Made by a program: the position numbers and the translations under genes. A DNA stretch of 64,000 bases from positions 124,001 through 188,000 of the forward strand of contig CAXLNC010000593.1 of assembly GCA_964187785.1 (NCBI GenBank), written 5' to 3'. The notes under the pieces are model-generated. The model was given only the letters and a program-made list of their open reading frames with translations. It was not told where the DNA came from and made no database searches. The DNA is from Amphiscolops sp. MND2022. Its lineage: Eukaryota. Below are positions 1-64,000 of the stretch, piece by piece (the first letter of the stretch is position 1; each line of letters starts with the position of its first letter).

Positions 1-3000
1 GGACCTAGAGAGTGTATCCAAGACATAATATCTACAGTGGAAGACTTCTGTGGGATCCCCGATTTGAAAACACGTGTTTCACTTGTTTTGAATGAGTTTC
101 ATGTCGAAAACATTACCTAATTTTTCGAAATTCTTACATCTCTGCAAAATCGGTCCTATATTGCTACTGATTCTCTTGGGGGACCTAGAGAGTGTATCAA
201 ACACATAATAGCCACAGTGGAAGACTTTTGTGGGATCCCCGATTTGAAAACACGTATTTCACTGTTTTGAATGAGTTTCATGTCGAAAACATTACCTAAT
301 TTTCTGAAATTCCTACATCTCTGCAAAATCGGTCCTATATAGCTACTGATTCTCTTGGTGGGCCCTAGAGAGTGTATGCAAGACATAATATCCACAGTGG
401 AAGACTTTCGTGGGATCCCCGATTTGAAAACATGTATTTCATTGTTTTGAATGAGTTTCATGTTGAAAACATTACCTATTTTTTCGAAATTCTTACATCT
501 CTGCAAAAACGGTCCTATATCGCTACTGATTCTCTTGGGGGGACCTAGAGAGTGTATTCAAGACATATTATCTACACTGGAAGACTTTTGTGGGATCCCC
601 GATTTAAAAAACACGTATTTCACTGTTTTGATTGAGTTTAATGTCGAAAACAATACCCAATTTTTAGAAATTCTTACATCTCTGCAAAATCGGTCCTATG
701 TTGCTACTGATTCTCTTGGTGGGACCTAGAGAGTTTATCCAAGACATAATATCCACAGTGGAAGACTTTTGTGGGATCCCCGATTTGAAAACACGTATTT
801 CACTGTTTTGAATGAGTTTCATGTCGAAAACATTACCTCTTTTTTCGAAATTCTTACATCTCTGCAAAATCGGTCCTATATTGCTACTGATTCTGTTGGT
901 GGGACCTAGAGAGTTTATCCAAGACATAATATCCACAGTGGAAGACTTTTGCGGGATCCCCGATTTGAAAACACGTATTTCACTGTTTTGAATGAGTTTC
1001 ATGTCGAAAACATTACCTCTTTTTTCGAAATTCTTACATCTCTGCAAAATCGGTCCTATATTGCTACTGATTCTCTTGGTGGGACCTAGAGAGTTTATCC
1101 AAGACATTATATCCACAGTGGAAGACTTTTGTGGGATCCCCGATTTGAAAACACGTATTTCACTGTTTTGAATGAGTTTCATGTCGAAAACATTACCTCT
1201 TTTTTCGAAATTCGTACATCTCTGCAAAATCGGTCCTATAATGCTACTGATTCTCTTGGGGGGACCTAGAGAGTGTATCCAAGACATAATATCCACAGAG
1301 GAAAACTTTTGTGGGATCCCCGATTTGAAAACACGTATTTCACTGTTTTGAATGAGTTTCATGTCGAAAACATTACTTATATCTTCGAAATTCTTACATC
1401 TCTGCAAAATCGGTCCAATATTGCTACTGATTCTCTTGGGGGGACCTAGAGAGTGTATCCAAGACATAATATCCACAGTGGAAGACTTTTGTGGGACACC
1501 GGATTTGAAAACACGTATTTCACTGTTTTGAATGAGTTTCATGTCGAAAACATTACCTATTTTTTCAAAATTCTTACATCTCTGCAAAATCGGTCCTATT
1601 ATGCTACTGATTCTCTTGGTGGGACCTAGAGAGTGTATCCAAGACATAATATCCACAGTGGAAGACTTTTGTGGGATCCCCGATTTGAAAACACGTATTT
1701 CACTGTTTTGAATGAGTTTCATGTCGAAAACATTACCTAATTTTTCGAAATTCTTACAGCTCTGCAAAATCGGTCCTATATTGCTACTGATTCTCTTGGG
1801 GGACCTAGGGAGTGTATCCAAGACATAATATCCACAGTGGAAGACTTTTGTGGGATCCGCGATTTGAAAACACGTATTTCACTGTTTTGAATGAGTTTCA
1901 TGTCGAAAACATTACCTATTTTTTCGAAATTTTTACATCTCTGCAAAATCGGTCCTATATTGCTACTGATTCTCTTGGTGGGACCTAGAGAGTGTATCCA
2001 AGACATAATATCCACAGTGGAAGACTTTTGTGGGATCCCCGATTTGAAAACACGTATTTCACTGTTTTGAATGAGTTTCATGTCGAAAACAATACCCAAT
2101 TTTCCGAAAATCTTACGTCTCTGCAAAATCGGTCCTATATTGCAACTGATTCTCTTGGGGGACCTAGAGAGTGTATCCAAGACATAATATCCACAGTGGA
2201 AGACTTTTGTGGGATCCCCGATTTGAAAACACGTATTTCACTGTTTTGAATGAGTTTCATGTCGAAAACATTACCTAATTTTTCGAAATTCTTACATCTC
2301 TGCAAAATCGGTCCTATATTGCTACTGATTCTCTTGGTGTGACCTAGAGAGTTTATCCAAGACATAATATCCACAGTGGAAGACTTTTGTGGGATCCCCG
2401 ATTTGAAAACACGTATTTCACTGTTTTGAATGAGTTTCATGTCGAAAACATTACCTAATTTTTCGAAATTCTTACATCTCTGCACAATCGGTCCTATATT
2501 GCTACTGATTCTCTTGGGGGGACCTAGAGAGTGTATCCAAGACATAATATCCACAGAGGAAAACTTTTGTGGGATCCCCGATTTGAAAACACGTATTTCT
2601 CTGTTTTGAATGAGTTTCATGTCGAAAACATTACCTATTTCTTCGAAATTCTTACATCTCTGCAAAATCGGTCCTATATTGCTACTGGTTCTCTTGGTGG
2701 GACCTAGAGAGTGTATCCAAGACATAATATCCACAGTGGAAGACTTTTGTGGGATCCCCGATTTGAAAACACATATTTCACTGTTTTGAATGAGTTTCAT
2801 GTCGAAAACATTACCTAATTTTTTGAAATTCTTACATCTCTGCAAAATCGGTCCAATATTGCTACTGATTCTCTTGGGGGGACCTAGAGAGTGTATCCAA
2901 GACATAATACCCACAGTGGAAGACTTTTGTGGGATCCCCGATTTGAAAACACGTATTTCACTGTATTGAATGAGTTTCATGTCGAAAACATTACCTTTTT

Positions 3001-4128
3001 TTCAAAATTCTTACATCTCTGCAAAATCGATCCTATATTGCTACTGATTCTCTTGGTGGGACCTAGAGAGTGTATCCAAGACATAATATCCACAGTGGAA
3101 GACTTTTGTGGGATCCCCGATTTGAAAACACGTATTTCACTGTATTGAATGAGTTTCATGTCGAAAACATTACCTTTTTTTTCAAAATTCTTACATCTCT
3201 GCAAAATCGATCCTATATTGCTACTGATTCTCTTGGTGGGACCTAGAGAGTGTATCCAAGACACAATATCCACAGTGGAAGACTTTTGTGGGATCCCCGA
3301 TTTGAAAACACGTATTTCACTGTTTTGAATGAGTTTCATGTCGAAAACAATACCCAATTTTTCGAAATTCTTACGTCTCTGCAAAATCGGTCCTGTATTG
3401 CTACTGATTCTCTTGGGGGGACCTAGAGAGTGTATCCAAGACATAATATCCACAGTGGAAGACTTTTGTGGGATACCCGATTTGAAAACACGTATTTCAC
3501 TGTTTTGAATGAGTTTCATGTCGAAAACATTACCTAATTTTTCGAAATTCTTACATCTCTACAAAATTGGTCCTATATTGCTACTGAGTTTCTTGGGGAC
3601 CTAGAGATTGTATCCAAGACATAATATCCACAGTGGAAGACTTTTGTGGGATCCCCGATTTGAAAACACGTATTTCACTGTTTTGAATGAGTTTCATGTC
3701 GAAAACAATACCCAATTTTTCGAAATTCTTACGTCTCTGCAAAATCGGTCCTATATTGCTACTGATTCTCTTGGGGGGACCTAGAGAGTGTATCCAAGAC
3801 ATAATATCCACAGTGGAAGACTTTTGTGGGATCCCCGATTTGAAAACACGTATTTCACTGTTTTGAATGAGTTTCATGTCGAAAACATTACCTAATTTTT
3901 CGAAATTCTTACATCTCTGCAAAATTGGTCCTATATTGCTACTGAGTTTCTTGAGGACCTAGAGATTGTATCCAAGACATAATATCCACAGTGGAAGACT
4001 TTTGTGGGATCCCCGATTCGAAAACACGTATTTCACTGTTATGAATGAGTTTCATGTCGAAAACATTACCTAATTTTTTTTCGAAATTTTTACATCTTTG
4101 CAAAATTGGTCCTAAATTGCTACTGATT
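1..4128. repeat. Tandem satellite array, ~180-bp monomer (179-181 bp), ~23 copies, begins before the window
   Basis: The unit ggacctagagagtgtatccaagacataatatccacagtggaagacttttgtgggatccccgatttgaaaacacg... recurs every ~180 bp (1, 181, ~361, 541, ~723...). It ends abruptly at ...gctactgatt (4128). Confidence 0.98.
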
Positions 4129-4231
4129 ATAAAGAAAATAGAAATGGTGAAAACACTTTTGCAGACATTCTGGTAACGTTCTGTGGAATGGAATTGTTTT
4201 TCGTCTTTCAGTCCATCCCACCATCACTCTC

Positions 4232-6447
4232 ATGGCGACGTTATTCTTTTATTCTTTTTGACCGCTACCCTAGCTGCAAAAAACGTCAGGTTGAAGGTCT
4301 ACATTGACCCAAATCACCAGAGTAATGGCCTCAAAGCAACCCCTGATGCTGCATTCATTTGATCTTATTTCGAGTGTATACAAGTTCAAACATAACCCAT
4401 CTCAAAAAAGCATACAATTTTTCTCTCAGATTGGACACGGAAGTGTTTACACTGCAAGATAGGGACCGATTCATGTTGCTAGAAGAGAGAAACCACTTTA
4501 TTGGCAATCAATTTTATTTATTTGCTTAAAGTTTGCGCACGTATCGAGAAAAAACTTTGGGCACTACACTCTTTGTGTATGCCCCATCAAATCTGAAGCA
4601 GACTCAGATACTTTTTGTAACTCTAACGAGTGCGAATCATTGGATTTCGATTTCATGGACAAATCAGAGTCCACCTGTGCACAGACTGAAAGTCAACATT
4701 GCTCATCGAACCTACTCTTCTGTCAAGCATCATCTATCTGGAACTCTGGAGAAGATAGCCGCTCTTTCTGAACTAGTTTCTCAACAGAGCGATGATTCAA
4801 AAACTTTCATGGAGAATATGGACCCTGGCTCTAGATTTCTTCTCCAAATAGCGCCTTGTTTCATTGCCCTCCCAAAGTGTAAACAATTGGAAAACGAATT
4901 AGCTGAGTTTAAAAATATGTGCAAACAAGACTGTTTTGCTATTTTTGATGTTTGCAAGACTTGGTTGGAAGTTGCAGAGCGAAGGCAAGTTCATATATTC
5001 AAAGACTTTGTCAAAAATATGTATCAAGTTCTGGAAACCTTGAACTTGGGCAGAGAAATCAACAAATCGAAGTGTCAGTTTTACAATGATTCAGAATGCA
5101 TATCAATAAATGCTACAGTGCTGAAAAAGAAGCTCGACTAAAACAAAACCTCCCATTGCTACGACTCTGATTACAAGGGTACTTCTGACAGAGGCCAAAT
5201 ATCGAAATCTGTATCGGGAATGTCTTGTGTAAAGTGGGATCAATCGAGAAAGTATGACGATCTGCAGGGGTATTCACTCAATACAATAAAGTATGCCGAG
5301 CTTAATGGTTCGGAAAATTTCTGCATGAATCCAATCAATGTCACGACACAGTCAGTCGATCAATCAAAACATTGGTGTTTCGTTGATTATCAAGGAACAT
5401 GGGAACAATGCACCGTGCCTATGTGTCACAGTGCAAATCCCATAGTGTTTGCATGCATAGTAGTTGCCGCATCTATCCTTGCTGCTGTGGCCATGACATT
5501 TATCATGTTACTACTGAAATGTACGTTGTAATTAGAAACGTGATCCCGCAACAACAAGAGTACCTCTACAATCTCCCTCCCTTTTTCATTGAAGATGACA
5601 CTGGTCTGTGACACTTTGACCGAAATCAATAGAAAAAGCTCTCGCGAGTCGATGAGGGTGAATTTGGAGTTGTTTTTAAGGCTCTAATTAAGATGTCTAT
5701 GAATGACAATTTGATAGTTGCCGTGAAATCCTTACACGAAGTGCGGACAATACGGAGCAGGAACATTTCCGCAGTGAGGCCAAATTGTTGAACGAAATCG
5801 ACCATGAAAACATTATCAAGTTATACGGTGTCTGTTTCGAAGGAGAATCCATGTACATGATATTCGAATACATGCCAAATAGAGATCTCCACGATTTCCT
5901 CCGACAAAGAGCGCCCAATGACAGTGAGCTATCTCAGTTGTTATCCAAATCCATACAGGTAGCGAGGGGCTTGGCGTACCTGGCCGAAAAACGATACATA
6001 CATAGAGATACTGCCGCGCGAAACGTGCTCCTCCGAAGGAAGTGTGAGGACAACTTCTTGCCGCTAAACACTGAGATTTTGGCTTGTCTCGAAGTGTGCG
6101 TGTTGGAGACTATTACAGACTCAGAGGCAAGTCCATGCTACCAGTGAGATGGATTCCACCGGAAGCTATTACTTACATGACTTTTACAGCCGCCAGTGAC
6201 GTTTACTCTTTTGGAGCATTGTTATGGAAATTTTCTCTTTTCGCAACCGTATGAAAATGTTTCGAACGAAGACGTTGTAGATCACATTCTTCAACAGGAG
6301 CTCCTAAAAGAACCAATTGGATGTCCCAATGCTTTGTACGGCATCATGAAGCAATGTTGGAACTATCAACCAAAGCAGTGGGCCAGTGCCCATGCTCTAA
6401 TCGAACTGCTACAAGTGGGAAAGATTTGTAATTTCACGGTTCCTTAA
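4232..6447 (+). pseudogene. Intronless Ror/MuSK-family RTK pseudogene, copy 1 (signal peptide-Ig-Frizzled CRD-kringle-TM-tyrosine kinase)
   Basis: ATG at 4232 gives MATLFFLFFLTATLA. ORF fragments carry CRD cysteines (PCFIALPKC..MCKQDC..C), kringle (SGMSCVKW, NFCMNP, WCFV), a TM segment and kinase motifs (HRDTAARNVLL; DYYRLRGKSMLPVRW in another frame). There are many frameshifts and stops. Confidence 0.9.
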
Positions 6448-7029
6448 GCGACAAGAAACCCCTAATTTGCACAATTGGACAATTGGTATGTTAATGCAGA
6501 AGCAATCATTATACAGCAGCGGGTTTTTTTTGTTGAACACTTTACTTTTGTTTTGTTAGTATTTATGTTTTGGGGACTTGAACAACACGCATGAAGTCCT
6601 CAGGGAACAGTTCGAGAGAGACCGAATTACTTTAGCCTCTCTCTCTCTGATTTTTTTTCATATTTGCTTCCAGATATTTGACATTATTCAATCCACGTTT
6701 TCCGAACATTTTGCGGAAAAAAACTAGTCTTCGAGAAGTTCCGAGTTCATTTCGTGAATCTTTTCCAAATGAAATTAGTCTGAAGCAATTCCGATCTCAA
6801 TTCGTGGTTCTTTTTCCCAAAAAACAGTGTTCAAGACATTCCGAGTCCAATTTGTGTTTTTTTCCGAAAAAAAATAGTTCAAGGAGATTCCGAGTACAAT
6901 TCGTGGTTTATTTCCCAAAAAAGAGGTTTGAAGAAATTCCGAGTTCAATTCATGAATGTTTTGCTAAATAAACTTCGTTTGAAGGAAAATATTCAGCTTC
7001 GTTTTTTGGAACCATTTAAAAAACTCTTC

Positions 7030-7640
7030 CCTTATTTGATATAACTGTTGTTTCAAACGCGAAGTTCAGCCCCCTCCGGTGCTAAATTTGTCTTGCATTC
7101 AGTTTTGTCGTTTATTTTCGCCGTCCATACGTTCTTTTTTTGCGGTGTCGTTTCATACTCCTTCTCTTAGGTGTCCTAAGTTCCTTTTAGGCGTCCATAC
7201 TTCTTTCGGTGTCGTTTCACACTTCTTCTCTTAGGTGTCCCAGGTTCCTTTTAGGCGTCCATATTTTTTTGCGGTGTCGTTTCATACTTCTTCTCTTAGG
7301 TGTCCCAAGTTCCTTTTAGGCGTCCATACTTTTTTGCGGTGTCGTTTCATATTTCTTCTCTTAGGTGTCCCATGTTCCTTTTAGGCGTCCATACTTTTTT
7401 TCGGTGTCGTTTCACTCTTCTTCTCTTAAGTGTCCCATGTTTCTTTTAGGCGTCCATACTTTTTTGATGTCGTTCCACACGTATATTTTCCCATTAGGCG
7501 TCCCATGCAGTTTTAGGAGTCATTTTTGTCCCGTTTTTGACCTCGACTCCCCCCCATTCCCATAGCAGTCGTCTTCTTCTCCACAATGGTCTTCCTCTAG
7601 CGTCGTCCCCTTGACATTCTCGTCTCTTGACCTACACTTT
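7030..7640. repeat. ~65-69-bp minisatellite cassette (R66, subtype A) with conserved leader and C-rich tail
   Basis: Unit ttgcggtgtcgtttcatacttcttctcttaggtgtccc...ttaggcgtccata, ~6 copies, after the leader ttgtttcaaacgcgaagttcag(t)cccctccggtgcta. Confidence 0.92.
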
Positions 7641-7857
7641 TACAAGGTTTCAATTTTAGTATGCTTTACTATTTTACAATTGCTTTATTTTTTATTAGTA
7701 ATCAAAATTTTCATTCATTTTCAATCAGTTAGAATTCAATCAGTTGGTAATCGGATTTTTCAGAGTAGAGTTTTCGGTGAGACAAGGATAATACTCTGGA
7801 CTTTTGAAGAAAGGTAGAGTTTTGTCATTCGAAACAACGCTTAGTGTAAGCTAGACT

Positions 7858-8395
7858 ATTGGTTCTTTTTCAAACAAAACTGATTCAAGAAATTCTGAGA
7901 TCAATTGGTGGTTCTTTTCCAAATTAAACTGATTCAAGAAATTCCGAGATCAATTCGTGGTTCTTTTTCAAACGAAACTGATTCAAGAAATTCCGAAATC
8001 AATCCGTGGTTCTTTTTCAAACAAAATTGATTCAAGAAATTCCGAGATCATACCCTGGTTCTTTTCCAAACAAAACTGATTCAAGAGTTTTCGAGATCAA
8101 TTGGTGGTTCTTTTTAAAACAAAACTGATTCATGAAATTCCGAGATGAAATTGTGGTTCTTTTTCAAACAAAATTGATTCAAGAAAGTCCGGGATCAATC
8201 CGTGGTTCTTTTTCAAACAAAACTGATTCAAGAAACTCCGAGATCAATCAGTGGTTCTTTTTCAAACAAAACTGATTCAAGAAATTCCGAGATCAAATTG
8301 TGGTTTTTGTTTCAACTAAATTGATTCAGAAATTCCGAGATCGTTTCGTGGTTCTTTTTAAAACAGAACTGATTCAAGAGATTCCGAGTACAATT
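7858..8395. repeat. 49-bp minisatellite (R49)
   Basis: Unit caaacaaaactgattcaagaaattccgagatcaattcgtggttcttttt, ~11 copies. Confidence 0.93.
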
Positions 8396-9149
8396 CGTTG
8401 TTTATTTCCCAAAAAAACAAGTTTGAAGAAATTCCGAGTTTAATTCATGGTTATTTTGCCAAATAATTTTTGTTGGAAGGAAAACAATTAGATTCGTTTT
8501 TTTGGAGTCATTTAAAAATCTCTTCCCATATTTGATATAACTGTTGTTTCAAACGCGAAGTTCGGTCCCCTCCCGTGCTGATTTTGTTTAAATTCAGATC
8601 GGAGTAAAAAATGACTGACCTTCATTATTCCATTGCCAAGAAGAAGTTCTGAAAACAAATTATATATCTCCCTCGATTGATCATATATTTGAACTGCGAG
8701 TGGGGGAAAGGGGAGGGGTCGAAAAAAACTGGGGTGGGTTGGTAATTAACGGAAAAGATTCAAGAAAACTTTTTGAAAAATAGTATTTCTGAGGTACAAG
8801 TTGAGATAGAACTACAACTTGTTTGAAAAAATTAATTTCCAAGAACGAATTCTGAAAACGAGACAAAAACTCAATTTCTGCTGATGATTAACGGGTTGTG
8901 TGTGGAGGTTAAAAAAACCATCAGAACTACAGAACAGAATGTAGTCTCTCAATGTCTTCAAAGTAATTTTTTTCACTAACTCTTTAGAATTCTCGGTAAT
9001 TAACGGGTTTTTTCAACCCGTTTTCTGAGAGAAAACAACGAATCTTAACTTGGAAATTTAAGGAATGAAAAGAAACTTAAAAAAAGAAAGTAGGGAAGGA
9101 ATTTCCTTCATAAATTGAATGAAAACAAATCACTAATTAGTTAAAACAT

Positions 9150-9420
9150 TCAGTTCATATCCCAATTACTGTCAAAATTTTCAGAATCAAGCATCATTTG
9201 TGTCATGAGACTTGTCAATCATTCACCTCAGTTTGTTTGTTTAGTTCAGGCATCTACTTTTTAGTAGTGCCAAACTGTCTAAAAACTTGCGGTGAAAGTT
9301 TACTCAGTTACGCAACTGCAACATTCTGAGACTTTTCAGCCAATCAGAATCGATTAAAAGTTTGGACAAAAGCATCCGCCATCAAATTAGTTGTCATTCT
9401 GTACCGTTTAAAATCAACAC
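9150..9420 (+). promoter_or_regulatory. Conserved non-coding block with CCAAT box, possible promoter region of the AT-hook/ZnF gene
   Basis: The block containing ttttcagccaatcagaatcga..aaagtttggacaaaa recurs at ~28290-28530, ~34295-34540 and ~47625-47875, each time upstream of AT-hook-gene exons or an RTK copy. Function is inferred. Confidence 0.3.
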
Positions 9421-11426
9421 TCTCTGTCACTAGTAATCTCTCTCACTAGTAATCAACACTCTCTCAATTGTAATTCTATTAATTCTATTAATGAAGCTCC
9501 GTTCAAGAATCATTGAAAACAGTTAGTTGAATTTCAGCTGAAGTTTTTTAAAAAACTTTTAATGTTCTTATCAAAACAATCTGAGTTCGAAAGTGGAAAA
9601 AAACTGATTCATTGCTCTATCTAAATACCTTCAATTACATTTTGTAGGGATTACATACCAAAAAACATAAGAGCAAACAACATAAACAAGCGATCCCAAG
9701 AAATTTTATCTGTAATGCTCATACTTTTTTCAGTGATACTTTGAATTGTGAAAGCTTTTGAAAACTAAAACTTTCGGATAGTTTCTGTTAATCCCCTCCC
9801 AGTAAGCGAAATAAATTAATCCCCCCAGTATCAGCGATGAGATTCAAATGCAGTTAGAGTTATGAAAAAATATAGTAATATAGAGTAATAGAAACTGGGG
9901 GTCGGTGGGGGGATGTTGTTGCGTGTTAAATCCGTAGGGGGGGATTAAAGGAAAAGATCCAAACTTTCTCGTAAACATTTTTGTATTTTTGTTTTCTGAA
10001 ACTATTGTATTTTTAATATTGTTTGCTCTTATGTTATTTGAGAATTCACTTTTTGTAGGAATTTGAAATTCATTTTAAAGCATTCTGTTTACAATTTTAT
10101 TATCAACTACTCTTGGAAGTCACGGTGATTCTTTGCTAGCTGCTGAGCTAGTCACAGTATATTAGAGTATAACCCATCTCCTCCTGAGGCAATAAAAAAC
10201 TAGCCGAAACGTTTCATGTTGTCGGATTTTTTTCTCCAGATTATAATACTTGTAATTATATTCAATCCGAGCCCAAAAGCTCGAAATACTATTTTTACTT
10301 CAATCTGAGTTGAAAAAGACATTTGGAAAACGCAATGACATTTACGCATAGAAGAGGAAGGTTCAAGATCCAAAATTGACCGCCTGGAATTTTTATAACA
10401 CCATATAATGTAGATTTTCAGTTATTGAAACGTTCCTTTTTGCAGGATTTGTAATTGAAAACAGGAAAATCACTTCAAATTCCGAGATATAAATAGTCTC
10501 AGGTGGGGTTTTCAGTAGAAAGCGAATCCGTTCAAATTCCAAAATTTTCTTCCAGGATTTTGAACGTTACGAAAAAGGCTATGCAAAACCCCGAAAAGAG
10601 GCCAACGTAAAAGTGCCTACTCTGTCCAGTGGTGTTCGACCAAATTAAACCCCTGAAGAAGCATTTGCATAGCATTCACCACTGGGCTGTTTTGATCACG
10701 CATTCAGGCATTTCTTTTGCTTTCATATCCGAAAATTGAAAACTTTTTAGTCAAAATAGCTGAAAAAAAAAGAAAGTAACAAAAAAACTTTAATTGCGAC
10801 TTTTTCTCAAGTTTATCTTTGGGAAGTTTCAAACAACATCAGAAATTTCTGAAACAGTCTTGATTGTGAGTTTTGTGCTGGTCACAGGGCAAAGGATCCG
10901 AGAGAAACGGCAAGCAAGTCCGTTCAAACGACCCAACGACACGTGTCCTTCAACGACCACGTGAAGTGTGCCATTTTGATGTGAGCCACGATTAAGGCAG
11001 CTTCCCCAAAACCCGATCAAAAACTTTGATAATGTCGTGTCATCAGTTTCTCCAAATGTCTTCTTCGGAGTTTTTGTTTTTTTTTGCACACTCCGAATTG
11101 CAAAAAAAGATTTCGAAATTCAATCAAGAAATCGAAATATTTTTTTTTAATCACAAACAATCTAAAAGTCTCAAAGTCAAATCACGTGTTTTAAATAACG
11201 TCTTCATTAATGAAGTTAAATAATAAAATCTTTCGCACGTGCGTAGGTTGTATTTTTGAGGACATTCTGAGGCTGTCATGAATTCCTACAGTTTTAACAT
11301 TTTATGACATTCTGTAACATACAATAACTCAGTTTAAAAGCTTTTATGCTCGTGTTACTATCCAAAGTGTTTAATAAAATCACCCTAAAAGATTCGGAGT
11401 TGTTTTTACCTTGTTTCAATTTCTAG

Positions 11427-14400
11427 AAGACTCTGTTCCCGAGTCAGACTCGGCAAACCCCGCGGCTGTGACTCCTCCAGAGTCCCATACAGCCCCCCCC
11501 CCCTTCCCCAGCACCCAGGCAGACACCGACACCTCGCACTCCCCAAAGGCGTGCTGCCAAAAGGAAACGAGGTTCGTTTTTTTTTCGCTTCATATAATGC
11601 TTGAAACATTAATTTTGGAACACTTAAATGGAACCTAACTTTCCTTGTTCAAACATTTTCGAGACTAACACGTTCTATATTTTCTTCACAGCCATTTTGA
11701 TGAAAAGATGTAGTACGTCGTTTGTCTGAAATTGTTACGATTTTATTATGAAACAAGGTTTTATGATTCAACGTGTTTTTTTTGTTCGTACATAATTGTT
11801 TGACATGTCTGAGACCAGGACCCCGCTTTGGTTTCGTCATTTTTAAATCAATGAATAAACCAGATGGGTCCTAGTCACAAAGTGTTCCGATAACTTATTT
11901 GTTTTATATTTCATGTTTCGATGTTATCAACTTCTATTCACAACACAAATGTCCTCATTGAACATTTTCCAGACCAGGGTTCACTTTGTATTTTCATTAT
12001 AATTAAGATGAATATATATTGTGTCCCCTTAGTCTGAAGGTGTTACTATATTGTTTTACTTTTAGTTAAAATGTATTTTTTTGAACTTCGACGCTCTTTT
12101 TGCTGGGAGCAGTGCTGGAACTATATGAACACGCAATTATAGCACCAGTATTGATTGTCAGACTAAATGCGTCGTTTTTGGTAGATCACTTAGCCCTCCT
12201 GAAGGTGTTCGAATTATCAATTCAGTATTTTATTAATTTTTCAGTTTCCTCGGAGTGTGTTCTGCGGAGAGGCGGACTGCCCCGCGGTGTCGGTCACCAC
12301 GAAGATTAACATTAAGAAGGACGACAACATCCCCCACTAGAAGGCGCCGTGCCTTCTGCAAATGAAGTGGTTAATTCTACTTTCATACATTTTCCAAAAA
12401 ATGTTTGAATATATTCTGAGAATGGTTAATTTCGACTTTCATGTTTGATTTGCCTCCCTTTTCCTTCACAAAAATTTTAATTTGATTCTCATTTGCATTT
12501 CGTCGAGAAAACATGGGAATTCCTAAGGTCTCAAAAAGCTATTTAAAAACGTTCCGAGAACTTTGTTTAAAATTGTTTGTTTTTGTAAAAGAATTGCGGA
12601 TTCAGCCGAAAAAATTACTTTTAAAAGTGCATTTGCTAAGAATAATAATCAAAACGCGCCAAGGATAATCGAGCTGAGAGGAAAACTCATCAAAAAAAAT
12701 AGAAATGGCGAAAAACAGTGCGATGCAAAAAAAAAACGAAATAATCAGAAAAAGAAAAGAAAGACTTTATTTTGTTAAAGTCTCGAACAACAACGAAATG
12801 AAAAAGGCAGGACAAGAATTTCTATTTTTTGCAAACTTTCCTGATAAAATTCGATTTAGACTTCGATACTTGATGCAAAATTGGGCAAAGAAACGATTAT
12901 TTACCGTGCTTAGAAAACTTTCATTAGATAAAATTCGTTTTTAGTAACGGCGAGAAACAGGACGACACAAAAAAGCCTCCCAAGAAATAATAACAAAAGG
13001 GAAAGAAAGGCTTGCTTTTGAAAATGGTTAATTTTAATTTTAATCTTTGATTTGAAAAGTAACTTGAAGGTATTGCGAGGACGTTGGATTAAATTGTTGT
13101 TTTTTGTTCTAGAGATGCAACACACCACTTCAGCGGCGCCAGTTAAAACTACTGCTCAAATTGAAAGTTCGTCACTCGCTGTTCTAGAAGGTACTTCGCA
13201 AACTGAATGTCCTTCTTTGGCCGATCGAGATGTTACTCCGCAAAATGAAAGTTCTTCACTGGCCGACGGTTAATTCCAACTTTCATTTTCGATTTGAAAA
13301 GTAACTTGAAGGTATTCCGAGAACGTCGGATAAAATTGTTGTTTTTTTTCTAGAGATGCAACAAACCACTTCAGCAGCGCCCGTTAAAATTACTGCTCAA
13401 ATTGAAAGTTCTTCACTCGCTATTCAAGAAGTTACTCCGCAAACTGAATGTCCTTCACTGGCCGATCGAGATGTTACTCCGCAAAACGAAAGTTCTTCAC
13501 TGGCCGACGGTTAATTCCAACTTTCATATTCGATTTGAAAAGTAACTTGAAGGTATTCCGAGAACGTTGGATAAAAGAACGTTTTTTTTCTAGAGATGCA
13601 AGTATGGGCACCTGAGGAGATGACCCCTGGCTCTAGTTCTACACCTCGTCGTCTGCCTTCAATTGGAGGTATACTTCAAAGAAGTATATTTTAAAACAAA
13701 TCCCCCCACCACTGAAAAATCAAACAAACAATGAAAAGGACCCTATAAGGTGTCATAATTGATTCTCATCATCGAGAAAAAACACAAGTTTGTTTCAGTA
13801 ATAATAGCTCTTAATAAGTGCTGTTAATAGAAATGATATTAAAATAAACTTGGTTAATAACGGTTTGAAATGTACTGTGTTTTTTCCAACGTTTAGAGAA
13901 CATCGAAATGTGTCTCGAAGACTAGACAAGACATGAAAACGGTGAGCAACAAATGGTCAATGGTAAAGTAAAACTTACTTTTAAAAGTTCATTGTTTGCG
14001 TTTTTGTTCCAAATTCTCAGAATTATCCAAGTGTTTTTGAAAAAAAGATCCAGGAAACAACTATTTCATTCATTGAGATATAATTTCGAAGTTTCTTACA
14101 CGTTTTGTATCATATTCTGTAAAACAGTTATCTCAGTTGCAATCTTCTGAAAAAACACTTTTACACATCTTGATAACATTCCGTTGAATGAAACTACTTT
14201 TTCTTTTTCTTGTTTCAGTCCATCCCACCGTCATAATAGACAATAGATGCAATACCGAAGAAGAAACAGAAGAAGCGACAACAAAACTAAGAAAACGAGG
14301 GCACCACCGCAAGGGCGAAGTGGTGGTAAAAGCTCTAAGACTGCGACGAAGAGGGCCTCAAAAAGAGGAAGAACAGTACAAGATTTCGTCGGAGTACCAA

Positions 14401-14805
14401 AATCGGCCGAGAAAGACAACGATTGAGAGACCGAGACAAAGAAGAGCCTCTAGACTCCACTACATACTCTGCGGGGAGGAGGTGGTGACCTCAAACATTG
14501 TGAGGCACTTCTCCTTGAAGCATTGCTACCCGCTAAAATTGCGGAATTACATCTTAAATAAAACCCGAATCCGCCACCAGCAACAGGGCAAGCACCTCAT
14601 TTTTAATGATTGCACTACTTGACTTCGGCGCTTTGTTGTAACTCGATCTCACACACACCATTTTGATTATTGTCATTTATTTGAAGTGCCTGATTTCATG
14701 AGCCTTGATGGTCTTTGTCGCAAGGCAAAGGCCATCATGGCTGTGTGCGATGGGGACTCGAACAACGCGTTTGACCTCCTGAAGGAAGAGTTGGGGAGAG
14801 ACTAA
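11427..14805 (+). pseudogene. Multi-exon AT-hook/tandem zinc-finger gene (AHZ), copy A, disrupted
   Basis: Phase-1 exons at 11427-11571, ~12245-12370, ~13115-13268, ~13353-13509, ~13594-13668, ~13897-13961 and 14219-14805. The last exon has CILC..RHFSLKH but an in-frame TGA at 14620-14622 replacing a Cys, and a degenerate AT-hook (RGHHRK). Confidence 0.8.
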
Positions 14806-15249
14806 CTTACCATAGCCTCTCCTTCTGATTTTTTCAGATTTTCTTCCAGATCATCGATTACATTCATTCCACGTTTTTCAGAACAATTTGCTGAAAAAAA
14901 TTCTTCAAGAAATTCAGAGTTCAATTCGTGGTTCTCGTTTGATAATTTCATTTTGTGTTTTTTTCCAATGAAAATTAGTTTGAGGAAATTCCAAGTCCAA
15001 TTTGTGGTTCAATCCCAACAAACAGTCTTCAAGTAATTCCGAGTTCAATTTGTGTTTTTTTTCCAAAGAAAATTAGTTCAAAGGAATTCCTAGTTCAATT
15101 GGTGGTTCACTTTTATATAATATAAGTTTCAGTAATTCACTCCATGATGTTTTTCGTTTTTAAGACATTAAAACAATTTTTGAGTGCATTTGCTATCACG
15201 ACTTCAAAATAAATAGATTCGTCTTTTTGGAACCATATAAAAAACTCTT

Positions 15250-15730
15250 CCCATATTTGATCTAACCGTTGTTTCAAACGCGAAGTTCAGTCCCCTCCGG
15301 TGCTAATTGTGACTTGCATTCAGTTCATTTTGTTTATTTTTGTCATCCATACGTTCTTTTTTTGCTGTTTTGCTGTGTCGTTACATACTTTCTTCGGTTG
15401 TCCCATTTTACTTTTAGGCTTCCATACCTTCGTTTTTGCGGTGTCGTTACATACTTTCTTCGTTTGTCCCATTTTACTTTTAGGCTTCCATGCGTTCTGG
15501 TTTGCGGTGTCGTTACATACTTTCTTCGGTTGTCCCGTTTTTTTGTCTTTCGGTTGTCCATATGTCTTTTTTGCGGTGTCATGCCATACATACATTACCG
15601 TTTTTGACTTACCCCCGACTATGCCCCCATCCCCACAGCATTCTTCTTCCTCTTCACCCCCCTACCCACTGACTTCTTTCCCATTTGACTATCCCCAACC
15701 CAACAGCACCCGTCCTCTCCTTCCCTTGAC
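15250..15730. repeat. R66 cassette, subtype B
   Basis: Same leader as at ~7050; the units carry ttcttcggttgtccc instead of ttctcttaggtgtccc. Confidence 0.9.
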
Positions 15731-15964
15731 TTTTGCCCAACCTTTACTTTGCATTACTTTGATCAAAGTTTAGCAAATGTAGAAAATCAACATTTGTTTG
15801 CAATTTGCCATGTATACTGGCAATTAGTTAGAATCAAAATAGTTAGTCATCACAGTTTTCAAATAGTGTTTTAATGAGACAGGGATAATACTCTAGACAT
15901 TGGCAAAAAAAGTTCAAGTTTACCCATTCGAAACAACTCTTAAATGACTGGCCCAACTTAATTT

Positions 15965-16915
15965 CGCAGATAACATGTTTTTTTTCTAGTTTATACCCGG
16001 CGTCTTTGAGTTGTTTCGCTTCATCTTTGGGGGAGATGTTTTTCTCGATATCTTAGAAAATTCTCATCGCATCCTGGACATGCTTGGGGGCTGTGGTTTC
16101 CTGAAAGTGAAGAAACTTTCTTTGAAAGTTTCGTTTGTTTGGCCCTTTTTCTGCGGCACGTCGAATTTTTCGTTTACTGCTTTTGTAAAGACTTCGTCCC
16201 GATGTCCAGTCCAGACTAGACGCAACCTCGAACCGTCTTCTTTTGATTTATAATAGTTGTGCAGAAGTTTCCTTTCGTTTGCACTGAGTCCTTTGTGTCT
16301 TTTGACGTGGTCGTTCATATGACCGTGACAGGCCATATCATTGCAAACGATGCACTGTCCGAGATCTGTCTCGGAACCTGTTGAAAGGGAAAAAAATTTT
16401 TATACCTGTTCTAGTTTGAATGTATATATTCTGATAATTTAGATTCTGATATTCTCTAATTCGATTGACAATGAATGAAAAAACTTACTATCGCTCACGG
16501 AAGGATCGACCAGTGTTGATGATAGAGCCAGTATTGGAGGAGAATCATTGGGACCATCTTTCATGGGGTGATGGCCCGCACTAGTGGTGGCTTTGTTCTC
16601 AGCTTCTGTTGGGTAATGTGGTGAGAGTTCATAATCACTCTCGGAACCTGCTGAATATAATTATATATTTTGATCAAGTATCTAAAAAGGAAACGATTGC
16701 TCTGAACTTTAGTTGTAGTCTTTCTAGTATATAGACAGAATTCAATAAACATGTCACGGAATTCCTAAGCGAAATTGTTGATAAAAATCAAGATACTAAT
16801 TTCAATACTAACCATCACTCATGGCTTTCATGAGTTGGTTGCACACTAATGGTGGCTCCCGTCTCAGCCTCTGTGGCATAAGGGTGTGAAAGGTTATCGG
16901 CAGTCTCGGAACCGG
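15965..16915 (-). pseudogene. C2H2 zinc finger + Myb-like gene (ZnF-Myb), copy A, frameshifted
   Basis: Paralog of 62820-63776. The last exon starts at 16377 (CIVC..HVKRH; RLVWT). A G5 run near 16087 (G6 in the intact copy) shifts the frame. Confidence 0.8.
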
Positions 16916-17574
16916 CTGAACATAATACTATATTTTGATCAAGAATTTTAAACGGGTATGATTGATTCTGAACGTAAGTTTTAGTCTAGCCCCGGACCAA
17001 AATTTTGAATTTTACTCTAGATTATACATAGATAGAATTCAGTTTGAATTTCATTGATGGTTTTAAATTTAGCTTAGTTTAGATTCTGATAATTTTTGAA
17101 AAGCACCTAATAAATAAATTGAAGTTTTCTTTCGGTTAAAATTTTGAAGCTAGAATCAACATTTTAGATGAAGACTCATTATCAGATTGACATTATCAGA
17201 TGAAGGCTCTTATTCAGACTTCTAAATATTGCTTGAAAAAAAAGGAATTCTTGAAAATCTAAATAGTTTATCGCAATATTTTGACCCAATTTGAATTTCG
17301 TTGAGGAAAATTTTTCAATTAAAATATGTCAGAATTTCTCCCCGGAATTTCAAAACTAACCTTCACTCAGGATTGAATAGTTGAGCGACAGTGTTGCTAA
17401 GAGCGATGAAAAAGAGCAGAATTTCGAGAGAATTGCGATATTTGATGTTATAGTCACGTCAAGATTAAATTACGTTCGGATCAAGTTTTGTTGATTGATG
17501 AATGCGAGCAGAAGTCGAAGGTTGTGAGAGTAAGTAAGTAAGTTGATACGATCGATGCAAAAGGTTAGACTGAA

Positions 17575-18460
17575 TCGACTTTGCAGTCGACAAAACTTCA
17601 GAAGTCATTATTGAAGGGCCTCCAATCTAATTTTCCTGCAGTGTTAACTAGTTAATTAACTAGTCAATTGCGTAAGGACTTTGCAGCAGAAGACAAAACT
17701 TCTGCGCAGCGGTCATCACTAAAGCACGCCTCACTTCTAAGTTCATCGCAGTGTTAATTAGTTTATCGTGCGATTTCTCTTTAAATCTTTTCACAATTTT
17801 TAAAAGAGTTTTTTCGAAGAATTGTGTGACTATAAGATTTATAGAATTCTCAGAATGTTTTCAGATAGTTTTTTGTCATTGTCGAATCATGATTTTCACT
17901 TGCACTTGTGGTTTGCATCAGAATGTCTTCAAACTATTTTCGTAATCAACCAATCGAAAGCCTCGCTCGGTCTCAGAATGTCTTCATTTTTTCCTCAACA
18001 CTCGATTGTATACTCAGAATGTCTGCAAACTGATTTTTAACTGACCAATTGGGAATGTTGATCAATTGTAGTCTCAGAATGTCTTCAAACCAATGTTTTA
18101 CCTAACCAATCATGAATTTCATTTGATTGTTAACTAGTTATTTAACTAGTTAATTGCGTAAGGACTTTGCAGCAGAAGACAAAACTTCAGCGCAGCGGTC
18201 ATCATTAAAGCACCCCTCACTTCTAATTTGATCGCAGTGCTCAATTGTTGCTCAATTGTAGTCTCAGAATTTCTTCAAACCAATGTTTTACCTAACCAAT
18301 CATGAATTTCATTCGATTGTAGTCTCGGAATGACTTCAAACTAATTTGGTAACTGACCAATCAGAATTTCTATTCATTTGTAGTCCCAGAATGTCTTCAA
18401 ACTAAATTATTATCTGACCAATTAACAATTTCACTCAGTTGTAGTCTCAGAAAGTCTTCA
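17575..18460. repeat. Degenerate tandem repeats: ~110-bp unit (17575-17757, further copy ~18131-18245) nested with tgtagtctcagaat/aaccaatc repeats
   Basis: gcagtgttaa occurs at 17638 and 17748. The block ttaactagt...ggactttgcagcagaagacaaaactt is repeated. gtagtctcagaat recurs about six times. Confidence 0.75.
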
Positions 18461-18544
18461 AATAAGTTTATCACTAGCGAAATAAAAACAATACTCTGTT
18501 GAAGTGTTAGAAAAGATTTAGTGGATGAGTTAGATTGTTTCTGG

Positions 18545-18715
18545 TAATCCCCCCGCAAATGTAAATCTGTAATCCCCCCTCAAAAGTAATTCTGTATTCC
18601 CCCACAAAAATATTTTCCCCACAAATGAAATTCCCCACGAATATAATTCCCCCACAAATATAGTTCCCACACAAATATAAATCCCCCGCAAATGAAATTC
18701 CCCCACGAATATAAC
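18545..18715. repeat. C-rich ~20-bp minisatellite
   Basis: attcccc(c)acaaat / aatccccc(g)caaat repeats. Confidence 0.75.
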
Positions 18716-19234
18716 TTGAGAGGTCAAGTAAAATTTTTGTTGAGCAAAATTAACAACCAAACAGAATTCAGTTTTTTAACGGTCACTGCAATTGATCGCG
18801 TTAACTTTGTAAGAATTTCGGAATACGTTCAATGGAATACTTTACAAATCATTATTCTATTTTGTTGATTCAAATGTAATGAAAACAGCTTCATTTCAAT
18901 CAACAGATGCACAGAAAGGCTTTAACATGGTCAGATTAGGCTGTTGATAGATCCACAGATATCGCCGCCAAGATAAATAAAATCTGGCTCTCCACATGTT
19001 TAAGTTAGCTGCGATATCTGGAAAAAAGTCTAATTTAGCCTCGGCTGCATTTTCTTCTGACTGGATGGATTTTTCCCAAACTTTCCTCTAGGAACCTTAA
19101 TTGACCTTATGACATGTGCACCAATATTTTTGTCGAGTTTCAACTCCTCCATAGTGCTGCCCAAGCAGCGTGCAAGTAAGAGGCCAAGTTAATCCCTAAA
19201 TTCTATCTTGGCCGCGCGATTTGCGAGTTGCGGC

Positions 19235-19382
19235 NNNNNNNNNNNNNNNNNNNNNNNNNNNNNNNNNNNNNNNNNNNNNNNNNNNNNNNNNNNNNNNNNN
19301 NNNNNNNNNNNNNNNNNNNNNNNNNNNNNNNNNNNNNNNNNNNNNNNNNNNNNNNNNNNNNNNNNNNNNNNNNNNNNNNNNN
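19235..19382. other. Assembly gap (148 N)
   Basis: Run of N. Confidence 1.
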
Positions 19383-19590
19383 ACGAATCAATTCCACCAA
19401 TCAATCTACAGATCGATATATCTATATATCTATCAGTCTTTCTATATATCAGTGTTTCTTTTCATGCTTCAACTATGAATTTTTTCTGTTTATCTGTTTA
19501 TCTATCTATGTAACTGCACATATATCTATATATTTTCCTTTATAGTTTTGTATCTATACTTTCAAAACGTTCATATACTTCCTGTTCTAG

Positions 19591-19769
19591 ATTGGGACGA
19601 CATCAGTTTACCAGGTTCACCACCTGAGGAGAAAAGACGTGCTCGCGGAGTTAATAAAAAACAACTCAATCAAATGTCTGATGTCAGGCTTGCAATGTTG
19701 GCGATGGCTGAAGTATTCTTTACGGGGACGCTCGTGTGTTTCATTTTAGCCCTCTGTTCTAGTGACTAG
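19591..19769 (+). other. Possible terminal exon (DWDDISLPGSPPEEKRRARG...hydrophobic C-terminus)
   Basis: Follows a ttctag acceptor; stop-free and GC-richer than the flanks; isolated between two gaps, so there is no context. Confidence 0.3.
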
Positions 19770-19882
19770 AATAAGCTTTCCATCCTCAGGGCATAATTAC
19801 GTTTTCGCTTGCGAAAAGTGTCCTAGAAGATAGACTTAAATAACAACACTTTTTGTAAAGTATAGTATAGTAGTATAGTACA

Positions 19883-20082
19883 NNNNNNNNNNNNNNNNNN
19901 NNNNNNNNNNNNNNNNNNNNNNNNNNNNNNNNNNNNNNNNNNNNNNNNNNNNNNNNNNNNNNNNNNNNNNNNNNNNNNNNNNNNNNNNNNNNNNNNNNNN
20001 NNNNNNNNNNNNNNNNNNNNNNNNNNNNNNNNNNNNNNNNNNNNNNNNNNNNNNNNNNNNNNNNNNNNNNNNNNNNNNNNNN
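19883..20082. other. Assembly gap (200 N)
   Basis: Run of N. Confidence 1.
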
Positions 20083-22234
20083 GCCAAGGCGTTTATCAAT
20101 AAGAAGAACGACTCCTTCGCCCACCAGAAGGCGCCATGCTACTCGCAAACGAATTGGTTAATTCTACTTTCATACATTTGCAAAAAAATTACTTGAAGAC
20201 ATTCTGAGAATAGTTTATTTCAACTTTCATAATTGATTTGCCTCCCTTTTCCTTCACAAAATTTTGATTTTTTTTTGTACACAGAAATGCAGACTCAGGC
20301 GGAAAACTTACTTTTAAAAGTCCATATTTTCATATTTTTGCAAATTTTTCCCGAACAAAATTCGATTTAGAATTCGACACTTGATGCAAAATTGAGCATA
20401 GAAATGATTATTTACCGTGCTTAGAAAACTTAGATAGATAAAATTCGTTAGATAAAATTCGTTTTTAGAAATGGCGAGAAACAGGGCGAGGCAGACAAAA
20501 GCTTCCCAAGAAATAATAAGAAAAGGGAAAGAAAGGCTTGCTTTTGAAAATGGTTAATTTCAACTTTGATCTTTGATTAGAAAAGTTTTTTGAAGGTATT
20601 CCGAGAACGCTGGATGAAATTGTTGTTTTTTTCTAGAGAAGCAACACACCGCTTCACGGAACGAGCCCTCCTATCCAACAAGCGCCGCAATTCTTGGAGC
20701 AACCGCTTCTGAAGTGCCCGTGGACTCTGGTTAATTTCAACTTTGATCTTTGATTAGAAAAGTTCATTGAAGGTATTCCGAGAACGTTGGATGAATTTGT
20801 TGTTTTTTTCTAGAGAAGCAACACACCACTTCACGGAACGAGCCCTCCTCTTCAACAAGCGCCGCAATTCTTGGAGCAACCGCTTCTGAAGTGCCCGTTG
20901 ACTCTGGTTAATTTCAACTTTGATCTTTGATTACAAAAGTTTATTGAAGGTATTCCGAGAACGTTAAATGAAATTGTTGTTTTTTTCTAGAGATGCAAGT
21001 ATGGGCTCCTGAGGAGATGGCCACTTGCTCTAGTTCGACGCCTCACCGTCCATCAATTGGAGGTATATTTTAAAATAGTATATTTTTAAAACAAATCCCC
21101 CGCCACTGGAAAATCAAACAAACAATGAAATTAACCCTATAAGGTGTCATAATTCATGTTCATCATCGAGAAAAAAAACGAAAGTTTGTTTCAGTATTAA
21201 CAGCTCTTAATAGAGTTCCTAATATCTCTTAATCGAAATAATATTGATAGAAATCTATTTGATAGCGTTTTGCAATGTATTGTATTTTTCTCAACGTTTA
21301 GATGACACAGAAGAAATTATCGAGATGTGTCTCGAAGACGAGCCAAACCTTGACGACCAAGAGCAGCGGATGCTCAATGGTAAAGTAACACTTACTTTTA
21401 AAAGTACATTTATTGCGTTTCTATCCTAATTTCTCAGTTTTGTCAGTGTTTTTGAAAAAAAAAGATCCATGAAGAAACTATTTCATTCATTCAGATATAA
21501 TTTCGACTTTTCTTACACATTTTTTTCATATTCTGTAAAACAATGTTATCTCGGTTGCAATCTTGTGAAAAAACATTTGCAGACATTTTGATAACAGTCC
21601 GTTGGATGAAACTGATCTTCTTTCAGTCCATCCCACAATCCCACAACAGATAGAAGAAGAAAAAACAGACGAAGAAGAAGACGAAATACAAGAAGAAGAA
21701 GCAGGACCATCAACGTCAAGAAAGCGAGGGCGTCCCCGTAAAGGGGAACAAGTACCAGAAAAGCCAGTCAAAATACGCCGCCGAGGGCCACAAAAGGACG
21801 AAGCTACCTACAAAACCTCCGCTGACTACCGTGGCAGAAGACATACCAAAATAATTCGAAACCGTCCCAGAAGAGCATGCAGACACCACTGCATCGTCTG
21901 TGAAGAAGAGGTCCTCACGTCAAACATCGTTAGGCACATGTCACTTGTGCACAATTACCCGCTGAAGTTGCGAAATTACCTTCTCGATATCACTCGAATA
22001 AAACATCAGCAACAAGGGAAGAACAGGGCTATTAAAGACTGTCTCCATTGTATGAGGAGATTTGTGATAGCCAGCAATCACCGCCACCGTTTCTATCCCT
22101 GTAAAATTGTCGATGTACCTAATTTCACGAGCCTTGATGGTCTTTGTCTTAGGGCAAAGGCCATCATGGTTCTTTGCGATGGGGACTTGCGCGACGCGTA
22201 TGAAGTCCTCGGGCAAGAGTTCGAGAGAGACTAA
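20083..22234 (+). CDS. AHZ gene copy B, apparently intact in all visible exons (5' end lost in gap)
   Basis: Phase-1 exons at ~20083-20159, ~20637-20730, ~20813-20908, ~20991-21062, 21301-21379 and 21627-22234 read through in frame. Acidic tract, AT-hook RKRGRPRK, CIVC..RHMSLVH and CLHCMRR..H..C. Confidence 0.8.
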
Positions 22235-22669
22235 ATTACTTTAGTCTGTCTTTCTTATTTTTCAATGTTTTCTCCCAGATCTCCGATATCACTCAAATCA
22301 CTTCTTCAACATTTTGTAAAAGTTCTGTTTCAATTCGTAATTCGTGATTCTTTTCAAAAAAATTACTTTCAAGAAATTCTGAGTTCAATTCGTGGTTCTT
22401 TTTCAAAAAAAATTACTTTCAAGAAATTCCGAGTTCAATTCGTTCTTTTCCAAAGAAAATTAGTTGAGAGAAAATCCTAGTTAAAATCGTGGTACTTATT
22501 CCAATAAAATAGTTTCTAGAAATTCCGAGTTCAATTTGTGGTTCTTTTCTGAATAAAATTAATTACAGGAATTCAATTTCTGATTTTTTTGTCAATTTTG
22601 GAAATTTTATCACGACTTCAAAAGAATTAGATTAGTCTCTGAAACAATATAGAAAACTATACTTCCTAT

Positions 22670-23240
22670 ATTCCATATAACCGTCAATTCATACGCGAAG
22701 CGCAGTCCCCTCCGGTGCTAATTTTGTCTTGCATTCGGTTCTTGTCGTTTATTCTCGTCGTCCATACGTTCTTTTTTGCGGTGTCGTTTCATACTTCTTC
22801 TCTTAGGTGTCCCATTTTGTATTTAGGCGTCCATACCTTTTTTTTGCGGTGTCGTTTCATACTTTCTTCGGTTGTCCCATTTTACTTTTAGGCTTCCATA
22901 CGTTCCTTTTTTTGCGGTGTCGTTTCATATTTTCTTCGGTTGTCCCATTATACTATTAGGCTTCAATACGTTCTTTTTTGCGGTGTCGTTATACATACTT
23001 TTTTCGGTTGTCCCATTTCACTTCTGGGCTTCCATACGTTCTTTTTTGCGGTGTCGTTTCTCATACTTTCTTCGGTTTTTTTGTCTTTCGGTTGTCCATG
23101 TCTTTTTTGCGGTGTCATGCCGTACATACTTTCCCGTTTTCGACTTACCCCCGACAAACCCCCCCCCACCCCCACAGCATTCTTCTTCTTCACGACCCCC
23201 CCCTGCCCACTGACTTCTTTCCCAGTTGTCTATCCCCACC
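22670..23240. repeat. R66 cassette, chimeric (first unit subtype A, rest subtype B)
   Basis: First unit has ttcttctcttaggtgtccc; later units have tttcttcggttgtccc. Confidence 0.88.
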
Positions 23241-24504
23241 CCCACAGCACCCGTCCTCTCATTTTATCAATTTTATTTTAGCAATTTATATCAATTTATA
23301 TTAGCAATTTGCCCTATATACTGGCAATTCGTTAGAAAAGAATTAAATTATTAGTTATCACATTTTTCAAATAGTGTTTTTAATGAGACAAGGATAATAC
23401 TCTAGACATTGGCAAAAAAAGTTCAAGTTTACCCATTCGAAACAACTCTTAGTTGTCTGGCCCAATTTCGCAGGTAATGAAATTTTAGAGCAGTTTCAAG
23501 TGAAAGTATTTCATCACCATTAGATTTAATTAGGTAATAATAAACCAGCTGGGTCCTAGTCACAAAGTGTTCCGATATTTTGTTTGTTTTGTTTCATATG
23601 TTTTCGAATCACAAAAGTCCTCGTTCAACATTTTCGAGACCAGGGTTCACTCTGTATTTTCATTATACTTTAGATGAATATACATTGTGTCCCCCTAGTC
23701 TGAAGGTGTTACGATATTGTTTTAATATTAGTTATGATAAATTTTTTTGAACTTAGACGCTCTCGTTGCTGGAAGCAGTGCTGGAATTATATGAACACTC
23801 CATTATAGAGCCAGTACTGATTCTCTGTCTAAATGCGTGGCGTTTGACTTTCTTTTACGATGAAAAGTCGTAGTGTTTTTAATAAAAAGACTCAGTAAAT
23901 TCCGAGATCAATTCGTTGTTCTTCTTAAAACAGAACTGATTGAAAAAATTCCGAGTTCAATTCGTGGTTCTTTTTCAAAAAAACCTGATTCAAAAAATTT
24001 CGAGTTGTACTTTTCTGATTAAATTTAATACAGAAATTCAAGAATTTCCGAGTACAATTTGGTGAAAAAACTTTTTTGCAGACATTCTGGTAACATACAT
24101 AGGAACGATACATATGTTTTACATATAACTAATGACTACATGACTACAGATAGACAACAATTAACTGTTTTCTATGTTTAGTCATCATGATTCCGCTGTT
24201 CTTCCGACTTCTTCTGTCCTTCTTTCGACATCGATTGAGCTGAAACATATATGTTGTTGAGGAGAATTAAATCTTGCAGTGAATGATATCTATCTATTAT
24301 GAATGTAATATGATCGATATTTCAATTTCAAATTTTTTTGTGTGATTAATGATAAATTCAAAAACTTTCATTAATTTAAAAAGTCATTACCCCCATTTTC
24401 AGTATATCAGCAGTATAGATCTAAAGAAAAACATAATATTGAGACGAAAAAAGAAATTACTTTTTTCACTGTCTCATCGGCCGTGGTCGTAAAAAGTCAT
24501 ATAT

Positions 24505-24867
24505 TTACTCCACGAGATTGACCAGATCTCGGTATTCGCGATCTCCTCGCCTCCCGGGGAACTTCTTCTCGACTTTGTCGAGTAGAAAGTCGAACAAAAT
24601 TGTCCAAGACAAGGTTCTCGGAGAAATCGTAAGATATTCTGGACGATATGTGTCGCGGCTAAACATGTCAACAAAGATGTCTTCGCCGTCCAACCAGCAT
24701 TTGATGTAATCCAAGCGTACTGGCCGTGTGTAACCAGGGAGGGGCCACTCATAGTACAACTTTCGGAAGGCCATTCTACAAAAAGTGTTGGAGTAGAAGT
24801 CTTTGAAAGGATTTGAATTATGAAACGTTAAATCTTCTCCGTTAGATGAAAGCTCAATTTTATTCAT
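24505..24867 (-). CDS. Orphan ORF (120 aa), single copy in window; possibly prematurely terminated
   Basis: ATG start, coding-like composition, aromatic-rich (LYYEWPLPGYTRPVRLDYIKCWLDG). No recognisable domain. Confidence 0.45.
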   Translation of the reverse strand: MNKIELSSNGEDLTFHNSNPFKDFYSNTFCRMAFRKLYYEWPLPGYTRPVRLDYIKCWLDGEDIFVDMFSRDTYRPEYLTISPRTLSWTILFDFLLDKVEKKFPGRRGDREYRDLVNLVE

Positions 24868-24904
24868 AAGATCTTAGCTGAATTCGCTAAGTTTAGTTTC
24901 AGTT

Positions 24905-25268
24905 TACATTCGCGGTTTTTTTTCAAACAAAACTGATTAAAGAAATTCAGATATCAATTCGTGGTTTTTTTTCGAACAAAACTGATTAAAGAAATTCAGA
25001 TATCAATTCGTGGTTCTTTTTCAAACAAAACTGATTCAAGAAATTCCGAGATCAATCCGTGCTTCTTTTTTTTCAAACAAAACTGATTCAAAAAATTCCG
25101 AGATCAATCCGTGGTTCTTTTTCAAACAAAACTAATTCAAGAAATTCCGAGATCAATTCGTGGTTCTTTTTCGAACAAAACTGATTAAAGAAATTCCGAG
25201 ATCAATTCGTGGTTCTTTTTCAAACAAAACTAATTCAAGAAATTCCGAGATCAATTCGTGGTTCTTTA
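24905..25268. repeat. R49 minisatellite
   Basis: ~7 copies of the 49-bp unit. Confidence 0.92.
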
Positions 25269-25349
25269 TAAAATGAACACTGCATTTGAAAACCTTGTAT
25301 TTTAGTCAGAATTTCCTAATACAGAGAAACATTTACTTCAAGACTTCTA

Positions 25350-25440
25350 CTTCTGTTGGTCAGAGAGAGGAAGAGCGGGAGAGGGAGGCAGGCAGGCAGA
25401 GGAAGAAAAGTAGAGAGAGAGAGAGCGAGATAGAGGGCAG
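25350..25440. repeat. GA-rich low-complexity/microsatellite
   Basis: gagagaggaagagcgggagagggaggcaggcaggcag...gagagagagaga. Confidence 0.7.
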
Positions 25441-25589
25441 ATTTTATACAGATTTGAGTGTGAGCAGATTCAAGTGTAGGCGTTAATCAGATGCGTGTAA
25501 ACGTTAATCAAACCATATGGTGAATGAACTTTGTTCAGTGTTTTCTTTCAAACTTTTGCTCGCTTCTGATTGGCTGAAATGGTGTTATC

Positions 25590-26740
25590 TTCAATTAAAT
25601 GAAACGATATGATATTTTGATTAATGTAAGCAATACGTTAAAATTCAATTACCTCAAATTTCAGCAACTTTAGTTAATTTTAATTCGAAATGCGTTTGGA
25701 TATAAATATTTTCCAATTAGCAATAGGTGTAGAAGCTGCATGATCAAGAGTAAAATAGTGATGAAATTATCTTCTGCCGAACAATTAAATGAAACGATAT
25801 GATATTTTGATTAATGTAAGCAATACGTTAAAATTCAATTACCTCAAATTTCAGCAACTTGAGTTAATTTTAATTCGAAATGCGTTTGGATATAATTACT
25901 TTCCAATTAGCAATAGGTGTAGACGTTGCATGATCAAGAGTAAAATAGTGATGAAATTACCTTCTGTCGAATGATTAAATGAAACGATTTGATATTTTGA
26001 ATAATGTAAGCAATACGTTAAAATCGTGGTAATCCAAACGTGCTTGTTGGGGGAAGGATAACAAAAGACGAGCTTTCAATAATTTTCACTGAAGAAATTC
26101 GGAATAAAAAATGACTAAGACCTCATGAATCAAACTACAATTCAGAGCAAACAGCTAGTTAGTTGATATTCGATTAAAAAATTTACTTGCTAGTATTCCG
26201 AGAACGTTTGATAAAATTGTTCTTTTTCCAGAAATGCTTCCTGTCGAAAATGCAGACAAAGTGGCAGAACCAGAATCAAACTACAATTCAGTGCAAACAG
26301 CTAGTCAGCAAGTGCCCGACGCCAGCAAGTCCAATTTGTGCTTCATTCGCAAAAAAAACATTCTTCAAGAAATTCCGAGTTCAATTTGTGTTTTTTTTCA
26401 TATAAAATTAGAAATTCCTAGTTCAATCGGTGGTTCACTTCTAAATAAAATAGGTTTCAGTAATTCACGCCATGATGTTTTTCATTTTTAGGAAATTAAA
26501 ACAATTTTTGAGTGCAATTGCTATCACGACTTCAAAATAAATAGATTCGTCTTTTTGGAACCAATTAAAAAACTCTTCCCTTATTTGATATAACCGTTGT
26601 TTCAAACGCGAAGTTCAGTCCCCTCCGGTGCTGAATTTGTCTTGCATTCAGTTCTTGTCGTATGTTTTCGTCGTCCATACGTTCTTTTTTGCGGTGTCGT
26701 TTCATACTTTTTCTCTTAGGTGTCCCATTTTGTATTTAGG
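25590..26740. repeat. Module paralogous to ~59720-60790 (internal ~190-bp tandem dimer, AHZ-type exon, truncated R66 cassette)
   Basis: caattaaatgaaacgatatgat... at 25592 and 25782. The same text follows through to the R66 leader in both places. Confidence 0.85.
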
Positions 26741-27257
26741 GGGGATATCTTGACATAAATCAATTTCCAAACTATTCTCGACGAATTTCGAATTAGAATC
26801 GATTTGATTTTTCTTGATTGGAAAAGGCCGGCAAGCACTTCAGTGATTGATAATAACAATCAATTAACATACATACAATACTTCAAAAGCGATTCGATGA
26901 AAAGGTAATACTATCACCCGAATAGTCTTGATTAACTTTCGCTATACTCAAGGTTGCTGCGGTTTAGTTTCTTACACTGACTTTGAGACTGTTGGCTTGT
27001 TTTTCTCACTAGATTGTAATGATGCGGTAATTAAAGGGTAGCTGAACAAAGACATGTACCGTCTTGGCTTGATTTATGTACAACTCGCTAGTTTGCACGC
27101 TTCGCTTTGTTTCCGATGCTTTTTTTCCAAGTTGGTATTTCGATAGGACAGTCGAATCCACTCTTTAAATTGAGAGTTCAGTATTTCTCACTGCCATTCT
27201 ACAATTCAGTTGCCAAATTTCAAATTCCATTTTCTTTTGCTCACTTTTTACTTGAAG

Positions 27258-27422
27258 ATGCCCCAATGTGTAGTCTGCCAAGATGTGGAGGGTAGTTACG
27301 CCCTCCACGACCAGCATTTCATTTGCTGCTGTTGTCGCGATCGTTGGATCGACGTGTTAGACAGAGAGAACGCTCGTGCCCGTGTCATTAGAGGCAAACT
27401 GGAAGTAAAGTGTCCAGTTTGA
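27258..27422 (+). pseudogene. RING-finger-like relic
   Basis: MPQCVVC...HDQHFICCCC...KCPV*RK fits the C-x2-C..H-x2/3-C-x2-C..C-x2-C pattern, with the last Cys codon replaced by TGA (27420-27422). Confidence 0.55.
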
Positions 27423-29569
27423 AGGAAAGCATGTATTTTAAGAAAAGGACGCCGATCGAGCAGCGTGTATCTGTTCTTCGGATTCAGGATCCGATAACAT
27501 TTTATTCAACTCATTTATTCGCATGTAAACTACTTATGTTTTTCGGTTCAATTTATTTTAATCTTTCTTATTTCGTTTTGTATCATCCAAAAATTACCCA
27601 CCATTTTGATCAGTCACCCAGAATTCTCATTTACGACTTTGGTAAGTTTCAGTTCATTATAATAACATTCAAAAAGAATTTTGGTTTTTTATATCAACAC
27701 ATTTGCCTTTTCAGAGTTATTTTAATAACTGGGGAGATTCTTTTCAAAACAAAACTGATTAAGGAAATTCCGAGAATAAGTCGTGGTTCTTCTTAAACAA
27801 AATAAGTTTGAAGAAATTCCGAGTTTAATTCATAATTATTTTGCCAAATAATGTTCGTTGGAAGGAAAACAACTGGATTCGTTTTTTTTGGAATCATTTA
27901 AAAAACTCTTCCCATATTTGATATGACTGTTGTTTCAAACGCGAAGTTCGGTACCCTCCGGCGCTAATTTTGTCTAAATGTAGTCTCACAATGTCTTCAA
28001 AAAATTGTTTTCGCTAACTTATTAGATTTCCACTTAGTTGTAGTATCAGAATGTCTTCAAAAATTTTTTTTTCAAACACTTGTCAGAATTCTGGCTCAGT
28101 TGTAGTCTCAGAATGTCTTTAAAGAACTTTTTTCACTAACATCAGAATTTTCGGTAATTTCTTCTACCCGTGTTCTGAGAGAAAACAACGAATCTTAACT
28201 TGGAAACTTGAGGAAAGAAAAGAAACTTAGAAAAAAGTAAGAAAGGAATTTCCCTAATAAATTGAATGAAAACCAATCACTAATTAGTCAAAACATTCAG
28301 TTCATATCCCGATTACTGTCAAACATTTCGAAATCAAGCATCATTCGTGTCAGTTTGTTTGTTTTGTTGCAGTTAAAGCTGCCTAAACTGCCTAAAAGCT
28401 TGCGGTGAATGTTTACTCAGTTACGTAACTGTAACATTCTGAGAATTTTCAGCCAATCAGAATCGAGTAAAAGTTTGGACAAAAGCTTCCGCCATTAAAT
28501 CAGTTGTCATTCTGTACCGTATAAAGTCAACACTCTAGTGTAATTCGATTAATTCTATTAACAGTAATTCTAATAATTCTACGTGTATTAATGAAGCTCC
28601 GCTCAAGAAGAATCCTTGAAAACAGTTAGTTGAAGTTCAGTTGAAGTTTTTTTAAAAGCTTTTAATGTTCCTATCAAAACAATGTGAGTTCGAAAGTGTA
28701 AAAAAACTGATTCATTTTATCTGTAATGCTCATACTTTTTTCAGTGATTATTTTGAATTGTGAAAGATTTGGAACACTAAAACTTTCGGATAGTTTCTGT
28801 TAATCCCCTCCCAGTAAGCGAAATATTCTTAATCCCCCCAGTATTAGCAATGAGATTCAGTTGCAGTTAGAGTTATGAACAAAATATAGTAATATAGAGT
28901 AAAAAAAACTGGGGTCGGTGGGGGGGGGGGTTGTTGTTGGCTGTTAAATCCGTGGGGGGGAGGGGGGAATTAAATAAAAAGATCCAAACTTTCTCGTAAA
29001 CATTTTGTATTTATGTTTTTTGAAACTAATGTCTTTTTAAAATTGTTTGCCCTTATGTTATTTGTGAATTCACCTTTTGTAGGATTTGAAATTCATTTTA
29101 ATGCATTCTCATTACAATTTTAGTGTCAACTACTTTTGGCAATCACGTTGATTTTTTTCTTAGCTAGCTGCTTAGCTAGTCACAGTATATTAGAGTACAA
29201 ACCATCTCATCCTAAGGCAATAAAAAATTTAGCCGAAATGTTTCATGTTGTCGCAGTCTTTTATCTAGAATATATTACTCATAATTATAATCATTCCGAG
29301 CCCAAAAGCTTGAAATATTTTTTTAATGCAATCTGAGTTGAAAAAGACATTTGGAAAACGCAATGACAATTACGCATAGAGGGGGGTGGTTCAAGATCCA
29401 AAATTGACTGCAAGAAACGCCAAATAATGTAGATTTTCAGTTTTGAAATGTCTCTTTTCGCGGGAATTATAAATGAAAACAGGAAAATCACTTCAAATTC
29501 AAAGATATACAAAGGGTTTTTTAAAGAAACTCTCTGAAAGAGTTGTTTTTAACTTGTTTCAATTTCTAG

Positions 29570-32450
29570 AAGACTGTGTCCACGCGGCTGTGACTCCTCC
29601 AGCCCCCCTTCCCCAGCACCCATCTAGACACCTCGCACTCCTCAAAGGTCACCGCGTGCTGCCAATAGGAAACCAGGTTCGTTTTTTTCGCTTCATATAG
29701 TGTTTGAAACATAAATATTTCAACATACAAGTTTCCTTTGTGAAACATTTTCGAGACTAATGCGTTCTATAGTTTCTTCATTGTCATCCTAATGAAACAC
29801 TATAGGGGAGCGTTAGTATGAAATTGTTACGATTATATTTTGAAACAAGTTACTATGAATTAACTTATTTTCATAACCGAATGCAATTGCAGAAATTCTG
29901 GTTCCAAGTTTCAATAATCACCTGTTGTTATATATTTCATGTTTCAATGTTATCATCGACAAATGTCCTCGTTCAACAATTTCGAGACCAGGGTTCAATT
30001 TGTCTTTTCATTATAATTTAGATGAATATACATTGTGTCCCCTTAGTCTGAAGGTGTTACGATATTGTTTTATAATTTTAGTTACGATATATTTTTTGAA
30101 CTTAGACCCCCTTGTTGCTGGAAGCAGTGCTGGAACTATATGAACACTCTATTTTAGCACCAGTGTTGATTCTCAGACTAAATGCGTCGCGTTTGACTAT
30201 CTTTTTGGTTTGAATTATGTGTTTTTGGAACGAAACAACTTTGGTAAATCACTTAGCCCTGTCCTGAGAGTGTTCGAATTATCATTTCAGTTTTTTTTAA
30301 ATTTTTCAGTGTCCTCGGAGTGTGTTTCCCCGCGGTGTTCGGCTGAGGGACGGACCGCCCCAAGGTGCCGTTCGCCAAGGCGTTTATCAATAAGAAGAAC
30401 GACTCATTCGCCCACCAGCAGGCGCCATGCTACTCGCAAACGAATTGGTTAATTCTACTTTCATACATTTGCAAAAAAGTACTTGAAGACATTCTGAGAA
30501 TGGTTAATTTCAACTTTCATATTTGATTTGCCTCCCTTTTCCTTCACAAAAAAATTACTTTGATGCTTATTCGAAATTCGTCGAGATTTCTAAGGTCTCA
30601 AAAAACTATTTAAAGACGTTCCGAGAACATTGTTTGAAATTGTTTTTTTTTGTAAATAGAAATGCGGATTCAGCCGGAAAACGCCGCCAAGGATAATCGA
30701 GCTGAGGAGAAAACTCATCAAAAAGAAAATAGAAATGGCGAAAAACAGTGCGACGCAAAAGCTGCAAACGAAATGATAAGAAAAATAAAAGAAAGTCTTA
30801 GAAAACTCTCAGTAAAAATAAAATTCGTTTTTAGAAACGGCGAGAAACAGGGCGACACAAAAAAAAGCTTCCCAAGAAATTATAAGAAAAAGGAGAGAAA
30901 GGCTTGCTTTTGAAAATGGTTAATTTCAACTCATATTCGATTCAAATAATTACTTGACCGTATTCTGAGACCCTTGTATAAATTTGTTTTTTTTTTCTAG
31001 AAATAGAATCCCAAATGGCATCCCACGTGCAAGAAAGACAAAAAATCGCAGCTTCTGTACAAAGCACCACTGAGCAAGCGCCCGACGGTTAATTTCAACT
31101 TTCATATTCGATTTGAAAGGTAACTTGAAGGTATTCCTAGAAAGTTGCAACCTACTCATAAAAGTAACTTGAATGTAAACTGAGAACTATGAATAAAATT
31201 GTTGTTTTTTTCTAGAGATGCAAGTATGGGCTCCCGAGGAGATGGCCCCTGGCTCTAGTTCTACACCTCGTCATCCCCCTTCAATTGGAGGTATATTTCA
31301 AAATATTATTTTTTAAAACAAATCCCCCACCACCGAAAAATCAAACAAACAATGAAATGGACCCTATAAGGTGTAGTAATAAATTCTCATCATCGAGAAA
31401 AAAACACAAGTTTGTTTCAGTAATAATAGCTCTTAATATTCGCTGTTAATAGAAATATTATTAATAGAAACTTGGTAAATATCATTTTGAAATGAACTGT
31501 ATTTTTTTCTACGTTTAGAGAACACAGCGGAAATTATTGCGCTGTGTCTGGACGAGGAAAACATGGACGAGGAACGAGAAATGCTCAATGGTAAAGTAAA
31601 CCTTACTTCTAGAAGTACATTTATCGCGTTTTTGTTCTAATTTCTCAGTATTGTCCTAGTGTTTTTGAAAAAGGATCCAGGAAAAAACTATTTCATTTAT
31701 TGAGCTATAACTTCGAGTTTTGTCACGCATTTTGTTTCATATTCTGTAAAACAAAGTTCTCTCAGTTGGAATCTTCTGAAAAAACTTTTGCAGACCTTCT
31801 GATAACGTTCCGTTGATTGAAACTGTTTTTCTTCTTTCAGTTCATCCCAGTGCAAGAAGAAGAAGAAGAAGAAGAAGAAGAAGAAGAAGAAGACTATTTT
31901 GAAGAAGAAGAAGACAAAGAAGAGCAACAACCGACGAAAAGGAAGCGCGGGCGCCCCCGAAAGGGCGAAGTGGTGAAAAAACAGACAAAAATAATATGAA
32001 GAGGCCCCCAGAAGCCAGAGAATGAATACCGCATGAGTTCTGAGTACTCGAGAAAAACAAAAACCAAAATTGAGGAACAGGAGACGACGAAGTTGCAGAC
32101 ACCACTGTATACTCTGCGGGGAGGAGGTGGTGACCTCGAACATTGTCAGGCACCTCTCCTTGAGCCACTGCTACCCGCTAAAGTTGCGGAGTTACATCTT
32201 AGATGTAACCCGAATCCGCCACCAACAACAGGGCAAGCACCCCATTATTAATGACTGTACTACCTGTCTTCGGCGCTTTGTGGTGACTCGTGCCCACCGT
32301 CACCATTCCATTGATTGTGTTTTGACTGAAGTTCCTGATTTCACGAGCCTTGATGGTCTTTGTCTTAGGGCAAAGGCCATCATGGCTGTCTGTAATGGGG
32401 ACTTGAACAACGCGTTTGAACTCCTCAAGGAAGAGTTGGGGAGAGACTAA
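29570..32450 (+). pseudogene. AHZ gene copy C, disrupted
   Basis: Phase-1 exons at ~29570-29676, ~30310-30447, ~31001-31088, 31216-31290, ~31519-31590 and 31841-32450. The last exon has a 5-bp deletion, (GAA)12, AT-hook KRKRGRPRK, an in-frame TGA and a 2-bp deletion. Confidence 0.85.
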
Positions 32451-32999
32451 ATTACTTTAGCCTCTCCTTCTGATTTTTTCATATTTTCTTCCAGATCATC
32501 GATAACATTCAATCCACGTTTTTCAGATTATTTTGTGGAAAAAAAAGTCTTCAAGAAATTCCGAGTTCACTTCGTGGTTCTTTTTTGATTAAAATATTTC
32601 ATTTTGTGTTTTTTTTTCAATGAATATTAGTTTAAGGAGATTCCAAGTCCAATTTGTGGTTCATTTCCAAAAAACAGCCTTTAAGAAATTCCGAGTTCAA
32701 TTTGTGTTTTTCCCAAAGAAAATTATTTCGAGGAAATTCCAAGTCCAATTTGTGCTTCATTCGCAAAAAAACAGTCTTCAAGAAATTCCGAGTTCAATTT
32801 GTGTTTTTTTTTCATATAAAATTAGTTCAAAGAAATTCCTAGTTAAACTGATGGTTCACTTCTAAATAAAATAGGTTTCAGTAATTTACGCCATGATGTT
32901 TTTCATTTTTAAGAAATTAAAATAATTTTTGAGTGCAATTGCTGTCACGATTTCAAAATAATTAGATTCGTCTTTTTGGAACCAATTAAAAAACTCTTC

Positions 33000-33680
33000 C
33001 CTTATTTGATATAACCGTTGTTTCAAACGCGAAATTCAGTCCCCTCCGGTGCTAATTTTGTCTTGCATTCAGTTCTTGTCGTCCGTACGTTCTTTTTTGC
33101 GGTGTCGTTATATACTTTTTTCGGTTGTCCCATTTTACTTTTAGGGTTCCATACGTTCTTTTTTGCGGTGTCGTTTCATACTTTTTTCGTTGTCCCATTT
33201 TACTTTTAGGCCTCCATACGCTTTTTTGCGGTGTCGTTTCATACTTTTTTTTCGGTTGTCCCATTTTACTTTTAGGGCTTACATACGCTTTTTTGCGGTG
33301 TAGTTTCATACTTTTTTCGGTTGTCCCATTTTACTTTTAGGCTTCCATATGCTTTTTTTGCGGTGTAGTTTCATACTTTTTTCGGTTGTCCCATTTTACT
33401 TTTAGGCTTCCATACGCTTTTTTGCGGTGTCGTTTCATACTTTTTTCGGTTGTCCCCTTTTACTTTTAGGCTTCCATACGTTCTTTTTTGCGGTGTCGTT
33501 TCTCATACTTTCTTCGGTTGTCCCGTTTTTTTGTCTTTCGGTTGTCCATGTCTTTTTTGCGGTGTCATGCCATACATACTTTCCCGTTTTCGACTTACCC
33601 CCGACTATGCCCCCCCCCCAGCCCACTGACTTCTTTCCCACTGACTATCCCCACCCCCACAGCACCCGTCCTCTCCTTTT
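33000..33680. repeat. R66 cassette, subtype B
   Basis: Leader, ~7 units and C-rich tail. Confidence 0.9.
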
Positions 33681-35379
33681 ATCAATTTTATTTTAGCAAT
33701 TTATATCAATTTATATTAGCAATTTATGTCAATTTAAATTAGCAATTTGTCCTGTTTATTCGCAATTATTTAGAAGAGAATTAAATTACTTAGTAATCAC
33801 ATTTTTCAAATAGTGTTTTTAATGAGACGAGGATAACACTCTAGACATTGGTAAAAAAAGTTCAAGTTTGTCCATTCGAAACAACTCTTAGTATAACTTA
33901 GTTGATTGGCCCAATTTCGCAGGTAATGAAAATTTAGAGCAGTTTCAAGTGAAAGTCATCAGATTTAATCATCAAATTTCATCACTATCAGATTTAATTA
34001 GGTAATAATTTAGGTTCAAAATGTTTTCGGAAAGTGCTTTATGAGAAAACAATACACGATACAAAATATTCTCAAAAAACAAAACAATAGTCTCAACTTT
34101 TTGGAACAATTTTTTCTTCAAATTAAAATTTCTCACTGAGGAATGAAATCCTCACTCGGTTTTCGTCTCCGAATTTCTTCAACACAATTTTTTTCACTGA
34201 CCAATCAGAAACCTCGCTCTGTTTCAGACTCAGAATATCTTCAAAATAATTTTTCTTCAAAAACATTTCCATGATATTCTGAATTGTACATTTAGTTCAT
34301 ATCCCGAATACTGTCAATAGTTTCAAAATAAAGCATCAATCATGGCTTGTGACTTGCCACTGGTTGCCAGCCAGTGACCTCAGTTTGTTTGTTTTTGCTT
34401 ACGCACGCATCTCTCTGGTGGTGCCAAAGTCTACAATCATGATGTATATGTTTACTCAGAATTTTCAGCCAATCAGAATCGAGTAAAAGTTTGGACAAAA
34501 ACTTCCGCCATTAAATCAGTTGTCATTCTGTACCGTTCAAAATTGTGTCACTTCATTTTTCGTCCAATTTATCAGTTCGCTCTAACGAGAATCGTAATTT
34601 CAATAAATTTGCCTCAGACTTTGCATCTTTCAAAAACTTTGCCACCATCATTATTTTTTGCCTGATTTAGATAGTCAATTCAATCATGAAACTGTGGTCC
34701 CGAATAGTTCCAATAATTCAAAACAGTAAGTTAGTTCACATTTAGTTTAAATGTTTTTTTAAGTTTCAAATAACACAAAAATTATATGATTTTCACTAAT
34801 CATAAAAATGAAATTTGACAACTTACAGCTTGTTCGGCATTTCTGAGACCAGGACCTCGCCTTGGTTTCGTCATTTTTAATTCCATGAATAAACCAGGTG
34901 GGTCCTAGTCACAAACTGTTCCGATATTGTGTTTGTTTTGTTTCATATGTTTCGATGATATCAATCACAATTGTCCTCGTTCAACATTTTCGAGACCAGG
35001 GTTTACTTTGTATTTTCATTATACTTTAGATGAATATACATTGTGTCCCCTGTCTGAAGGTGTTACGGTATTTTTTTCTATCATAGTTACGATATATTTT
35101 TGAACTTAGACGCTTTTGTTGCTCGAAGCAGTGCAGGAACTATATTGACACTCCATTATAGAGCTAGTATTGATTGTCTGTCTAAATGCGTCGCGTTTGA
35201 CTTTCTTTTACGATGAATTCGTTTGGAACATTGAGGTTTTATTTTTATTTTTTTTTCTTGAACGTATGCATATTACAATATGACAATTATCAAAAAAATG
35301 AAGTAACAAAAACGTCCAAGCAGGACAGAAAAGGAGCATAATCAGCTTCTTCGAGTTTCTGCATGCCATTGTTCCTTAA

Positions 35380-35414
35380 ATCTCTGCAAAATCGGTCCTA
35401 TATCGCTACTGATT
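35380..35414 (+). other. 35-bp fragment of the 180-bp satellite monomer inside non-satellite sequence
   Basis: atctctgcaaaatcggtcctatatcgctactgatt followed by ataaagaaaatagaaatggtg, the same continuation as after the satellite end at 4128. Confidence 0.9.
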
Positions 35415-35499
35415 ATAAAGAAAATAGAAATGGTGAACAAACACTTTTGCAGACATTCTGGTAACGTCCTGTTGAAAGAAATTGTTTTTTGTCTTTCAG

Positions 35500-37805
35500 T
35501 CCATCCCACCATCACTCCCGTGGCGACGTTATTCTTTTTATTCTTTTTGACTGCTACCCTAGCTGAAAACGACGTCAGGCTGAAGGTCTACGTTGACCCA
35601 AATTACGCAGGAAGTAATGGCCTCAAAGCAACCCCTGATGCTGCACTTCATTTGATCTTATTTCGAGTCTATACGAGTTCAAACATAACCATCTCAAAAA
35701 AACATACAACATTTCTCTCAGATCGGACACGGAAGTGTTTACTCTGCAAGATAGGGACCGATTCATGTTGAAGAGCCAAACCACTTTAATGGCAATCAAT
35801 TTTATACTGTGCTGTAAAGTTTGCGCAAGTATCGAGAAAAGACTTTGGCCACTACACTCTTTGTGTATGCCCCATCAAATCTGAAGCAGACTCAGATACT
35901 TTTTGTAGCTCTAACGAGTGCGAAATATTGGGTTTCGATTTCATTGACGAATCAGAGTCCACCTGTGCACAGACTGAAAGTCAACATTGCTCATTTTAGG
36001 GCCCTTTTAGGCTACTCTTCTGTCAAGCATCATCTATCTGGAACTCTGGAGAAGATAGCCGCTCTGACTGAACTAGTTTCTCAACAGAGCGATGATTCAA
36101 AAACTTTCATGGAGAATATGGACCCTGGCTGTAGAATTCTTCTCCCAATAGCGCCTTGTTTCATTGCCCTCCCAAAGTGTAAGCAATTGGAAAACGAAAC
36201 AGTTGAGTTAAAACATATGTGCAAACAAGACTGTTCCGCTATTTTTGATGTTTGCAAAACTTGGTTGGAAAATTCAGAGCGAAGGCAAAATTATATATTC
36301 AAGAACTTTGCCAAAAATATGTCTCAAGTTCTGGAAACCTTGAACTTGGGCAGAGAATTCAACAAATCGATGTGTCAGTTTTACAATGATTCAGAATGCA
36401 TATCAATAAATGCTACAGTGCTGAAGAATAAGCTCGACGAAAACAAAACCTCCCATTGCTACGACTCTGATTACAAGGGTACTTCTTACAGAGGCCAAAT
36501 ATCGAAATCTATATCGGGAATGTCTTGTGTAAAATGGGATCAATCGGGAAAGTACGACAATTTTCAAGGGTATTCACTCAATACAATAAAGTATGCCGAG
36601 CTGTATGGTTCGGAAAATTTCTGCAGGAACCCAATCAATGTCACGACGCAGTCAATCGATCAATCAAAACCTTGGTGTTTCGTTGATTATCAAGGAACAT
36701 GGGAACAATGCAACGTGCCTGTGTGGCACAGTGCAAATCTGAATCCCATTGTGTTTGCATACATAGTAGTTGCCGCAACTATCCTTGCTGTTGTGGCCAT
36801 GACATTTCTCCTCCTACTAATGAAATGTGTGTTTTCTACAAAACAACAGCAACAACAGCATTACCTCTACATTGAAGATGAATCTGGTCTGCGACACTTT
36901 GACCGAAATCAATTGGAAAAGCTCTCGCGACTCGGTGAGGGTGAATTTGGAGTTGTTTTTAAGGCTCTAATTAAGAGGCGTTTGAATGACGATCTGATAG
37001 TTGCCGTGAAAGCCTTACACGAAGATGCTGACAATACGGAGCAGGAACATTTCCGCAGTGAGGCCAAATTGTTGAACGAATTCGACCATGAAAACATTAT
37101 CAAGTTGTACGGTGTCTGCTTCGAAGGAGAACCCATGTACATGATATTCGAATATATGCCAAATGGAGACCTGCACGATTTCCTCCGACAAAGAGCGCCG
37201 AGTGACGGAGAGCTATCTCAGTTGTTATCCATATCCGTACAGATAGCGAGGGGCTTGGCATACCTGGCTGAAAAACGATACATACACAGAGATATTGCTG
37301 CGCGAAACGTGCTCCTCGGAAGTAAGAGTGAGGACAACATACTGCCCGCTAAACTCTGTGATTTTGGCTTGTCTCGAAGTGTGCGAGTTGAGACTATTAC
37401 AGACTCAAAGGCAAGTCCATGCTACCAGTGAGATGGATGCCGCCGGAAGCTATTCTTTACATGACTTTTACCGCCGCCAGTGACGTTTACTCTTTTGGAG
37501 TATTGTTATGGGAAGTTTTCTCTTTTGGCTCGCGGCCGTATGAGAATGTTCCAAACGAAGACGTAGTAGATCATATTCTTCAGCAGCAGCTACTGGAACA
37601 ACCAATTGGATGTCCCGATGCCTTGTACGGTATCATGAAGCAATGTTGGAAATATCGATCAAATCAGCGACCCAGTGCCCATGCTCTAAGCGAGGAACTG
37701 CTACACGTGGCAAACAGTTGTAACTTAATGTTTCCCCAAGCGACAAGAAACTGGTATGTTAATGCAGAAGCAATCGCCAAACACCATCAAGTTTCTTTTT
37801 GTTGA
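35500..37805 (+). pseudogene. Intronless Ror/MuSK-family RTK pseudogene, copy 2
   Basis: Start codon is GTG (35520). Frameshifts lie in the Ig region and at the Ig/CRD boundary. A contiguous CRD-kringle-TM-kinase ORF has GEGEFG, VAVK, HRDIAARN and DFG. A 1-bp deletion in the activation loop splits the kinase; the second part is LPVRWMPPEA..SDVYSFGVLLWE. Confidence 0.93.
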
Positions 37806-38139
37806 ACACTTTACTTTCTTTGTTAGTATTTGTGTTTCGTGTCTTGCGCGACGTGTAAGAGATTCCAAGTACAATTCGTGGTTCTTTTTCACCCAAAATT
37901 CTTCTAAAAACTCCGAGTTCATTTCGTGTTTCTCCTCATAGTCTGAGAAAATTCCATATCATCTCGTGGTTTTCCAAAAAAAACAGTCTTCAAGAAATTC
38001 CGAGTACAATTTGTCTTTTTTCCCAAAAAAGAGTTTGAGAAATTCCGAGTTCAATTCATGGTTTTCTTCCAAAAAAATTCGTTTGAAGGAAAATAATTAG
38101 ATTCGTCTTCTTGGAACCATTTAAAAAACTCTTCCCATA

Positions 38140-38760
38140 TTTGATGTAACCGTTGTTTCAAACGTGAAGCGCAATTCCCTCCGGTGCTAATTATGTCTTG
38201 CATTCAGTTCTTGTCGTATGTTTTCGTCGTCCATACGTTCTTTTTTGCGGTGTCGTTTCATACTTCTTCTCTTAGGTGTCCCATTTTGTATTTAGGCGTC
38301 CATACCTTTTTTGCGGTGTCGTTTCATACTTCTTCTCTTAGGTGTCCCATTTTGTATTTAGGCGTCCATACGTTCTTTTTTGCGGTGTCGTTTCATACTT
38401 CTTCTCTTAGGTGTCCCATTTTGTATTTAGGCGTCCATACCTTTTTTTGCGGTGTCGTTTCATACTTCTTCTCTTAGGTGTCCCATTTTGTATTTAGGCG
38501 TCCATACCTTTTTTTGCGGTGTCGTTTCATACTTCTTCTCTTAGGTGTCCCATGTTCTTTTGAGCGTCCATACTTTTTTGGTGTCGTGTCATACGTATAT
38601 TTTCCCTTTAGGCGTCCCATTCAGTTTTAGGAGTCATTTTTGTCGCGATTTCGACTTAACCCCGACTACTCCTCCCCCCATTCCCACAGCAGTCGTCTTC
38701 TTCCCCACAATGGTCTTCCTCTAGCGTCCTCCACTTGACTTTCCCGTCTCTTGACCGACA
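38140..38760. repeat. R66 cassette, subtype A
   Basis: gcggtgtc at 38247, 38313, 38382, 38449... Confidence 0.92.
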
Positions 38761-38974
38761 ATTTTACAAGGTTTCAATTTTAGTATGCTTTACTATTTTA
38801 CAATTGCTTTATTTTTTATTAGCAATCAAAATGTACATTTTCAATCAGTTAGAATTCAATCAGTTGGTAATCGGATTTTTCAGAGTAGAGTTTTCAGTGA
38901 GACAAGGATAATACTCTGGACTTTTGAAGAAGGTTGTAATTTTGCCATTCGAAACAACGCTTAGTGTAAGCTGG

Positions 38975-39290
38975 ATTATTGGTTCTTTTTCAAACAAAAC
39001 TGATTCAAGAAATTCCGAGATCAATTCGTGGTTGTTTTTCAAACAAAACTGATTCAAGAAATTCCGAGATCAATCCGTGGTTCTTTTTTCAAACAAAACT
39101 GATTCAAGAAATTCCGAGTTCAATCCGTGCTTCTTTTTTTTTCAAACAAAACTGATTCAGGAAATTCCGAGATCAATCCGTGGTTCTTTCCCAAACAAAA
39201 CTGATTCAAGAAATTCCGAGATCAATTCGTGGTTCTTTTTCAAACAAAACTGATTAAAGAAAATCCGAGATCAATTCGTGGTTCGTTTTC
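38975..39290. repeat. R49 minisatellite
   Basis: ~6 copies. Confidence 0.92.
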
Positions 39291-39555
39291 ATTCGTGCCA
39301 AGTTGAATGTTTTCAAATATCACGGCCGAGTTAATCAATCTATCCAGCAATTTCTACCAAATTGCTTAGAAACTGGTGACTTTTCTCAATTGGGACATTC
39401 CTGTAACTATCTCATTCAAGAAAGAAGATCACATGATTGCAAGATTTGAATTTCCAAGTATTATTTTCTTGTCTTTCTGCCTTTTTGCACAGAAAAGACT
39501 GTTTCATGATTGTTTTCTGCTTTTTAACTAGTTTCTTGTTTCTTTGTTTTTTTTT

Positions 39556-39925
39556 GTTTTAATAAACCAGGAGATTCTGGTTTTACAATGTATATGTAAA
39601 TGCATGTATATTATATAATGTACAAAGAATTAGTACCATGAAATTCCGAGACATAATTTTAATGTACAAGTATTTCAAATGTACAATAAATTACAAATAG
39701 GAAAGTATGAGACATAATTCTAGCACACCAATGTATGGTTGTTTTAATAAACCAGGAGATTCTGGTTTTACAATGTATATGTGAATGCATGTATCTTATA
39801 TAATGTACAAAGAATTAAAACCATGAAATTCCGAGACATAATTTAGGTGTACAAGTATTTCAAATGTACAATAAATTACAAATAGGAAAGTATGAGACAT
39901 AATTCTAGCACACCAATGTATTGCA
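39556..39925. repeat. 185-bp tandem dimer (AT-rich) with degenerate third copy
   Basis: aataaaccaggagattctgg at 39561 and 39746; duplicated at ~52900-53260. Confidence 0.85.
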
Positions 39926-40929
39926 TGGAAAATAGGAAATAATTTTAGTATAAATGCATTACATGTGTTTTACAATTATGAAGTACAAGAGTATTACGAA
40001 GACATGTATTATAAATTTAAATGGTTGATGAAAGTTCTGGTAAAAGATTACAATGTAGAATTTCCGAAAAATAATTAAGTTGTACAGGTATTTCAAATGC
40101 ACAATAAATTACTAATAGGAAAGTCTAATGTATTATAAGGTCACAACAATGTATTATATGTATTATAAATGCGAATTGTGGTACAATTGCTTTAAATTTG
40201 GTATAAAATAAGGTACATGTATGTAAGTGCTAATTCATAAAACGATCCAACAAACATTTTGACAAAACTTCTGAATTGGTTTCATGATTTTAAAATGAAT
40301 ATGTTTTTTATGCCTAAGTTGAATTGTAAATAAGTAAGAATTAAACCCCTTTCCAAACGTACAAAATGCAAATTTGAAGAAATTTACATTAGTAGTAAAA
40401 TTTGGCGAAATACTTAAAAATTGACCGCAATGCCCAAAAGTTTCTCCTAAGAGCTCTACTTTTGTCACTCGAAAGTTAAAGCAATTGCGGATACAAATTT
40501 ATTCAGCCACGTCGACACAAAACAACACGAGGCAAAGCCTACGAACTATTGTCTTGAGTACTGTAGTTTCACTTGAGGCAACTCTCTCTGATTTTTTTTT
40601 TGTTTTTCGGCATTTTGTTTGTTTGAAAGGGAAGAAATAACACAAAACAGCTAGTATTTAAAAATACTGGGTGAGAAAAAGGACTGAAATTGTACAATGA
40701 ACTGGTTATTAGCACCAGTACCAGGAAGTTGCTTTTCGCACAAGGCTATGTTCAGTACTGAAATGGTACTGTAGTGGAAATTCTTCGTCTGCCAGTCTTG
40801 TGGTCACGTCTTTACAACTGAATGTCGCCTCCGTCGACTGGTCCGGATTTGACGTTGTATTGAATCGGTCATTTTAGGCGGAATGAGACTCAAACTTGAT
40901 TTTAAAAATTGTGGAACACTCGGTTTTGA

Positions 40930-41330
40930 TTGAAAAAAGTTGAAAAAAAATATGAAATTCGGAGACACCCACTTTTGATAGGCTTAGAAGAAACGTGCAT
41001 ATGATTTGAAAAATAACTTGATGAAATTCGGAGACACTCACTTTCGATTGGCTTAAAAGAAACGTGCATATGATTTGAAAAAAAATGATGAATTTCGGAG
41101 ACACTTACTTTTGATTGGCTTAGAAGAAACGTGCATATATTTTTGAAAAAAAAATTGATGAAATTCGGAGACACTCGATTTTGATTGGCTTAGAAGAAAC
41201 ATGCATATGATTTGAAAAAAAATAATAATTTGATGAAATTCGGGGACACTGAGTTTTGATTGGCTCAGATGAAACGTGCATTCAATTCAAAAAAAATACT
41301 TTGATTAAGTTCGGAGACACTGATTGGTTA
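40930..41330. repeat. ~69-bp minisatellite downstream of the YR gene
   Basis: gaaattcggagacactc...gattggcttagaagaaacgtgcatatgatttg at ~40954, 41023, 41090, 41160, 41234; duplicated at ~54265-54730. Confidence 0.88.
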
Positions 41331-42109
41331 AGGTGCAGAAAATTCTGCATTAAAACGTGCAGAAAATTCGAAAAAAAATCTAAAGAAACTCTGAGATACT
41401 CAAATGGAAATGGTTGAAAAGCAGCGTGCGAAAAAATCAGAATTTTCGAGAGCCTAGAAAAAACTTGGACCCAAAGTTCATTCCGTCATGGAACAGTCTC
41501 GACTGTTCAAATCATTTCAGATGATTGTTGAACGACGATTTGACTTTGTTGTATATGGTGGTGACGTCGTTTGCCTCTAAAAAGTGACCGGCGTCACGCA
41601 ACATACGCTCAACTTGTTTCCTTGAAACATTCGTCGTTATGTCGTAGAAAACAGGCAGCGCATCTGCCCATAGTGGCCTTGTTTCTACGCCTTTGAACCT
41701 CAGCAAACTCTGAATGTATCTTTCTCGTTTGGGGCAACGCGGTGGGGGCGGTTCTTCTGGCCGAACGTCACTGACTCGTTGACCGTCACTGAAAACTACA
41801 CCCCCTGCCATTGGTCGTTTCCGTTTCCCAGATGGCTGTGACCCTTTGTCCTCAATTTCATCATCTCTTGTGGTGGACTCCATGATGTTGCTTGTCATCA
41901 TCAGACTGTCGTCTCGCAACCACGGAGTTTCCTCTGCCCACTTGACCCTGTCCTACCTGTGGAACACCCCCCGACCCTGACTGGAAATTCTGTGATGCGC
42001 CCTGCCCTGTACTCCTAACGTCTTGCCCTCTCCTTTCCCGACCCGGTTCCTCTTCAGTTGTTGGTTGTAGAGCCAGCTGCCGCCTCGTCTTCCCTTTTAA
42101 AACATGAAA

Positions 42110-42420
42110 GGTGACTCAAAACGCTAGAGAAAATTATGAAAAAGAATTTAAAGAAAATCGGAGACTCTCGATTGTAATTGGCGGACACAAAACGCTAGAG
42201 AAAATTATGAAAAAATATTTTAAAGAAGTTCGGAGACTCTCGATTGTAATTGGCGGACACAAAACGCTAGAGAAAATTATGAAAAATATTTTAAAGAAAT
42301 TCGGAGACTCTCGATTGTAATTGGCGGACACAAAACGCTTGAGAAAATTATGAAAAATATTTTAAAGAAGTTCGGAGACTCTCGTTTGTAATTGGCTGAC
42401 ATAAAACACTAGAGATAAAT
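42110..42420. repeat. ~71-bp intronic minisatellite (YR gene intron 3)
   Basis: caaaacgctagagaaaatt at 42117, 42188, 42260, 42331; duplicated at ~55515-55815. Confidence 0.9.
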
Positions 42421-43659
42421 AAAAAAAGACATGAAGGCATTCTTAGACACTGTTCTACTAACCCCGTTCCGCGCGCTCAATTTCTTTCTGCCTCGCTTCT
42501 CTCACCGCTAATGGAGTCGCATCCCCGATTGTTGAGGCAGTTGAATCAACCGGGACAGTTACATTCACTGGTTCTGGCACCTCGTCTTCTTCGGGGACTG
42601 CGCGAAGATCGTTGACGAGGTGATCCAGCAATCGATGTCTGTTGGCAATATTGGCTGACATGTAATATTTCTCAGCTGTTTGCTGTGTATGCCCAGTCTG
42701 GTGCAGATGCTCGGTCATGACATCAGCAGCGATTTCCTCATTCTGCCTCAGCTGCTGCATTCTCCCCTCCCTGTACTTCCTCATTGAGTTGGAGTTGAAG
42801 CGGATGTCAGTGGCTCTATCGCCGAACTTCGCTGCGAAGACTTCGGAGATCTCGCGAGCCATACTTCTATCCGCTGTACCCTTCTGAGTAGAAAAGATCA
42901 GTACCGGAACTGCCTGGAACTCTCGTCGGTACGTCTCTTTCAAGTGGTACAGGAGGGGGATCTGGTCAGGCTCCACACGGAGGGCGACGTCGTAATATTG
43001 GCCGGTTTTGTGTCTGCTCGTCAAAACCGACCCGCTTCGTTGGATTTCCTCGAGCATTTCCCAAGTCAAGTTCATAATTGGCTGATTTCTTGGCTGGTAG
43101 GAAGTAGTTGAGGGCTTTCTCCTCCTTCAAAGAAAGACTCTCTTCCTCAACGTTTTCCTGCAACAGCTTCAGAACTTGCTCGTGGCGTGTTACCACGATG
43201 TTGTGGCTGGACACCAGCTTGAAGCGTTCGTCAGCCTTCCTCCGGCTATCGCAAGCAGCGCTGGTTGTGTAAATCGATTTCACTTCGTTCATGGCAGCGT
43301 GGATCCGGGCAGCGTCGATGTTGTCGCGGATCACAAGATAGTCCACGAATTTCTTCAGGCATGCCAAGTACGTCAAGATCGTTTGAGGGGCCAGTCGCTG
43401 ACGTTTCTGGATCATCATCGTCACCTGGAGTAATCTGTGGGTTTCCTGGAAGTGGTTTGTTTCCCCGTAGAACGTCGCGAGCGTGTTTTTTAGCCAAGGC
43501 CGGCTGCGGTCCTTTCCAGAATCTCCGGTGCATGCTTCCAGCGCTTGCCTCTGGTGCTGAATGTATTCTTCAACACGCTCGACGTCCGTTCTACGGGCCA
43601 CGCGGCTCTCTTTCATCTTATTTCTAAGCGACTGTGGCAGAGACCTGGAAAAAAATTAG

Positions 43660-44140
43660 AAGTTTAAAAATTCTGATAACACAGTATGAAAAATACTTCG
43701 GAGCTAGAAAAAGGTTAAGGAAATTCTGATAACGCAGTATGAAAAATATTTTTGATCATGAAAAATTCAAGGAAATTCTAATAACGCAGTATGAAAAAGA
43801 TTTTCGAGTTCGAAAAATATTAAAGAAATTCTGATAACGCAGAATGAAAAAAAAATTTCGAGCTAGAAAAAAAATAAGGAAATTCTGATAACGCAGTATG
43901 AAAAATATTTTCGAGCTAGAAAAATATTAAGGAAATTCTGATAACGCAGAATGAAAAAAAAATTCGAGCAAGAAAAAAAATAAGGAAATTCTGATAACGC
44001 AGTATGGAAAAGATTTTCGAGTTAGAAAAAGATTAAGGAAATTCTGATAACGCAGAATGAAACAAAATTTTCGAGCTAGAAAAAAATTAAGGAAATTCTG
44101 ATAACGCAGTATGAAAAATAATTTCGAGCTAGAAAGAGTT
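43660..44140. repeat. ~53-bp intronic minisatellite (YR gene intron 2)
   Basis: aaattctgataacgcag at 43721, 43773, 43826, 43880...; duplicated at ~57065-57540. Confidence 0.9.
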
Positions 44141-44555
44141 AATCCGATGACTACTCACTTCACAATTCGAAACTCCGGTAGCTTCTCCAGGTGACCAGGA
44201 CATCTCGATTTGTGAGTTGGTACCGAAGCAACACGGCGCATACACGTCGAGCAGAACCTGACTACTGTCTTCGAATCGCGGAAGCGGTAGTAGTCTTTAA
44301 TCAGAGTCTGTTCGGTTTCGGTGAGGAGATCGCCGTGCACGTGCTTCAAGTGCCGATCAATTCGCACAACAGACACATGGCAAATGATGCACTCGTTCTC
44401 CTGTGAGTATTTGGCTCGCTTCTCTTTCGCAACTGCGGCATCAACAGGAGCATTTTGAGGCACATCAGATGTTCCTGGTTGTTCATCCTTTGCATTGTGT
44501 GGAAAAACTGCCGGCATTTCCATCAACCGCTGCACTGACATTTCTTGCGGCACGT

Positions 44556-45787
44556 AGATGCAAGTATGGGCTCCCGAGGAGATGGCCCCTGGCTCTAGTT
44601 CTACACCTCGTCATCCCCCTTCAATTGGAGGTATATTTCAAAATATTATTTTTTAAAACAAATCCCCCACCACCGAAAAATCAAACAAACAATGAAATGG
44701 ACCCTATAAGGTGTAGTAATAAATTCTCATCATCGAGAAAAAACACAAGTTTGTTTCAGTAATAATAGCTCTTAATATTCGCTGTTAATAGAAATATTAT
44801 TAATAGAAACTTGGTAAATATCATTTTGAAATGAACTGTATTTTTTTCTACGTTTAGAGAACACAGCGGAAATTATTGCGCTGTGTCTGGACGAGGAAAA
44901 CATGGACGAGGAACGAGAAATGCTCAATGGTAAAGTAAACCTTACTTCTAGAAGTACATTTATCGCGTTTTTGTTCTAATTTCTCAGTATTGTCCTAGTG
45001 TTTTTGAAAAAGGATCCAGGAAAAAACTATTTCATTTATTGAGCTATAACTTCGAGTTTTGTCACGCATTTTGTTTCATATTCTGTAAAACAAAGTTCTC
45101 TCAGTTGGAATCTTCTGAAAAAACTTTTGCAGACCTTCTGATAACGTTCCGTTGATTGAAACTGTTTTTCTTCTTTCAGTTCATCCCAGACTAGTGCAAG
45201 AAGAAGAAGAAGAAGAAGAAGAAGAAGACTATTTTGAAGAAGAAGAAGACAAAGAAGAGCAACAACCGACGAAAAGGAAGCGCGGGCGCCCCCGAAAGGG
45301 CGAAGTGGTGAAAAAACAGACAAAAATAATATGAAGAGGCCCCCAGAAGCCAGAGAATGAATACCGCATGAGTTCTGAGTACTCGAGAAAAACAAAAACC
45401 AAAATTGAGAGGAACAGGAGACGACGAAGTTGCAGACACCACTGTATACTCTGCGGGGAGGAGGTGGTGACCTCGAACATTGTCAGGCACCTCTCCTTGA
45501 GCCACTGCTACCCGCTAAAGTTGCGGAGTTACATCTTAGATGTAACCCGAATCCGCCACCAACAACAGGGCAAGCACCCCATTATTAATGACTGTACTAC
45601 CTGTCTTCGGCGCTTTGTGGTGACTCGTGCCCACCGTCACCATTCCATTGATTGTGTTTTGACTGAAGTTCCTGATTTCACGAGCCTTGATGGTCTTTGT
45701 CTTAGGGCAAAAGCCATCATGGCTGTCTGTAATGGGGACTTGAACAACGCGTTTGAACTCCTCAAGGAAGAGTTGGGGAGAGACTAA
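44556..45787 (+). pseudogene. AHZ gene copy D (last three exons only)
   Basis: The last exon is in frame except for one TGA at 45332-45334; (GAA)9; AT-hook KRKRGRPRK. Confidence 0.85.
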
Positions 45788-46329
45788 ATTACTTTAGCCT
45801 CTCCTTCTGATTTTTTCATATTTTCTTCCAGATCATCGATAACATTCAATCCACGTTTTTCAGATTAATTTGTGGAAAAAAAGTCTTCAAGAATTTCCGA
45901 GTTCACTTCGTGGTTCTTTTTTGATTAAAATATTTCATTTTGTGTTTTTTTTTCAATGAATATTAGTTTAAGGAAATTCCAAGTCCAATTTGTGGTTCAT
46001 TTCCAAAAAACAGCCTTTAAGAAATTCCGAGTTCAATTTGTGTTTTTCCCAAAGAAAATTAGTTCGAGGAAATTCCAAGTCCAATTTGTGCTTCATTCGC
46101 AAAAAAACAGTCTTCAAGAAATTCCGAGTTCAATTTGTGTTTTTTTCATATAAAATTAGTTCAAAGAAATTCCTAGTTAAACTGATGGTTCACTTCTAAA
46201 TAAAATAGGTTTCAGTAATTTACGCCATGATGTTTTTCATTTTTAAGAAATTAAAATAATTTTTGAGTGCAATTGCTGTCACGATTTCAAAATAATTAGA
46301 TTCGTCTTTTTGGAACCAATTAAAAAACT

Positions 46330-47000
46330 CTTCCCTTATTTGATATAACCGTTGTTTCAAACGCGAAATTCAGTCCCCTCCGGTGCTAATTTTGTCTTGC
46401 ATTCAGTTCTTGTCGTCCGTACGTTCTTTTTTGCGGTGTCGTTATATACTTTTTTCGGTTGTCCCATTTTACTTTTAGGGTTCCATACGTTCTTTTTTGC
46501 GGTGTCGTTTCATACTTTTTTCGTTGTCCCATTTTACTTTTAGGCCTCCATACGCTTTTTTGCGGTGTCGTTTCATATTTTTTTTCGGTTGTCCAATTTT
46601 ACTTTTAGGGCTTACATACGCTTTTTTGCGGTGTAGTTTCATACTTTTTTCGGTTGTCCCATTTTACTTTTTGGCTTCCATATGCTTTTTTTGCGGTGTA
46701 GTTTCATACTTTTTTCGGTTGTCCCATTTTACTTTTAGGCTTCCATACGCTTTTTTGCGGTGTCGTTTCATACTTTTTTCGGTTGTCCCCTTTTACTTTT
46801 AGGCTTCCATACGTTCTTTTTTGCGGTGTCGTTTCTCATACTTTCTTCGGTTGTCCCGTTTTTTTGTCTTTCGGTTGTCCATGTCTTTTTTGCGGTGTCA
46901 TGCCATACATACTTTCCCGTTTTCGACTTACCCCCGACTATGCCCCCCCCCAGCCCACTGACTTCTTTCCCACTGACTATCCCCACCCCCACAGCACCCG
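46330..47000. repeat. R66 cassette, subtype B
   Basis: Duplicate of 33000-33680. Confidence 0.9.
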
Positions 47001-48712
47001 TCCTCTCCTTTTATCAATTTTATTTTAGCAATTTATATCAATTTATATTAGCAATTTATGTCAATTTAAATTAGCAATTTGTCCTGTTTATTCGCAATTA
47101 TTTAGAAGAGAATTAAATTACTTAGTAATCACATTTTTCAAATAGTGTTTTTAATGAGACGAGGATAACACTCTAGACATTGGTAAAAAAAGTTCAAGTT
47201 TGTCCATTCGAAACAACTCTTAGTATAACTTAGTTGATTGGCCCAATTTCGCAGGTAATGAAAATTTAGAGCAGTTTCAAGTGAAAGTCATCAGATTTAA
47301 TCATCAAATTTCATCACTATCAGATTTAATTAGGTAATAATTTAGGTTCAAAATGTTTTCGGAAAGTGCTTTATGAGAAAACAATACACGATACAAAATA
47401 TTCTCAAAAAACAAAACAATAGTCTCAACTTTTTGGAACAATTTTTTCTTCAAATTAAAATTTCTCACTGAGGAATGAAATCCTCACTCGGTTTTCGTCT
47501 CCGAATTTCTTCAACACAATTTTTTTCACTGACCAATCAGAAACCTCGCTCTGTTTCAGACTCAGAATATCTTCAAAACAATTTTTCTTCAAAAACATTT
47601 CCATGATATTCTGAATTGTACATTTAGTTCATATCCCGAATACTGTCAATAGTTTCAAAATAAAGCATCAATCATGGCTTGTGACTTGCCACTGGTTGCC
47701 AGCCAGTGACCTCAGTTTGTTTGTTTTTGCTTACGCACGCATCTCTCTGGTGGTGCCAAAGTCTACAATCATGATGTATATGTTTACTCAGAATTTTCAG
47801 CCAATCAGAATCGAGTAAAATTTTGGACAAAAACTTCCGCCATTAAATCAGTTGTCATTCTGTACCGTTCAAAATTGTGTCACTTCATTTTTCGTCCAAT
47901 TTATCAGTTCGTTCTAAAGAGAATCGTAATTTCAATAAATTTGCCTCAGACTTTGCATCTTCCAAAAACTTTGCCACCATCATTATTTTTTGCCTGATTT
48001 AGATAGTCAATTCAATCATGAAACTGTGGTCCCGAATAGTTCCAATAATTCAAAACAGTAAGTTAGTTCACATTTAGTTTAAATGTTTTTTTAAGTTTCA
48101 AATAACACAAAAATTATATGATTTTCACTAATCATAAAAATGAAATTTGACAACTTACAGCTTGTTCGGCATTTCTGAGACCAGGACCTCGCCTTGGTTT
48201 CGTCATTTTTAATTCCATGAATAAACCAGGTGGGTCCTAGTCACAAACTGTTCCGATATTTTGTTTGTTTTGTTTCATATGTTTCGATGATATCAATCAC
48301 AATTGTCCTCGTTCAACATTTTCGAGACCAGGGTTTACTTTGTATTTTCATTATACTTTAGATGAATATACATTGTGTCCCCTGTCTGAAGGTGTTACGG
48401 TATTTTTTTCTATATTAGTTACGATATATTTTTTGAACTTAGACGCTTTTGTTGCTCGAAGCAGTGCAGGAACTATATTGACACTCCATTATAGAGCTAG
48501 TATTGATTGTCTGTCTAAATGCGTCGCGTTTGACTTTCTTTTACGATGAATTCGTTTGGAACATTGAGGTTTTATTTTTATTTTTTTTTCTTGAACGTAT
48601 GCATATTACAATATGACAATTATCAAAAAAATAAAGTAACAAAAACGTCCAAGCAGGACAGAAAAGGAGCATAATCAGCTTCTTCGAGTTTCTGCCTGCC
48701 ATTGTTCCTTAA

Positions 48713-48747
48713 ATCTCTGCAAAATCGGTCCTATATCGCTACTGATT
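48713..48747 (+). other. 35-bp satellite monomer fragment (duplicate of 35380-35414)
   Basis: atctctgcaaaatcggtcctatatcgctactgatt. Confidence 0.9.
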
Positions 48748-48832
48748 ATAAAGAAAATAGAAATGGTGAACAAACACTTTTGCAGACATTCTGGTAACGT
48801 CCTGTTGAATGAAATTGTTTTTTGTCTTTCAG

Positions 48833-51143
48833 TCCATCCCACCATGACTCCCGTGGCGACGTTATTCTTTTTATTCTTTTTGACTGCTACCCTAGCTGAA
48901 AACGACGTCAGGCTGAAGGTCTACGTTGACCCAAATTACGCAGGAAGTAATGGCCTCAAAGCAACCCCTGATGCTGCACTTCATTTGATCTTATTTCGAG
49001 TCTATACGAGTTCAAACATAACCATCTCAAAAAAACATACAACATTTCTCTCAGATCGGACACGGAAGTGTTTACTCTGCAAGATAGGGACCGATTCATG
49101 TTGCTAGAAGAGCCAAACCACTTTAATGGCAATCAATTTTATACTGGTGCTGTAAAGTTTGCGCAAGTATCGAGAAAAGACTTTGGCCACTACACTCTTT
49201 GTGTATGCCCCATCAAATCTGAAGCAGACTCAGATACTTTTTGTAGCTCTAACGAGTGCGAAATATTGGGTTCCGATTTCATTGACGAATCAGAGTCCAC
49301 CTGTGCACAGACTGAAAGTCAACATTGCTCATTTTAGGGCCCTTTTAGGCTACTCTTCTGTCAAGCATCATCTATCTGGAACTCTGGAGAAGATAGCCGC
49401 TCTGTCTGAACTAGTTTCTCAACAGAGCGATGATTCAAAAACTTTCATGGAGAATATGGACCCTGGCTGTAGAATTCTTCTCCCAATAGCGCCTTGTTTC
49501 ATTGCCCTCCCAAAGTGTAAGCAATTGGAAAACGAAACAGTTGAGTTAAAACATATGTGCAAACAAGACTGTTCCGCTATTTTTGATGTTTGCAAAACTT
49601 GGTTGGAAAATTCAGAGCGAAGGCAAAATTATATATTCAAGAACTTTGCCAAAAATATGTCTCAAGTTCTGGAAACCTTGAACTTGGGCAGAGAATTCAA
49701 CAAATCGATGTGTCAGTTTTACAATGATTCAGAATGCATATCAATAAATGCTACAGTGCTGAAGAATAAGCTCGACGAAAACAAAACCTCCCATTGCTAC
49801 GACTCTGATTACAAGGGTACTTCTTACAGAGGCCAAATATCGAAATCTATAACGGGAATGTCTTGTGTAAAATGGGATCAATCGGGAAAGTACGACAATT
49901 TGCAAGGGTATTCACTCAATACAATAAAGTATGCCGAGCTTTATGGTTCGGAAATTTTCTGCAGGAACCCAATCAATGTCACGACGCAGTCAATCGATCA
50001 ATCAAAACCTTGGTGTTTCGTTGATTATCAAGGAACATGGGAACAATGCAACGTGCCTGTGTGGCACAGTGCAAATCTGAATCCCATTGTGTTTGCATAC
50101 ATAGTAGTTGCCGCACCTATCCTTGCTGTTGTGGCCATGACATTTCTCCTCCTACTAATGAAATGTGTGTTTTCTACAAAACAACAGCAACAACAGCATT
50201 ACCTCTACATTGAAGATGAATCTGGTCTGCGACACTTTGACCGAAATCAATTGGAAAAGCTCTCGCGACTCGGTGAGGGTGAATTTGGAGTTGTTTTTAA
50301 GGCTCTAATTAAGAGGCGTTTGGATGACGATCTGATAGTTGCCGTGAAAGCCTTACACGAAGATGCTGACAATACGGAGCAGGAACATTTCCGCAGTGAG
50401 GCCAAATTGTTGAACGAATTCGACCATGAAAACATTATCAAGTTGTACGGTGTCTGCTTCGAAGGAGAACCCATGTACATGATATTCGAATATATGCCAA
50501 ATGGAGACCTGCACGATTTCCTCCGACAAAGAGCGCCGAGTGACGGAGAGCTATCTCAGTTGTTATCCATATCCGTACAGATAGCGAGGGGCTTGGCATA
50601 CCTGGCTGAAAAACGATACATACACAGAGATATTGCTGCGCGAAACGTGCTCCTCGGAAGTAAGAGTGAGGACAACATACTGCCCGCTAAACTCTGTGAT
50701 TTTGGCTTGTCTCGAAGTGTGCGAGTTGAGACTATTACAGACTCAAAGGCAAGTCCATGCTACCAGTGAGATGGATGCCGCCGGAAGCTATTCTTTACAT
50801 GACTTTTACAGCCGCCAGTGACGTTTACTCTTTTGGAGTATTGTTATGGGAAGTTTTCTCTTTTGGCTCGCAGCCGTATGAGAATGTTCCAAACGAAGAC
50901 GTAGTAGATCATATTCTTCAGCAGCAGCTACTGGAACAACCAATTGGATGTCCCGATGCCTTGTACGGTATCATGAAGCAATGTTGGAAATATCGATCAA
51001 ATCAGCGACCCAGTGCCCATGCTCTAAGCGAGGAACTGCTACACGTGGCAAACAGTTGTAACTTAATGTTTCCCCAAGCGACAAGAAACTGGTATGTTAA
51101 TGCAGAAGCAATCGCCAAACACCATCAAGTTTCTTTTTGTTGA
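48833..51143 (+). pseudogene. Intronless Ror/MuSK-family RTK pseudogene, copy 3
   Basis: As copy 2. The Ig F-strand VSRKDFGHYT lies in ORF 49068-49337. The same activation-loop frameshift is present. An in-frame ATG occurs at 48844. Confidence 0.93.
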
Positions 51144-51469
51144 ACACTTTACTTTCTTTGTTAGTATTTGTGTTTCGGGTCTTGCGCGACGTGTAAGAGA
51201 TTCCAAGTACAATTCGTGGTTCTTTTTCACCCAAAATTCTTCTAAAAACTCCGAGTTCATTTCGTGTTTCTCCTCATAGTCTGAGAAAAATCCATATCAT
51301 CTCGTGGTTTTCCAAAAAAAACAGTCTTCAAGAAATTCCGAGTACAATTTGTCTTTTTTCCCAAAAAAGAGTTTGAGAAATTCCGAGTTCAATTCATGGT
51401 TTTCTTCCAAAAAAAATTCGTTTGAAGGAAAATAATTAGATTCGTCTTCTTGGAACCATTTAAAAAACT

Positions 51470-52100
51470 CTTCCCATATTTGATGTAACCGTTGTTTCAA
51501 ACGTGAAGCGCAGTTCCCTCCGGTGCTAATTTTGTCTTGCATTCAGTTCTTGTCGTATGTTTTCGTCGTCCATACGTTCTTTTTTGCGGTGTCGTTTCAT
51601 ACTTCTTCTCTTAGGTGTCCCATTTTGTATTTAGGCGTCCATACCTTTTTTTGCGGTGTCGTTTCATACTTCTTCTCTTAGGTGTCCCATTTTGTATTTA
51701 GGCGTCCATACGTTCTTTTTTGCGGTGTCGTTTCATACTTCTTCTCTTAGGTGTCCCACTTTGTATTTAGGCGTCCATACCTTTTTTTGCGGTGTCGTTT
51801 CATACTTCTTCTCTTAGGTGTCCCATTTTGTATTTAGGCGTCCATACCTTTTTTTGCGGTGTCGTTTCATACTTCTTCTCTTAGGTGTCCCATGTTCCTT
51901 TTGAGCGTCCATACTTTTTTGGTGTCGTGTCATACGTATATTTTCCCTTTAGGCGTCCCATTCACTTTTAGGAGTCATTTTTGTCGCGATTTCGACTTAA
52001 CCCCGACTACTCCTCCCCCCATTTCCACAGCAGTCGTCTTCTTCCCCACAATGGTCTTCCTCTAGCGTCCTCCACTTGACTTTCCCGTCTCTTGACCGAC
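51470..52100. repeat. R66 cassette, subtype A
   Basis: Duplicate of 38140-38760. Confidence 0.92.
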
Positions 52101-52319
52101 AATTTTACAAGGTTTCAATTTTAGTATGCTTTACTATTTTACAATTGCTTTATTTTTTATTAGCAATCAAAATGTACATTTTCAATCAGTTAGAATTCAA
52201 TCAGTTGGTAATCGGATTTTTCAGAGTAGAGTTTTCAGTGAGACAAGGATAATACTCTGGACTTTTGAAGAAGGTTGTAATTTTGCCATTCGAAACAACG
52301 CTTAGTGTAATCTGGATTA

Positions 52320-52630
52320 TTGGTTCTTTTTCAAACAAAACTGATTCAAGAAATTCCGAGATCAATTCGTGGTTGTTTTTCAAACAAAACTGATTCAAGA
52401 AATTCCGAGATCAATCCGTGGTTCTTTTTTCAAACAAAACTGATTCAAGAAATTCCGAGATCAATCCGTGCTTCTTTTTTTCAAACAAAACTGATTCAGG
52501 AAATTCCGAGATCAATCCGTGGTTCTTTCTCAAACAAAACTGATTCAAGAAATTCCGAGATCAATTCGTGGTTCTTTTTCAAACAAAACTGATTAAAGAA
52601 AATCCGAGATCAATTCGTGGTTCTTTTTCA
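52320..52630. repeat. R49 minisatellite
   Basis: ~6 copies. Confidence 0.92.
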
Positions 52631-54917
52631 TTCGTGCCAAGTTGAATGTTTTCAAATATCACGGCCAAGTTAATCAATCTATCCAGCAATTTCTACCAAA
52701 TTGCTTAGAAACTGGTGACTTTTCTCAATTAGGACATTCCTGTAACTATCTCATTCAAGAAAGAAGATCACATGATTGCAAGATTTGAATTTCCAATTAT
52801 TATTTTCTTGTCTTTCTGCCTTTTTGCACAGAAAAGACTGTTTCATGATTGTTTTCTGCTTTTTAACTAGTTTCTTGTTTCTTTGTTTTTTTTTGTTTTA
52901 ATAAACCAGGAGATTCTGGTTTTACAATGTATATGTAAATGCATGTATATTATATAATGTACAAAGAATTAGAACCATGAAATTCCGAGACATAATTTTA
53001 ATGTACAAGTATTTCAAATGTACAATAAATTACAAATAGGAAAGTATGAGACATAATTTAGCACACCAATGTATGGTTGTTTTAATAAACCAGGAGATTC
53101 TGGTTTTACAATGTATATGTGAATGCATGTATCTTATATGTACAAAGAATTAAAACCATGAAAATCCGAGACATAATTTAGGTGTACAAGTATTTCAAAT
53201 GTACAATAAATTACAAATAGGAAAGTATGAGACATAATTCTAGCACACCAATGTATTGCATGGAAAATAAGAAATAATTTTAGTATAAATGCATTACATG
53301 TGTTTTACAATTATGAAGTACAAAAGTATTACGAAGACATGTATTATAAATTTAAATGGTTGATGAAAGTTCTGGTAAAAGATTACAATGTAGAATTTCC
53401 GAAAAATAATTAAGTTGTACAGGTAGTTCAAATGCACAATAAATTACTAATAGGAAATTCTAATGTATTATAAGGTCACAACAATGTATTATATGTATTA
53501 TAAATGCGAATTGTGGTACAATTGCTTTAAATTTGGTATAAAATAAGGTACATGTATGTAAGTGCTAATTCATAAAACGATCCAACAAACATTTTGACAA
53601 AACTTCTGAATTGGTTTCATGATTTTAAAATGAATATGTTTTTTATGCCTAAGTTGAATTGTAAATAAGTAAGAATTAAACCCCTTTCCAAACGTACAAA
53701 ATGCAAATTTGAAGAAATTTACATTATTAGTAAAATTTGGCGAAATACTTAAAAATTGACCGCAATGCCCAAAAGTTTCTCCTAAAAGCTCTACTTTTGT
53801 CACTCGAAAGTTAAAGCAATTGCGGATACAAATTTATTCAGCCACGTCGACACAAAACAACACGAGGCAAAGCCCACGAACTATTGTCTTGAGTACTGTA
53901 GTTTCACTTGAGGCAACTCTCTCTGAATTTTTTTGTTTTTCGGCATTTTGTTTGTTTGAAAGGGAAGAAATAACACAAAACAGCTAGTATTTAAAAATAC
54001 TGGGTGAGAAAAAGAACTGAAATTGTACAATGAACTGGTTATTAGCACCAGTACCAGGAAGTTGCTTTTCGCACAAGGCTATGTTCAGTACTGAAATGGT
54101 ACTGTAGTGGAAATTCTTCGTCTGCCAGTCTTGTGGTCACGTCTTTACAACTGAATGTCGCCTCCGTCGACTGGTCCGGATTTGACGTTGTATTGAATCG
54201 GTCATTTTAGGCGGAATGAGACTCAAACTTGATTTTAAAAATTGTGGAACACTCGGTTTTGATTGAAAAAAGTTGAAAAAAATATGAAATTCGGAGACAC
54301 CCACTTTTGATAGGCTTAGAAGAAACGTGCATATGATTTGAAAAATAACTTGATGAAATTCGGAGACACTCACTTTCGATTGGCTTAGAAGAAACGTGCA
54401 TATGATTTGAAAAAAAAATGATGAATTTCGGAGACACTTACTTTTGATTGGCTTAGAAGAAACGTGCATATATTTTTGAAAAAAAAATGATGAAATTCGG
54501 AGACACTCACTTTTGATTGGCTTAGAAGAAACGTGCATATGATTTGAAAAAAAAACAATTTGATGAAATTCGGAGACACTCGATTTTGATTGGCTTAGAA
54601 GAAACATGCATATGATTTGAAAAAAAATAATAATTTGATGAAATTCGGGGACACTGAGTTTTGATTGGCTCAGATGAAACGTGCATTCAATTCAAAAAAA
54701 AATACTTTGATTAAGTTCGGAGACACTGATTGGTTAAGGTGCAGAAAATTCTGCATTAAAACGTGCAGAAAATTCGAAAAAAAATCTAAAGAAACTCTGA
54801 GATACTCAAATGGAAATGGTTGAAAAGCAGCGTGCGAAAAAATCAGAATTTTCGAGAGCCTAGAAAAAACTTGGACCCAAAGTTCATTCCGCCATGGAAC
54901 AGTCTCGACTGTTCAAA

Positions 54918-57900
54918 TCATTTCAGATGATTGTTGAACGACGATTTGACTTTGTTGTATATGGTGGTGACGTCGTTTGCCTCTAAAAAGTGACCGGCGT
55001 CACGCAACATACGCTCAACTTGTTTCCTTGAAACGTTCGTCGTTATGTCGTAGAAAACAGGCAGCGCATCTGCCCATAGTGGCCTTGTTTCTACGCCTTT
55101 GAACATCAGCAAACTCTGAATGTATCTTTCTCGTTTGGGGCAACGCGGTGGGGGCGGTTCTTCTGGCCGAACGTCACTGACTCGTTGACCGTCACTGAAA
55201 ACTACACCCCCTGCCATTGGTCGTTTCCGTTTCCCAGATGGCTGTGACCCTTTGTCCTCAATTTCATCATCTCTTGTGGTGGACTCCATGATGTTGCTTG
55301 TCATCATCAGACTGTCGTCTCGCAACCACGGAGTTTCCTCTGCCACTTGACCCTGTCCTACCTGTGGAACACCCCCCGACCCTGACTGGAAACTCTGTGA
55401 TGCGCCCTGCCCTGTACTCCTAACGTCTTGCCCTCTCCTTTCCCGACCCGGTTCCTCTTCAGTTGTTGGTTGTAGAGCCAGCTGCCGCCTCGTCTTCCCT
55501 TTTAAAACATGAAAGGTGACTCAAAACGCTAGAGAAAATTATGAAAAATAATTTAAAGAAAATCGGAGACTCTCGATTGTAATTGGCGGACACAAAACGC
55601 TAGAGAAAATTATGAAAAAATATTTTAAAGAAGTTCGGAGACTCTCGATTGTAATTGGCGGACACAAAACGCTAGAGAAAATTGTGAAAAATATTTTAAA
55701 GAAATTCGGAGACTCTCGATTGTAATTGGCGGACACAAAACGCTTGAGAAAATTATGAAAAATATTTTAAAGAAGTTCGGAGACTCTCGATTGTAATTGG
55801 CTGACATAAAACACTAGAGATAAATAAAAAAGACATGAAGGCATTCTTAGACACTGTTCTACTAACCCCGTTCCGCGCGCTCAATTTCTTTCTGCCTCGC
55901 TTCTCTCACCGCTAATGGAGTCGCATCCCCGATTGTTGAGGCAGTTGAATCAACCGGGACAGTTACATTTACTGGTTCTGGCACCTCGTCTTCTTCGGGG
56001 ACTGCGCGAAGATCGTTGACGAGGTGATCCAGCAATCGATGTCTGTTGGCAATATTGGCTGACATGTAATATTTCTCAGCTGTTTGCTGTGTATGCCCAG
56101 TCTGGTGCAGATGCTCGGTCATGACATCAGCAGCGATTTCCTCATTCTGCCTCAGCTGCTGCATTCTCCCCTCCCTGTACTTCCTCATTGAGTTGGAGTT
56201 GAAGCGGATGTCAGTGGCTCTATCGCCGAACTTCGCTGCGAAGACTTCGGAGATCTCGCGAGCCATACTTCTATCCGCTGTACCCTTCTGAGTAGAAAAG
56301 ATCAGTACCGGAACTGCCTGGAACTCTCGTCGGTACGTCTCTTTCAAGTGGTACAGGAGGGGGATCTGGTCAGGCTCCACACGGAGGGCGACGTCGTAAT
56401 ATTGGCCGGTTTTGTGTCTGCTCGTCAAAACCGACCCGCTTCGTTGGATTTCCTCGAGCATTTGCCAAGTCAAGTTCATAATTGGCTGATTTCTTGGCTG
56501 GTAGGAAGTAGTTGAGGGCTTTCTCCTCCTTCAAAGAAAGACTCTCTTCCTCAACGTTTTCCTGCAACAGCTTCAGAACTTGCTCGTGGCGTGTTACCAC
56601 GATGTTGTGGCTGGACACCAGCTTGAAGCGTTCGTCAGCCTTCCTCCGGCTATCGCAAGCAGCGCTGGTTGTGTAAATCGATTTCACTTCGTTCATGGCA
56701 GCGTGGATCCGGGCAGCGTCGATGTTGTCGCGGATCACAAGATAGTCCACGAATTTCTTCAGGCATGCCAAATACGTCAAGATCGTTTGAAGGGCCAGTC
56801 GCTGACGTTTCTGGATCATCATCGTCACCTGGAGTAATCTGTGGGTTTCCTGGAAGTGGTTTGTTTCCCCGTAGAACGTCGCGAGCGTGTTTTTTAGCCA
56901 AGGCCGGCTGCGGTCCTTTCCAGAATCTCCGGTGCATGCTTCCAGCGCTTGCCTCTGGTGCTGAATGTATTCTTCAACACGCTCGACGTCCGTTCTACGG
57001 GCCACGCGGCTCTCTTTCATCTTATTTCTAAGCGACTGTGGCAGAGACCTGGAAAAAATTAGAAGTTTAAAAATTCTGATAACACAGTATGAAAAATACT
57101 TCGGAGCTAGAAAAAGGTTAAGGAAATTCTGATAACGTAGTATGAAAAATATTTTTGATCATGAAAAATTCAAGGAAATTCTAATAACGCAGTATGAAAA
57201 AGATTTTCGAGTTAGAAAAATATTAAAGAAATTCTGATAACGCAGAATGAAAAAAAAATTTCGAGCTAGAAAATAGATAAGGAAATTCTGATAACGCAGT
57301 ATGAAAAATATTTTCGAGCTAGAAAAATATTAAGGAAATTCTGATAACGCAGAATGAAAAAAAAATTCGAGCAAGAAAAAAAATAAGGAAATTCTGATAA
57401 CGCAGTATGGAAAAGATTTTCGAGTTAGAAAAAGATTAAGGAAATTCTGATAACGCAGAATGAAACAAAATTTTCGAGCTAGAAAAAAATTAAGGAAATT
57501 CTGATAACGCAGTATGAAAAATATTTTCGAGCTAGAAAGAGTTAATCCGATGACTACTCACTTCACAATTCGAAACTCCGGTAGCTTCTCCAGGTGACCA
57601 GGACATCTCGATTTGTGAGTTGGTACCGAAGCAACACGGCGCATACACGTCGAGCAGAACCTGACTACTGTCTTCGAATCGCGGAAGCGGTAGTAGTCTT
57701 TAATCAGAGTCTGTTCGGTTTCGGTGAGGAGATCGCCGTGCACGTGCTTCAAGTGCCGATCAATTCGCACAACAGACACATGGCAAATGATGCACTCGTT
57801 CTCCTGTGAGTATTTGGCTCGCTTCTCTTTCGCAACTGCGGCATCAACAGGAGCATTTTGAGGCACATCAGATGTTCCTGGTTGTTCATCCTTTGCATTG

Positions 57901-59335
57901 TGTGGAAAAACTGCCGGCATTTCCATCAACCGCTGCACTGACATTTCTTGCGGCACTGACATTACTTCTTCCGGCACTGCTGATTCCAATGAGTCTGTGT
58001 CCGCATCGGAGAGAACAGGCGCACTCATAAGCTCGCAGAAGACTGGTTGTTGATTCATCAGCTGCTCTTCCGGCATTGAACTCAATGCATCCACTTCCTC
58101 TTCTTGGAAAGCAGGATTTGAAGCAGCAGCTAACTCTTCGACCAAGTCAGCTGTCATCTCGTAACCCAATGATTCTGGGTCTTCAGCTTGGGGGAGTTGC
58201 GCCATCATCCTCGTCCAGTTGCATTTCTGACACAAACAGTCGACATTGCCCTCGCCGAAGTAATCATCAGAGTACTTGACGAGCAATTGCGCACCGGGCA
58301 AAATGTTTTCAAGAGCTTTCACCTTGACGATGGTCCTCGCCTTGGTACCCGAACAGACAAACTCCACGTTCGGCTCGCACGAGTGGTTGATGAAACTCGC
58401 GGGCCCGAGCATGATTCGGTCTCCGCTTTTTCCGCCGAATACTGAGAAACACTGCTCAGGGCTGAGCTCACCTTCCACTTTCTCAAGGAATCCAACCAAT
58501 CCTAAACGAGATGAGGTTTACAAATTTGAAAATACATCAATGAATTTCAATAGGAATATTCCGGGAACAAATAGTTTCTAGTTTACGACTTATTGTTTTC
58601 TATTGAAGTCTGTAGAAAATCAGAAAAAAACAGCCTAAAAAATTTTGAGACACTCGAATAAAATTTTGTTGTAACTTTATTCGAAATTCAGAAAATAATT
58701 TGATAATTTTCTGAGAGACTCGTTTGTAATTGGTTGAAAAGAAGCCTGTAAAGAATTCAAAAAATTACCTAAAGAAATTTTGAGACACTCGAATATAATT
58801 GGTTTACACATGTTCCATTTATTTTGTTAGAAATAAATTCGAAATTCAAAAAATACTTTGATGAAATTTTGAGAGACTCATTTGTAATTGGTTAAAAAGA
58901 AGCTTGTAAAATTCAAAAAAATACCTAAAGAAATTTCAAGACACTCGAATATAATTGGTTCAAACAAGTTTTATCTATTTTGTAATAAATTTAACTTTGT
59001 TATAATTCAAAAAAACTCTGATATTAACCATCAATGATGAAGCCTTTAGGCAGCGGTCCCACTGCTTCATTGGGCACGTAAACAGCGAAGCTGTCCGAAA
59101 GATCGGACGGGTAGTTTACGTATTCCGCCCGGATATCAACTTTTTGCATACTCAGCAAGTAGCTCTGAAAGAGATCATTGTACAGCTTCAGAGCACCCTT
59201 CTGCCTAATCGCTTCTTTGAAATCGCTGGCGATATAGAATTTGTGTGACGTTTTGTCATTGTCGATTAGTTGCTTTGTAACTTCAGCGTCCATTGCTCCT
59301 AACAAGTTGCATTTTGACAAGTTTGTAGAGGCCAT
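54918..59335 (-). CDS. Four-exon Suv4-20-like SET - zinc-finger pair - tyrosine recombinase fusion gene (~1000 aa if one frameshift at ~56480-56510 is repaired)
   Basis: Exons 59335-59029, 58501-57562, 57048-55867 and 55498-54918, all GT-AG, with split codons G|GA, AA|G and G|GG in frame. SET: LGPASFINHSCEPN..VKAL..LLVKY..DYFGE..CLCQKC. YR: RNQPIMNLTW, HKTG, NSMRK, TGHTQQTAEKYY. Confidence 0.88.
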
Positions 59336-59394
59336 TTTTTAAATTGAAATAGAAAGTAGGTTGCTGGATCGAAATTTAAATTGAATTGAATCGA

Positions 59395-59620
59395 CATTGA
59401 AATTGAAGAGGTAGGGTTGAATGAACGTTGCGGTTTCGAAATCGATGGAGAAGTTTGAAAAGTAGTTGTGTTAAGCACACTATCTTGGAGATCGCAAAAA
59501 GTTTTAAATTGAAATTGAAGAAGTAGGAATGAATGAAGGTTGCTGTTTTAAAGTAGATCGAAAAGTTTGAAAAGTCATTGAGCTGAACGTACTAGCTTGG
59601 AGATCGCAAAAAGTTTTAAT
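59395..59620. promoter_or_regulatory. ~112-bp tandem dimer immediately upstream of the SET-YR start codon
   Basis: attgaaattgaag at 59396 and 59508, each unit ending ttggagatcgcaaaaagtttta. A regulatory role is inferred from position only. Confidence 0.35.
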
Positions 59621-60629
59621 GATTTTGCTATTGAAAGACCAGAGCTTGAGGAAGCCACTAATTAACACTTAACCTACAACACCATCATCATTTCCACTCA
59701 ATCGCATTCAATTACCTCATATTTCATTAACTTGAGTCAATTTTAATTCGAAATGCGGTTAGATATAATTATTTTCCAATTAGCAATAGGTGTAGAAGCT
59801 GCATGATTAAGAGTAAAATAGTGATGAAATTACCTTCTGTCGAATAATTAAATGAAACGATATGATATTTTGATTAATGTAAGCAATTAAAATTCAATTA
59901 CCTCAAATTTCAGCAACTTGAGTTAATTTTAATTCGAAATGCGTTTGGATATAATTACTTTCCAATTAGCAATAGGTGTAGACGTTGCATGAACAAGAGT
60001 AAAATAGTGATGAAATTACCTTCTGTCGAATGAATAAAGGAAACGATTTGATATTTTGATTAATGTAAGCAATACGTTAAAATCGTGGTATTCCAAACAT
60101 GCTTGGTGGGGGAAGGATAACAAAAGACGAGCTTTCAAAAATTTTCACTGAAGAAATTCGGAATAAAAAATGACTAAGACCTCATGAATCAAACTACAAT
60201 TCAGAGCAAACAGCTAGTCAGTTGATATTCGATTAAAAAATTTACTTGCTAGTATTCCGAGAACGTTTGATAAAATTGTACTTTTTCCAGAAATGCATCC
60301 TGTCGGAAATGCAGACAAAGTGGCAGAACAGAAACAAACTACAATTCAGTGCAAACAGCTAGTCAGCAAGTGTCCGACGCCAGCAAGTCCAATTTGTGCT
60401 TCATTCGCAAAAAAACATTCTTCAGTTCCGAGTTCAAAAAAAACATCCGAGTTCAATTTGTGTTTTTTTTTCATATAAAATTAATTCAAAGAAATTCCTA
60501 GTTCAATTTGTCTTTTTTCCCAAAAAAGTTTGAGAAATTCCGAGTTCAATTCATGGTTTTTTTTCCAAAAAAAATTCATTTGAAGGATAATAATTAGATT
60601 CGTCTTCTTGGAACCATTTAAAAAACTCT

Positions 60630-61190
60630 TCCCATATTTGATGTAACCGTTGTTTCAAACGTGAAGCGCAGTTCCCTCCGGTGCTAATTTTGTCTTGCAT
60701 TCAGTTCTTGTCGTATGTTTTCGTCGTTCATACGTTCTTTTTTGCGGTGTCGTTTCATACTTCTTCTCTTAGGTGTCCCATTTTGTATTTAGGCGTTCAT
60801 ACCTTTTTTGCGGTGTCGTTTCATCCTTCTTCTCTTAGGTGTCTGATTTTGTATTTAGGCGTCCATACGTTCTTTTTTGCGGTGTCGTTTCATACTTCTT
60901 CTCTTAGGTGTCCCATTTTGTATTTAGGCGTCCATACTTTTTTTGCGGTGTCGTTTCATACTTCTTCTCTTAGGTGTCCCATTTTGTATTTAGGCGTCCA
61001 TACTTTTTTGGTGTCGTTTCATACGTATATTTTCCCTTTAGGCGTCCCATTTAGTTTTAGGAGTCATTTTTGTCGCGTTTTCGTTTTAACCCCGACTACT
61101 CCTCCCCCCCCCATTCCCACAGCAGTCGTCTTCTTCCCCACAATGGTCTTCCTCTAGCGTCCTCCCCTTGACTTTCCCGTCTCTTGACCT
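60630..61190. repeat. R66 cassette, subtype A
   Basis: Leader, ~5 units and tail. Confidence 0.92.
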
Positions 61191-61394
61191 ACAATTTTAC
61201 AAGGTTTCAATTTTAGTATGCTTTACTATTTTACAATTGCTTTTTTTATTAGCAATCAAAATGTACATTTTCAATCAGTTAGAATTCAATCAGTTGGTAA
61301 TCGGATTTTTCAGAGTAGAGTTTTCAGTGAGACAAGGATAATACTCTGGACTTTTGAAGAAAGTTGGAATTTTGCCATTCGAAACAACGCTTAG

Positions 61395-62335
61395 TGTAAG
61401 CTGGATTATTTGTTCTTTTTCAAACAAAACTGATTCAAGAAATTCCGAGATCAATTCGTGGTTGTTTTTCAAACGAAACTGATTCAAGAAATTCCGAGAT
61501 CAATCCGTGGTTCTTTTTTTCAAACAAAACTGATTCAAGAATTTCCGAGATCATTCCGTGGTTCTTTTTTTTTCAAACAAAACTGATTCAAAAAATTCCG
61601 AGATCAATCCGTGGTTCTTTCTCAAACAAAACTGATTCGAGAAATTCCGAGATCAATTTGTGGTTCTTTCTCATACAAAATTGATTCAAGAAATTCCGAG
61701 ATCAATTCGTGGTTCTTTTTCAAACAAAACTGATTCAAGAAATTCCGAGATCAATTCGTGGTTCTTTTTCAAACAAAACTGATTCAAGAAATTCCTAGAT
61801 CAATTCGTGGTTCTTTTTCAAACAAAACGGATTCAAGAAATTCCGAGAACAATTCGTGGTTCTTTTTCAAACAAAACTGATTCAAGAAATTCCGAGATCA
61901 ATTCGTGGTTCTTTTTCAAACAAAACTGATTCAAGAAATTCCGAGATCAATTCGTGGTTCTTTTTCAAACAAAACGGATTCAAGAAATTCCGAGATCAAT
62001 TCGTGGTTCTTTTTCAAACAAAACTGATTCAAGAAATTCCGAGATCAATTCGTGGTTCTTTTTCAAACAAAACTGATTCAAGAAATTCCGAGATCACTTT
62101 GTGGTTTTTTTTTCAAACAAAACTGATTCAAGAAAGTCCGAGAACAACTAGTGGTTCTTTTTCAAACAAAACTGATTCAAGAAATTCCGAGATCAATTCG
62201 TGGTTCTTTTTCAAACAAACCTGATTAAAGAAATTCAGAGATCAATTCGTGGTTCTTTTTCTAACAAAACTGATTAAAGAAATTCCGAGATCAATTCTGG
62301 TTCTTTTTCAAACAAAACTGATTCAAGAAATTCCA
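61395..62335. repeat. R49 minisatellite, longest array (~19 copies)
   Basis: 49-bp period (e.g. 61868, 61917). Confidence 0.95.
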
Positions 62336-62819
62336 CGCTCTGTTTCAGACTCAGACCAACAGAAATAACTACTGTAGACTCAGAATCTCTTCAAATTACT
62401 GACCAACCAAAAACGTCATTCCGTTGTACACTCCGAATATTTTCTAGATATTTTTTACGGACCAATTAGAAACCTCACTTGGCCAAAGACTTGGAATATG
62501 TTTAAAGTAATTTTGTTCACTGACAAATCAGAAACCTCACTCGATTGTAGTCTCAGAATACCTTCAAAACATAATTTTCAACTGAATAATCAGAAACCTC
62601 ACTCGATTGTAGACTCAGAATATCTCCAAATGTATTTTTTCGAAAATCAATGACACTACATGGGGGTACAATAAAAAATATTATATGCAAACAACAAATT
62701 ATAACGACACTACATGGGGGTACATTCAAAAATAATACGTCAATATCAAGGTATGCAATATTGAAAAAAAACCAAATTACTTCATGTGATTATTATATGC
62801 AGATTTTACCTGTTATAAA

Positions 62820-63776
62820 TTAGATTAACATGTTTTTTTCTAGTTTATACCCGGCGTCTTTGAGCTGTTTCGCTACATATTTGGGGGAAACGTTTTTCTC
62901 GATATCTTGGAATATTCTCATTGCATCCTGGACATGCTTGGGGGGCTGTGGTTTCCTGAAAGTGAGTAAACTTTTTTTGAAAGATTTGTTTGTGTGGCCC
63001 TTTTTTTGTGACACGTCGAATGTTTCGTTTACTGCTTTTGTAAAGACTTCGTCTCGTTGTCCAGTCCAGACTAGACGCAACCTCGAACCGTCTTCTTTCA
63101 ATTTATAAAAGTTGCGCAGAAGTTTGCTTTCTTTTGCACTGAGTCCTTTGTGTCTTTTGACGTGGTCGTACATGTGACCGTGACACACCATATCACTGCA
63201 AACGATGCACTGTTCGAGATCTGTCTCGGAACCTGTTGAAAAAAAAACTTTTTATACAAAACAAGTTCTAGTTTGAATGAATATATTCTAATAATTTAGA
63301 TTCTGATAATCTCTAATTTGATTGACAATGAATAAAAAACTTACTACCGCTCACGGAAGGATCGACCAGTGTTGATGATAGGGCCAGTATTGAAGGAGAT
63401 TCATTGGGACCATCAATCATGGGGTGGTTGCCCGCACTAGTGGTGGCTTGGTTCTCATCTTCTGTTGGGTAATGTGGTGAAAGTTCATCACCACTCTTGG
63501 AACCTGCTGAATATAATTATATATTTTGATCAAGTATCTAAAAAGGAAATGATCGCTTCTGAGTTTGGTTCTAGTCCTTCTAGTATATAGACTGAATTCT
63601 ATAAACATGTCACGGAATTCCTAAGCGAAATTGTTGATAAAAATTAGGATACTAATTTCAAAACTAACCATCACTCATGGCTTGGTTGCTTTCATGAGTT
63701 GGTTGCACACTGATGGTGGTTCCCGTCTCAGCCTCTGTGGCATAATGATGTGAAAAGTCATCGGCAGTCTCGGAAC
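62820..63776 (-). CDS. ZnF-Myb gene copy B, three intact phase-1 exons (5' end not identified)
   Basis: Exons 63776-63669 (108 nt), 63503-63345 (159 nt) and 63232-62820 (413 nt) splice in frame. CIVC-x12-HVKRH, then RLVWTGQRDEVFTKAV..PPKHVQDAM..VAKQLK. Confidence 0.82.
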
Positions 63777-64000
63777 CTGTTGAACATAATACTATATTTT
63801 GATCAAGTATTTAAACGAGTATGATTGGTTCTGAACGTAAGTTTTAGTCCGGCCCCAGACCGAACTTTTGAGTTTTACTGTAGATTATACAGATAGAATT
63901 CAATTTGAATTTCATTGAGACTTTTAAATTTAGTTTTGTTTAGAATCTGATAATTTTTGAAAAGCACTTGATAAATAAACTGAAGATTTTTTTTCGGTTA

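Follow-up and report, generated by a model that had tools for sequence, protein, structure and literature searches.

The part of the window (the whole 64,000-nucleotide stretch analysed here) that follows the satellite is probably a mosaic built in situ by segmental duplication, in which copies of a Crypton-like element family decay alongside YR-less derivatives of it. A few cassettes would have been copied repeatedly in place, in the same direction, by ordinary segmental (mostly tandem) DNA duplication, and then subjected to deletion and decay. The copied material includes two broken genes of a family whose proteins are made up of SET, double zinc finger, tyrosine recombinase (YR) and C-terminal helical domain, in that order; the family resembles what a Crypton-like mobile element (YR-only, RT-less) would encode. 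Two modules, AHZ (AT-hook plus the family's zinc finger) and X (zinc-finger remnant plus the family's C-terminal domain), are YR-less offshoots. The RTK cassette appears to be a lineage-specific, intronless ROR-like kinase coding sequence within an AHZ-type frame, and would have been copied along with 40 bp of adjoining satellite. There is no sign of the whole block moving as one giant cargo-carrying transposon.

Beyond the satellite, 51,967 of 59,872 bases (87% of positions 4129-64000) match elsewhere in the window, in agreement with a sequence-only reading that had described a mosaic of reused modules. Its module counts were also right: four AHZ cassettes, three RTK cassettes, two YR genes, two short zinc-finger/C-terminal-domain genes, nine R66 core sites and five R49 arrays. 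Two of its domain labels found no support: in Pfam, the Cys-rich ORF called RING has no zf-RING-type match at E ≤ 1, and the C-terminal-domain ORF called Myb has no Myb_DNA-binding match at E ≤ 10. Its claim of repeated duplication and rearrangement beside the satellite held; as for the heterochromatin it invoked, we infer such a state for the region. The framework of the locus is as follows.

1-4128, no strand: 180-bp satellite, 23 copies at 94% identity (TRF), continuing past the window's left end
8598-12632, plus strand: module W, non-coding by Pfam, ending in small repeat M
27736-30205: second, shortened copy of module W
11796-12174, 23539-23864, 29939-30205 and 34830-35217: small repeat M
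25592-27735, plus strand: copy of the YR-upstream block, in which 25643-26410 matches 59706-60483 at 94%, followed by an R48 stretch with one R66 unit
27174-27419, plus strand: Cys-rich 'RING-like' ORF region after that R48 stretch, without Pfam support

About half of the reused bases stem from a single event, a tandem duplication of about 13.3-13.4 kb.

31216-44553, plus strand: tandem duplication copy 1
44556-57956, plus strand: second copy of the tandem duplication, ~98.8% identical to the first

At 44553/44556 the two copies are joined bluntly, with 2 filler bases, inside the coding region of the YR gene; the junction cuts the SET-ZnF reading frame and thereby leaves the first YR copy without SET. 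As in tandem segmental duplication, adjacent direct copies join unrelated points, with no element termini or target duplication. All 1978 self-matches of at least 100 bp within the window are direct and none is inverted, and older repeat copies differ by 10-25%. A search for shared termini or target-site duplications of the large block found none. The sole demonstrable large unit in the window is a tandem duplication and not a transposition unit.

The duplicated segment takes in recombinase gene sequence, and both YR genes are broken.

41512-44553, minus strand: YR gene copy 1 (ZnF, YR, C-terminal domain); the duplication junction removes the 5' (SET) part; same frameshift as copy 2
54918-59338, minus strand: YR gene copy 2 (SET, double ZnF, core-binding and catalytic YR, C-terminal helical domain), with one frameshift in the YR part
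52636-60591, minus strand: block around YR gene copy 2, common to contig L003 at 91-96%; its sharp homology end at 52636 adjoins an R49 array

Three further interruptions of copy 2, occupied by spacers or tandem arrays, may be introns. Pfam identifies SET in 57561-58499 (minus strand) at 34.5 bits against a cut-off of 22.4. SET also lies upstream of YR in L004, L009, L010 and the full-length relative P0049; in five lineages (the window, L004, L007, L009 and L010) it adjoins ZnF-YR directly on the upstream side. The family is small, with 68 matches among 1.84 billion representatives; none of the members in the databases searched is named, and the family is apparently undescribed. Across 40 alignment rows, the catalytic residues are retained as R in 35, K in 34, R in 33, H in 34 and Y in 32; at the first His of R...K...H-x-x-R...H/W...Y, 22 rows have N and 8 have H. 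In the window, the catalytic piece keeps R, K, N, R, H and Y within one frame.

P0049 is predicted to adopt a two-domain (core-binding plus catalytic) fold like that of Cre, Xer and lambda Int. Its AlphaFold model has high pLDDT over residues 300-740, and its confident PDB matches are all tyrosine recombinases (XerA, Cre, Tn1549 Int, XerH, TelA and lambda Int; probability ~1, TM (TMt) ~0.5). In sequence comparison, the best Phage_integrase (Pfam) score was 23.8 bits against a cut-off of 27.1 (E 4e-5), for one relative, with no match for the window pieces; PDB sequence searches found no YR; DUF3504 and GCR1_C gave no match in the window pieces (E ≤ 10) or in 40 family members (E ≤ 0.1); and DUF3435 (Pfam) gave none. 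Among 120 stop-free ORFs of at least 75 aa, Pfam found kinase, Kringle, Fz and SET only; RT, RNase H, methyltransferase, capsid, packaging ATPase, polymerase (pPolB), rve integrase, Rep/helicase and DDE domains gave no match in the window ORFs. This bears out the earlier picture of a tyrosine recombinase without genes of retro-elements, Polintons or Helitrons in its vicinity.

We read the family as a Crypton-like gene because it is multi-copy, has been under long-term purifying selection between lineages and decays neutrally in young copies, and we infer that it is or was mobile. Two observations temper this reading. The two independent copies of the YR block compared (window and L003) share one sharp end, at 52636, and on the other side are collinear into further modules, so that the block is delimited at one end only; and the 222-aa catalytic piece from the window itself, when modelled alone, matched YRs at TMq 0.41-0.44, which was not significant in the fold search.

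Around the YR genes lie modules that share parts of them.

13026-13601: 241-bp tandem repeat ahead of AHZ cassette 1
13538-15956, plus strand: AHZ cassette 1, comprising an upstream region, an AT-hook and double zinc-finger ORF (14188-14622), R48, R66 (15367-15541) and a tail
15968-17138, minus strand: module X copy 1, a zinc-finger remnant plus the YR protein's C-terminal domain, without the YR part
20551-20998: 177-bp tandem repeat ahead of AHZ cassette 2
20935-23507, plus strand: AHZ cassette 2, with the longest ORF (21602-22234, 210 aa, RGRP AT-hook), R48 and R66 (22761-23077)
31160-33956, plus strand: AHZ cassette 3, with ORF 32070-32450 and an R65 array at 33082-33529
44556-47296, plus strand: AHZ cassette 4, with ORF 45368-45787, a duplicate of cassette 3
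62822-64000, minus strand: module X copy 2, with ORF 62820-63191, continuing past the window's right end

The AHZ zinc finger aligns with that of the YR family at an hhalign probability of 95.7% (E 1e-8), and module X matches the YR C-terminal domain in BLASTP at E 1e-18. Since AHZ has the family's zinc finger and X its C-terminal domain, we regard both as YR-less offshoots of the YR gene, which upholds the earlier suggestion that the locus holds derivatives. The dN/dS of AHZ is 0.12-0.35 between lineages and about 1-2 among young copies.

The remaining coding module is a ROR-like receptor tyrosine kinase.

4129-6570, plus strand: RTK cassette copy 1, a pseudogene directly adjoining the satellite
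6571-8597, plus strand: tail of RTK copy 1, with an R48-like array, an R66 array (7136-7466) and an R49 array (7860-8457)
35375-35414, plus strand: 40-bp piece of satellite monomer, fixed to the RTK cassette on its left; further copies at 48708-48747 and in locus L005
35415-37837, plus strand: RTK cassette copy 2 (weak Fz, Kringle, TM, tyrosine kinase), with frame changes and stops relative to the relative P0096
38228-38594 and 38980-39291: R67 and R49 arrays, which with R48 follow RTK copy 2
48748-51179, plus strand: RTK cassette copy 3, duplicating copy 2; R67 (51567-51935) and R49 (52321-52630) come after it

All three copies are broken. Copy 1 is the most decayed: relative to the intact 791-aa P0096 it has about 9 stops, and its frame changes at least twice. 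An intact 791-aa gene lies on another contig, L005, and the window copies are pseudogenes of it. Kinase (164 bits) and Kringle (46.8 bits) exceed their Pfam cut-offs, while Fz (20.1 bits) falls below its cut-off of 32.1. The cassette shares a ~73-bp head and an R48-R66 tail with the AHZ-type cassette, as expected from the earlier claim that the RTK coding sequence sits in an AHZ-type cassette. The 40-bp satellite piece travels with it in three different contexts. dN/dS is 0.245 between L005 and L006, and 0.73 between the window and L005.

These data could also describe a rapidly evolving cluster of host genes, in which SET-ZnF-YR, AHZ, X and RTK (a domesticated recombinase-derived family and a kinase family) were tandemly amplified with no mobile element involved. 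Purifying selection between lineages for AHZ, RTK and YR, the intact kinase on L005 and a clearly segmental mechanism of duplication are what such a cluster would show. We nevertheless consider it unlikely, given many decayed copies on many contigs, sequence clusters of up to 71 near-identical members and a satellite- and TE-rich setting. Moreover, catalytic residues are retained family-wide, unlike in typical domesticated DUF3504 genes (PMC3212892), and motif arrays bracket the gene in the distant member L007.

The sequence-only reading had proposed a possible giant cargo-mobilising YR element. This would be a unit of 13-15 kb or larger, carrying AHZ, RTK and other genes as cargo, moving as a whole and present in several rearranged copies. 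A YR without RT, an RTK coding sequence within an AHZ-type cassette, and AHZ and YR convergent both in the window unit and, with a diverged YR, in L004 all fit this proposal. It is not supported by the remaining evidence and is, in our judgement, quite unlikely: the duplication junction truncates the YR gene, both YR genes are broken, all copies are co-oriented, and the shared sharp ends it predicted were looked for without any common termini or target-site duplications being found. On other contigs the modules are also found apart: in L001, L002, L005 and L011 the ±10 kb around RTK or AHZ cassettes contains no YR, and near the YR relatives of L007, L009 and L010 there is neither AHZ nor RTK. 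The order AHZ (plus), X (minus), YR (minus) does recur in L004, where the YR lineage is 59% identical; this hints at a larger linked unit and counts against a duplication mosaic. Because AHZ and X there are 86-88% identical to the window in DNA and the YR genes are too diverged for a DNA-level match, the histories of AHZ/X and YR are discordant. The module-bearing contigs may be scattered loci or may belong, with the window, to a single large region.

Co-oriented R66/R49 arrays stand on either side of the YR block and of every cassette, and each cassette ends in R48-R66(-R49) arrays.

24908-25267, plus strand: R49 array
60737-62334, plus strand: R66 (60737-61024) and the longest R49 array (61412-62334, 18.7 units)

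Arrays with periods 49, 62, 69, 71 and 185 have the 12-nt core GAAATTCSGAGA in common, with 46 matches against 0.02 expected, 44 of them on one strand. Such brackets are usable in principle by a site-specific recombinase, which counts against the duplication-mosaic reading. They raise the idea of integron-like shuffling, whereby the YR, through its zinc finger or C-terminal domain, recognises R49/R66-type arrays, and cassettes bounded by such arrays are cut out and reintegrate at others. The distant family member in L007, which has a 16-nt motif of its own in 10 + 10 inverted copies on its two sides, and the strict co-orientation of repeats fit this idea. Homologous unequal exchange accounts equally well for the co-orientation, however, and arrays with a common core may be related by descent. 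The junction of the youngest event is blunt and outside the arrays, rearrangement breakpoints are not significantly enriched in arrays (24 of 69 against 19 expected, p = 0.12), and the YR genes here are broken. We therefore hold shuffling of this kind to be very improbable indeed, and we think the same of the specific version in which the SET-ZnF-YR protein, or else an intact relative encoded at another genomic site, moves cassettes (AHZ, RTK, X and its own gene) between arrays. If true, an animal genome would harbour an integron-like cassette system, which would account for the shuffled order, the strict polarity and the coding-sequence swap within one cassette frame.

The window has one interrupted stretch.

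19235-20082, no strand: two assembly gaps (19235-19382 and 19883-20082) with a 500-bp island between them

The region 18715-20082 has no second copy in the window, and no module spans the gaps. On the left, the flanking sequence runs collinear with two other contigs as far as its final base, 19233; the right flank, from 20083 onwards, matches different modules, and the island (19383-19882) had no match among the sequences compared. No conclusion rests on continuity or frame across the gaps. That false haplotype duplications or collapsed repeats produced the tandem duplication and mosaic is close to negligible: the gaps, and a 1.2% divergence of the large copies that is within the heterozygosity range of some animals, would allow it, but the junction is continuous with no N, older copies are far more divergent, and an independent assembly has the same modules in other orders on six contigs or more.

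To our knowledge, few kinds of YR element exist in eukaryotes (DIRS/Ngaro, Crypton and Starship). Another family would widen this picture, especially one with a histone-methyltransferase-type SET and its own zinc finger and C-terminal domain. AHZ and X would offer a concrete case of stand-alone DNA-binding genes budding from a recombinase gene. Under the duplication-mosaic reading, the locus is a satellite-flanking region that arose by same-direction duplication and carried along pseudogenes of a lineage-specific receptor kinase.

SETMAR, a SET domain fused to a mariner (DDE) transposase, is single-copy and domesticated in primates. The window family likewise joins SET to a putative mobile element's DNA-recombination enzyme, but that enzyme is a YR, and the family is multi-copy with an architecture common to five diverged lineages. 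The window RTK, with Fz-like, Kringle, TM and tyrosine kinase in that order, resembles ROR-family RTKs; unlike these, it is intronless and multi-copy, has Fz below the Pfam cut-off and no detected Ig domain, and is 29% identical to the best named protein. With DIRS, Ngaro and VIPER the family shares its nearest, weak Pfam model (Phage_integrase, 4e-5, one relative) and the bracketing of elements by repeats. DIRS/Ngaro identity was rejected, as RT, RNase H and methyltransferase are absent throughout the window, and so was Polinton/Maverick or Helitron identity, as pPolB, rve integrase, capsid, packaging ATPase and Rep/helicase are absent (Pfam).

Starships (Captain YR, DUF3435; PMC10104507) share the idea of a YR mobilising neighbouring cargo genes. 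They are fungal, whereas the window host has an animal-type genome; here there is no DUF3435 similarity, no defined ends or target duplications, and the large unit is a tandem duplication. The locus is no animal counterpart of Starships. Cryptons (Goodwin et al. 2003; Kojima & Jurka 2011, PMC3212892) likewise have a YR gene with no RT or other transposition enzyme and an extra DNA-binding-type domain C-terminal to YR (compare GCR1_C in CryptonF, PMC3212892); as in Cryptons, no TIRs or LTRs are seen here and copies are mostly decayed. The window family differs in having an N-terminal SET and double zinc finger, tandem arrays within the gene and on its flanks, and no Pfam similarity to DUF3504 (CryptonA/I) or GCR1_C (CryptonF). 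Cryptons have terminal repeats in direct orientation, 4-6 bp long; the window family, compared in two copies, has one end delimited. Pericentromeric duplicon mosaics differ in that all window copies are co-oriented and much of the material comes from one recombinase gene family. Like those mosaics, the window is satellite-adjacent, reuses modules in varied orders, carries pseudogene copies of a functional gene located elsewhere and contains a young tandem duplication with a non-homologous junction.

Same-direction segmental duplication in situ, beside a satellite, is the best-supported reading of the sequence. The duplicated material would include decaying copies and YR-less derivatives of a SET–zinc-finger–tyrosine-recombinase (SET-ZnF-YR) gene family, together with pseudogene copies of a lineage-specific kinase.

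1–4128: satellite, 180-bp unit, 23 copies, 94% identity
15968–17138 and 62822–64000, minus strand: short-gene module X
31216–44553 and 44556–57956: tandem duplication, ~98.8% identity
41512–44553, minus strand: YR copy 1
54918–59338, minus strand: YR copy 2
19235–19382 and 19883–20082: assembly gaps, within 18715–20082, which is single-copy in the window

Beyond the satellite, 51,967 of 59,872 bases have a match elsewhere in the window. The tandem duplication provides the biggest single share of this reuse, and the remainder consists of older partial copies with 75–96% identity. All 1,978 internal matches of at least 100 bp are direct (0 inverted), and the 13.4-kb duplication is the sole large repeated unit. 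Its junction, with two filler bases, links a site within the SET-ZnF reading frame to one that lies upstream of the AT-hook/zinc-finger cassette (AHZ). The module counts of the sequence-only reading were right: four AHZ, three receptor tyrosine kinase (RTK) cassettes, two YR genes, two X genes, the R66 repeat core at nine sites and five R49 arrays. Rfam and tRNA scans yielded no finds. Long minus-strand ORFs of up to 385 amino acids run through the satellite (664–1821, 2135–2980 and 2977–3519); they are probably meaningless, because 180 bp is divisible by three and the unit has no stops in that frame.

The YR gene pieces, all on the minus strand, encode in order SET (two pieces), a double zinc finger, a core-binding domain, a catalytic domain and a C-terminal helical domain. 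Two full-length relatives, P0049 (895 aa) and P0024 (1,065 aa), have the identical architecture in one intronless ORF, and a SET ORF also lies directly upstream of ZnF-YR on three other contigs (L004, L009 and L010). Across 40 alignment rows the recombinase residues are kept (R in 35, K in 34, R in 33, H in 34 and Y in 32), while at the first His of the motif 22 rows have Asn and 8 have His; the catalytic piece of the window holds R, K, N, R, H and Y, all in one frame. The AlphaFold model of P0049 is confident at residues 300–740 and 817–895, and among PDB structures it confidently matches only tyrosine recombinases (XerA, Cre, Tn1549 integrase, XerH, TelA and lambda Int). Modelled alone, the window catalytic piece gave YR hits in Foldseek at TM 0.41–0.44, which are not significant, and PDB sequence searches with this piece and with the family profile returned no recombinase. 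Pfam gave no hit on the YR pieces, the C-terminal domain, AHZ, X or a Cys-rich ORF, and Phage_integrase reached at most a sub-threshold match, in two YR relatives. With the catalytic piece as query, a set of 1.84 billion representative proteins yielded only 68 hits; a profile search of a 5.8-billion protein set retrieved 35, all from ENA apart from one from Logan, none of them named and none from NCBI/UniRef.

On L009 (assembly ERZ25071359), two ORFs with YR catalytic domains follow one SET ORF in tandem (10001–11593 and 11745–12803), and the first of them falls into a cluster that groups 71 near-identical sequences. L010 carries a third YR lineage of its assembly, between Ty3/gypsy-like and BEL/Pao-like LTR retrotransposon genes (lineage and flanking genes at 2737–3261, 17086–20688 and 23080–23198).

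Both YR genes in the window are damaged. Measured against a continuous ORF on the related contig L003 and against all relatives, copy 2 has one frameshift in its YR part. Three further interruptions are occupied by spacers or tandem arrays and could be introns, because arrays occur at equivalent places in L003, L004 and L009. Copy 1 has the same lesions as copy 2 and lacks SET as well; the L003 copy shows different damage, namely one in-frame deletion plus a single frame change. The YR block has a sharp end (window 52636, L003 14598) opening with a stretch of ~45 bp that holds GGCCAAGTT twice, and L003 has an extra diverged copy of this stretch just outside the block boundary. A Pfam scan of the main ORFs, and then of 120 stop-free ORFs of at least 75 aa in the non-redundant part of the window, found protein kinase, Kringle, a weak Fz and SET, and nothing else. 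The earlier negative thus holds across these 120 ORFs: none matched reverse transcriptase, RNase H, integrase core, capsid, ATPase, polymerase, helicase or DDE transposase.

Two further modules appear to derive from the same family. In the AHZ protein a double zinc finger follows an AT-hook (RGRP), and this finger matches the YR-protein finger in pairwise BLASTP (8e-4) and in profile–profile comparison (probability 95.7%, E 1e-8, 88 columns). The latter used only zinc-finger-bearing YR members; a first comparison, in which the zinc-finger columns were mostly gaps, found no match. The C-terminal half of the X protein matches the YR C-terminal domain with 47% identity (1e-18). On these alignments, the AHZ finger is homologous to that of the YR protein and the C-terminal half of X to its C-terminal domain. 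AHZ dN/dS is 0.12–0.35 between lineages and about 1–2 among young copies. Contig L002 carries three tandem AHZ copies (6160–10664, period ~1.75 kb) without R48/R66 tails; their dN/dS exceeds 1, resting on very few substitutions. In cassette 3, the 5' part of the AHZ coding region contains an (AAG)n microsatellite (31854–31923), and the open frame there is shorter than in the duplicate at 45368–45787.

The RTK cassette encodes Fz-like, Kringle, transmembrane and tyrosine kinase domains in this order, by sequence a ROR-like architecture. Its best named relative has only 29% identity, and close relatives are confined to one ENA assembly: P0096 on L005, an intact intronless ORF of 791 aa (96% identity, in a cluster of 12 sequences), and a paralogue on L006, P0097 (894 aa, 67%). 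dN/dS is 0.245 between P0096 and P0097 and ~0.73 when the window copies are compared with P0096. None of the three RTK copies in the window is intact: the two young ones each carry one or two frame changes plus stops, and the satellite-adjacent one carries at least two frame changes and ~9 stops. RTK and AHZ cassettes have in common only a head of ~73 bp, which reads like an intron end and first codons, and the whole tail (R48, R66 and ~400 further bases); within this shared frame, therefore, one coding sequence has taken the place of the other. At the left end of the RTK cassette, a 40-bp piece of satellite monomer with the same junction as at 4128/4129 occurs in three contexts: beside the satellite itself, inside the 13.4-kb unit and on L005, there preceded by an R66 array.

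35375–35414 and 48708–48747: 40-bp satellite piece, within the 13.4-kb unit
L005 9943–9982: 40-bp satellite piece

On L005 we searched further upstream of the cassette for satellite sequence and found none beyond the 40 bp. A satellite-adjacent master copied at the DNA level would leave just such a piece.

Arrays with periods of 49, 62, 69, 71 and 185 bp have a common core, GAAATTCSGAGA, with 46 hits in the window against 0.02 expected, 44 of them on the plus strand (for example at 7938, 39640, 40954, 42296, 54286 and 61439). A distant intronless SET-ZnF-YR gene on L007, a 6.3-kb JGI metagenome contig, is flanked by a 16-nt motif of its own.

L007 803–2179: 10 copies, upstream of the gene
L007 5075–5571: 10 inverted copies, downstream
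L007 5911–6151: three more copies, beyond

These motif arrays look like element ends; protein and motif scans of JGI metagenomes for further L007-type copies each returned 0. Given the core shared by arrays of different period and the bracketing on L007, such arrays may be protein-binding or recombination sites. The youngest junction lies outside any array, and 24 of 69 rearrangement breakpoints fall in tandem arrays against 19 expected (p = 0.12). As this enrichment is not significant, array-mediated exchange is no longer put forward as a demonstrated mechanism.

Other contigs, from an independent assembly, contain the window modules in different orders, with 85–97% identity.

L001: AHZ, arrays, X
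L002: three tandem AHZ copies
L003: YR block
L004: diverged YR, X and AHZ
L005 and L011: RTK cassettes

The arrangement AHZ(+) ... X(−) ... YR(−) recurs in L004, which hints at a larger linked unit joining the three, but there AHZ and X have 86–88% DNA identity to the window whereas YR has only 59% in protein; the parts therefore have different histories. RTK and AHZ are found without YR within 10 kb, and AHZ, X and RTK are all absent from the neighbourhood of the YR lineages on L007, L009 and L010. The giant cargo-carrying YR element proposed by the sequence-only reading is not borne out: the sole large unit is the tandem duplication, whose junction has neither terminal repeats nor a target duplication and cuts the YR gene. 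Such a cut through the gene of the recombinase would be unexpected if the enzyme were moving its own element.

At the assembly gaps, the left flank is collinear with L001 and L004 up to its final base, 19233; the island 19383–19882 has no match among the sequences compared, and the right flank, from 20083 onward, matches different modules. No continuity or reading frame is therefore claimed across the gaps, none of the conclusions depends on them, and ORFs crossing them are runs of X residues only.

We infer that the YR family is or was mobile and that the region is heterochromatic. Pfam found neither DUF3504 (CryptonA) nor DUF3435 (Starship Captain) in the family. We place it in none of the groups CryptonA/F, DIRS and Starship, because it departs from the sequence criteria of each and has no defined ends. 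Its likeness to Cryptons lies in the YR-only gene, and this Crypton-like SET-ZnF-YR family is apparently undescribed.

Follow-up and report, generated by a model that had tools for sequence, protein, structure and literature searches.

The window analysed here is a stretch of 64,000 nucleotides from a contig of Amphiscolops sp. MND2022. It contains four members (AHZ-A to AHZ-D) of a gene family encoding AT-hooks and a zinc-finger body, termed AHZ, and three copies (RTK1 to RTK3) of a Ror-like receptor tyrosine kinase (RTK), the positions of which are given in Table 1. A satellite array adjoins the RTK1 leader, so the promoter and first exon of RTK1, if any, would lie outside the window. Within the predicted intron of RTK2, a block of AHZ intron occupies 34830-35233, a 40-nt fragment of the satellite 35375-35414, and the 3' end of an AHZ intron 35433-35499. 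RTK3 derives from RTK2 via the 13.34-kb tandem duplication.

Table 1. Positions of the AHZ and RTK features and of the repeats in the window.
Feature	Position	Strand
180-bp satellite array, ~23 monomers, continuing past the left window edge	1..4128	.
RTK1: remnant of AHZ intron 3' end (polypyrimidine tract, CAG acceptor)	4140..4211	+
RTK1: initial 15 nt of AHZ exon 2, phase-1 start (..HPTIT)	4212..4226	+
RTK1: body of Ror-like RTK pseudogene, ATG at 4232, stop at 6534-6536	4232..6536	+
RTK1: last 17 codons of AHZ exon 2 and AHZ 3' flank	6571..6972	+
AHZ-A: promoter-like block (9326-9414) and first exon (9491-9521; 31 nt, phase 1)	9326..9521	+
AHZ-A: exon 2, AT-hooks and zinc-finger body, disrupted	14219..14805	+
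AHZ-B: exon 2, open throughout; reference for both junctions	21627..22234	+
AHZ-C: promoter-like block (28439-28520) and first exon (28591-28624; 34 nt, phase 1)	28439..28624	+
Two tandem copies (31216-44553 and 44556-57956) of a 13.34-kb segment, 98.8% identical	31216..57956	.
AHZ-C: exon 2, GAA-repeat expansion and frame disruption	31841..32450	+
RTK2 unit: promoter-like block, CCAAT box and TCAGTT initiator-like motif, 97.6% identity to that of AHZ-C	34455..34543	+
RTK2 unit: AHZ-type first exon with ATG, 40 nt, phase-1 donor GTAAGT	34686..34725	+
RTK2 unit: predicted intron	34726..35499	+
RTK2: exon with RTK pseudogene, RTK ATG replaced by GTG (35520), stop at 37803-37805	35500..37805	+
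RTK2: short remnant of AHZ exon 2 3' end, followed by 49-bp repeats	37839..37857	+
AHZ-D: exon 2, duplicate of AHZ-C; promoter and first exon lost at duplication breakpoint	45180..45787	+
RTK3 unit: promoter-like block	47787..47868	+
RTK3 unit: AHZ-type first exon, phase-1 donor	48018..48057	+
RTK3: exon with RTK pseudogene, GTG at 48853, stop at 51141-51143	48833..51143	+
RTK3: short remnant of AHZ exon 2 3' end	51177..51195	+

The RTK is a true Ror-family kinase, with a putative Ig-like domain, a Frizzled-type cysteine-rich domain (Fz-CRD), a Kringle, a transmembrane segment and a kinase domain. The kinase domain is recognised by Pfam (PF07714, E=3.7e-89), and its best PDB sequence matches, behind one top entry labelled EGFR, are TrkB, TrkA, TrkC, MuSK and ROR1. 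The catalytic motifs GEGEFG, VAVK, HRD and DFG are legible in the protein P0001; these motifs (the first as GxGxxG) are intact, in contrast to ROR1, which is a pseudokinase. The Kringle next to the membrane lies above the Pfam cut-off (PF00051, E=6.5e-13), six cysteines are invariant with Ror orthologues, and it matches the fold of the ROR1 Kringle with a TM score of 0.7. The Fz domain falls below the Pfam cut-off (E=0.0018), but ten cysteines of this region are invariant or nearly so when aligned with Ror orthologues. The top fold matches are the human ROR2 CRD-Kringle (E=1.5e-7) and the WNT-binding module of Drosophila Nrk (E=4.3e-7), the pLDDT of the model in this region being only 50-65. 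The N-terminal region has no Pfam match; in an AlphaFold2 (AF2) model, residues 1-110 of the piece form a beta-sandwich at pLDDT 75-89, and its fold matches are of Ig type.

Of the annotated relatives, the nearest full-length ones are Ror. Those that span both ectodomain and kinase are annotated as Ror or ROR1-like in Macrobrachium, Pollicipes and a holothurian record, while a Lymnaea relative is labelled only “Tyrosine-protein kinase receptor”; in Glossina and Aedes Ror the best matching stretch is over the kinase. These relatives form the outgroup in the protein tree. The Fz-CRD, Kringle, transmembrane segment and Trk/MuSK/Ror-type kinase, with the putative Ig-like domain, are common to the RTK, the Ror family (human ROR1 and ROR2, Drosophila Ror and Nrk) and MuSK. 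The RTK is very divergent from the Ror family, with an ectodomain identity of 25-29% and a long stem branch, and its chimeric form has lost the C-terminal tail.

The 5' junction is marked by tttcag followed directly by TCCATCCCAC, which occurs at 4206, 35494 and 48827 in RTK1, RTK2 and RTK3, respectively, and at the AHZ exon starts at 14213, 21621, 31835 and 45174. The 5' side of all three RTK copies consists of ~72 nt of AHZ intron and 15 nt of AHZ exon; the adjoining AHZ intron is limited to these ~72 nt, and upstream of them lie 40 nt of the 180-bp satellite. The local alignment between the AHZ-B intron end and the RTK1 leader has a score of 73, while shuffled sequences give 14.3 +/- 2.1 and none of 500 reaches 73. 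On the 3' side, the RTK copies are followed by the final part of the AHZ coding sequence. The alignment of RTK1 6571-6972 with AHZ-B 22180-22557 scores 101 against 16.9 +/- 2.2 in shuffles (0/500), and the old AHZ stop (6623-6625) is mutated. In RTK2 and RTK3 the match is just 18-19 nt, at the same place (37839 and 51177 against 22181), with scores of 26-29 that are reached by 0-3 of 500 shuffles. All coordinates given in the original prediction were confirmed. The AHZ sequences that it had seen on both sides of the RTK are in place, and with both junctions found by alignment, its claim that the RTK coding region took the place of the body of the AHZ main exon is upheld.

The same motif is present in the loci L002, L003 and L004, and the junctions are common to nine RTK copies: RTK1-3 and, outside the window, six copies from one public assembly (L002, L003, L004, L007, L008 and L009, the last of which is a fragment). 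Because all nine copies have the same junctions, the capture is one event; in the protein tree the chimeric copies group together in a single clade (support 100%).

The RTK had also been described as in frame with the AHZ exon from its own ATG. The RTK does lie in frame with the phase-1 acceptor. In RTK1 this frame is that of the ATG at 4232; RTK2 and RTK3 have GTG at this codon, as do L002, L004, L007 and L008. A GTG at this position is tolerable only if translation begins upstream. The RTK ATG is kept in RTK1 and L003, and for this reason the ancestral chimera could have started there.

A candidate for an upstream start is found in the AHZ genes themselves. A conserved CCAAT/Inr-like block and a first exon are present in AHZ-A, AHZ-C and L009, and RTK2, RTK3, L003, L004, L007 and L008 have the same block and exon upstream of them. 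With a length of 31, 34 or 40 nt, the first exon consists of an ATG and 10-13 codons and always ends in phase 1 at a donor GT(T/A)AGT. In L008 it lies at 5394-5433 with the RTK exon from 6071, and in L003 at 9454-9484 with the RTK exon from 9981; L003 also carries a 418-nt insertion. Its lengths differ by multiples of 3 only, and ATG, phase and donor are kept upstream of the RTK copies. When the AHZ-A first exon is spliced in silico, it is in frame with the AHZ-A exon-2 ORF; the predicted splice from the first exon to the RTK exon is likewise in frame and in L008 gives an intact ORF of 781 aa, which is intact only if read from the first-exon ATG. A chimeric transcription unit, as originally proposed, is therefore structurally plausible, given the AHZ first exon and promoter-like block upstream of RTK copies, although no working gene lies in the window. 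Promoter function, splicing and translation of the chimera are what we infer from the DNA sequence. No transcript-derived protein of the chimeric RTK family was found in the protein collections looked up.

RTK1, RTK2 and RTK3 are all pseudogenes. Compared with the intact ORF of L002, RTK1 has 90.7% identity, its frame being shifted by at least 8 indels and interrupted by 6 in-frame stops, and RTK2 has 98.2% identity and 5 frameshifts; RTK3 has 3 frameshifts. L002-type copies are found on at least nine contigs of one assembly, and copies that are intact include L008, L002 and the P0309 locus. P0314 (944 aa) and P0316 (831 aa), two long ORFs, were considered as stop-loss or fusion forms and rejected. 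P0314, at L007, has an in-frame TGA at codon 492, which means that the ORF caller took TGA as Trp, and the “W” at the usual stop position of P0316 probably reflects the same reading.

Between the chimeric lineages, that is, between L002-type and L003-type copies, dN/dS is 0.36-0.40 (p<1e-8), which shows past purifying selection on the hybrid after fusion. Within the young L002-type clade dN/dS is relaxed (0.43-0.93, mostly not significant); because of this relaxation and of the stops and frameshifts in many copies, the chimera may no longer work anywhere. The AHZ flanks could be regarded as inert scars, the RTK having relied on its own ATG and on a promoter nearby, or never having been functional, with a frame match by chance. 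The frame match alone is expected in 1 of 3 cases, the near-neutral evolution of the recent copies and the retained RTK ATG of RTK1 and L003 fit such a view, and L002 has an intact ORF but no promoter block, first exon or ATG. Against this, the lower dN/dS between the lineages would point to an expressed, constrained hybrid, the first exon upstream of RTK copies is conserved in its ATG, phase and donor and changes length only in multiples of 3, and L008 depends on the first-exon ATG for its intact frame. We consider this view unlikely.

The RTK body is indeed intronless, being colinear with the uninterrupted 791-codon ORF of L002. The original prediction took this to indicate a cDNA origin. 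In this model, a cDNA processed from an intron-bearing host RTK would have entered the AHZ exon by reverse transcription or template switching, as a chimeric retrogene comparable to jingwei or TRIM5-CypA. Recruitment of host-gene 5' exons by retrocopies is well known (PMC5470649). The closest RTK without AHZ flanks, L001, is however a single ORF of 894 aa with a longer C-tail; alignments for AHZ flanks at this locus gave scores inside the shuffle range, and the candidate interpretation of its upstream region as an AHZ intron, which would reverse the story, was rejected for this reason. An Rfam scan returned only an orphan 5.8S-like match, which lies in L001. L005 and L006, from a second assembly, are also single ORFs (998 and 1018 aa) without AHZ flanks, and have the C-tail and two 3'-flank blocks in common with L001. 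In none of these three loci do introns interrupt the captured region. Since the nearest flank-free relatives are themselves single ORFs, the missing introns are uninformative, a caution that is also given in PMC5470649, and the outcome that the original prediction named as refuting it, an intronless host gene, is the one observed. No relevant publication on intronless Ror genes came up in a literature search.

The junctions speak in the same direction. There is no A-run or poly(A) at the RTK 3' junction, and on reading both junction sequences, which differ, no matching target site duplication (TSD) is seen; both absences had been noted originally. The AHZ exon lacks ~540 nt, a stretch that was replaced and neither duplicated nor just interrupted, and the homology to L001 ends inside the parental C-tail coding region rather than past the 3'UTR. 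It is followed by a T-rich filler of ~30 nt before the AHZ sequence begins. The L001 3'UTR was tried as the source of this filler and rejected, as its score is attained in 12 of 200 shuffles and the filler is of low complexity. The cDNA origin is consequently not borne out, and we rate it as quite unlikely; an RNA intermediate is conceivable to the extent that the parent lacks introns. The dS from L001 is 0.86 to the chimera and 1.9 to L006, and these distances would put the capture on the L001 lineage, after an already intronless ancestor. In the protein tree with outgroups, L001, the chimeras and L005/L006 form a trichotomy. The loci compared are those reached through protein look-ups rather than the whole genome, and a parent closer than L001, possibly with introns, could exist.

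As to the direction of the exchange, the AHZ exon was the recipient of the RTK, because a non-functional remnant of AHZ C-terminal coding sequence follows the RTK stop in RTK1. Shared flanks by themselves have no direction, and one might suppose that they originally belonged to the RTK gene and that a zinc-finger body replaced the RTK, founding the AHZ family. Such a reversal is hardly credible: the AHZ remnant behind the RTK stop includes the former AHZ stop, the AHZ paralogues (52-96% identity, multi-copy on many contigs) are more diverse than the single chimeric clade, and L001 and L005/L006 are without the flanks.

The original prediction further described the event as gene capture by an element. 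Pack-MULEs, Helitrons and CACTA elements are known for transduplication of host gene sequence, and the AHZ unit might by analogy be all or part of a transposon that took up and spread the RTK. The likeness lies in host gene sequence that is enclosed by a repeated unit and amplified together with it, AHZ and RTK units being multi-copy on many contigs. A search confined to terminal inverted repeats (TIRs) found none at the unit borders; the only inverted pair in 27000-40500 is a 30-nt internal one. The AHZ ORFs scanned with Pfam, which lie outside the intron and spacers, contain no enzyme domain and no transposase or reverse transcriptase. The units stand head to tail wherever seen, between 49-bp and 66-bp repeats (minisatellites), which is the pattern that tandem duplication gives, and the RTK is the single known cargo of AHZ units. 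The RTK hybrid also differs from such elements in that no TSD is seen at the RTK junctions, and in its cargo, which is a full-length ORF with evidence of selection rather than a fragment. Given the absence of TIRs and of enzyme domains in the scanned ORFs, and the tandem layout, the description as capture by an element is not supported, and transduplication appears decidedly unlikely.

We also note a multi-copy gene family nearby on the minus strand, which could be imagined to move the unit; it combines a SET domain and a related zinc finger with motifs recalling tyrosine recombinases. Its reading as a tyrosine recombinase found no support: Pfam gave only Phage_int_SAM_1 with E=0.18, searches of PHROGs and PDB with the recombinase-like protein (single sequence or profile) gave nothing, and its AF2 model, with a pLDDT of 46, is too poor for a fold search. 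It is very unlikely that the AHZ unit is a mobile or recombination-prone cassette of promoter, ATG mini-exon, phase-1 intron and 3' end, bounded by minisatellites, which swaps and amplifies host ORFs, perhaps mobilised by these neighbours. If it were, the capture of a C-terminally truncated, catalytically intact RTK would be a DNA-level parallel to retroviral oncogene transduction.

In the account that we regard as probable, an intronless host Ror-family RTK gene belonging to the L001 lineage was copied as DNA, and the copy landed in exon 2 of a single gene of the AHZ family, whose members are numerous and have two exons; the hybrid kept AHZ expression parts, was constrained, multiplied and decayed. 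The copied span would extend from ~5 nt ahead of the RTK ATG to ~30 codons beyond the kinase domain, replacing the AHZ exon apart from 15 nt at its start and, at its end, 17 codons with the 3' flank. We infer a DNA-level mechanism, the likely route being ectopic repair of a double-strand break or template switching during replication. Retained from AHZ are the promoter-like block, the first mini-exon, the intron with its acceptor and the 3' end, and the product is predicted to be a spliced two-exon RTK gene read from the AHZ start codon, in which the old RTK signal peptide would lie ~21 residues in. Purifying selection would have acted on the hybrid for a time, followed by tandem or segmental duplication in the minisatellite-rich AHZ cluster and by the decay of most copies, including all three in the window. 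In annotation of the window, the three RTK copies are pseudogenes inside rearranged AHZ units. Overall, this is a clear and fairly ordinary case of chimeric gene formation.

Two known systems are close to this account. The jingwei gene (an Adh copy in yande, Drosophila) and TRIM5-CypA (owl monkey and macaques) are chimeric retrogenes that recruited host 5' exons (PMC5470649). They share with the RTK hybrid an intronless coding region inside another gene, the replacement of the C-terminal part of the host, later selection, and the use of the host promoter and upstream exon via splicing, which is predicted for the RTK hybrid. They have, in contrast, the hallmarks of retroposition and intron-bearing parents, where the hybrid has an intronless parent lineage, no poly(A) or TSD and a 3' cut inside coding sequence. 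The hybrid is also unlike them in that AHZ gives only ~16-19 residues and that its copies are many and mostly dead. In Schistosoma japonicum, a family with a core promoter and a signal-sequence exon in common comprises DNA-level chimeras formed by segmental duplication and illegitimate recombination (PMC3434034). A common promoter and first exon, different downstream coding sequence, and flanking repeats thought to mediate recombination and spread at the DNA level make these duplicons similar to the RTK hybrid; their downstream parts are novel ORFs, whereas in the hybrid a complete conserved receptor kinase replaces the zinc-finger exon.

The locus offers a natural example in which a complete signalling receptor would have been moved onto the promoter, start codon, intron and 3' end of another gene in one DNA-level step, and was then amplified and lost. 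It also carries a methodological warning that an intronless copy is no evidence of retroposition if the parental lineage is intronless as well. If L008 or L003 is expressed, it would represent a Ror paralogue specific to this lineage, newly regulated and lacking the C-terminal tail, which would be relevant to the origin of new genes and to Wnt/Ror signalling.

The Ror-like receptor tyrosine kinase (RTK) occurs in three copies in the window, RTK1, RTK2 and RTK3, each situated inside the main exon (exon 2) of AHZ, a multi-copy AT-hook/zinc-finger gene. The coordinates and motifs of the original prediction were all correct on checking. Ahead of each RTK lie ~72 nt from the end of the AHZ intron, the acceptor and 15 nt of AHZ exon sequence; the 5' junction alignment scores 73 against 14.3 ± 2.1 for shuffled sequences, and 0/500 shuffles reach 73. 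In RTK1, its own stop codon (6534-6536) is followed by ~34 nt of filler; AHZ sequence returns at 6571 with the final 17 codons and the 3' flank, and 6571-6972 matches 22180-22557 of AHZ-B (score 101 versus 16.9 ± 2.2, 0/500). The match in RTK2 and RTK3 lies at the same position, extends over 18-19 nt only and gives way to 49-bp repeats. About 540 nt of the AHZ exon is replaced, not merely interrupted, and the proposed replacement of the exon body by the RTK stands.

Both junctions are common to the chimeric loci L002, L003, L004, L007 and L008 and to the L009 fragment of a public assembly (sample ERZ25074608), which indicates that the capture happened once. The tree, in which the chimeric copies form one clade with 100% support, ((RTK1,((RTK2,RTK3),L002)),(L003,L004)), confirms a single capture event. 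The features of the window are summarized in the table.

Features of the AHZ-RTK region (window positions unless a locus is named)
Feature	Position	Strand	Remark
180-bp satellite array	1-4128		~23 monomers, extends past left window edge
RTK1	4212-6536		
RTK2	35500-37805		
RTK3	48833-51143		
AHZ main coding exon (n=4)	starts 14219, 21627, 31841, 45180		
AHZ-A block and first exon	9326-9414 and 9491-9521		
AHZ-C block and first exon	28439-28520 and 28591-28624		
RTK2 promoter-like block and first exon	34455-34543 and 34686-34725		
RTK3 promoter-like block and first exon	47787-47868 and 48018-48057		
40-nt satellite pieces	35375-35414 (RTK2), 48708-48747 (RTK3), L002 9943-9982		
49-bp and 66-67-bp minisatellites	6801-8457, 22436-25366, 32651-33890, 37857-39435, 51195-52774, 60440-62406		
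Tandem duplication, 13.34 kb	31216-44553 and 44556-57956		98.8% identical
SET/zinc-finger gene	41512-44553 and 54918-59335	minus	multi-exon or frameshifted

The reference for the cargo is P0001, the intact 791-codon ORF of L002. Its domains are a Kringle (E=6.5e-13) and a tyrosine kinase (E=3.7e-89), with a weak Fz match, and the solved structures nearest to its kinase are those of Trk, MuSK and ROR1. When it is aligned with annotated Ror proteins, ten cysteines in the Fz region are invariant or almost so, and six in the Kringle region are invariant. For an AF2 model of the ectodomain (pLDDT 65), the best fold matches are human ROR2 (CRD-Kringle) and Drosophila Nrk (WNT-binding module); the model gives the N-terminal part an Ig-like beta-sandwich form. 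Most of the nearest full-length relatives that bear a name are annotated as Ror or ROR1-like. The cargo belongs to the Ror kinase family, and its catalytic motifs are intact.

Upstream of AHZ, a conserved block of ~85 nt containing a CCAAT box and a TCAGTT initiator-like motif precedes, by 140-220 nt, a short first exon with an ATG, which measures 31, 34 or 40 nt, ends in phase 1 without exception and has the donor GT(T/A)AGT. A distant AHZ paralogue in L009 also has both. Under predicted splicing, the first exon of AHZ-A joins the phase-1 acceptor of the main exon in frame, and AHZ would thus be a two-exon gene. A block and first exon of AHZ type are also present upstream of the RTK in L003, L004, L007 and L008. 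The predicted introns of the chimeric units (496-2650 nt) contain pieces of the AHZ intron, and a predicted spliced N-terminus reads, for example, MKLWSRIVPIIQN-I-HPTITPV-ATLFF..., continuing into the RTK signal-peptide core; the ORF of L008 is intact under such splicing (781 aa). The RTK's own ATG is present in RTK1 and L003 and is GTG in RTK2, RTK3, L002, L004, L007 and L008, a change that would agree with translation starting at the first-exon ATG. The proposed chimeric transcription unit is therefore plausible and structurally well founded in promoter-like block, first exon and frame, as a predicted unit. L002 has lost promoter and first exon by deletion. The RTK1 leader adjoins the satellite array, which continues outside the window, and the upstream parts of RTK1 are absent from the window. 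A 40-nt piece of the satellite monomer lies in the predicted introns of RTK2, RTK3, L002 and L007, at precisely the position at which the array adjoins RTK1, and is absent from L003 and L004.

The closest RTK without AHZ flanks, L001 (P0002), is a single uninterrupted ORF of 894 aa with a longer C-terminal tail, and similarity of its upstream and downstream sequence to AHZ does not exceed chance. Its relatives L005/L006 (P0112/P0259; assembly ERZ26859043), single ORFs of 998 and 1018 aa, share with L001 the C-terminal end and, in unchanged order, two blocks of the 3' flank. The synonymous divergence, 0.86 between L001 and the chimera versus 1.9 between L001 and L006, indicates that the captured copy came from the L001 lineage after the ancestor was already intronless in the captured region; in a tree with protein outgroups L001, the chimeras and L005/L006 form a trichotomy. 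The original prediction had taken the intronless RTK for cDNA-derived. Since these closest relatives are themselves intronless, a finding that the original prediction had named as its refutation, the absent introns are uninformative on retroposition, a caution in line with the literature (PMC5470649), and the cDNA origin is not upheld. Neither poly(A) nor a target-site duplication was found at the RTK junctions examined, and homology to L001 stops within the C-tail coding region, not past the 3'UTR. Capture at the DNA level is the simplest reading; capture through an RNA intermediate is also conceivable.

We note a full-length 5.8S rRNA match (93.8 bits) on the minus strand of L001 (15191-15342), ~2.5 kb from the host's Ror-like gene. 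The 22.7-kb locus has neither SSU nor LSU matches, and the hit represents either an orphan piece of rDNA or a repeat derived from 5.8S.

Between the chimeric lineages (L002-type versus L003-type) dN/dS is 0.36-0.40 (p<1e-8), and as this divergence is wholly post-capture, the hybrid was functional for a period. Inside the young L002-type clade dN/dS is 0.43-0.93, mostly not significant; many copies are broken, and 7 of the 12 sequences of the P0001 cluster are truncated. In the window, scored relative to the L002 ORF, RTK1 (90.7% identity) has at least 8 frameshifting indels and 6 in-frame stops, RTK2 (98.2%) 5 frameshifts and RTK3 (98.3%) 3, each also in RTK2; all three are pseudogenes. L007 (P0314) carries a premature TGA in frame, at codon 492. 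In the public gene calls P0314 and P0316, TGA appears to be translated as Trp, and each shows this residue where the RTK normally stops; long ORFs that the public collection presents as "intact" need comparison with the DNA.

At RTK codon 511, in the kinase domain, L003 carries a 418-nt insertion (11525-11942), found at the same place in L004. Its terminal inverted repeats are short (GGTTGTC / GACAACC), its 13-nt target duplication is imperfect, and GT stands at its start and AG at the end of the second duplicate; its excision as an intron exactly restores the frame (..KAIIK/RCMDD..), which recalls transposon-born introns.

The window is AT-rich (GC 31-45%), with abundant repeats. RTK3 derives from RTK2 via the 13.34-kb tandem duplication, whose left breakpoint falls within the AHZ-C intron, leaving AHZ-D without promoter or first exon and directly against the minus-strand SET/zinc-finger gene, at that gene's 3' end. 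Every AHZ and RTK unit is followed by minisatellites (49 bp and 66-67 bp), which look like rearrangement breakpoints because they cut into the 3' coding end of AHZ at points differing by paralogue (RTK2, RTK3, P0106, P0110). Head-to-tail AHZ and RTK units between minisatellites are seen in the window, L008 and L009. Capture by an "element", as had been proposed, is not sustained: terminal inverted repeats were not found around the AHZ/RTK units, and scanned AHZ ORFs showed neither transposase nor reverse transcriptase domains. The spread is accounted for by tandem or segmental duplication, and a mobile element is not needed.

Other features of the AHZ copies were observed. In AHZ-C and AHZ-D a GAA-repeat expansion lies at the start of exon 2 (31850-31900, 45190-45230), and their frame is disrupted; the L008 counterpart (2425-3060) is open. 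N runs at 19235-19382 and 19883-20082 mask the promoter/first-exon region upstream of AHZ-B. Downstream of AHZ-B, 23362-23864 resembles the RTK2 upstream region (33801-33956 and 34888-35217) and passes directly into 49-bp repeats, the RTK being absent; it may be a unit whose RTK was deleted. The SET/zinc-finger gene combines a SET domain (PF00856, E=2.9e-8) with an AHZ-related zinc finger and a further domain conserved in 13 ENA-only protein clusters. The motifs of the latter (R...HKTGQYYDV...RKYR...GHTQQTAEKHY) recall tyrosine recombinases of Crypton type, a likeness that found support neither in databases nor in fold.

The junction observation is thus confirmed and its earlier interpretation partly supported. 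In jingwei and TRIM5-CypA, both chimeric retrogenes, an intronless ORF situated within a host gene relies on the host promoter and 5' exon (PMC5470649); the predicted AHZ-RTK unit is alike in function, but it does not pass as a retrocopy, nor as a transposon transduplication. Its origin is nearer to DNA-level chimeras of repeat-rich duplicated regions, such as the Schistosoma japonicum family that has a promoter and signal-sequence exon in common (PMC3434034). AHZ-RTK is a fresh example of an already known type of event, of which the window holds dead copies.

What the first reader, a model, noticed from the sequence alone, without database searches (positions are those of the whole stretch)
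54918..59335. Histone H4K20-type methyltransferase fused to a tyrosine recombinase in one spliced gene
Seen in sequence: five separate minus-strand ORFs in the track join through three canonical GT-AG introns whose split codons all fall in frame (..FIIDG|LVGF.., ..RIVK|SLPQSLRNKMKES.., ..ERG|KTRRQ..). The exons total 3010 nt, one base over a multiple of 3. Established knowledge: FSV..LGPASFINHSCEPN..VKAL..Y..DYFGE..CxCxxC closely resembles Suv4-20/KMT5B-C/Set9 SET domains (recalled consensus LGPAAFINHDCRPN..VKALRDI..YGDGFFGE..CECYTC). R..NLTW / HKT / xxRK / GH..TA..YY are the catalytic boxes of tyrosine recombinases. Inference: an integrase that carries its own heterochromatin-writing enzyme. 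I recall SET ORFs being associated with some eukaryotic YR elements, but an N-terminal Suv4-20-type fusion with a ZnF pair is not something I can place.
Basis: partly seen in the sequence, partly recalled or inferred. Interest (0 to 1): 0.95.

Follow-up and report, generated by a model that had tools for sequence, protein, structure and literature searches.

The report
SET-methyltransferase–tyrosine recombinase transposon gene, decayed copy
This is a broken copy of a jumping-gene protein in which a histone-methyltransferase-type (SET) domain, two zinc fingers and a DNA-cutting tyrosine recombinase are fused in one gene; intact relatives elsewhere sit in many identical copies inside microsatellites, so the fusion is real, old and belongs to a mobile element rather than to the host.

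Summary
On the minus strand, 54918-59335, four exons (307+940+1182+581 = 3010 nt) join through three GT-AG introns in frame, with one frameshift in the third exon. The exons read SET domain, acidic linker, zinc-finger pair, tyrosine-recombinase (YR) domain and a conserved C-terminal domain. The SET half in exon 2 matches KMT5B/SUV420H1-2 best (E 1e-12; the next SET families reach only about 1e-3). The YR assignment rests on fold, not on sequence profiles. Relatives show the fusion is not a splicing artefact: single uninterrupted ORFs of 895, 839 and 1365 aa carry SET and YR together. The 1365-aa protein is encoded identically on nine contigs of one assembly. There it lies in a 9.35-kb single-gene element that is 99.98-100% identical between copies, and each copy is flanked on both sides by (GTA)n tracts of different length. 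So this is a Crypton-type YR DNA transposon, probably Repbase's microsatellite-targeting CryptonV group, though I could not test that. The window copy is decayed: one frameshift, a truncated 3' end, and involvement in a 13.3-kb segmental duplication that left a second, truncated copy. What the SET domain does for the element is unknown. I found no paper describing the fusion.

The parts
54918..59335 (-). Whole SET-ZnF-YR gene, four exons and three introns. Broken by one frameshift, no in-frame stop.
59029..59335 (-). Exon 1 (307 nt): N-terminal region and start of the SET domain.
   Evidence: Aligns with residues 1-103 of the contiguous 210-aa SET ORF P0088 of L003 (48% identity). No Pfam hit on its own.
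58502..59028 (-). Intron 1 (GT..AG, 527 nt, 25% GC), largely tandem arrays.
   Evidence: Absent in L003, present in L002.
57562..58501 (-). Exon 2 (940 nt): C-terminal half of SET with a post-SET Cys cluster, acidic linker, zinc-finger pair.
   Evidence: Pfam SET 2.9e-8; PDB KMT5B/SUV420H1 9.4e-13; SET and ZnF regions align with P0039 at 5e-11 and 2e-6.
58218..58430 (-). Segment matching the KMT5B/C SET core. It includes the NHSC motif (58377-58388) and the CxCxxC motif (58221-58238).
57603..57794 (-). Pair of zinc-finger-like motifs (Cys2-His2-like, then Cys2-His-Cys-like), conserved across the family.
   Evidence: Motif positions; conserved in P0033, P0042, P0044, P0045, P0065, P0014, P0039. 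Pfam is only weak (zf-C2H2_2 0.16).
57049..57561 (-). Intron 2 (GT..AG, 513 nt, 28% GC): a 53-nt tandem array of about 9 units.
   Evidence: Absent in L003, whose ORF P0002 reads through the junction.
55867..57048 (-). Exon 3/4 (1182 nt): helical N-terminal (core-binding-like) domain and YR catalytic domain. Broken by one frameshift. Landmarks of the catalytic domain: HKTG 56405-56416, SMRK 56180-56191, H..QTGH 56093-56113, the Tyr motif 56063-56077.
55499..55866 (-). Intron 3 (GT..AG, 368 nt, 32% GC): a 71-nt tandem array.
   Evidence: Same position in L003.
54918..55498 (-). Exon 5 (581 nt with stop): low-complexity linker and the conserved C-terminal ~70-aa domain (54921-55133).
   Evidence: Open in one frame. 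44% identity to P0102 of L003, E 1e-43. Aligns with the extreme C-terminus of P0014, E 1e-4.
52636..54917 (-). 3' non-coding part of the element, collinear with L002. It holds a 69-nt array (54276-54703) and one copy of the terminal 10-mer TAACTTGGCC (52663-52672). The last ~125 nt and the microsatellite seen in L002 are missing.
59336..64000 (-). 5' non-coding part of the element, running off the window end. It includes the 49-nt array 61412-62334, which at first looked like a flanking repeat.
   Evidence: Collinear with L002 up to 60591 and with the second element of L003 from 64000 down to 60477.
39297..44553 (-). Second, truncated copy made by a 13.3-kb tandem segmental duplication. It lacks exon 1 and the first part of exon 2, shares the exon 3/4 frameshift, and has one further frame-changing indel in exon 5.
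13264..19233 (-). 5' terminal part of another element of the same family. It starts directly at the N run 19235-19382, which I did not fill.
   Evidence: 86-88% identity and collinear with L003:12955 onward, i.e. the sequence that follows the (TAGA)n tract there.

Best explanation
The region is a decayed copy of a Crypton-type DNA transposon whose only gene encodes, in order: a SET domain, an acidic linker, two zinc fingers, a tyrosine recombinase (helical N-terminal domain plus catalytic domain) and a conserved C-terminal domain. Shown: the gene structure, the domain order, the fusion as a single ORF in relatives, and the mobile, microsatellite-flanked nature of a sister family. Inferred: the recombinase moves the element by site-specific recombination. 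The crossover would lie in a short repeated sequence, a microsatellite tract, bracketed by inverted short binding motifs at the two element ends, so that the element ends up flanked by the microsatellite on both sides. The zinc fingers and/or the N-terminal recombinase domain would read those subterminal motifs. More weakly inferred: the SET domain, closest to the H4K20 di/trimethylases KMT5B/C, acts on nucleosomes at the element or its target (writing or binding H4 tails) and so ties recombination to a chromatin state. The window copy itself is inactive: one frameshift in the recombinase exon and a lost 3' end.
For: Gene model and in-frame junctions. Junctions confirmed by relatives.

SET domain: Pfam hit above cut-off. 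KMT5B/C are the top ten PDB hits at about 1e-12 to 7e-11, with NSD/ASH1L/KMT2 only at 1e-3 or worse. The same holds for the L003 SET ORF.

YR domain: the AF2 model of relative P0005, built from a 23-sequence alignment that includes the window's exon-4 piece, has a core pLDDT above 90. Almost all of its listed PDB matches are tyrosine recombinases, including XerA, lambda Int, XerH, Flp, Cre and Tn1549 Int, with probability up to 1.00. In BFVD the matches are integrases and VLF-1. Near-invariant R, K, R, H and Y positions are kept in the window's pieces.

Fusion as one ORF: P0039 895 aa, P0128 839 aa, P0093/P0094 1365 aa.

Mobility of the sister family: P0094 is identical on 9 contigs. The shared block is 99.98-100% identical with unrelated outer flanks. 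The unique body is 9,348 bp and is flanked by (GTA)15-943 on both sides. An inverted 9-mer lies about 10 bp inside each end and occurs nowhere else in the 24-kb locus. There is only one long ORF and no RT.

The window's own lineage: L002 and L003 end in homologous sequence with clustered YAACTTGGCC motifs, followed by (AGAT)n/(TAGA)n.

Decay: one frameshift here. The L002 copy differs by 4 frame-changing and 3 in-frame indels. dN/dS is 0.75 between the two copies.

Literature: CryptonV is cited as YR DNA transposons inserted specifically in microsatellites (PMC8869645).
Against: Sequence profiles do not reach significance for the recombinase. Pfam Phage_integrase hits only 3 of 23 relatives, all below the gathering score, and a family profile finds nothing in PDB sequences. 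The YR call therefore rests on a predicted fold with modest Foldseek E-values (5.8e-3) and TM-scores (0.40-0.47 per target).

The position of the second-box histidine is occupied by Asn in most members.

The window copy has no microsatellite at its ends, so target specificity is shown only for relatives.

Nothing here shows methyltransferase activity or H4K20 specificity. Only the C-terminal half of the SET domain resembles KMT5B/C by sequence, and the AF2 model of the SET ORF failed (pLDDT 38).

Other lineages carry a SET domain of a different type (closest to KMT2A/SETD2) with no detectable similarity to this one by BLASTP. The SET domain may therefore have been acquired twice.
Confidence: 0.8

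Rival explanations
1. The SET domain is not an active histone writer. It would be a catalytically silent or retargeted module that tethers the recombinase to histone H4 tails or methylates a non-histone protein. In that case the element reads or exploits chromatin rather than writing heterochromatin.
For: Only the C-terminal half resembles KMT5B/C. Exon 1 has no family hit. Other lineages carry a different SET type, which suggests that the general SET scaffold matters more than H4K20 specificity.
Against: The cofactor-binding NHSC motif and the post-SET Cys cluster are kept in the window copy, L003 and P0039. The SET domain is conserved about as well as the recombinase across lineages (42% vs 36% identity between P0128 and P0093), as expected for a working domain.
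Confidence: 0.3
2. The gene is the integrase module of a larger virus-like element (an endogenous large DNA virus or Polinton-like element), not a self-contained transposon.
For: The best BFVD fold matches include nudivirus and baculovirus VLF-1. [quoted passage not shown] The window-lineage element is long (about 13-14 kb) and has a 5' region I could not fully account for.
Against: The sister family is sharply bounded at 9.35 kb, with a single long ORF and no capsid, polymerase or other gene. The VLF-1 matches are no better than those to phage integrases (E about 1e-3). The 5' region of the window lineage consists of tandem arrays, not genes.
Confidence: 0.06
3. It is a host gene, a domesticated recombinase fused to a cellular Suv4-20 paralogue, and the copies are ordinary gene duplicates.
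For: The gene has spliceosomal-type introns, unusual for most relatives, and lies in a segmentally duplicated region next to a receptor-kinase gene family.
Against: This copy, its duplicate and the L002 copy are all broken, and in different ways. dN/dS is 0.75. Divergent lineages (93%, 58%, 34% identity) coexist in one assembly. One lineage has nine identical copies at unrelated sites.
Confidence: 0.04
4. SET-ZnF and the recombinase are two neighbouring genes, and the 'introns' are merely repeat insertions between them.
For: The introns are tandem arrays, and introns 1 and 2 are missing in L003. No transcript evidence was available.
Against: L003's ORF P0002 reads straight from the zinc fingers into the recombinase across the intron-2 site. 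P0039, P0128 and P0093 are single ORFs with the same domain order. All three junctions keep the frame, with GT..AG ends and a strong GC contrast.
Confidence: 0.05

Closest known systems
CryptonV (Repbase group; Kapitonov & Jurka, Repbase Reports 2012, as cited in PMC8869645)
   Same: DNA transposons that encode a tyrosine recombinase, some families of which insert specifically in microsatellites. This matches the (GTA)n-flanked sister family and the (AGAT)n at the 3' end of L002 and L003.
   Different: I could not read the Repbase note or its sequences, so sequence membership, cnidarian origin and whether a SET domain was already recorded there are all unknown. The window copy itself has lost its microsatellite end.
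Crypton superfamily (CryptonF/S/A/I; Goodwin 2003; Kojima & Jurka 2011, PMC3212892)
   Same: Single-gene elements with a YR, no RT and no long terminal repeats. Short direct repeats at the ends are thought to be the recombination substrate. Some have introns and an extra C-terminal domain.
   Different: No SET domain or zinc-finger pair is mentioned in that paper. No DUF3504 or GCR1_C Pfam hit here. The direct repeats here are whole microsatellite tracts.
SETMAR/Metnase (primate SET domain fused to an Hsmar1 mariner transposase; from my own knowledge)
   Same: A SET lysine methyltransferase and a transposon's DNA-breaking enzyme in one polypeptide.
   Different: SETMAR is a host gene that captured a DDE transposase downstream of an existing SET gene. 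Here the fusion belongs to the mobile element itself, the enzyme is a YR, and the SET is at the N-terminus and of KMT5B/C type.
KMT5B/KMT5C (SUV420H1/H2) H4K20 methyltransferases
   Same: Best and specific sequence match of the SET core and post-SET Cys motif.
   Different: The match covers only about 70-85 residues. The N-terminal part is not recognisably KMT5-like. No activity or specificity was tested.
Mobile elements and viruses that carry chromatin or DNA-modifying modules (chromovirus integrase chromodomains, the DIRS methyltransferase-like domain, chlorella virus vSET; from my own knowledge; vSET also appears as a weak PDB hit)
   Same: A selfish element carrying its own chromatin reader or writer.
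   Different: None of these fuses a SET domain to a tyrosine recombinase.
Nimavirus telomere- and rDNA-associated YRs with a C2H2 domain (PMC10871703)
   Same: Eukaryotic YRs with an N-terminal zinc-binding domain and a SAM-like domain, multi-exon in some cases, integrating into simple or multicopy repeats.
   Different: A lead from the paper's text only. Those sequences belong to animal viruses and I did not fetch them. No SET domain is reported there.

Membership tests
SET-domain lysine methyltransferases | Match to the SET profile above the curated threshold, with the cofactor-binding NH.C motif | tested here: met
   Pfam PF00856 scores 34.5 bits against a 22.4 cut-off on exon 2. NHSC lies at 58377-58388.
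KMT5B/C (Suv4-20) subfamily | SET core and post-SET closer to KMT5B/C than to any other SET family | tested here: met
   The top ten PDB hits are KMT5B/SUV420H1/H2, at 9.4e-13 to 7.2e-11. The next family (NSD1) is at 1.1e-3. The L003 ORF gives the same result.
KMT5B/C (Suv4-20) subfamily | Whole-domain fold including the N-terminal helical part; H4K20 specificity | tested here: inconclusive
   The AF2 model of the contiguous SET ORF P0088 reached only pLDDT 38 and I did not search with it. Specificity cannot be tested with these tools.
Tyrosine recombinase superfamily | Catalytic-domain fold | tested here: met
   The model of relative P0005 has a core pLDDT above 90. Nearly all of its listed PDB matches are YRs, with probability up to 1.00, and the BFVD matches are integrases and VLF-1.
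Tyrosine recombinase superfamily | Catalytic residues R, K, H, R, H/W, Y | tested here: inconclusive
   R, K, R, H and Y are near-invariant in the family alignment and present in the window pieces. The first His position is Asn in most members. The residues were placed by alignment pattern, not by superposition.
Tyrosine recombinase superfamily | Significant sequence-profile match (Pfam Phage_integrase) | tested here: not met
   The window pieces have no hit. Three of 23 relatives hit, all below the gathering score, the best at 23.8 bits against 27.1. The profile finds nothing in PDB sequences.
Crypton DNA transposons | A YR as the only enzyme, no reverse transcriptase, no long terminal repeats | tested here: met
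   The sister element has one long ORF in 9.35 kb. There is no RT hit in the window gene or between its ends. No inverted repeats were found in 48-64 kb.
Crypton DNA transposons | [quoted passage not shown] | tested here: met
   Met in the sister family, where (GTA)n lies at both ends of nine copies. In the window copy the 3' end is truncated and the 5' end lies outside the window.
CryptonV | Insertion specifically in microsatellites | tested here: inconclusive
   Clear for L005-L013, and one-sided for L002 and L003. The window copy has no microsatellite.
CryptonV | Sequence relationship to the Repbase CryptonV recombinases; cnidarian host | not testable with these tools
   Repbase is not available. 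All relatives come from unnamed ENA, Logan or JGI assemblies.
CryptonA / DUF3504 | DUF3504 profile match | tested here: not met
   No DUF3504 hit in any window piece or relative scanned.
DIRS/Ngaro/PAT YR retrotransposons | RT and RNase H genes with split or inverted terminal repeats | tested here: not met
   There is no RT or RNase H in the element. The RT hits in L004, L005 and L013 belong to neighbouring LTR elements outside the element's bounds.

The most novel reading that the evidence does not exclude
A lineage of eukaryotic tyrosine-recombinase transposons has carried, through deep divergence, its own N-terminal histone-methyltransferase domain: KMT5B/C-like in one clade, another SET type in a second clade. 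These elements integrate into microsatellite tracts that act as the crossover core between inverted subterminal binding motifs. On this reading the element writes (or reads) H4K20-type chromatin at its own site, which would make it the first transposon-native chromatin-writer/recombinase fusion described.
Probability: 0.3. Interest if true: 0.8.

Novelty: new variant of a known kind. Interest (0 to 1): 0.6.

Why it matters
Transposons are usually the targets of chromatin silencing. An element that carries a histone-methyltransferase domain fused to its own recombinase would show a selfish element shaping, or homing to, a chromatin state by itself. The nine identical microsatellite-flanked copies of a sister family give a natural system in which target choice, end structure and chromatin marks can be read directly from genomes and epigenomes. 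For annotation, the result also matters in a plainer way. The window's SET-YR gene is a pseudogene copy inside a repeat-rich, segmentally duplicated region and should not be annotated as a host Suv4-20 gene.

Tried and rejected
- Pfam and PDB sequence searches with the recombinase pieces alone found nothing. A 23-sequence family profile against PDB sequences also found nothing.
- A word-indexed search with the full-length relative P0039 found only itself and one unrelated SET protein. The profile search A1 found only unnamed ENA proteins. Rfam found nothing in the window.
- The AF2 model of the SET ORF from a 6-row alignment failed (pLDDT 38), and I did not use it for a fold search.
- I first read the 51327-52630 and 60485-61722 repeats as LTR-like flanks. 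I rejected this: the upstream block is part of the element's own 5' region, and the same arrays occur elsewhere in the window.
- I first took the ORFs upstream of the 1365-aa gene in L012 and L013 (984 and 957 aa) for a second gene. They are translations of the (GTA)n tract.
- Literature searches for a SET plus tyrosine-recombinase element returned only general reviews.
Full report
**What is there.** On the minus strand between 54918 and 59335 the ORF tool lists five ORFs. Reading the sequence and checking by script gives four exons: 59335-59029, 58501-57562, 57048-55867 and 55498-54918. They are separated by three GT..AG introns of 527, 513 and 368 nt. The surplus base reflects one frameshift inside the third exon, which is why five ORFs make four exons. 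There are no in-frame stops, and exon 5 is open from its acceptor to the stop. Exons are 45-52% GC and introns 25-32%.

**How the search was run.** I built no joined or frame-corrected protein, so no search, fold or statistic here rests on a spliced sequence.

**Are the junctions real?** Relatives answer this.
- Locus L003 (58% protein identity) has a contiguous 210-aa ORF (P0088) that spans the window's exon 1 and the start of exon 2 with no intron.
- Its next ORF (P0002) reads straight from the second zinc finger into the recombinase across the intron-2 site.
- P0002 stops reading exactly where the window's exon 4 ends. An ORF further on (P0102) matches exon 5 at 44% identity, E 1e-43, starting with the same residues after the acceptor. 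Intron 3 is therefore shared.
- The 93%-identical copy L002 has all three introns.

**Domains: SET.** Exon 2 passes the Pfam SET threshold. Against PDB sequences its best ten matches are KMT5B/SUV420H1 and SUV420H2 (9.4e-13 to 7.2e-11). NSD, ASH1L, KMT2 and SETD2 reach only 1e-3 or worse. The match covers the cofactor-binding motif and the post-SET Cys cluster. The L003 SET ORF behaves the same way.

**Domains: zinc fingers.** A pair of zinc-finger-like motifs follows an acidic linker. The pair is conserved throughout the family, but Pfam does not recognise it significantly.

**Domains: recombinase.** The recombinase pieces have no significant sequence-profile match. An exhaustive HMMER search with the exon-4 piece nevertheless found 69 relatives. 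An alignment of 23 of them (A1) shows near-invariant Arg, Lys (in HKTG), Arg (in S.RK), His and Tyr, in the order expected for tyrosine recombinases. The usual first His position is mostly Asn.

An AlphaFold model of relative P0005 built from that alignment has a confident core. Nearly all of its listed PDB fold matches are tyrosine recombinases, among them XerA, lambda integrase, XerH, Flp, Cre and Tn1549 integrase, with probability up to 1.00 although E-values are modest. The viral library returns integrases and VLF-1 at similar weak E-values, with no specially close viral relative.

**Domains: C-terminus.** The last ~70 residues of exon 5 align with the extreme C-terminus of P0014 and recur in most full-length relatives. 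Their function is unknown.

**The fusion is native to a mobile element.** Several relatives carry SET and the recombinase together in one uninterrupted ORF.
- P0039 (895 aa, from a JGI metagenome) has SET, acidic repeats, the zinc-finger pair, the recombinase and the C-terminal domain in one ORF.
- P0128 (839 aa) and P0093/P0094 (1365 aa) also combine SET and recombinase in one ORF.
- Other members of about 700 aa lack SET.

P0094 is encoded identically on nine contigs of ENA assembly ERZ25074608. The nine loci share a block that is 99.98-100% identical, and the sequence beyond it is unrelated between loci. The unique body is 9,348 bp, has one long ORF and no other gene. In every copy whose ends lie within the fetched locus, it is flanked on both sides by (GTA)n tracts, ranging from 15 to 943 units. 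A 9-mer occurs only twice in the 24-kb locus, in inverted orientation, about 10 bp inside each boundary. This is the signature of a recently amplified element sitting in microsatellites.

**The window's own lineage.** L002 and L003 end in homologous sequence with clustered copies of a 10-mer, followed by (AGAT)39 and (TAGA)n respectively. In L003 the tract is followed by the same 10-mer in inverted and direct orientation, and then by the 5' region of a second element.

The arrangement is two inverted short motifs bracketing a repeat tract. That is what a tyrosine-recombinase site looks like, with the microsatellite as crossover region. This last step is my inference.

**State of the window copy.** It is collinear with L002 from 60591 to 52636. 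It keeps only the first of the five terminal 10-mers (52663-52672) and has lost the last ~125 nt and the microsatellite. Its 5' region is collinear with the second element of L003 and runs off the window at 64000. The 49-nt array at 61412-62334 is therefore element sequence, not a flank.

A 13.3-kb tandem segmental duplication (31216-41323 = 44556-54657 and 40940-44553 = 54338-57956, about 98.8% identical) produced a second copy at 39297-44553. That copy lacks exon 1 and the first part of exon 2. It shares the exon 3/4 frameshift and has one more frame-changing indel in exon 5.

The L002 copy differs from the main copy by four frame-changing and three in-frame indels. dN/dS between the two copies is 0.75, from 18 synonymous and 47 non-synonymous differences, which is close to neutral decay. 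Three divergent lineages (93%, 58% and 34% identity to the window protein) coexist in one assembly. All of this fits a transposon family and not a host gene.

**Comparison with what is known.**
- Cryptons are YR-only DNA transposons without long terminal repeats. The main Crypton paper mentions no SET domain, zinc-finger pair or microsatellite targeting (PMC3212892).
- A later paper states that some families of CryptonV, described only in a 2012 Repbase Reports note titled as target-site-specific Cryptons from cnidarians, insert specifically in microsatellites (PMC8869645). That matches what I see.
- Full-text searches for a SET plus tyrosine-recombinase element found nothing specific.
- Crustacean nimavirus recombinases with a C2H2 domain and repeat-specific integration (PMC10871703) are a lead I did not follow, because animal-virus sequences may not be fetched.

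**Two kinds of SET.** The window, L003 and P0039 carry the KMT5B/C-like type. P0093 and P0128 carry another type, closest to KMT2A/SETD2. Those two are 42% identical to each other but not detectably similar to the first type. Within each clade the SET domain has diverged about as much as the recombinase, so it is a long-standing, presumably functional part of the protein. Whether it was gained once or twice is open.

**Verdict.** The interpretation needs three corrections. First, this copy is a pseudogene. Second, it is the single gene of a Crypton-type, probably CryptonV-like, microsatellite-associated transposon. Third, the 'heterochromatin-writing' role is inference from the nearest SET family only.

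- The N runs (19235-19382, 19883-20082) were not filled.
- No contig looked human.

Noticed in passing
window 58502-59028, 57049-57561, 55499-55866; also 54276-54703 and 61412-62334: All three introns are almost entirely tandem arrays (units of 53-71 nt) that share a short GAAATTC-type core with arrays in the element's non-coding flanks. Introns 1 and 2 are absent from the 58%-identical relative L003 and from the single-ORF relatives. This looks like intron gain by insertion or expansion of repeat arrays with GT..AG ends.
   Followed up: partly
window 19170-19233, next to N run 19235-19382: The 5' terminal sequence of another element of this family ends exactly at an N run. In L003 the homologous terminus abuts a (TAGA)n microsatellite. 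I did not fill or look up the N run.
   Followed up: partly
window 4090-6459, 35376-37751, 48709-51089: Three copies (89-99% identical) of an intronless ROR-like receptor tyrosine kinase gene (Frizzled, Kringle and kinase domains). The two newer copies each read as a 536-aa and a 128-aa ORF that overlap by 13 nt, so a frame change is likely. A 791-aa relative (P0114, 96% identity) exists in an ENA assembly.
   Followed up: partly
window 31216-57956: Tandem segmental duplication with a period of about 13.34 kb and about 98.8% identity. Its junction at 44553/44556 cuts the older copy of the SET-YR gene inside exon 2.
   Followed up: yes
window 1-4128: A satellite with a period of about 180 nt and 92-95% identity between units, carrying long spurious ORFs.
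   Followed up: no
L001 796-2192, 5060-5572, 5904-6160: The 895-aa SET-YR ORF of the metagenome contig is preceded by about 11 copies of a ~19-nt GC-rich motif and followed by a 36-nt-period array of 12 copies of the same motif in inverted orientation. These are possible recombinase or zinc-finger binding sites. The contig ends before any element boundary.
   Followed up: partly
L004 9369-13198: In this older copy of the 1365-aa family, the SET ORF and the ZnF-YR ORF overlap in different frames. It is therefore a broken copy (one frame change) of a family whose other members are intact.
   Followed up: partly
L006 19907-23336 and L009 3275-4447: Further SET-domain ORFs lie within 10 kb of the intact elements, which suggests clustering or nesting of family members.
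   Followed up: no
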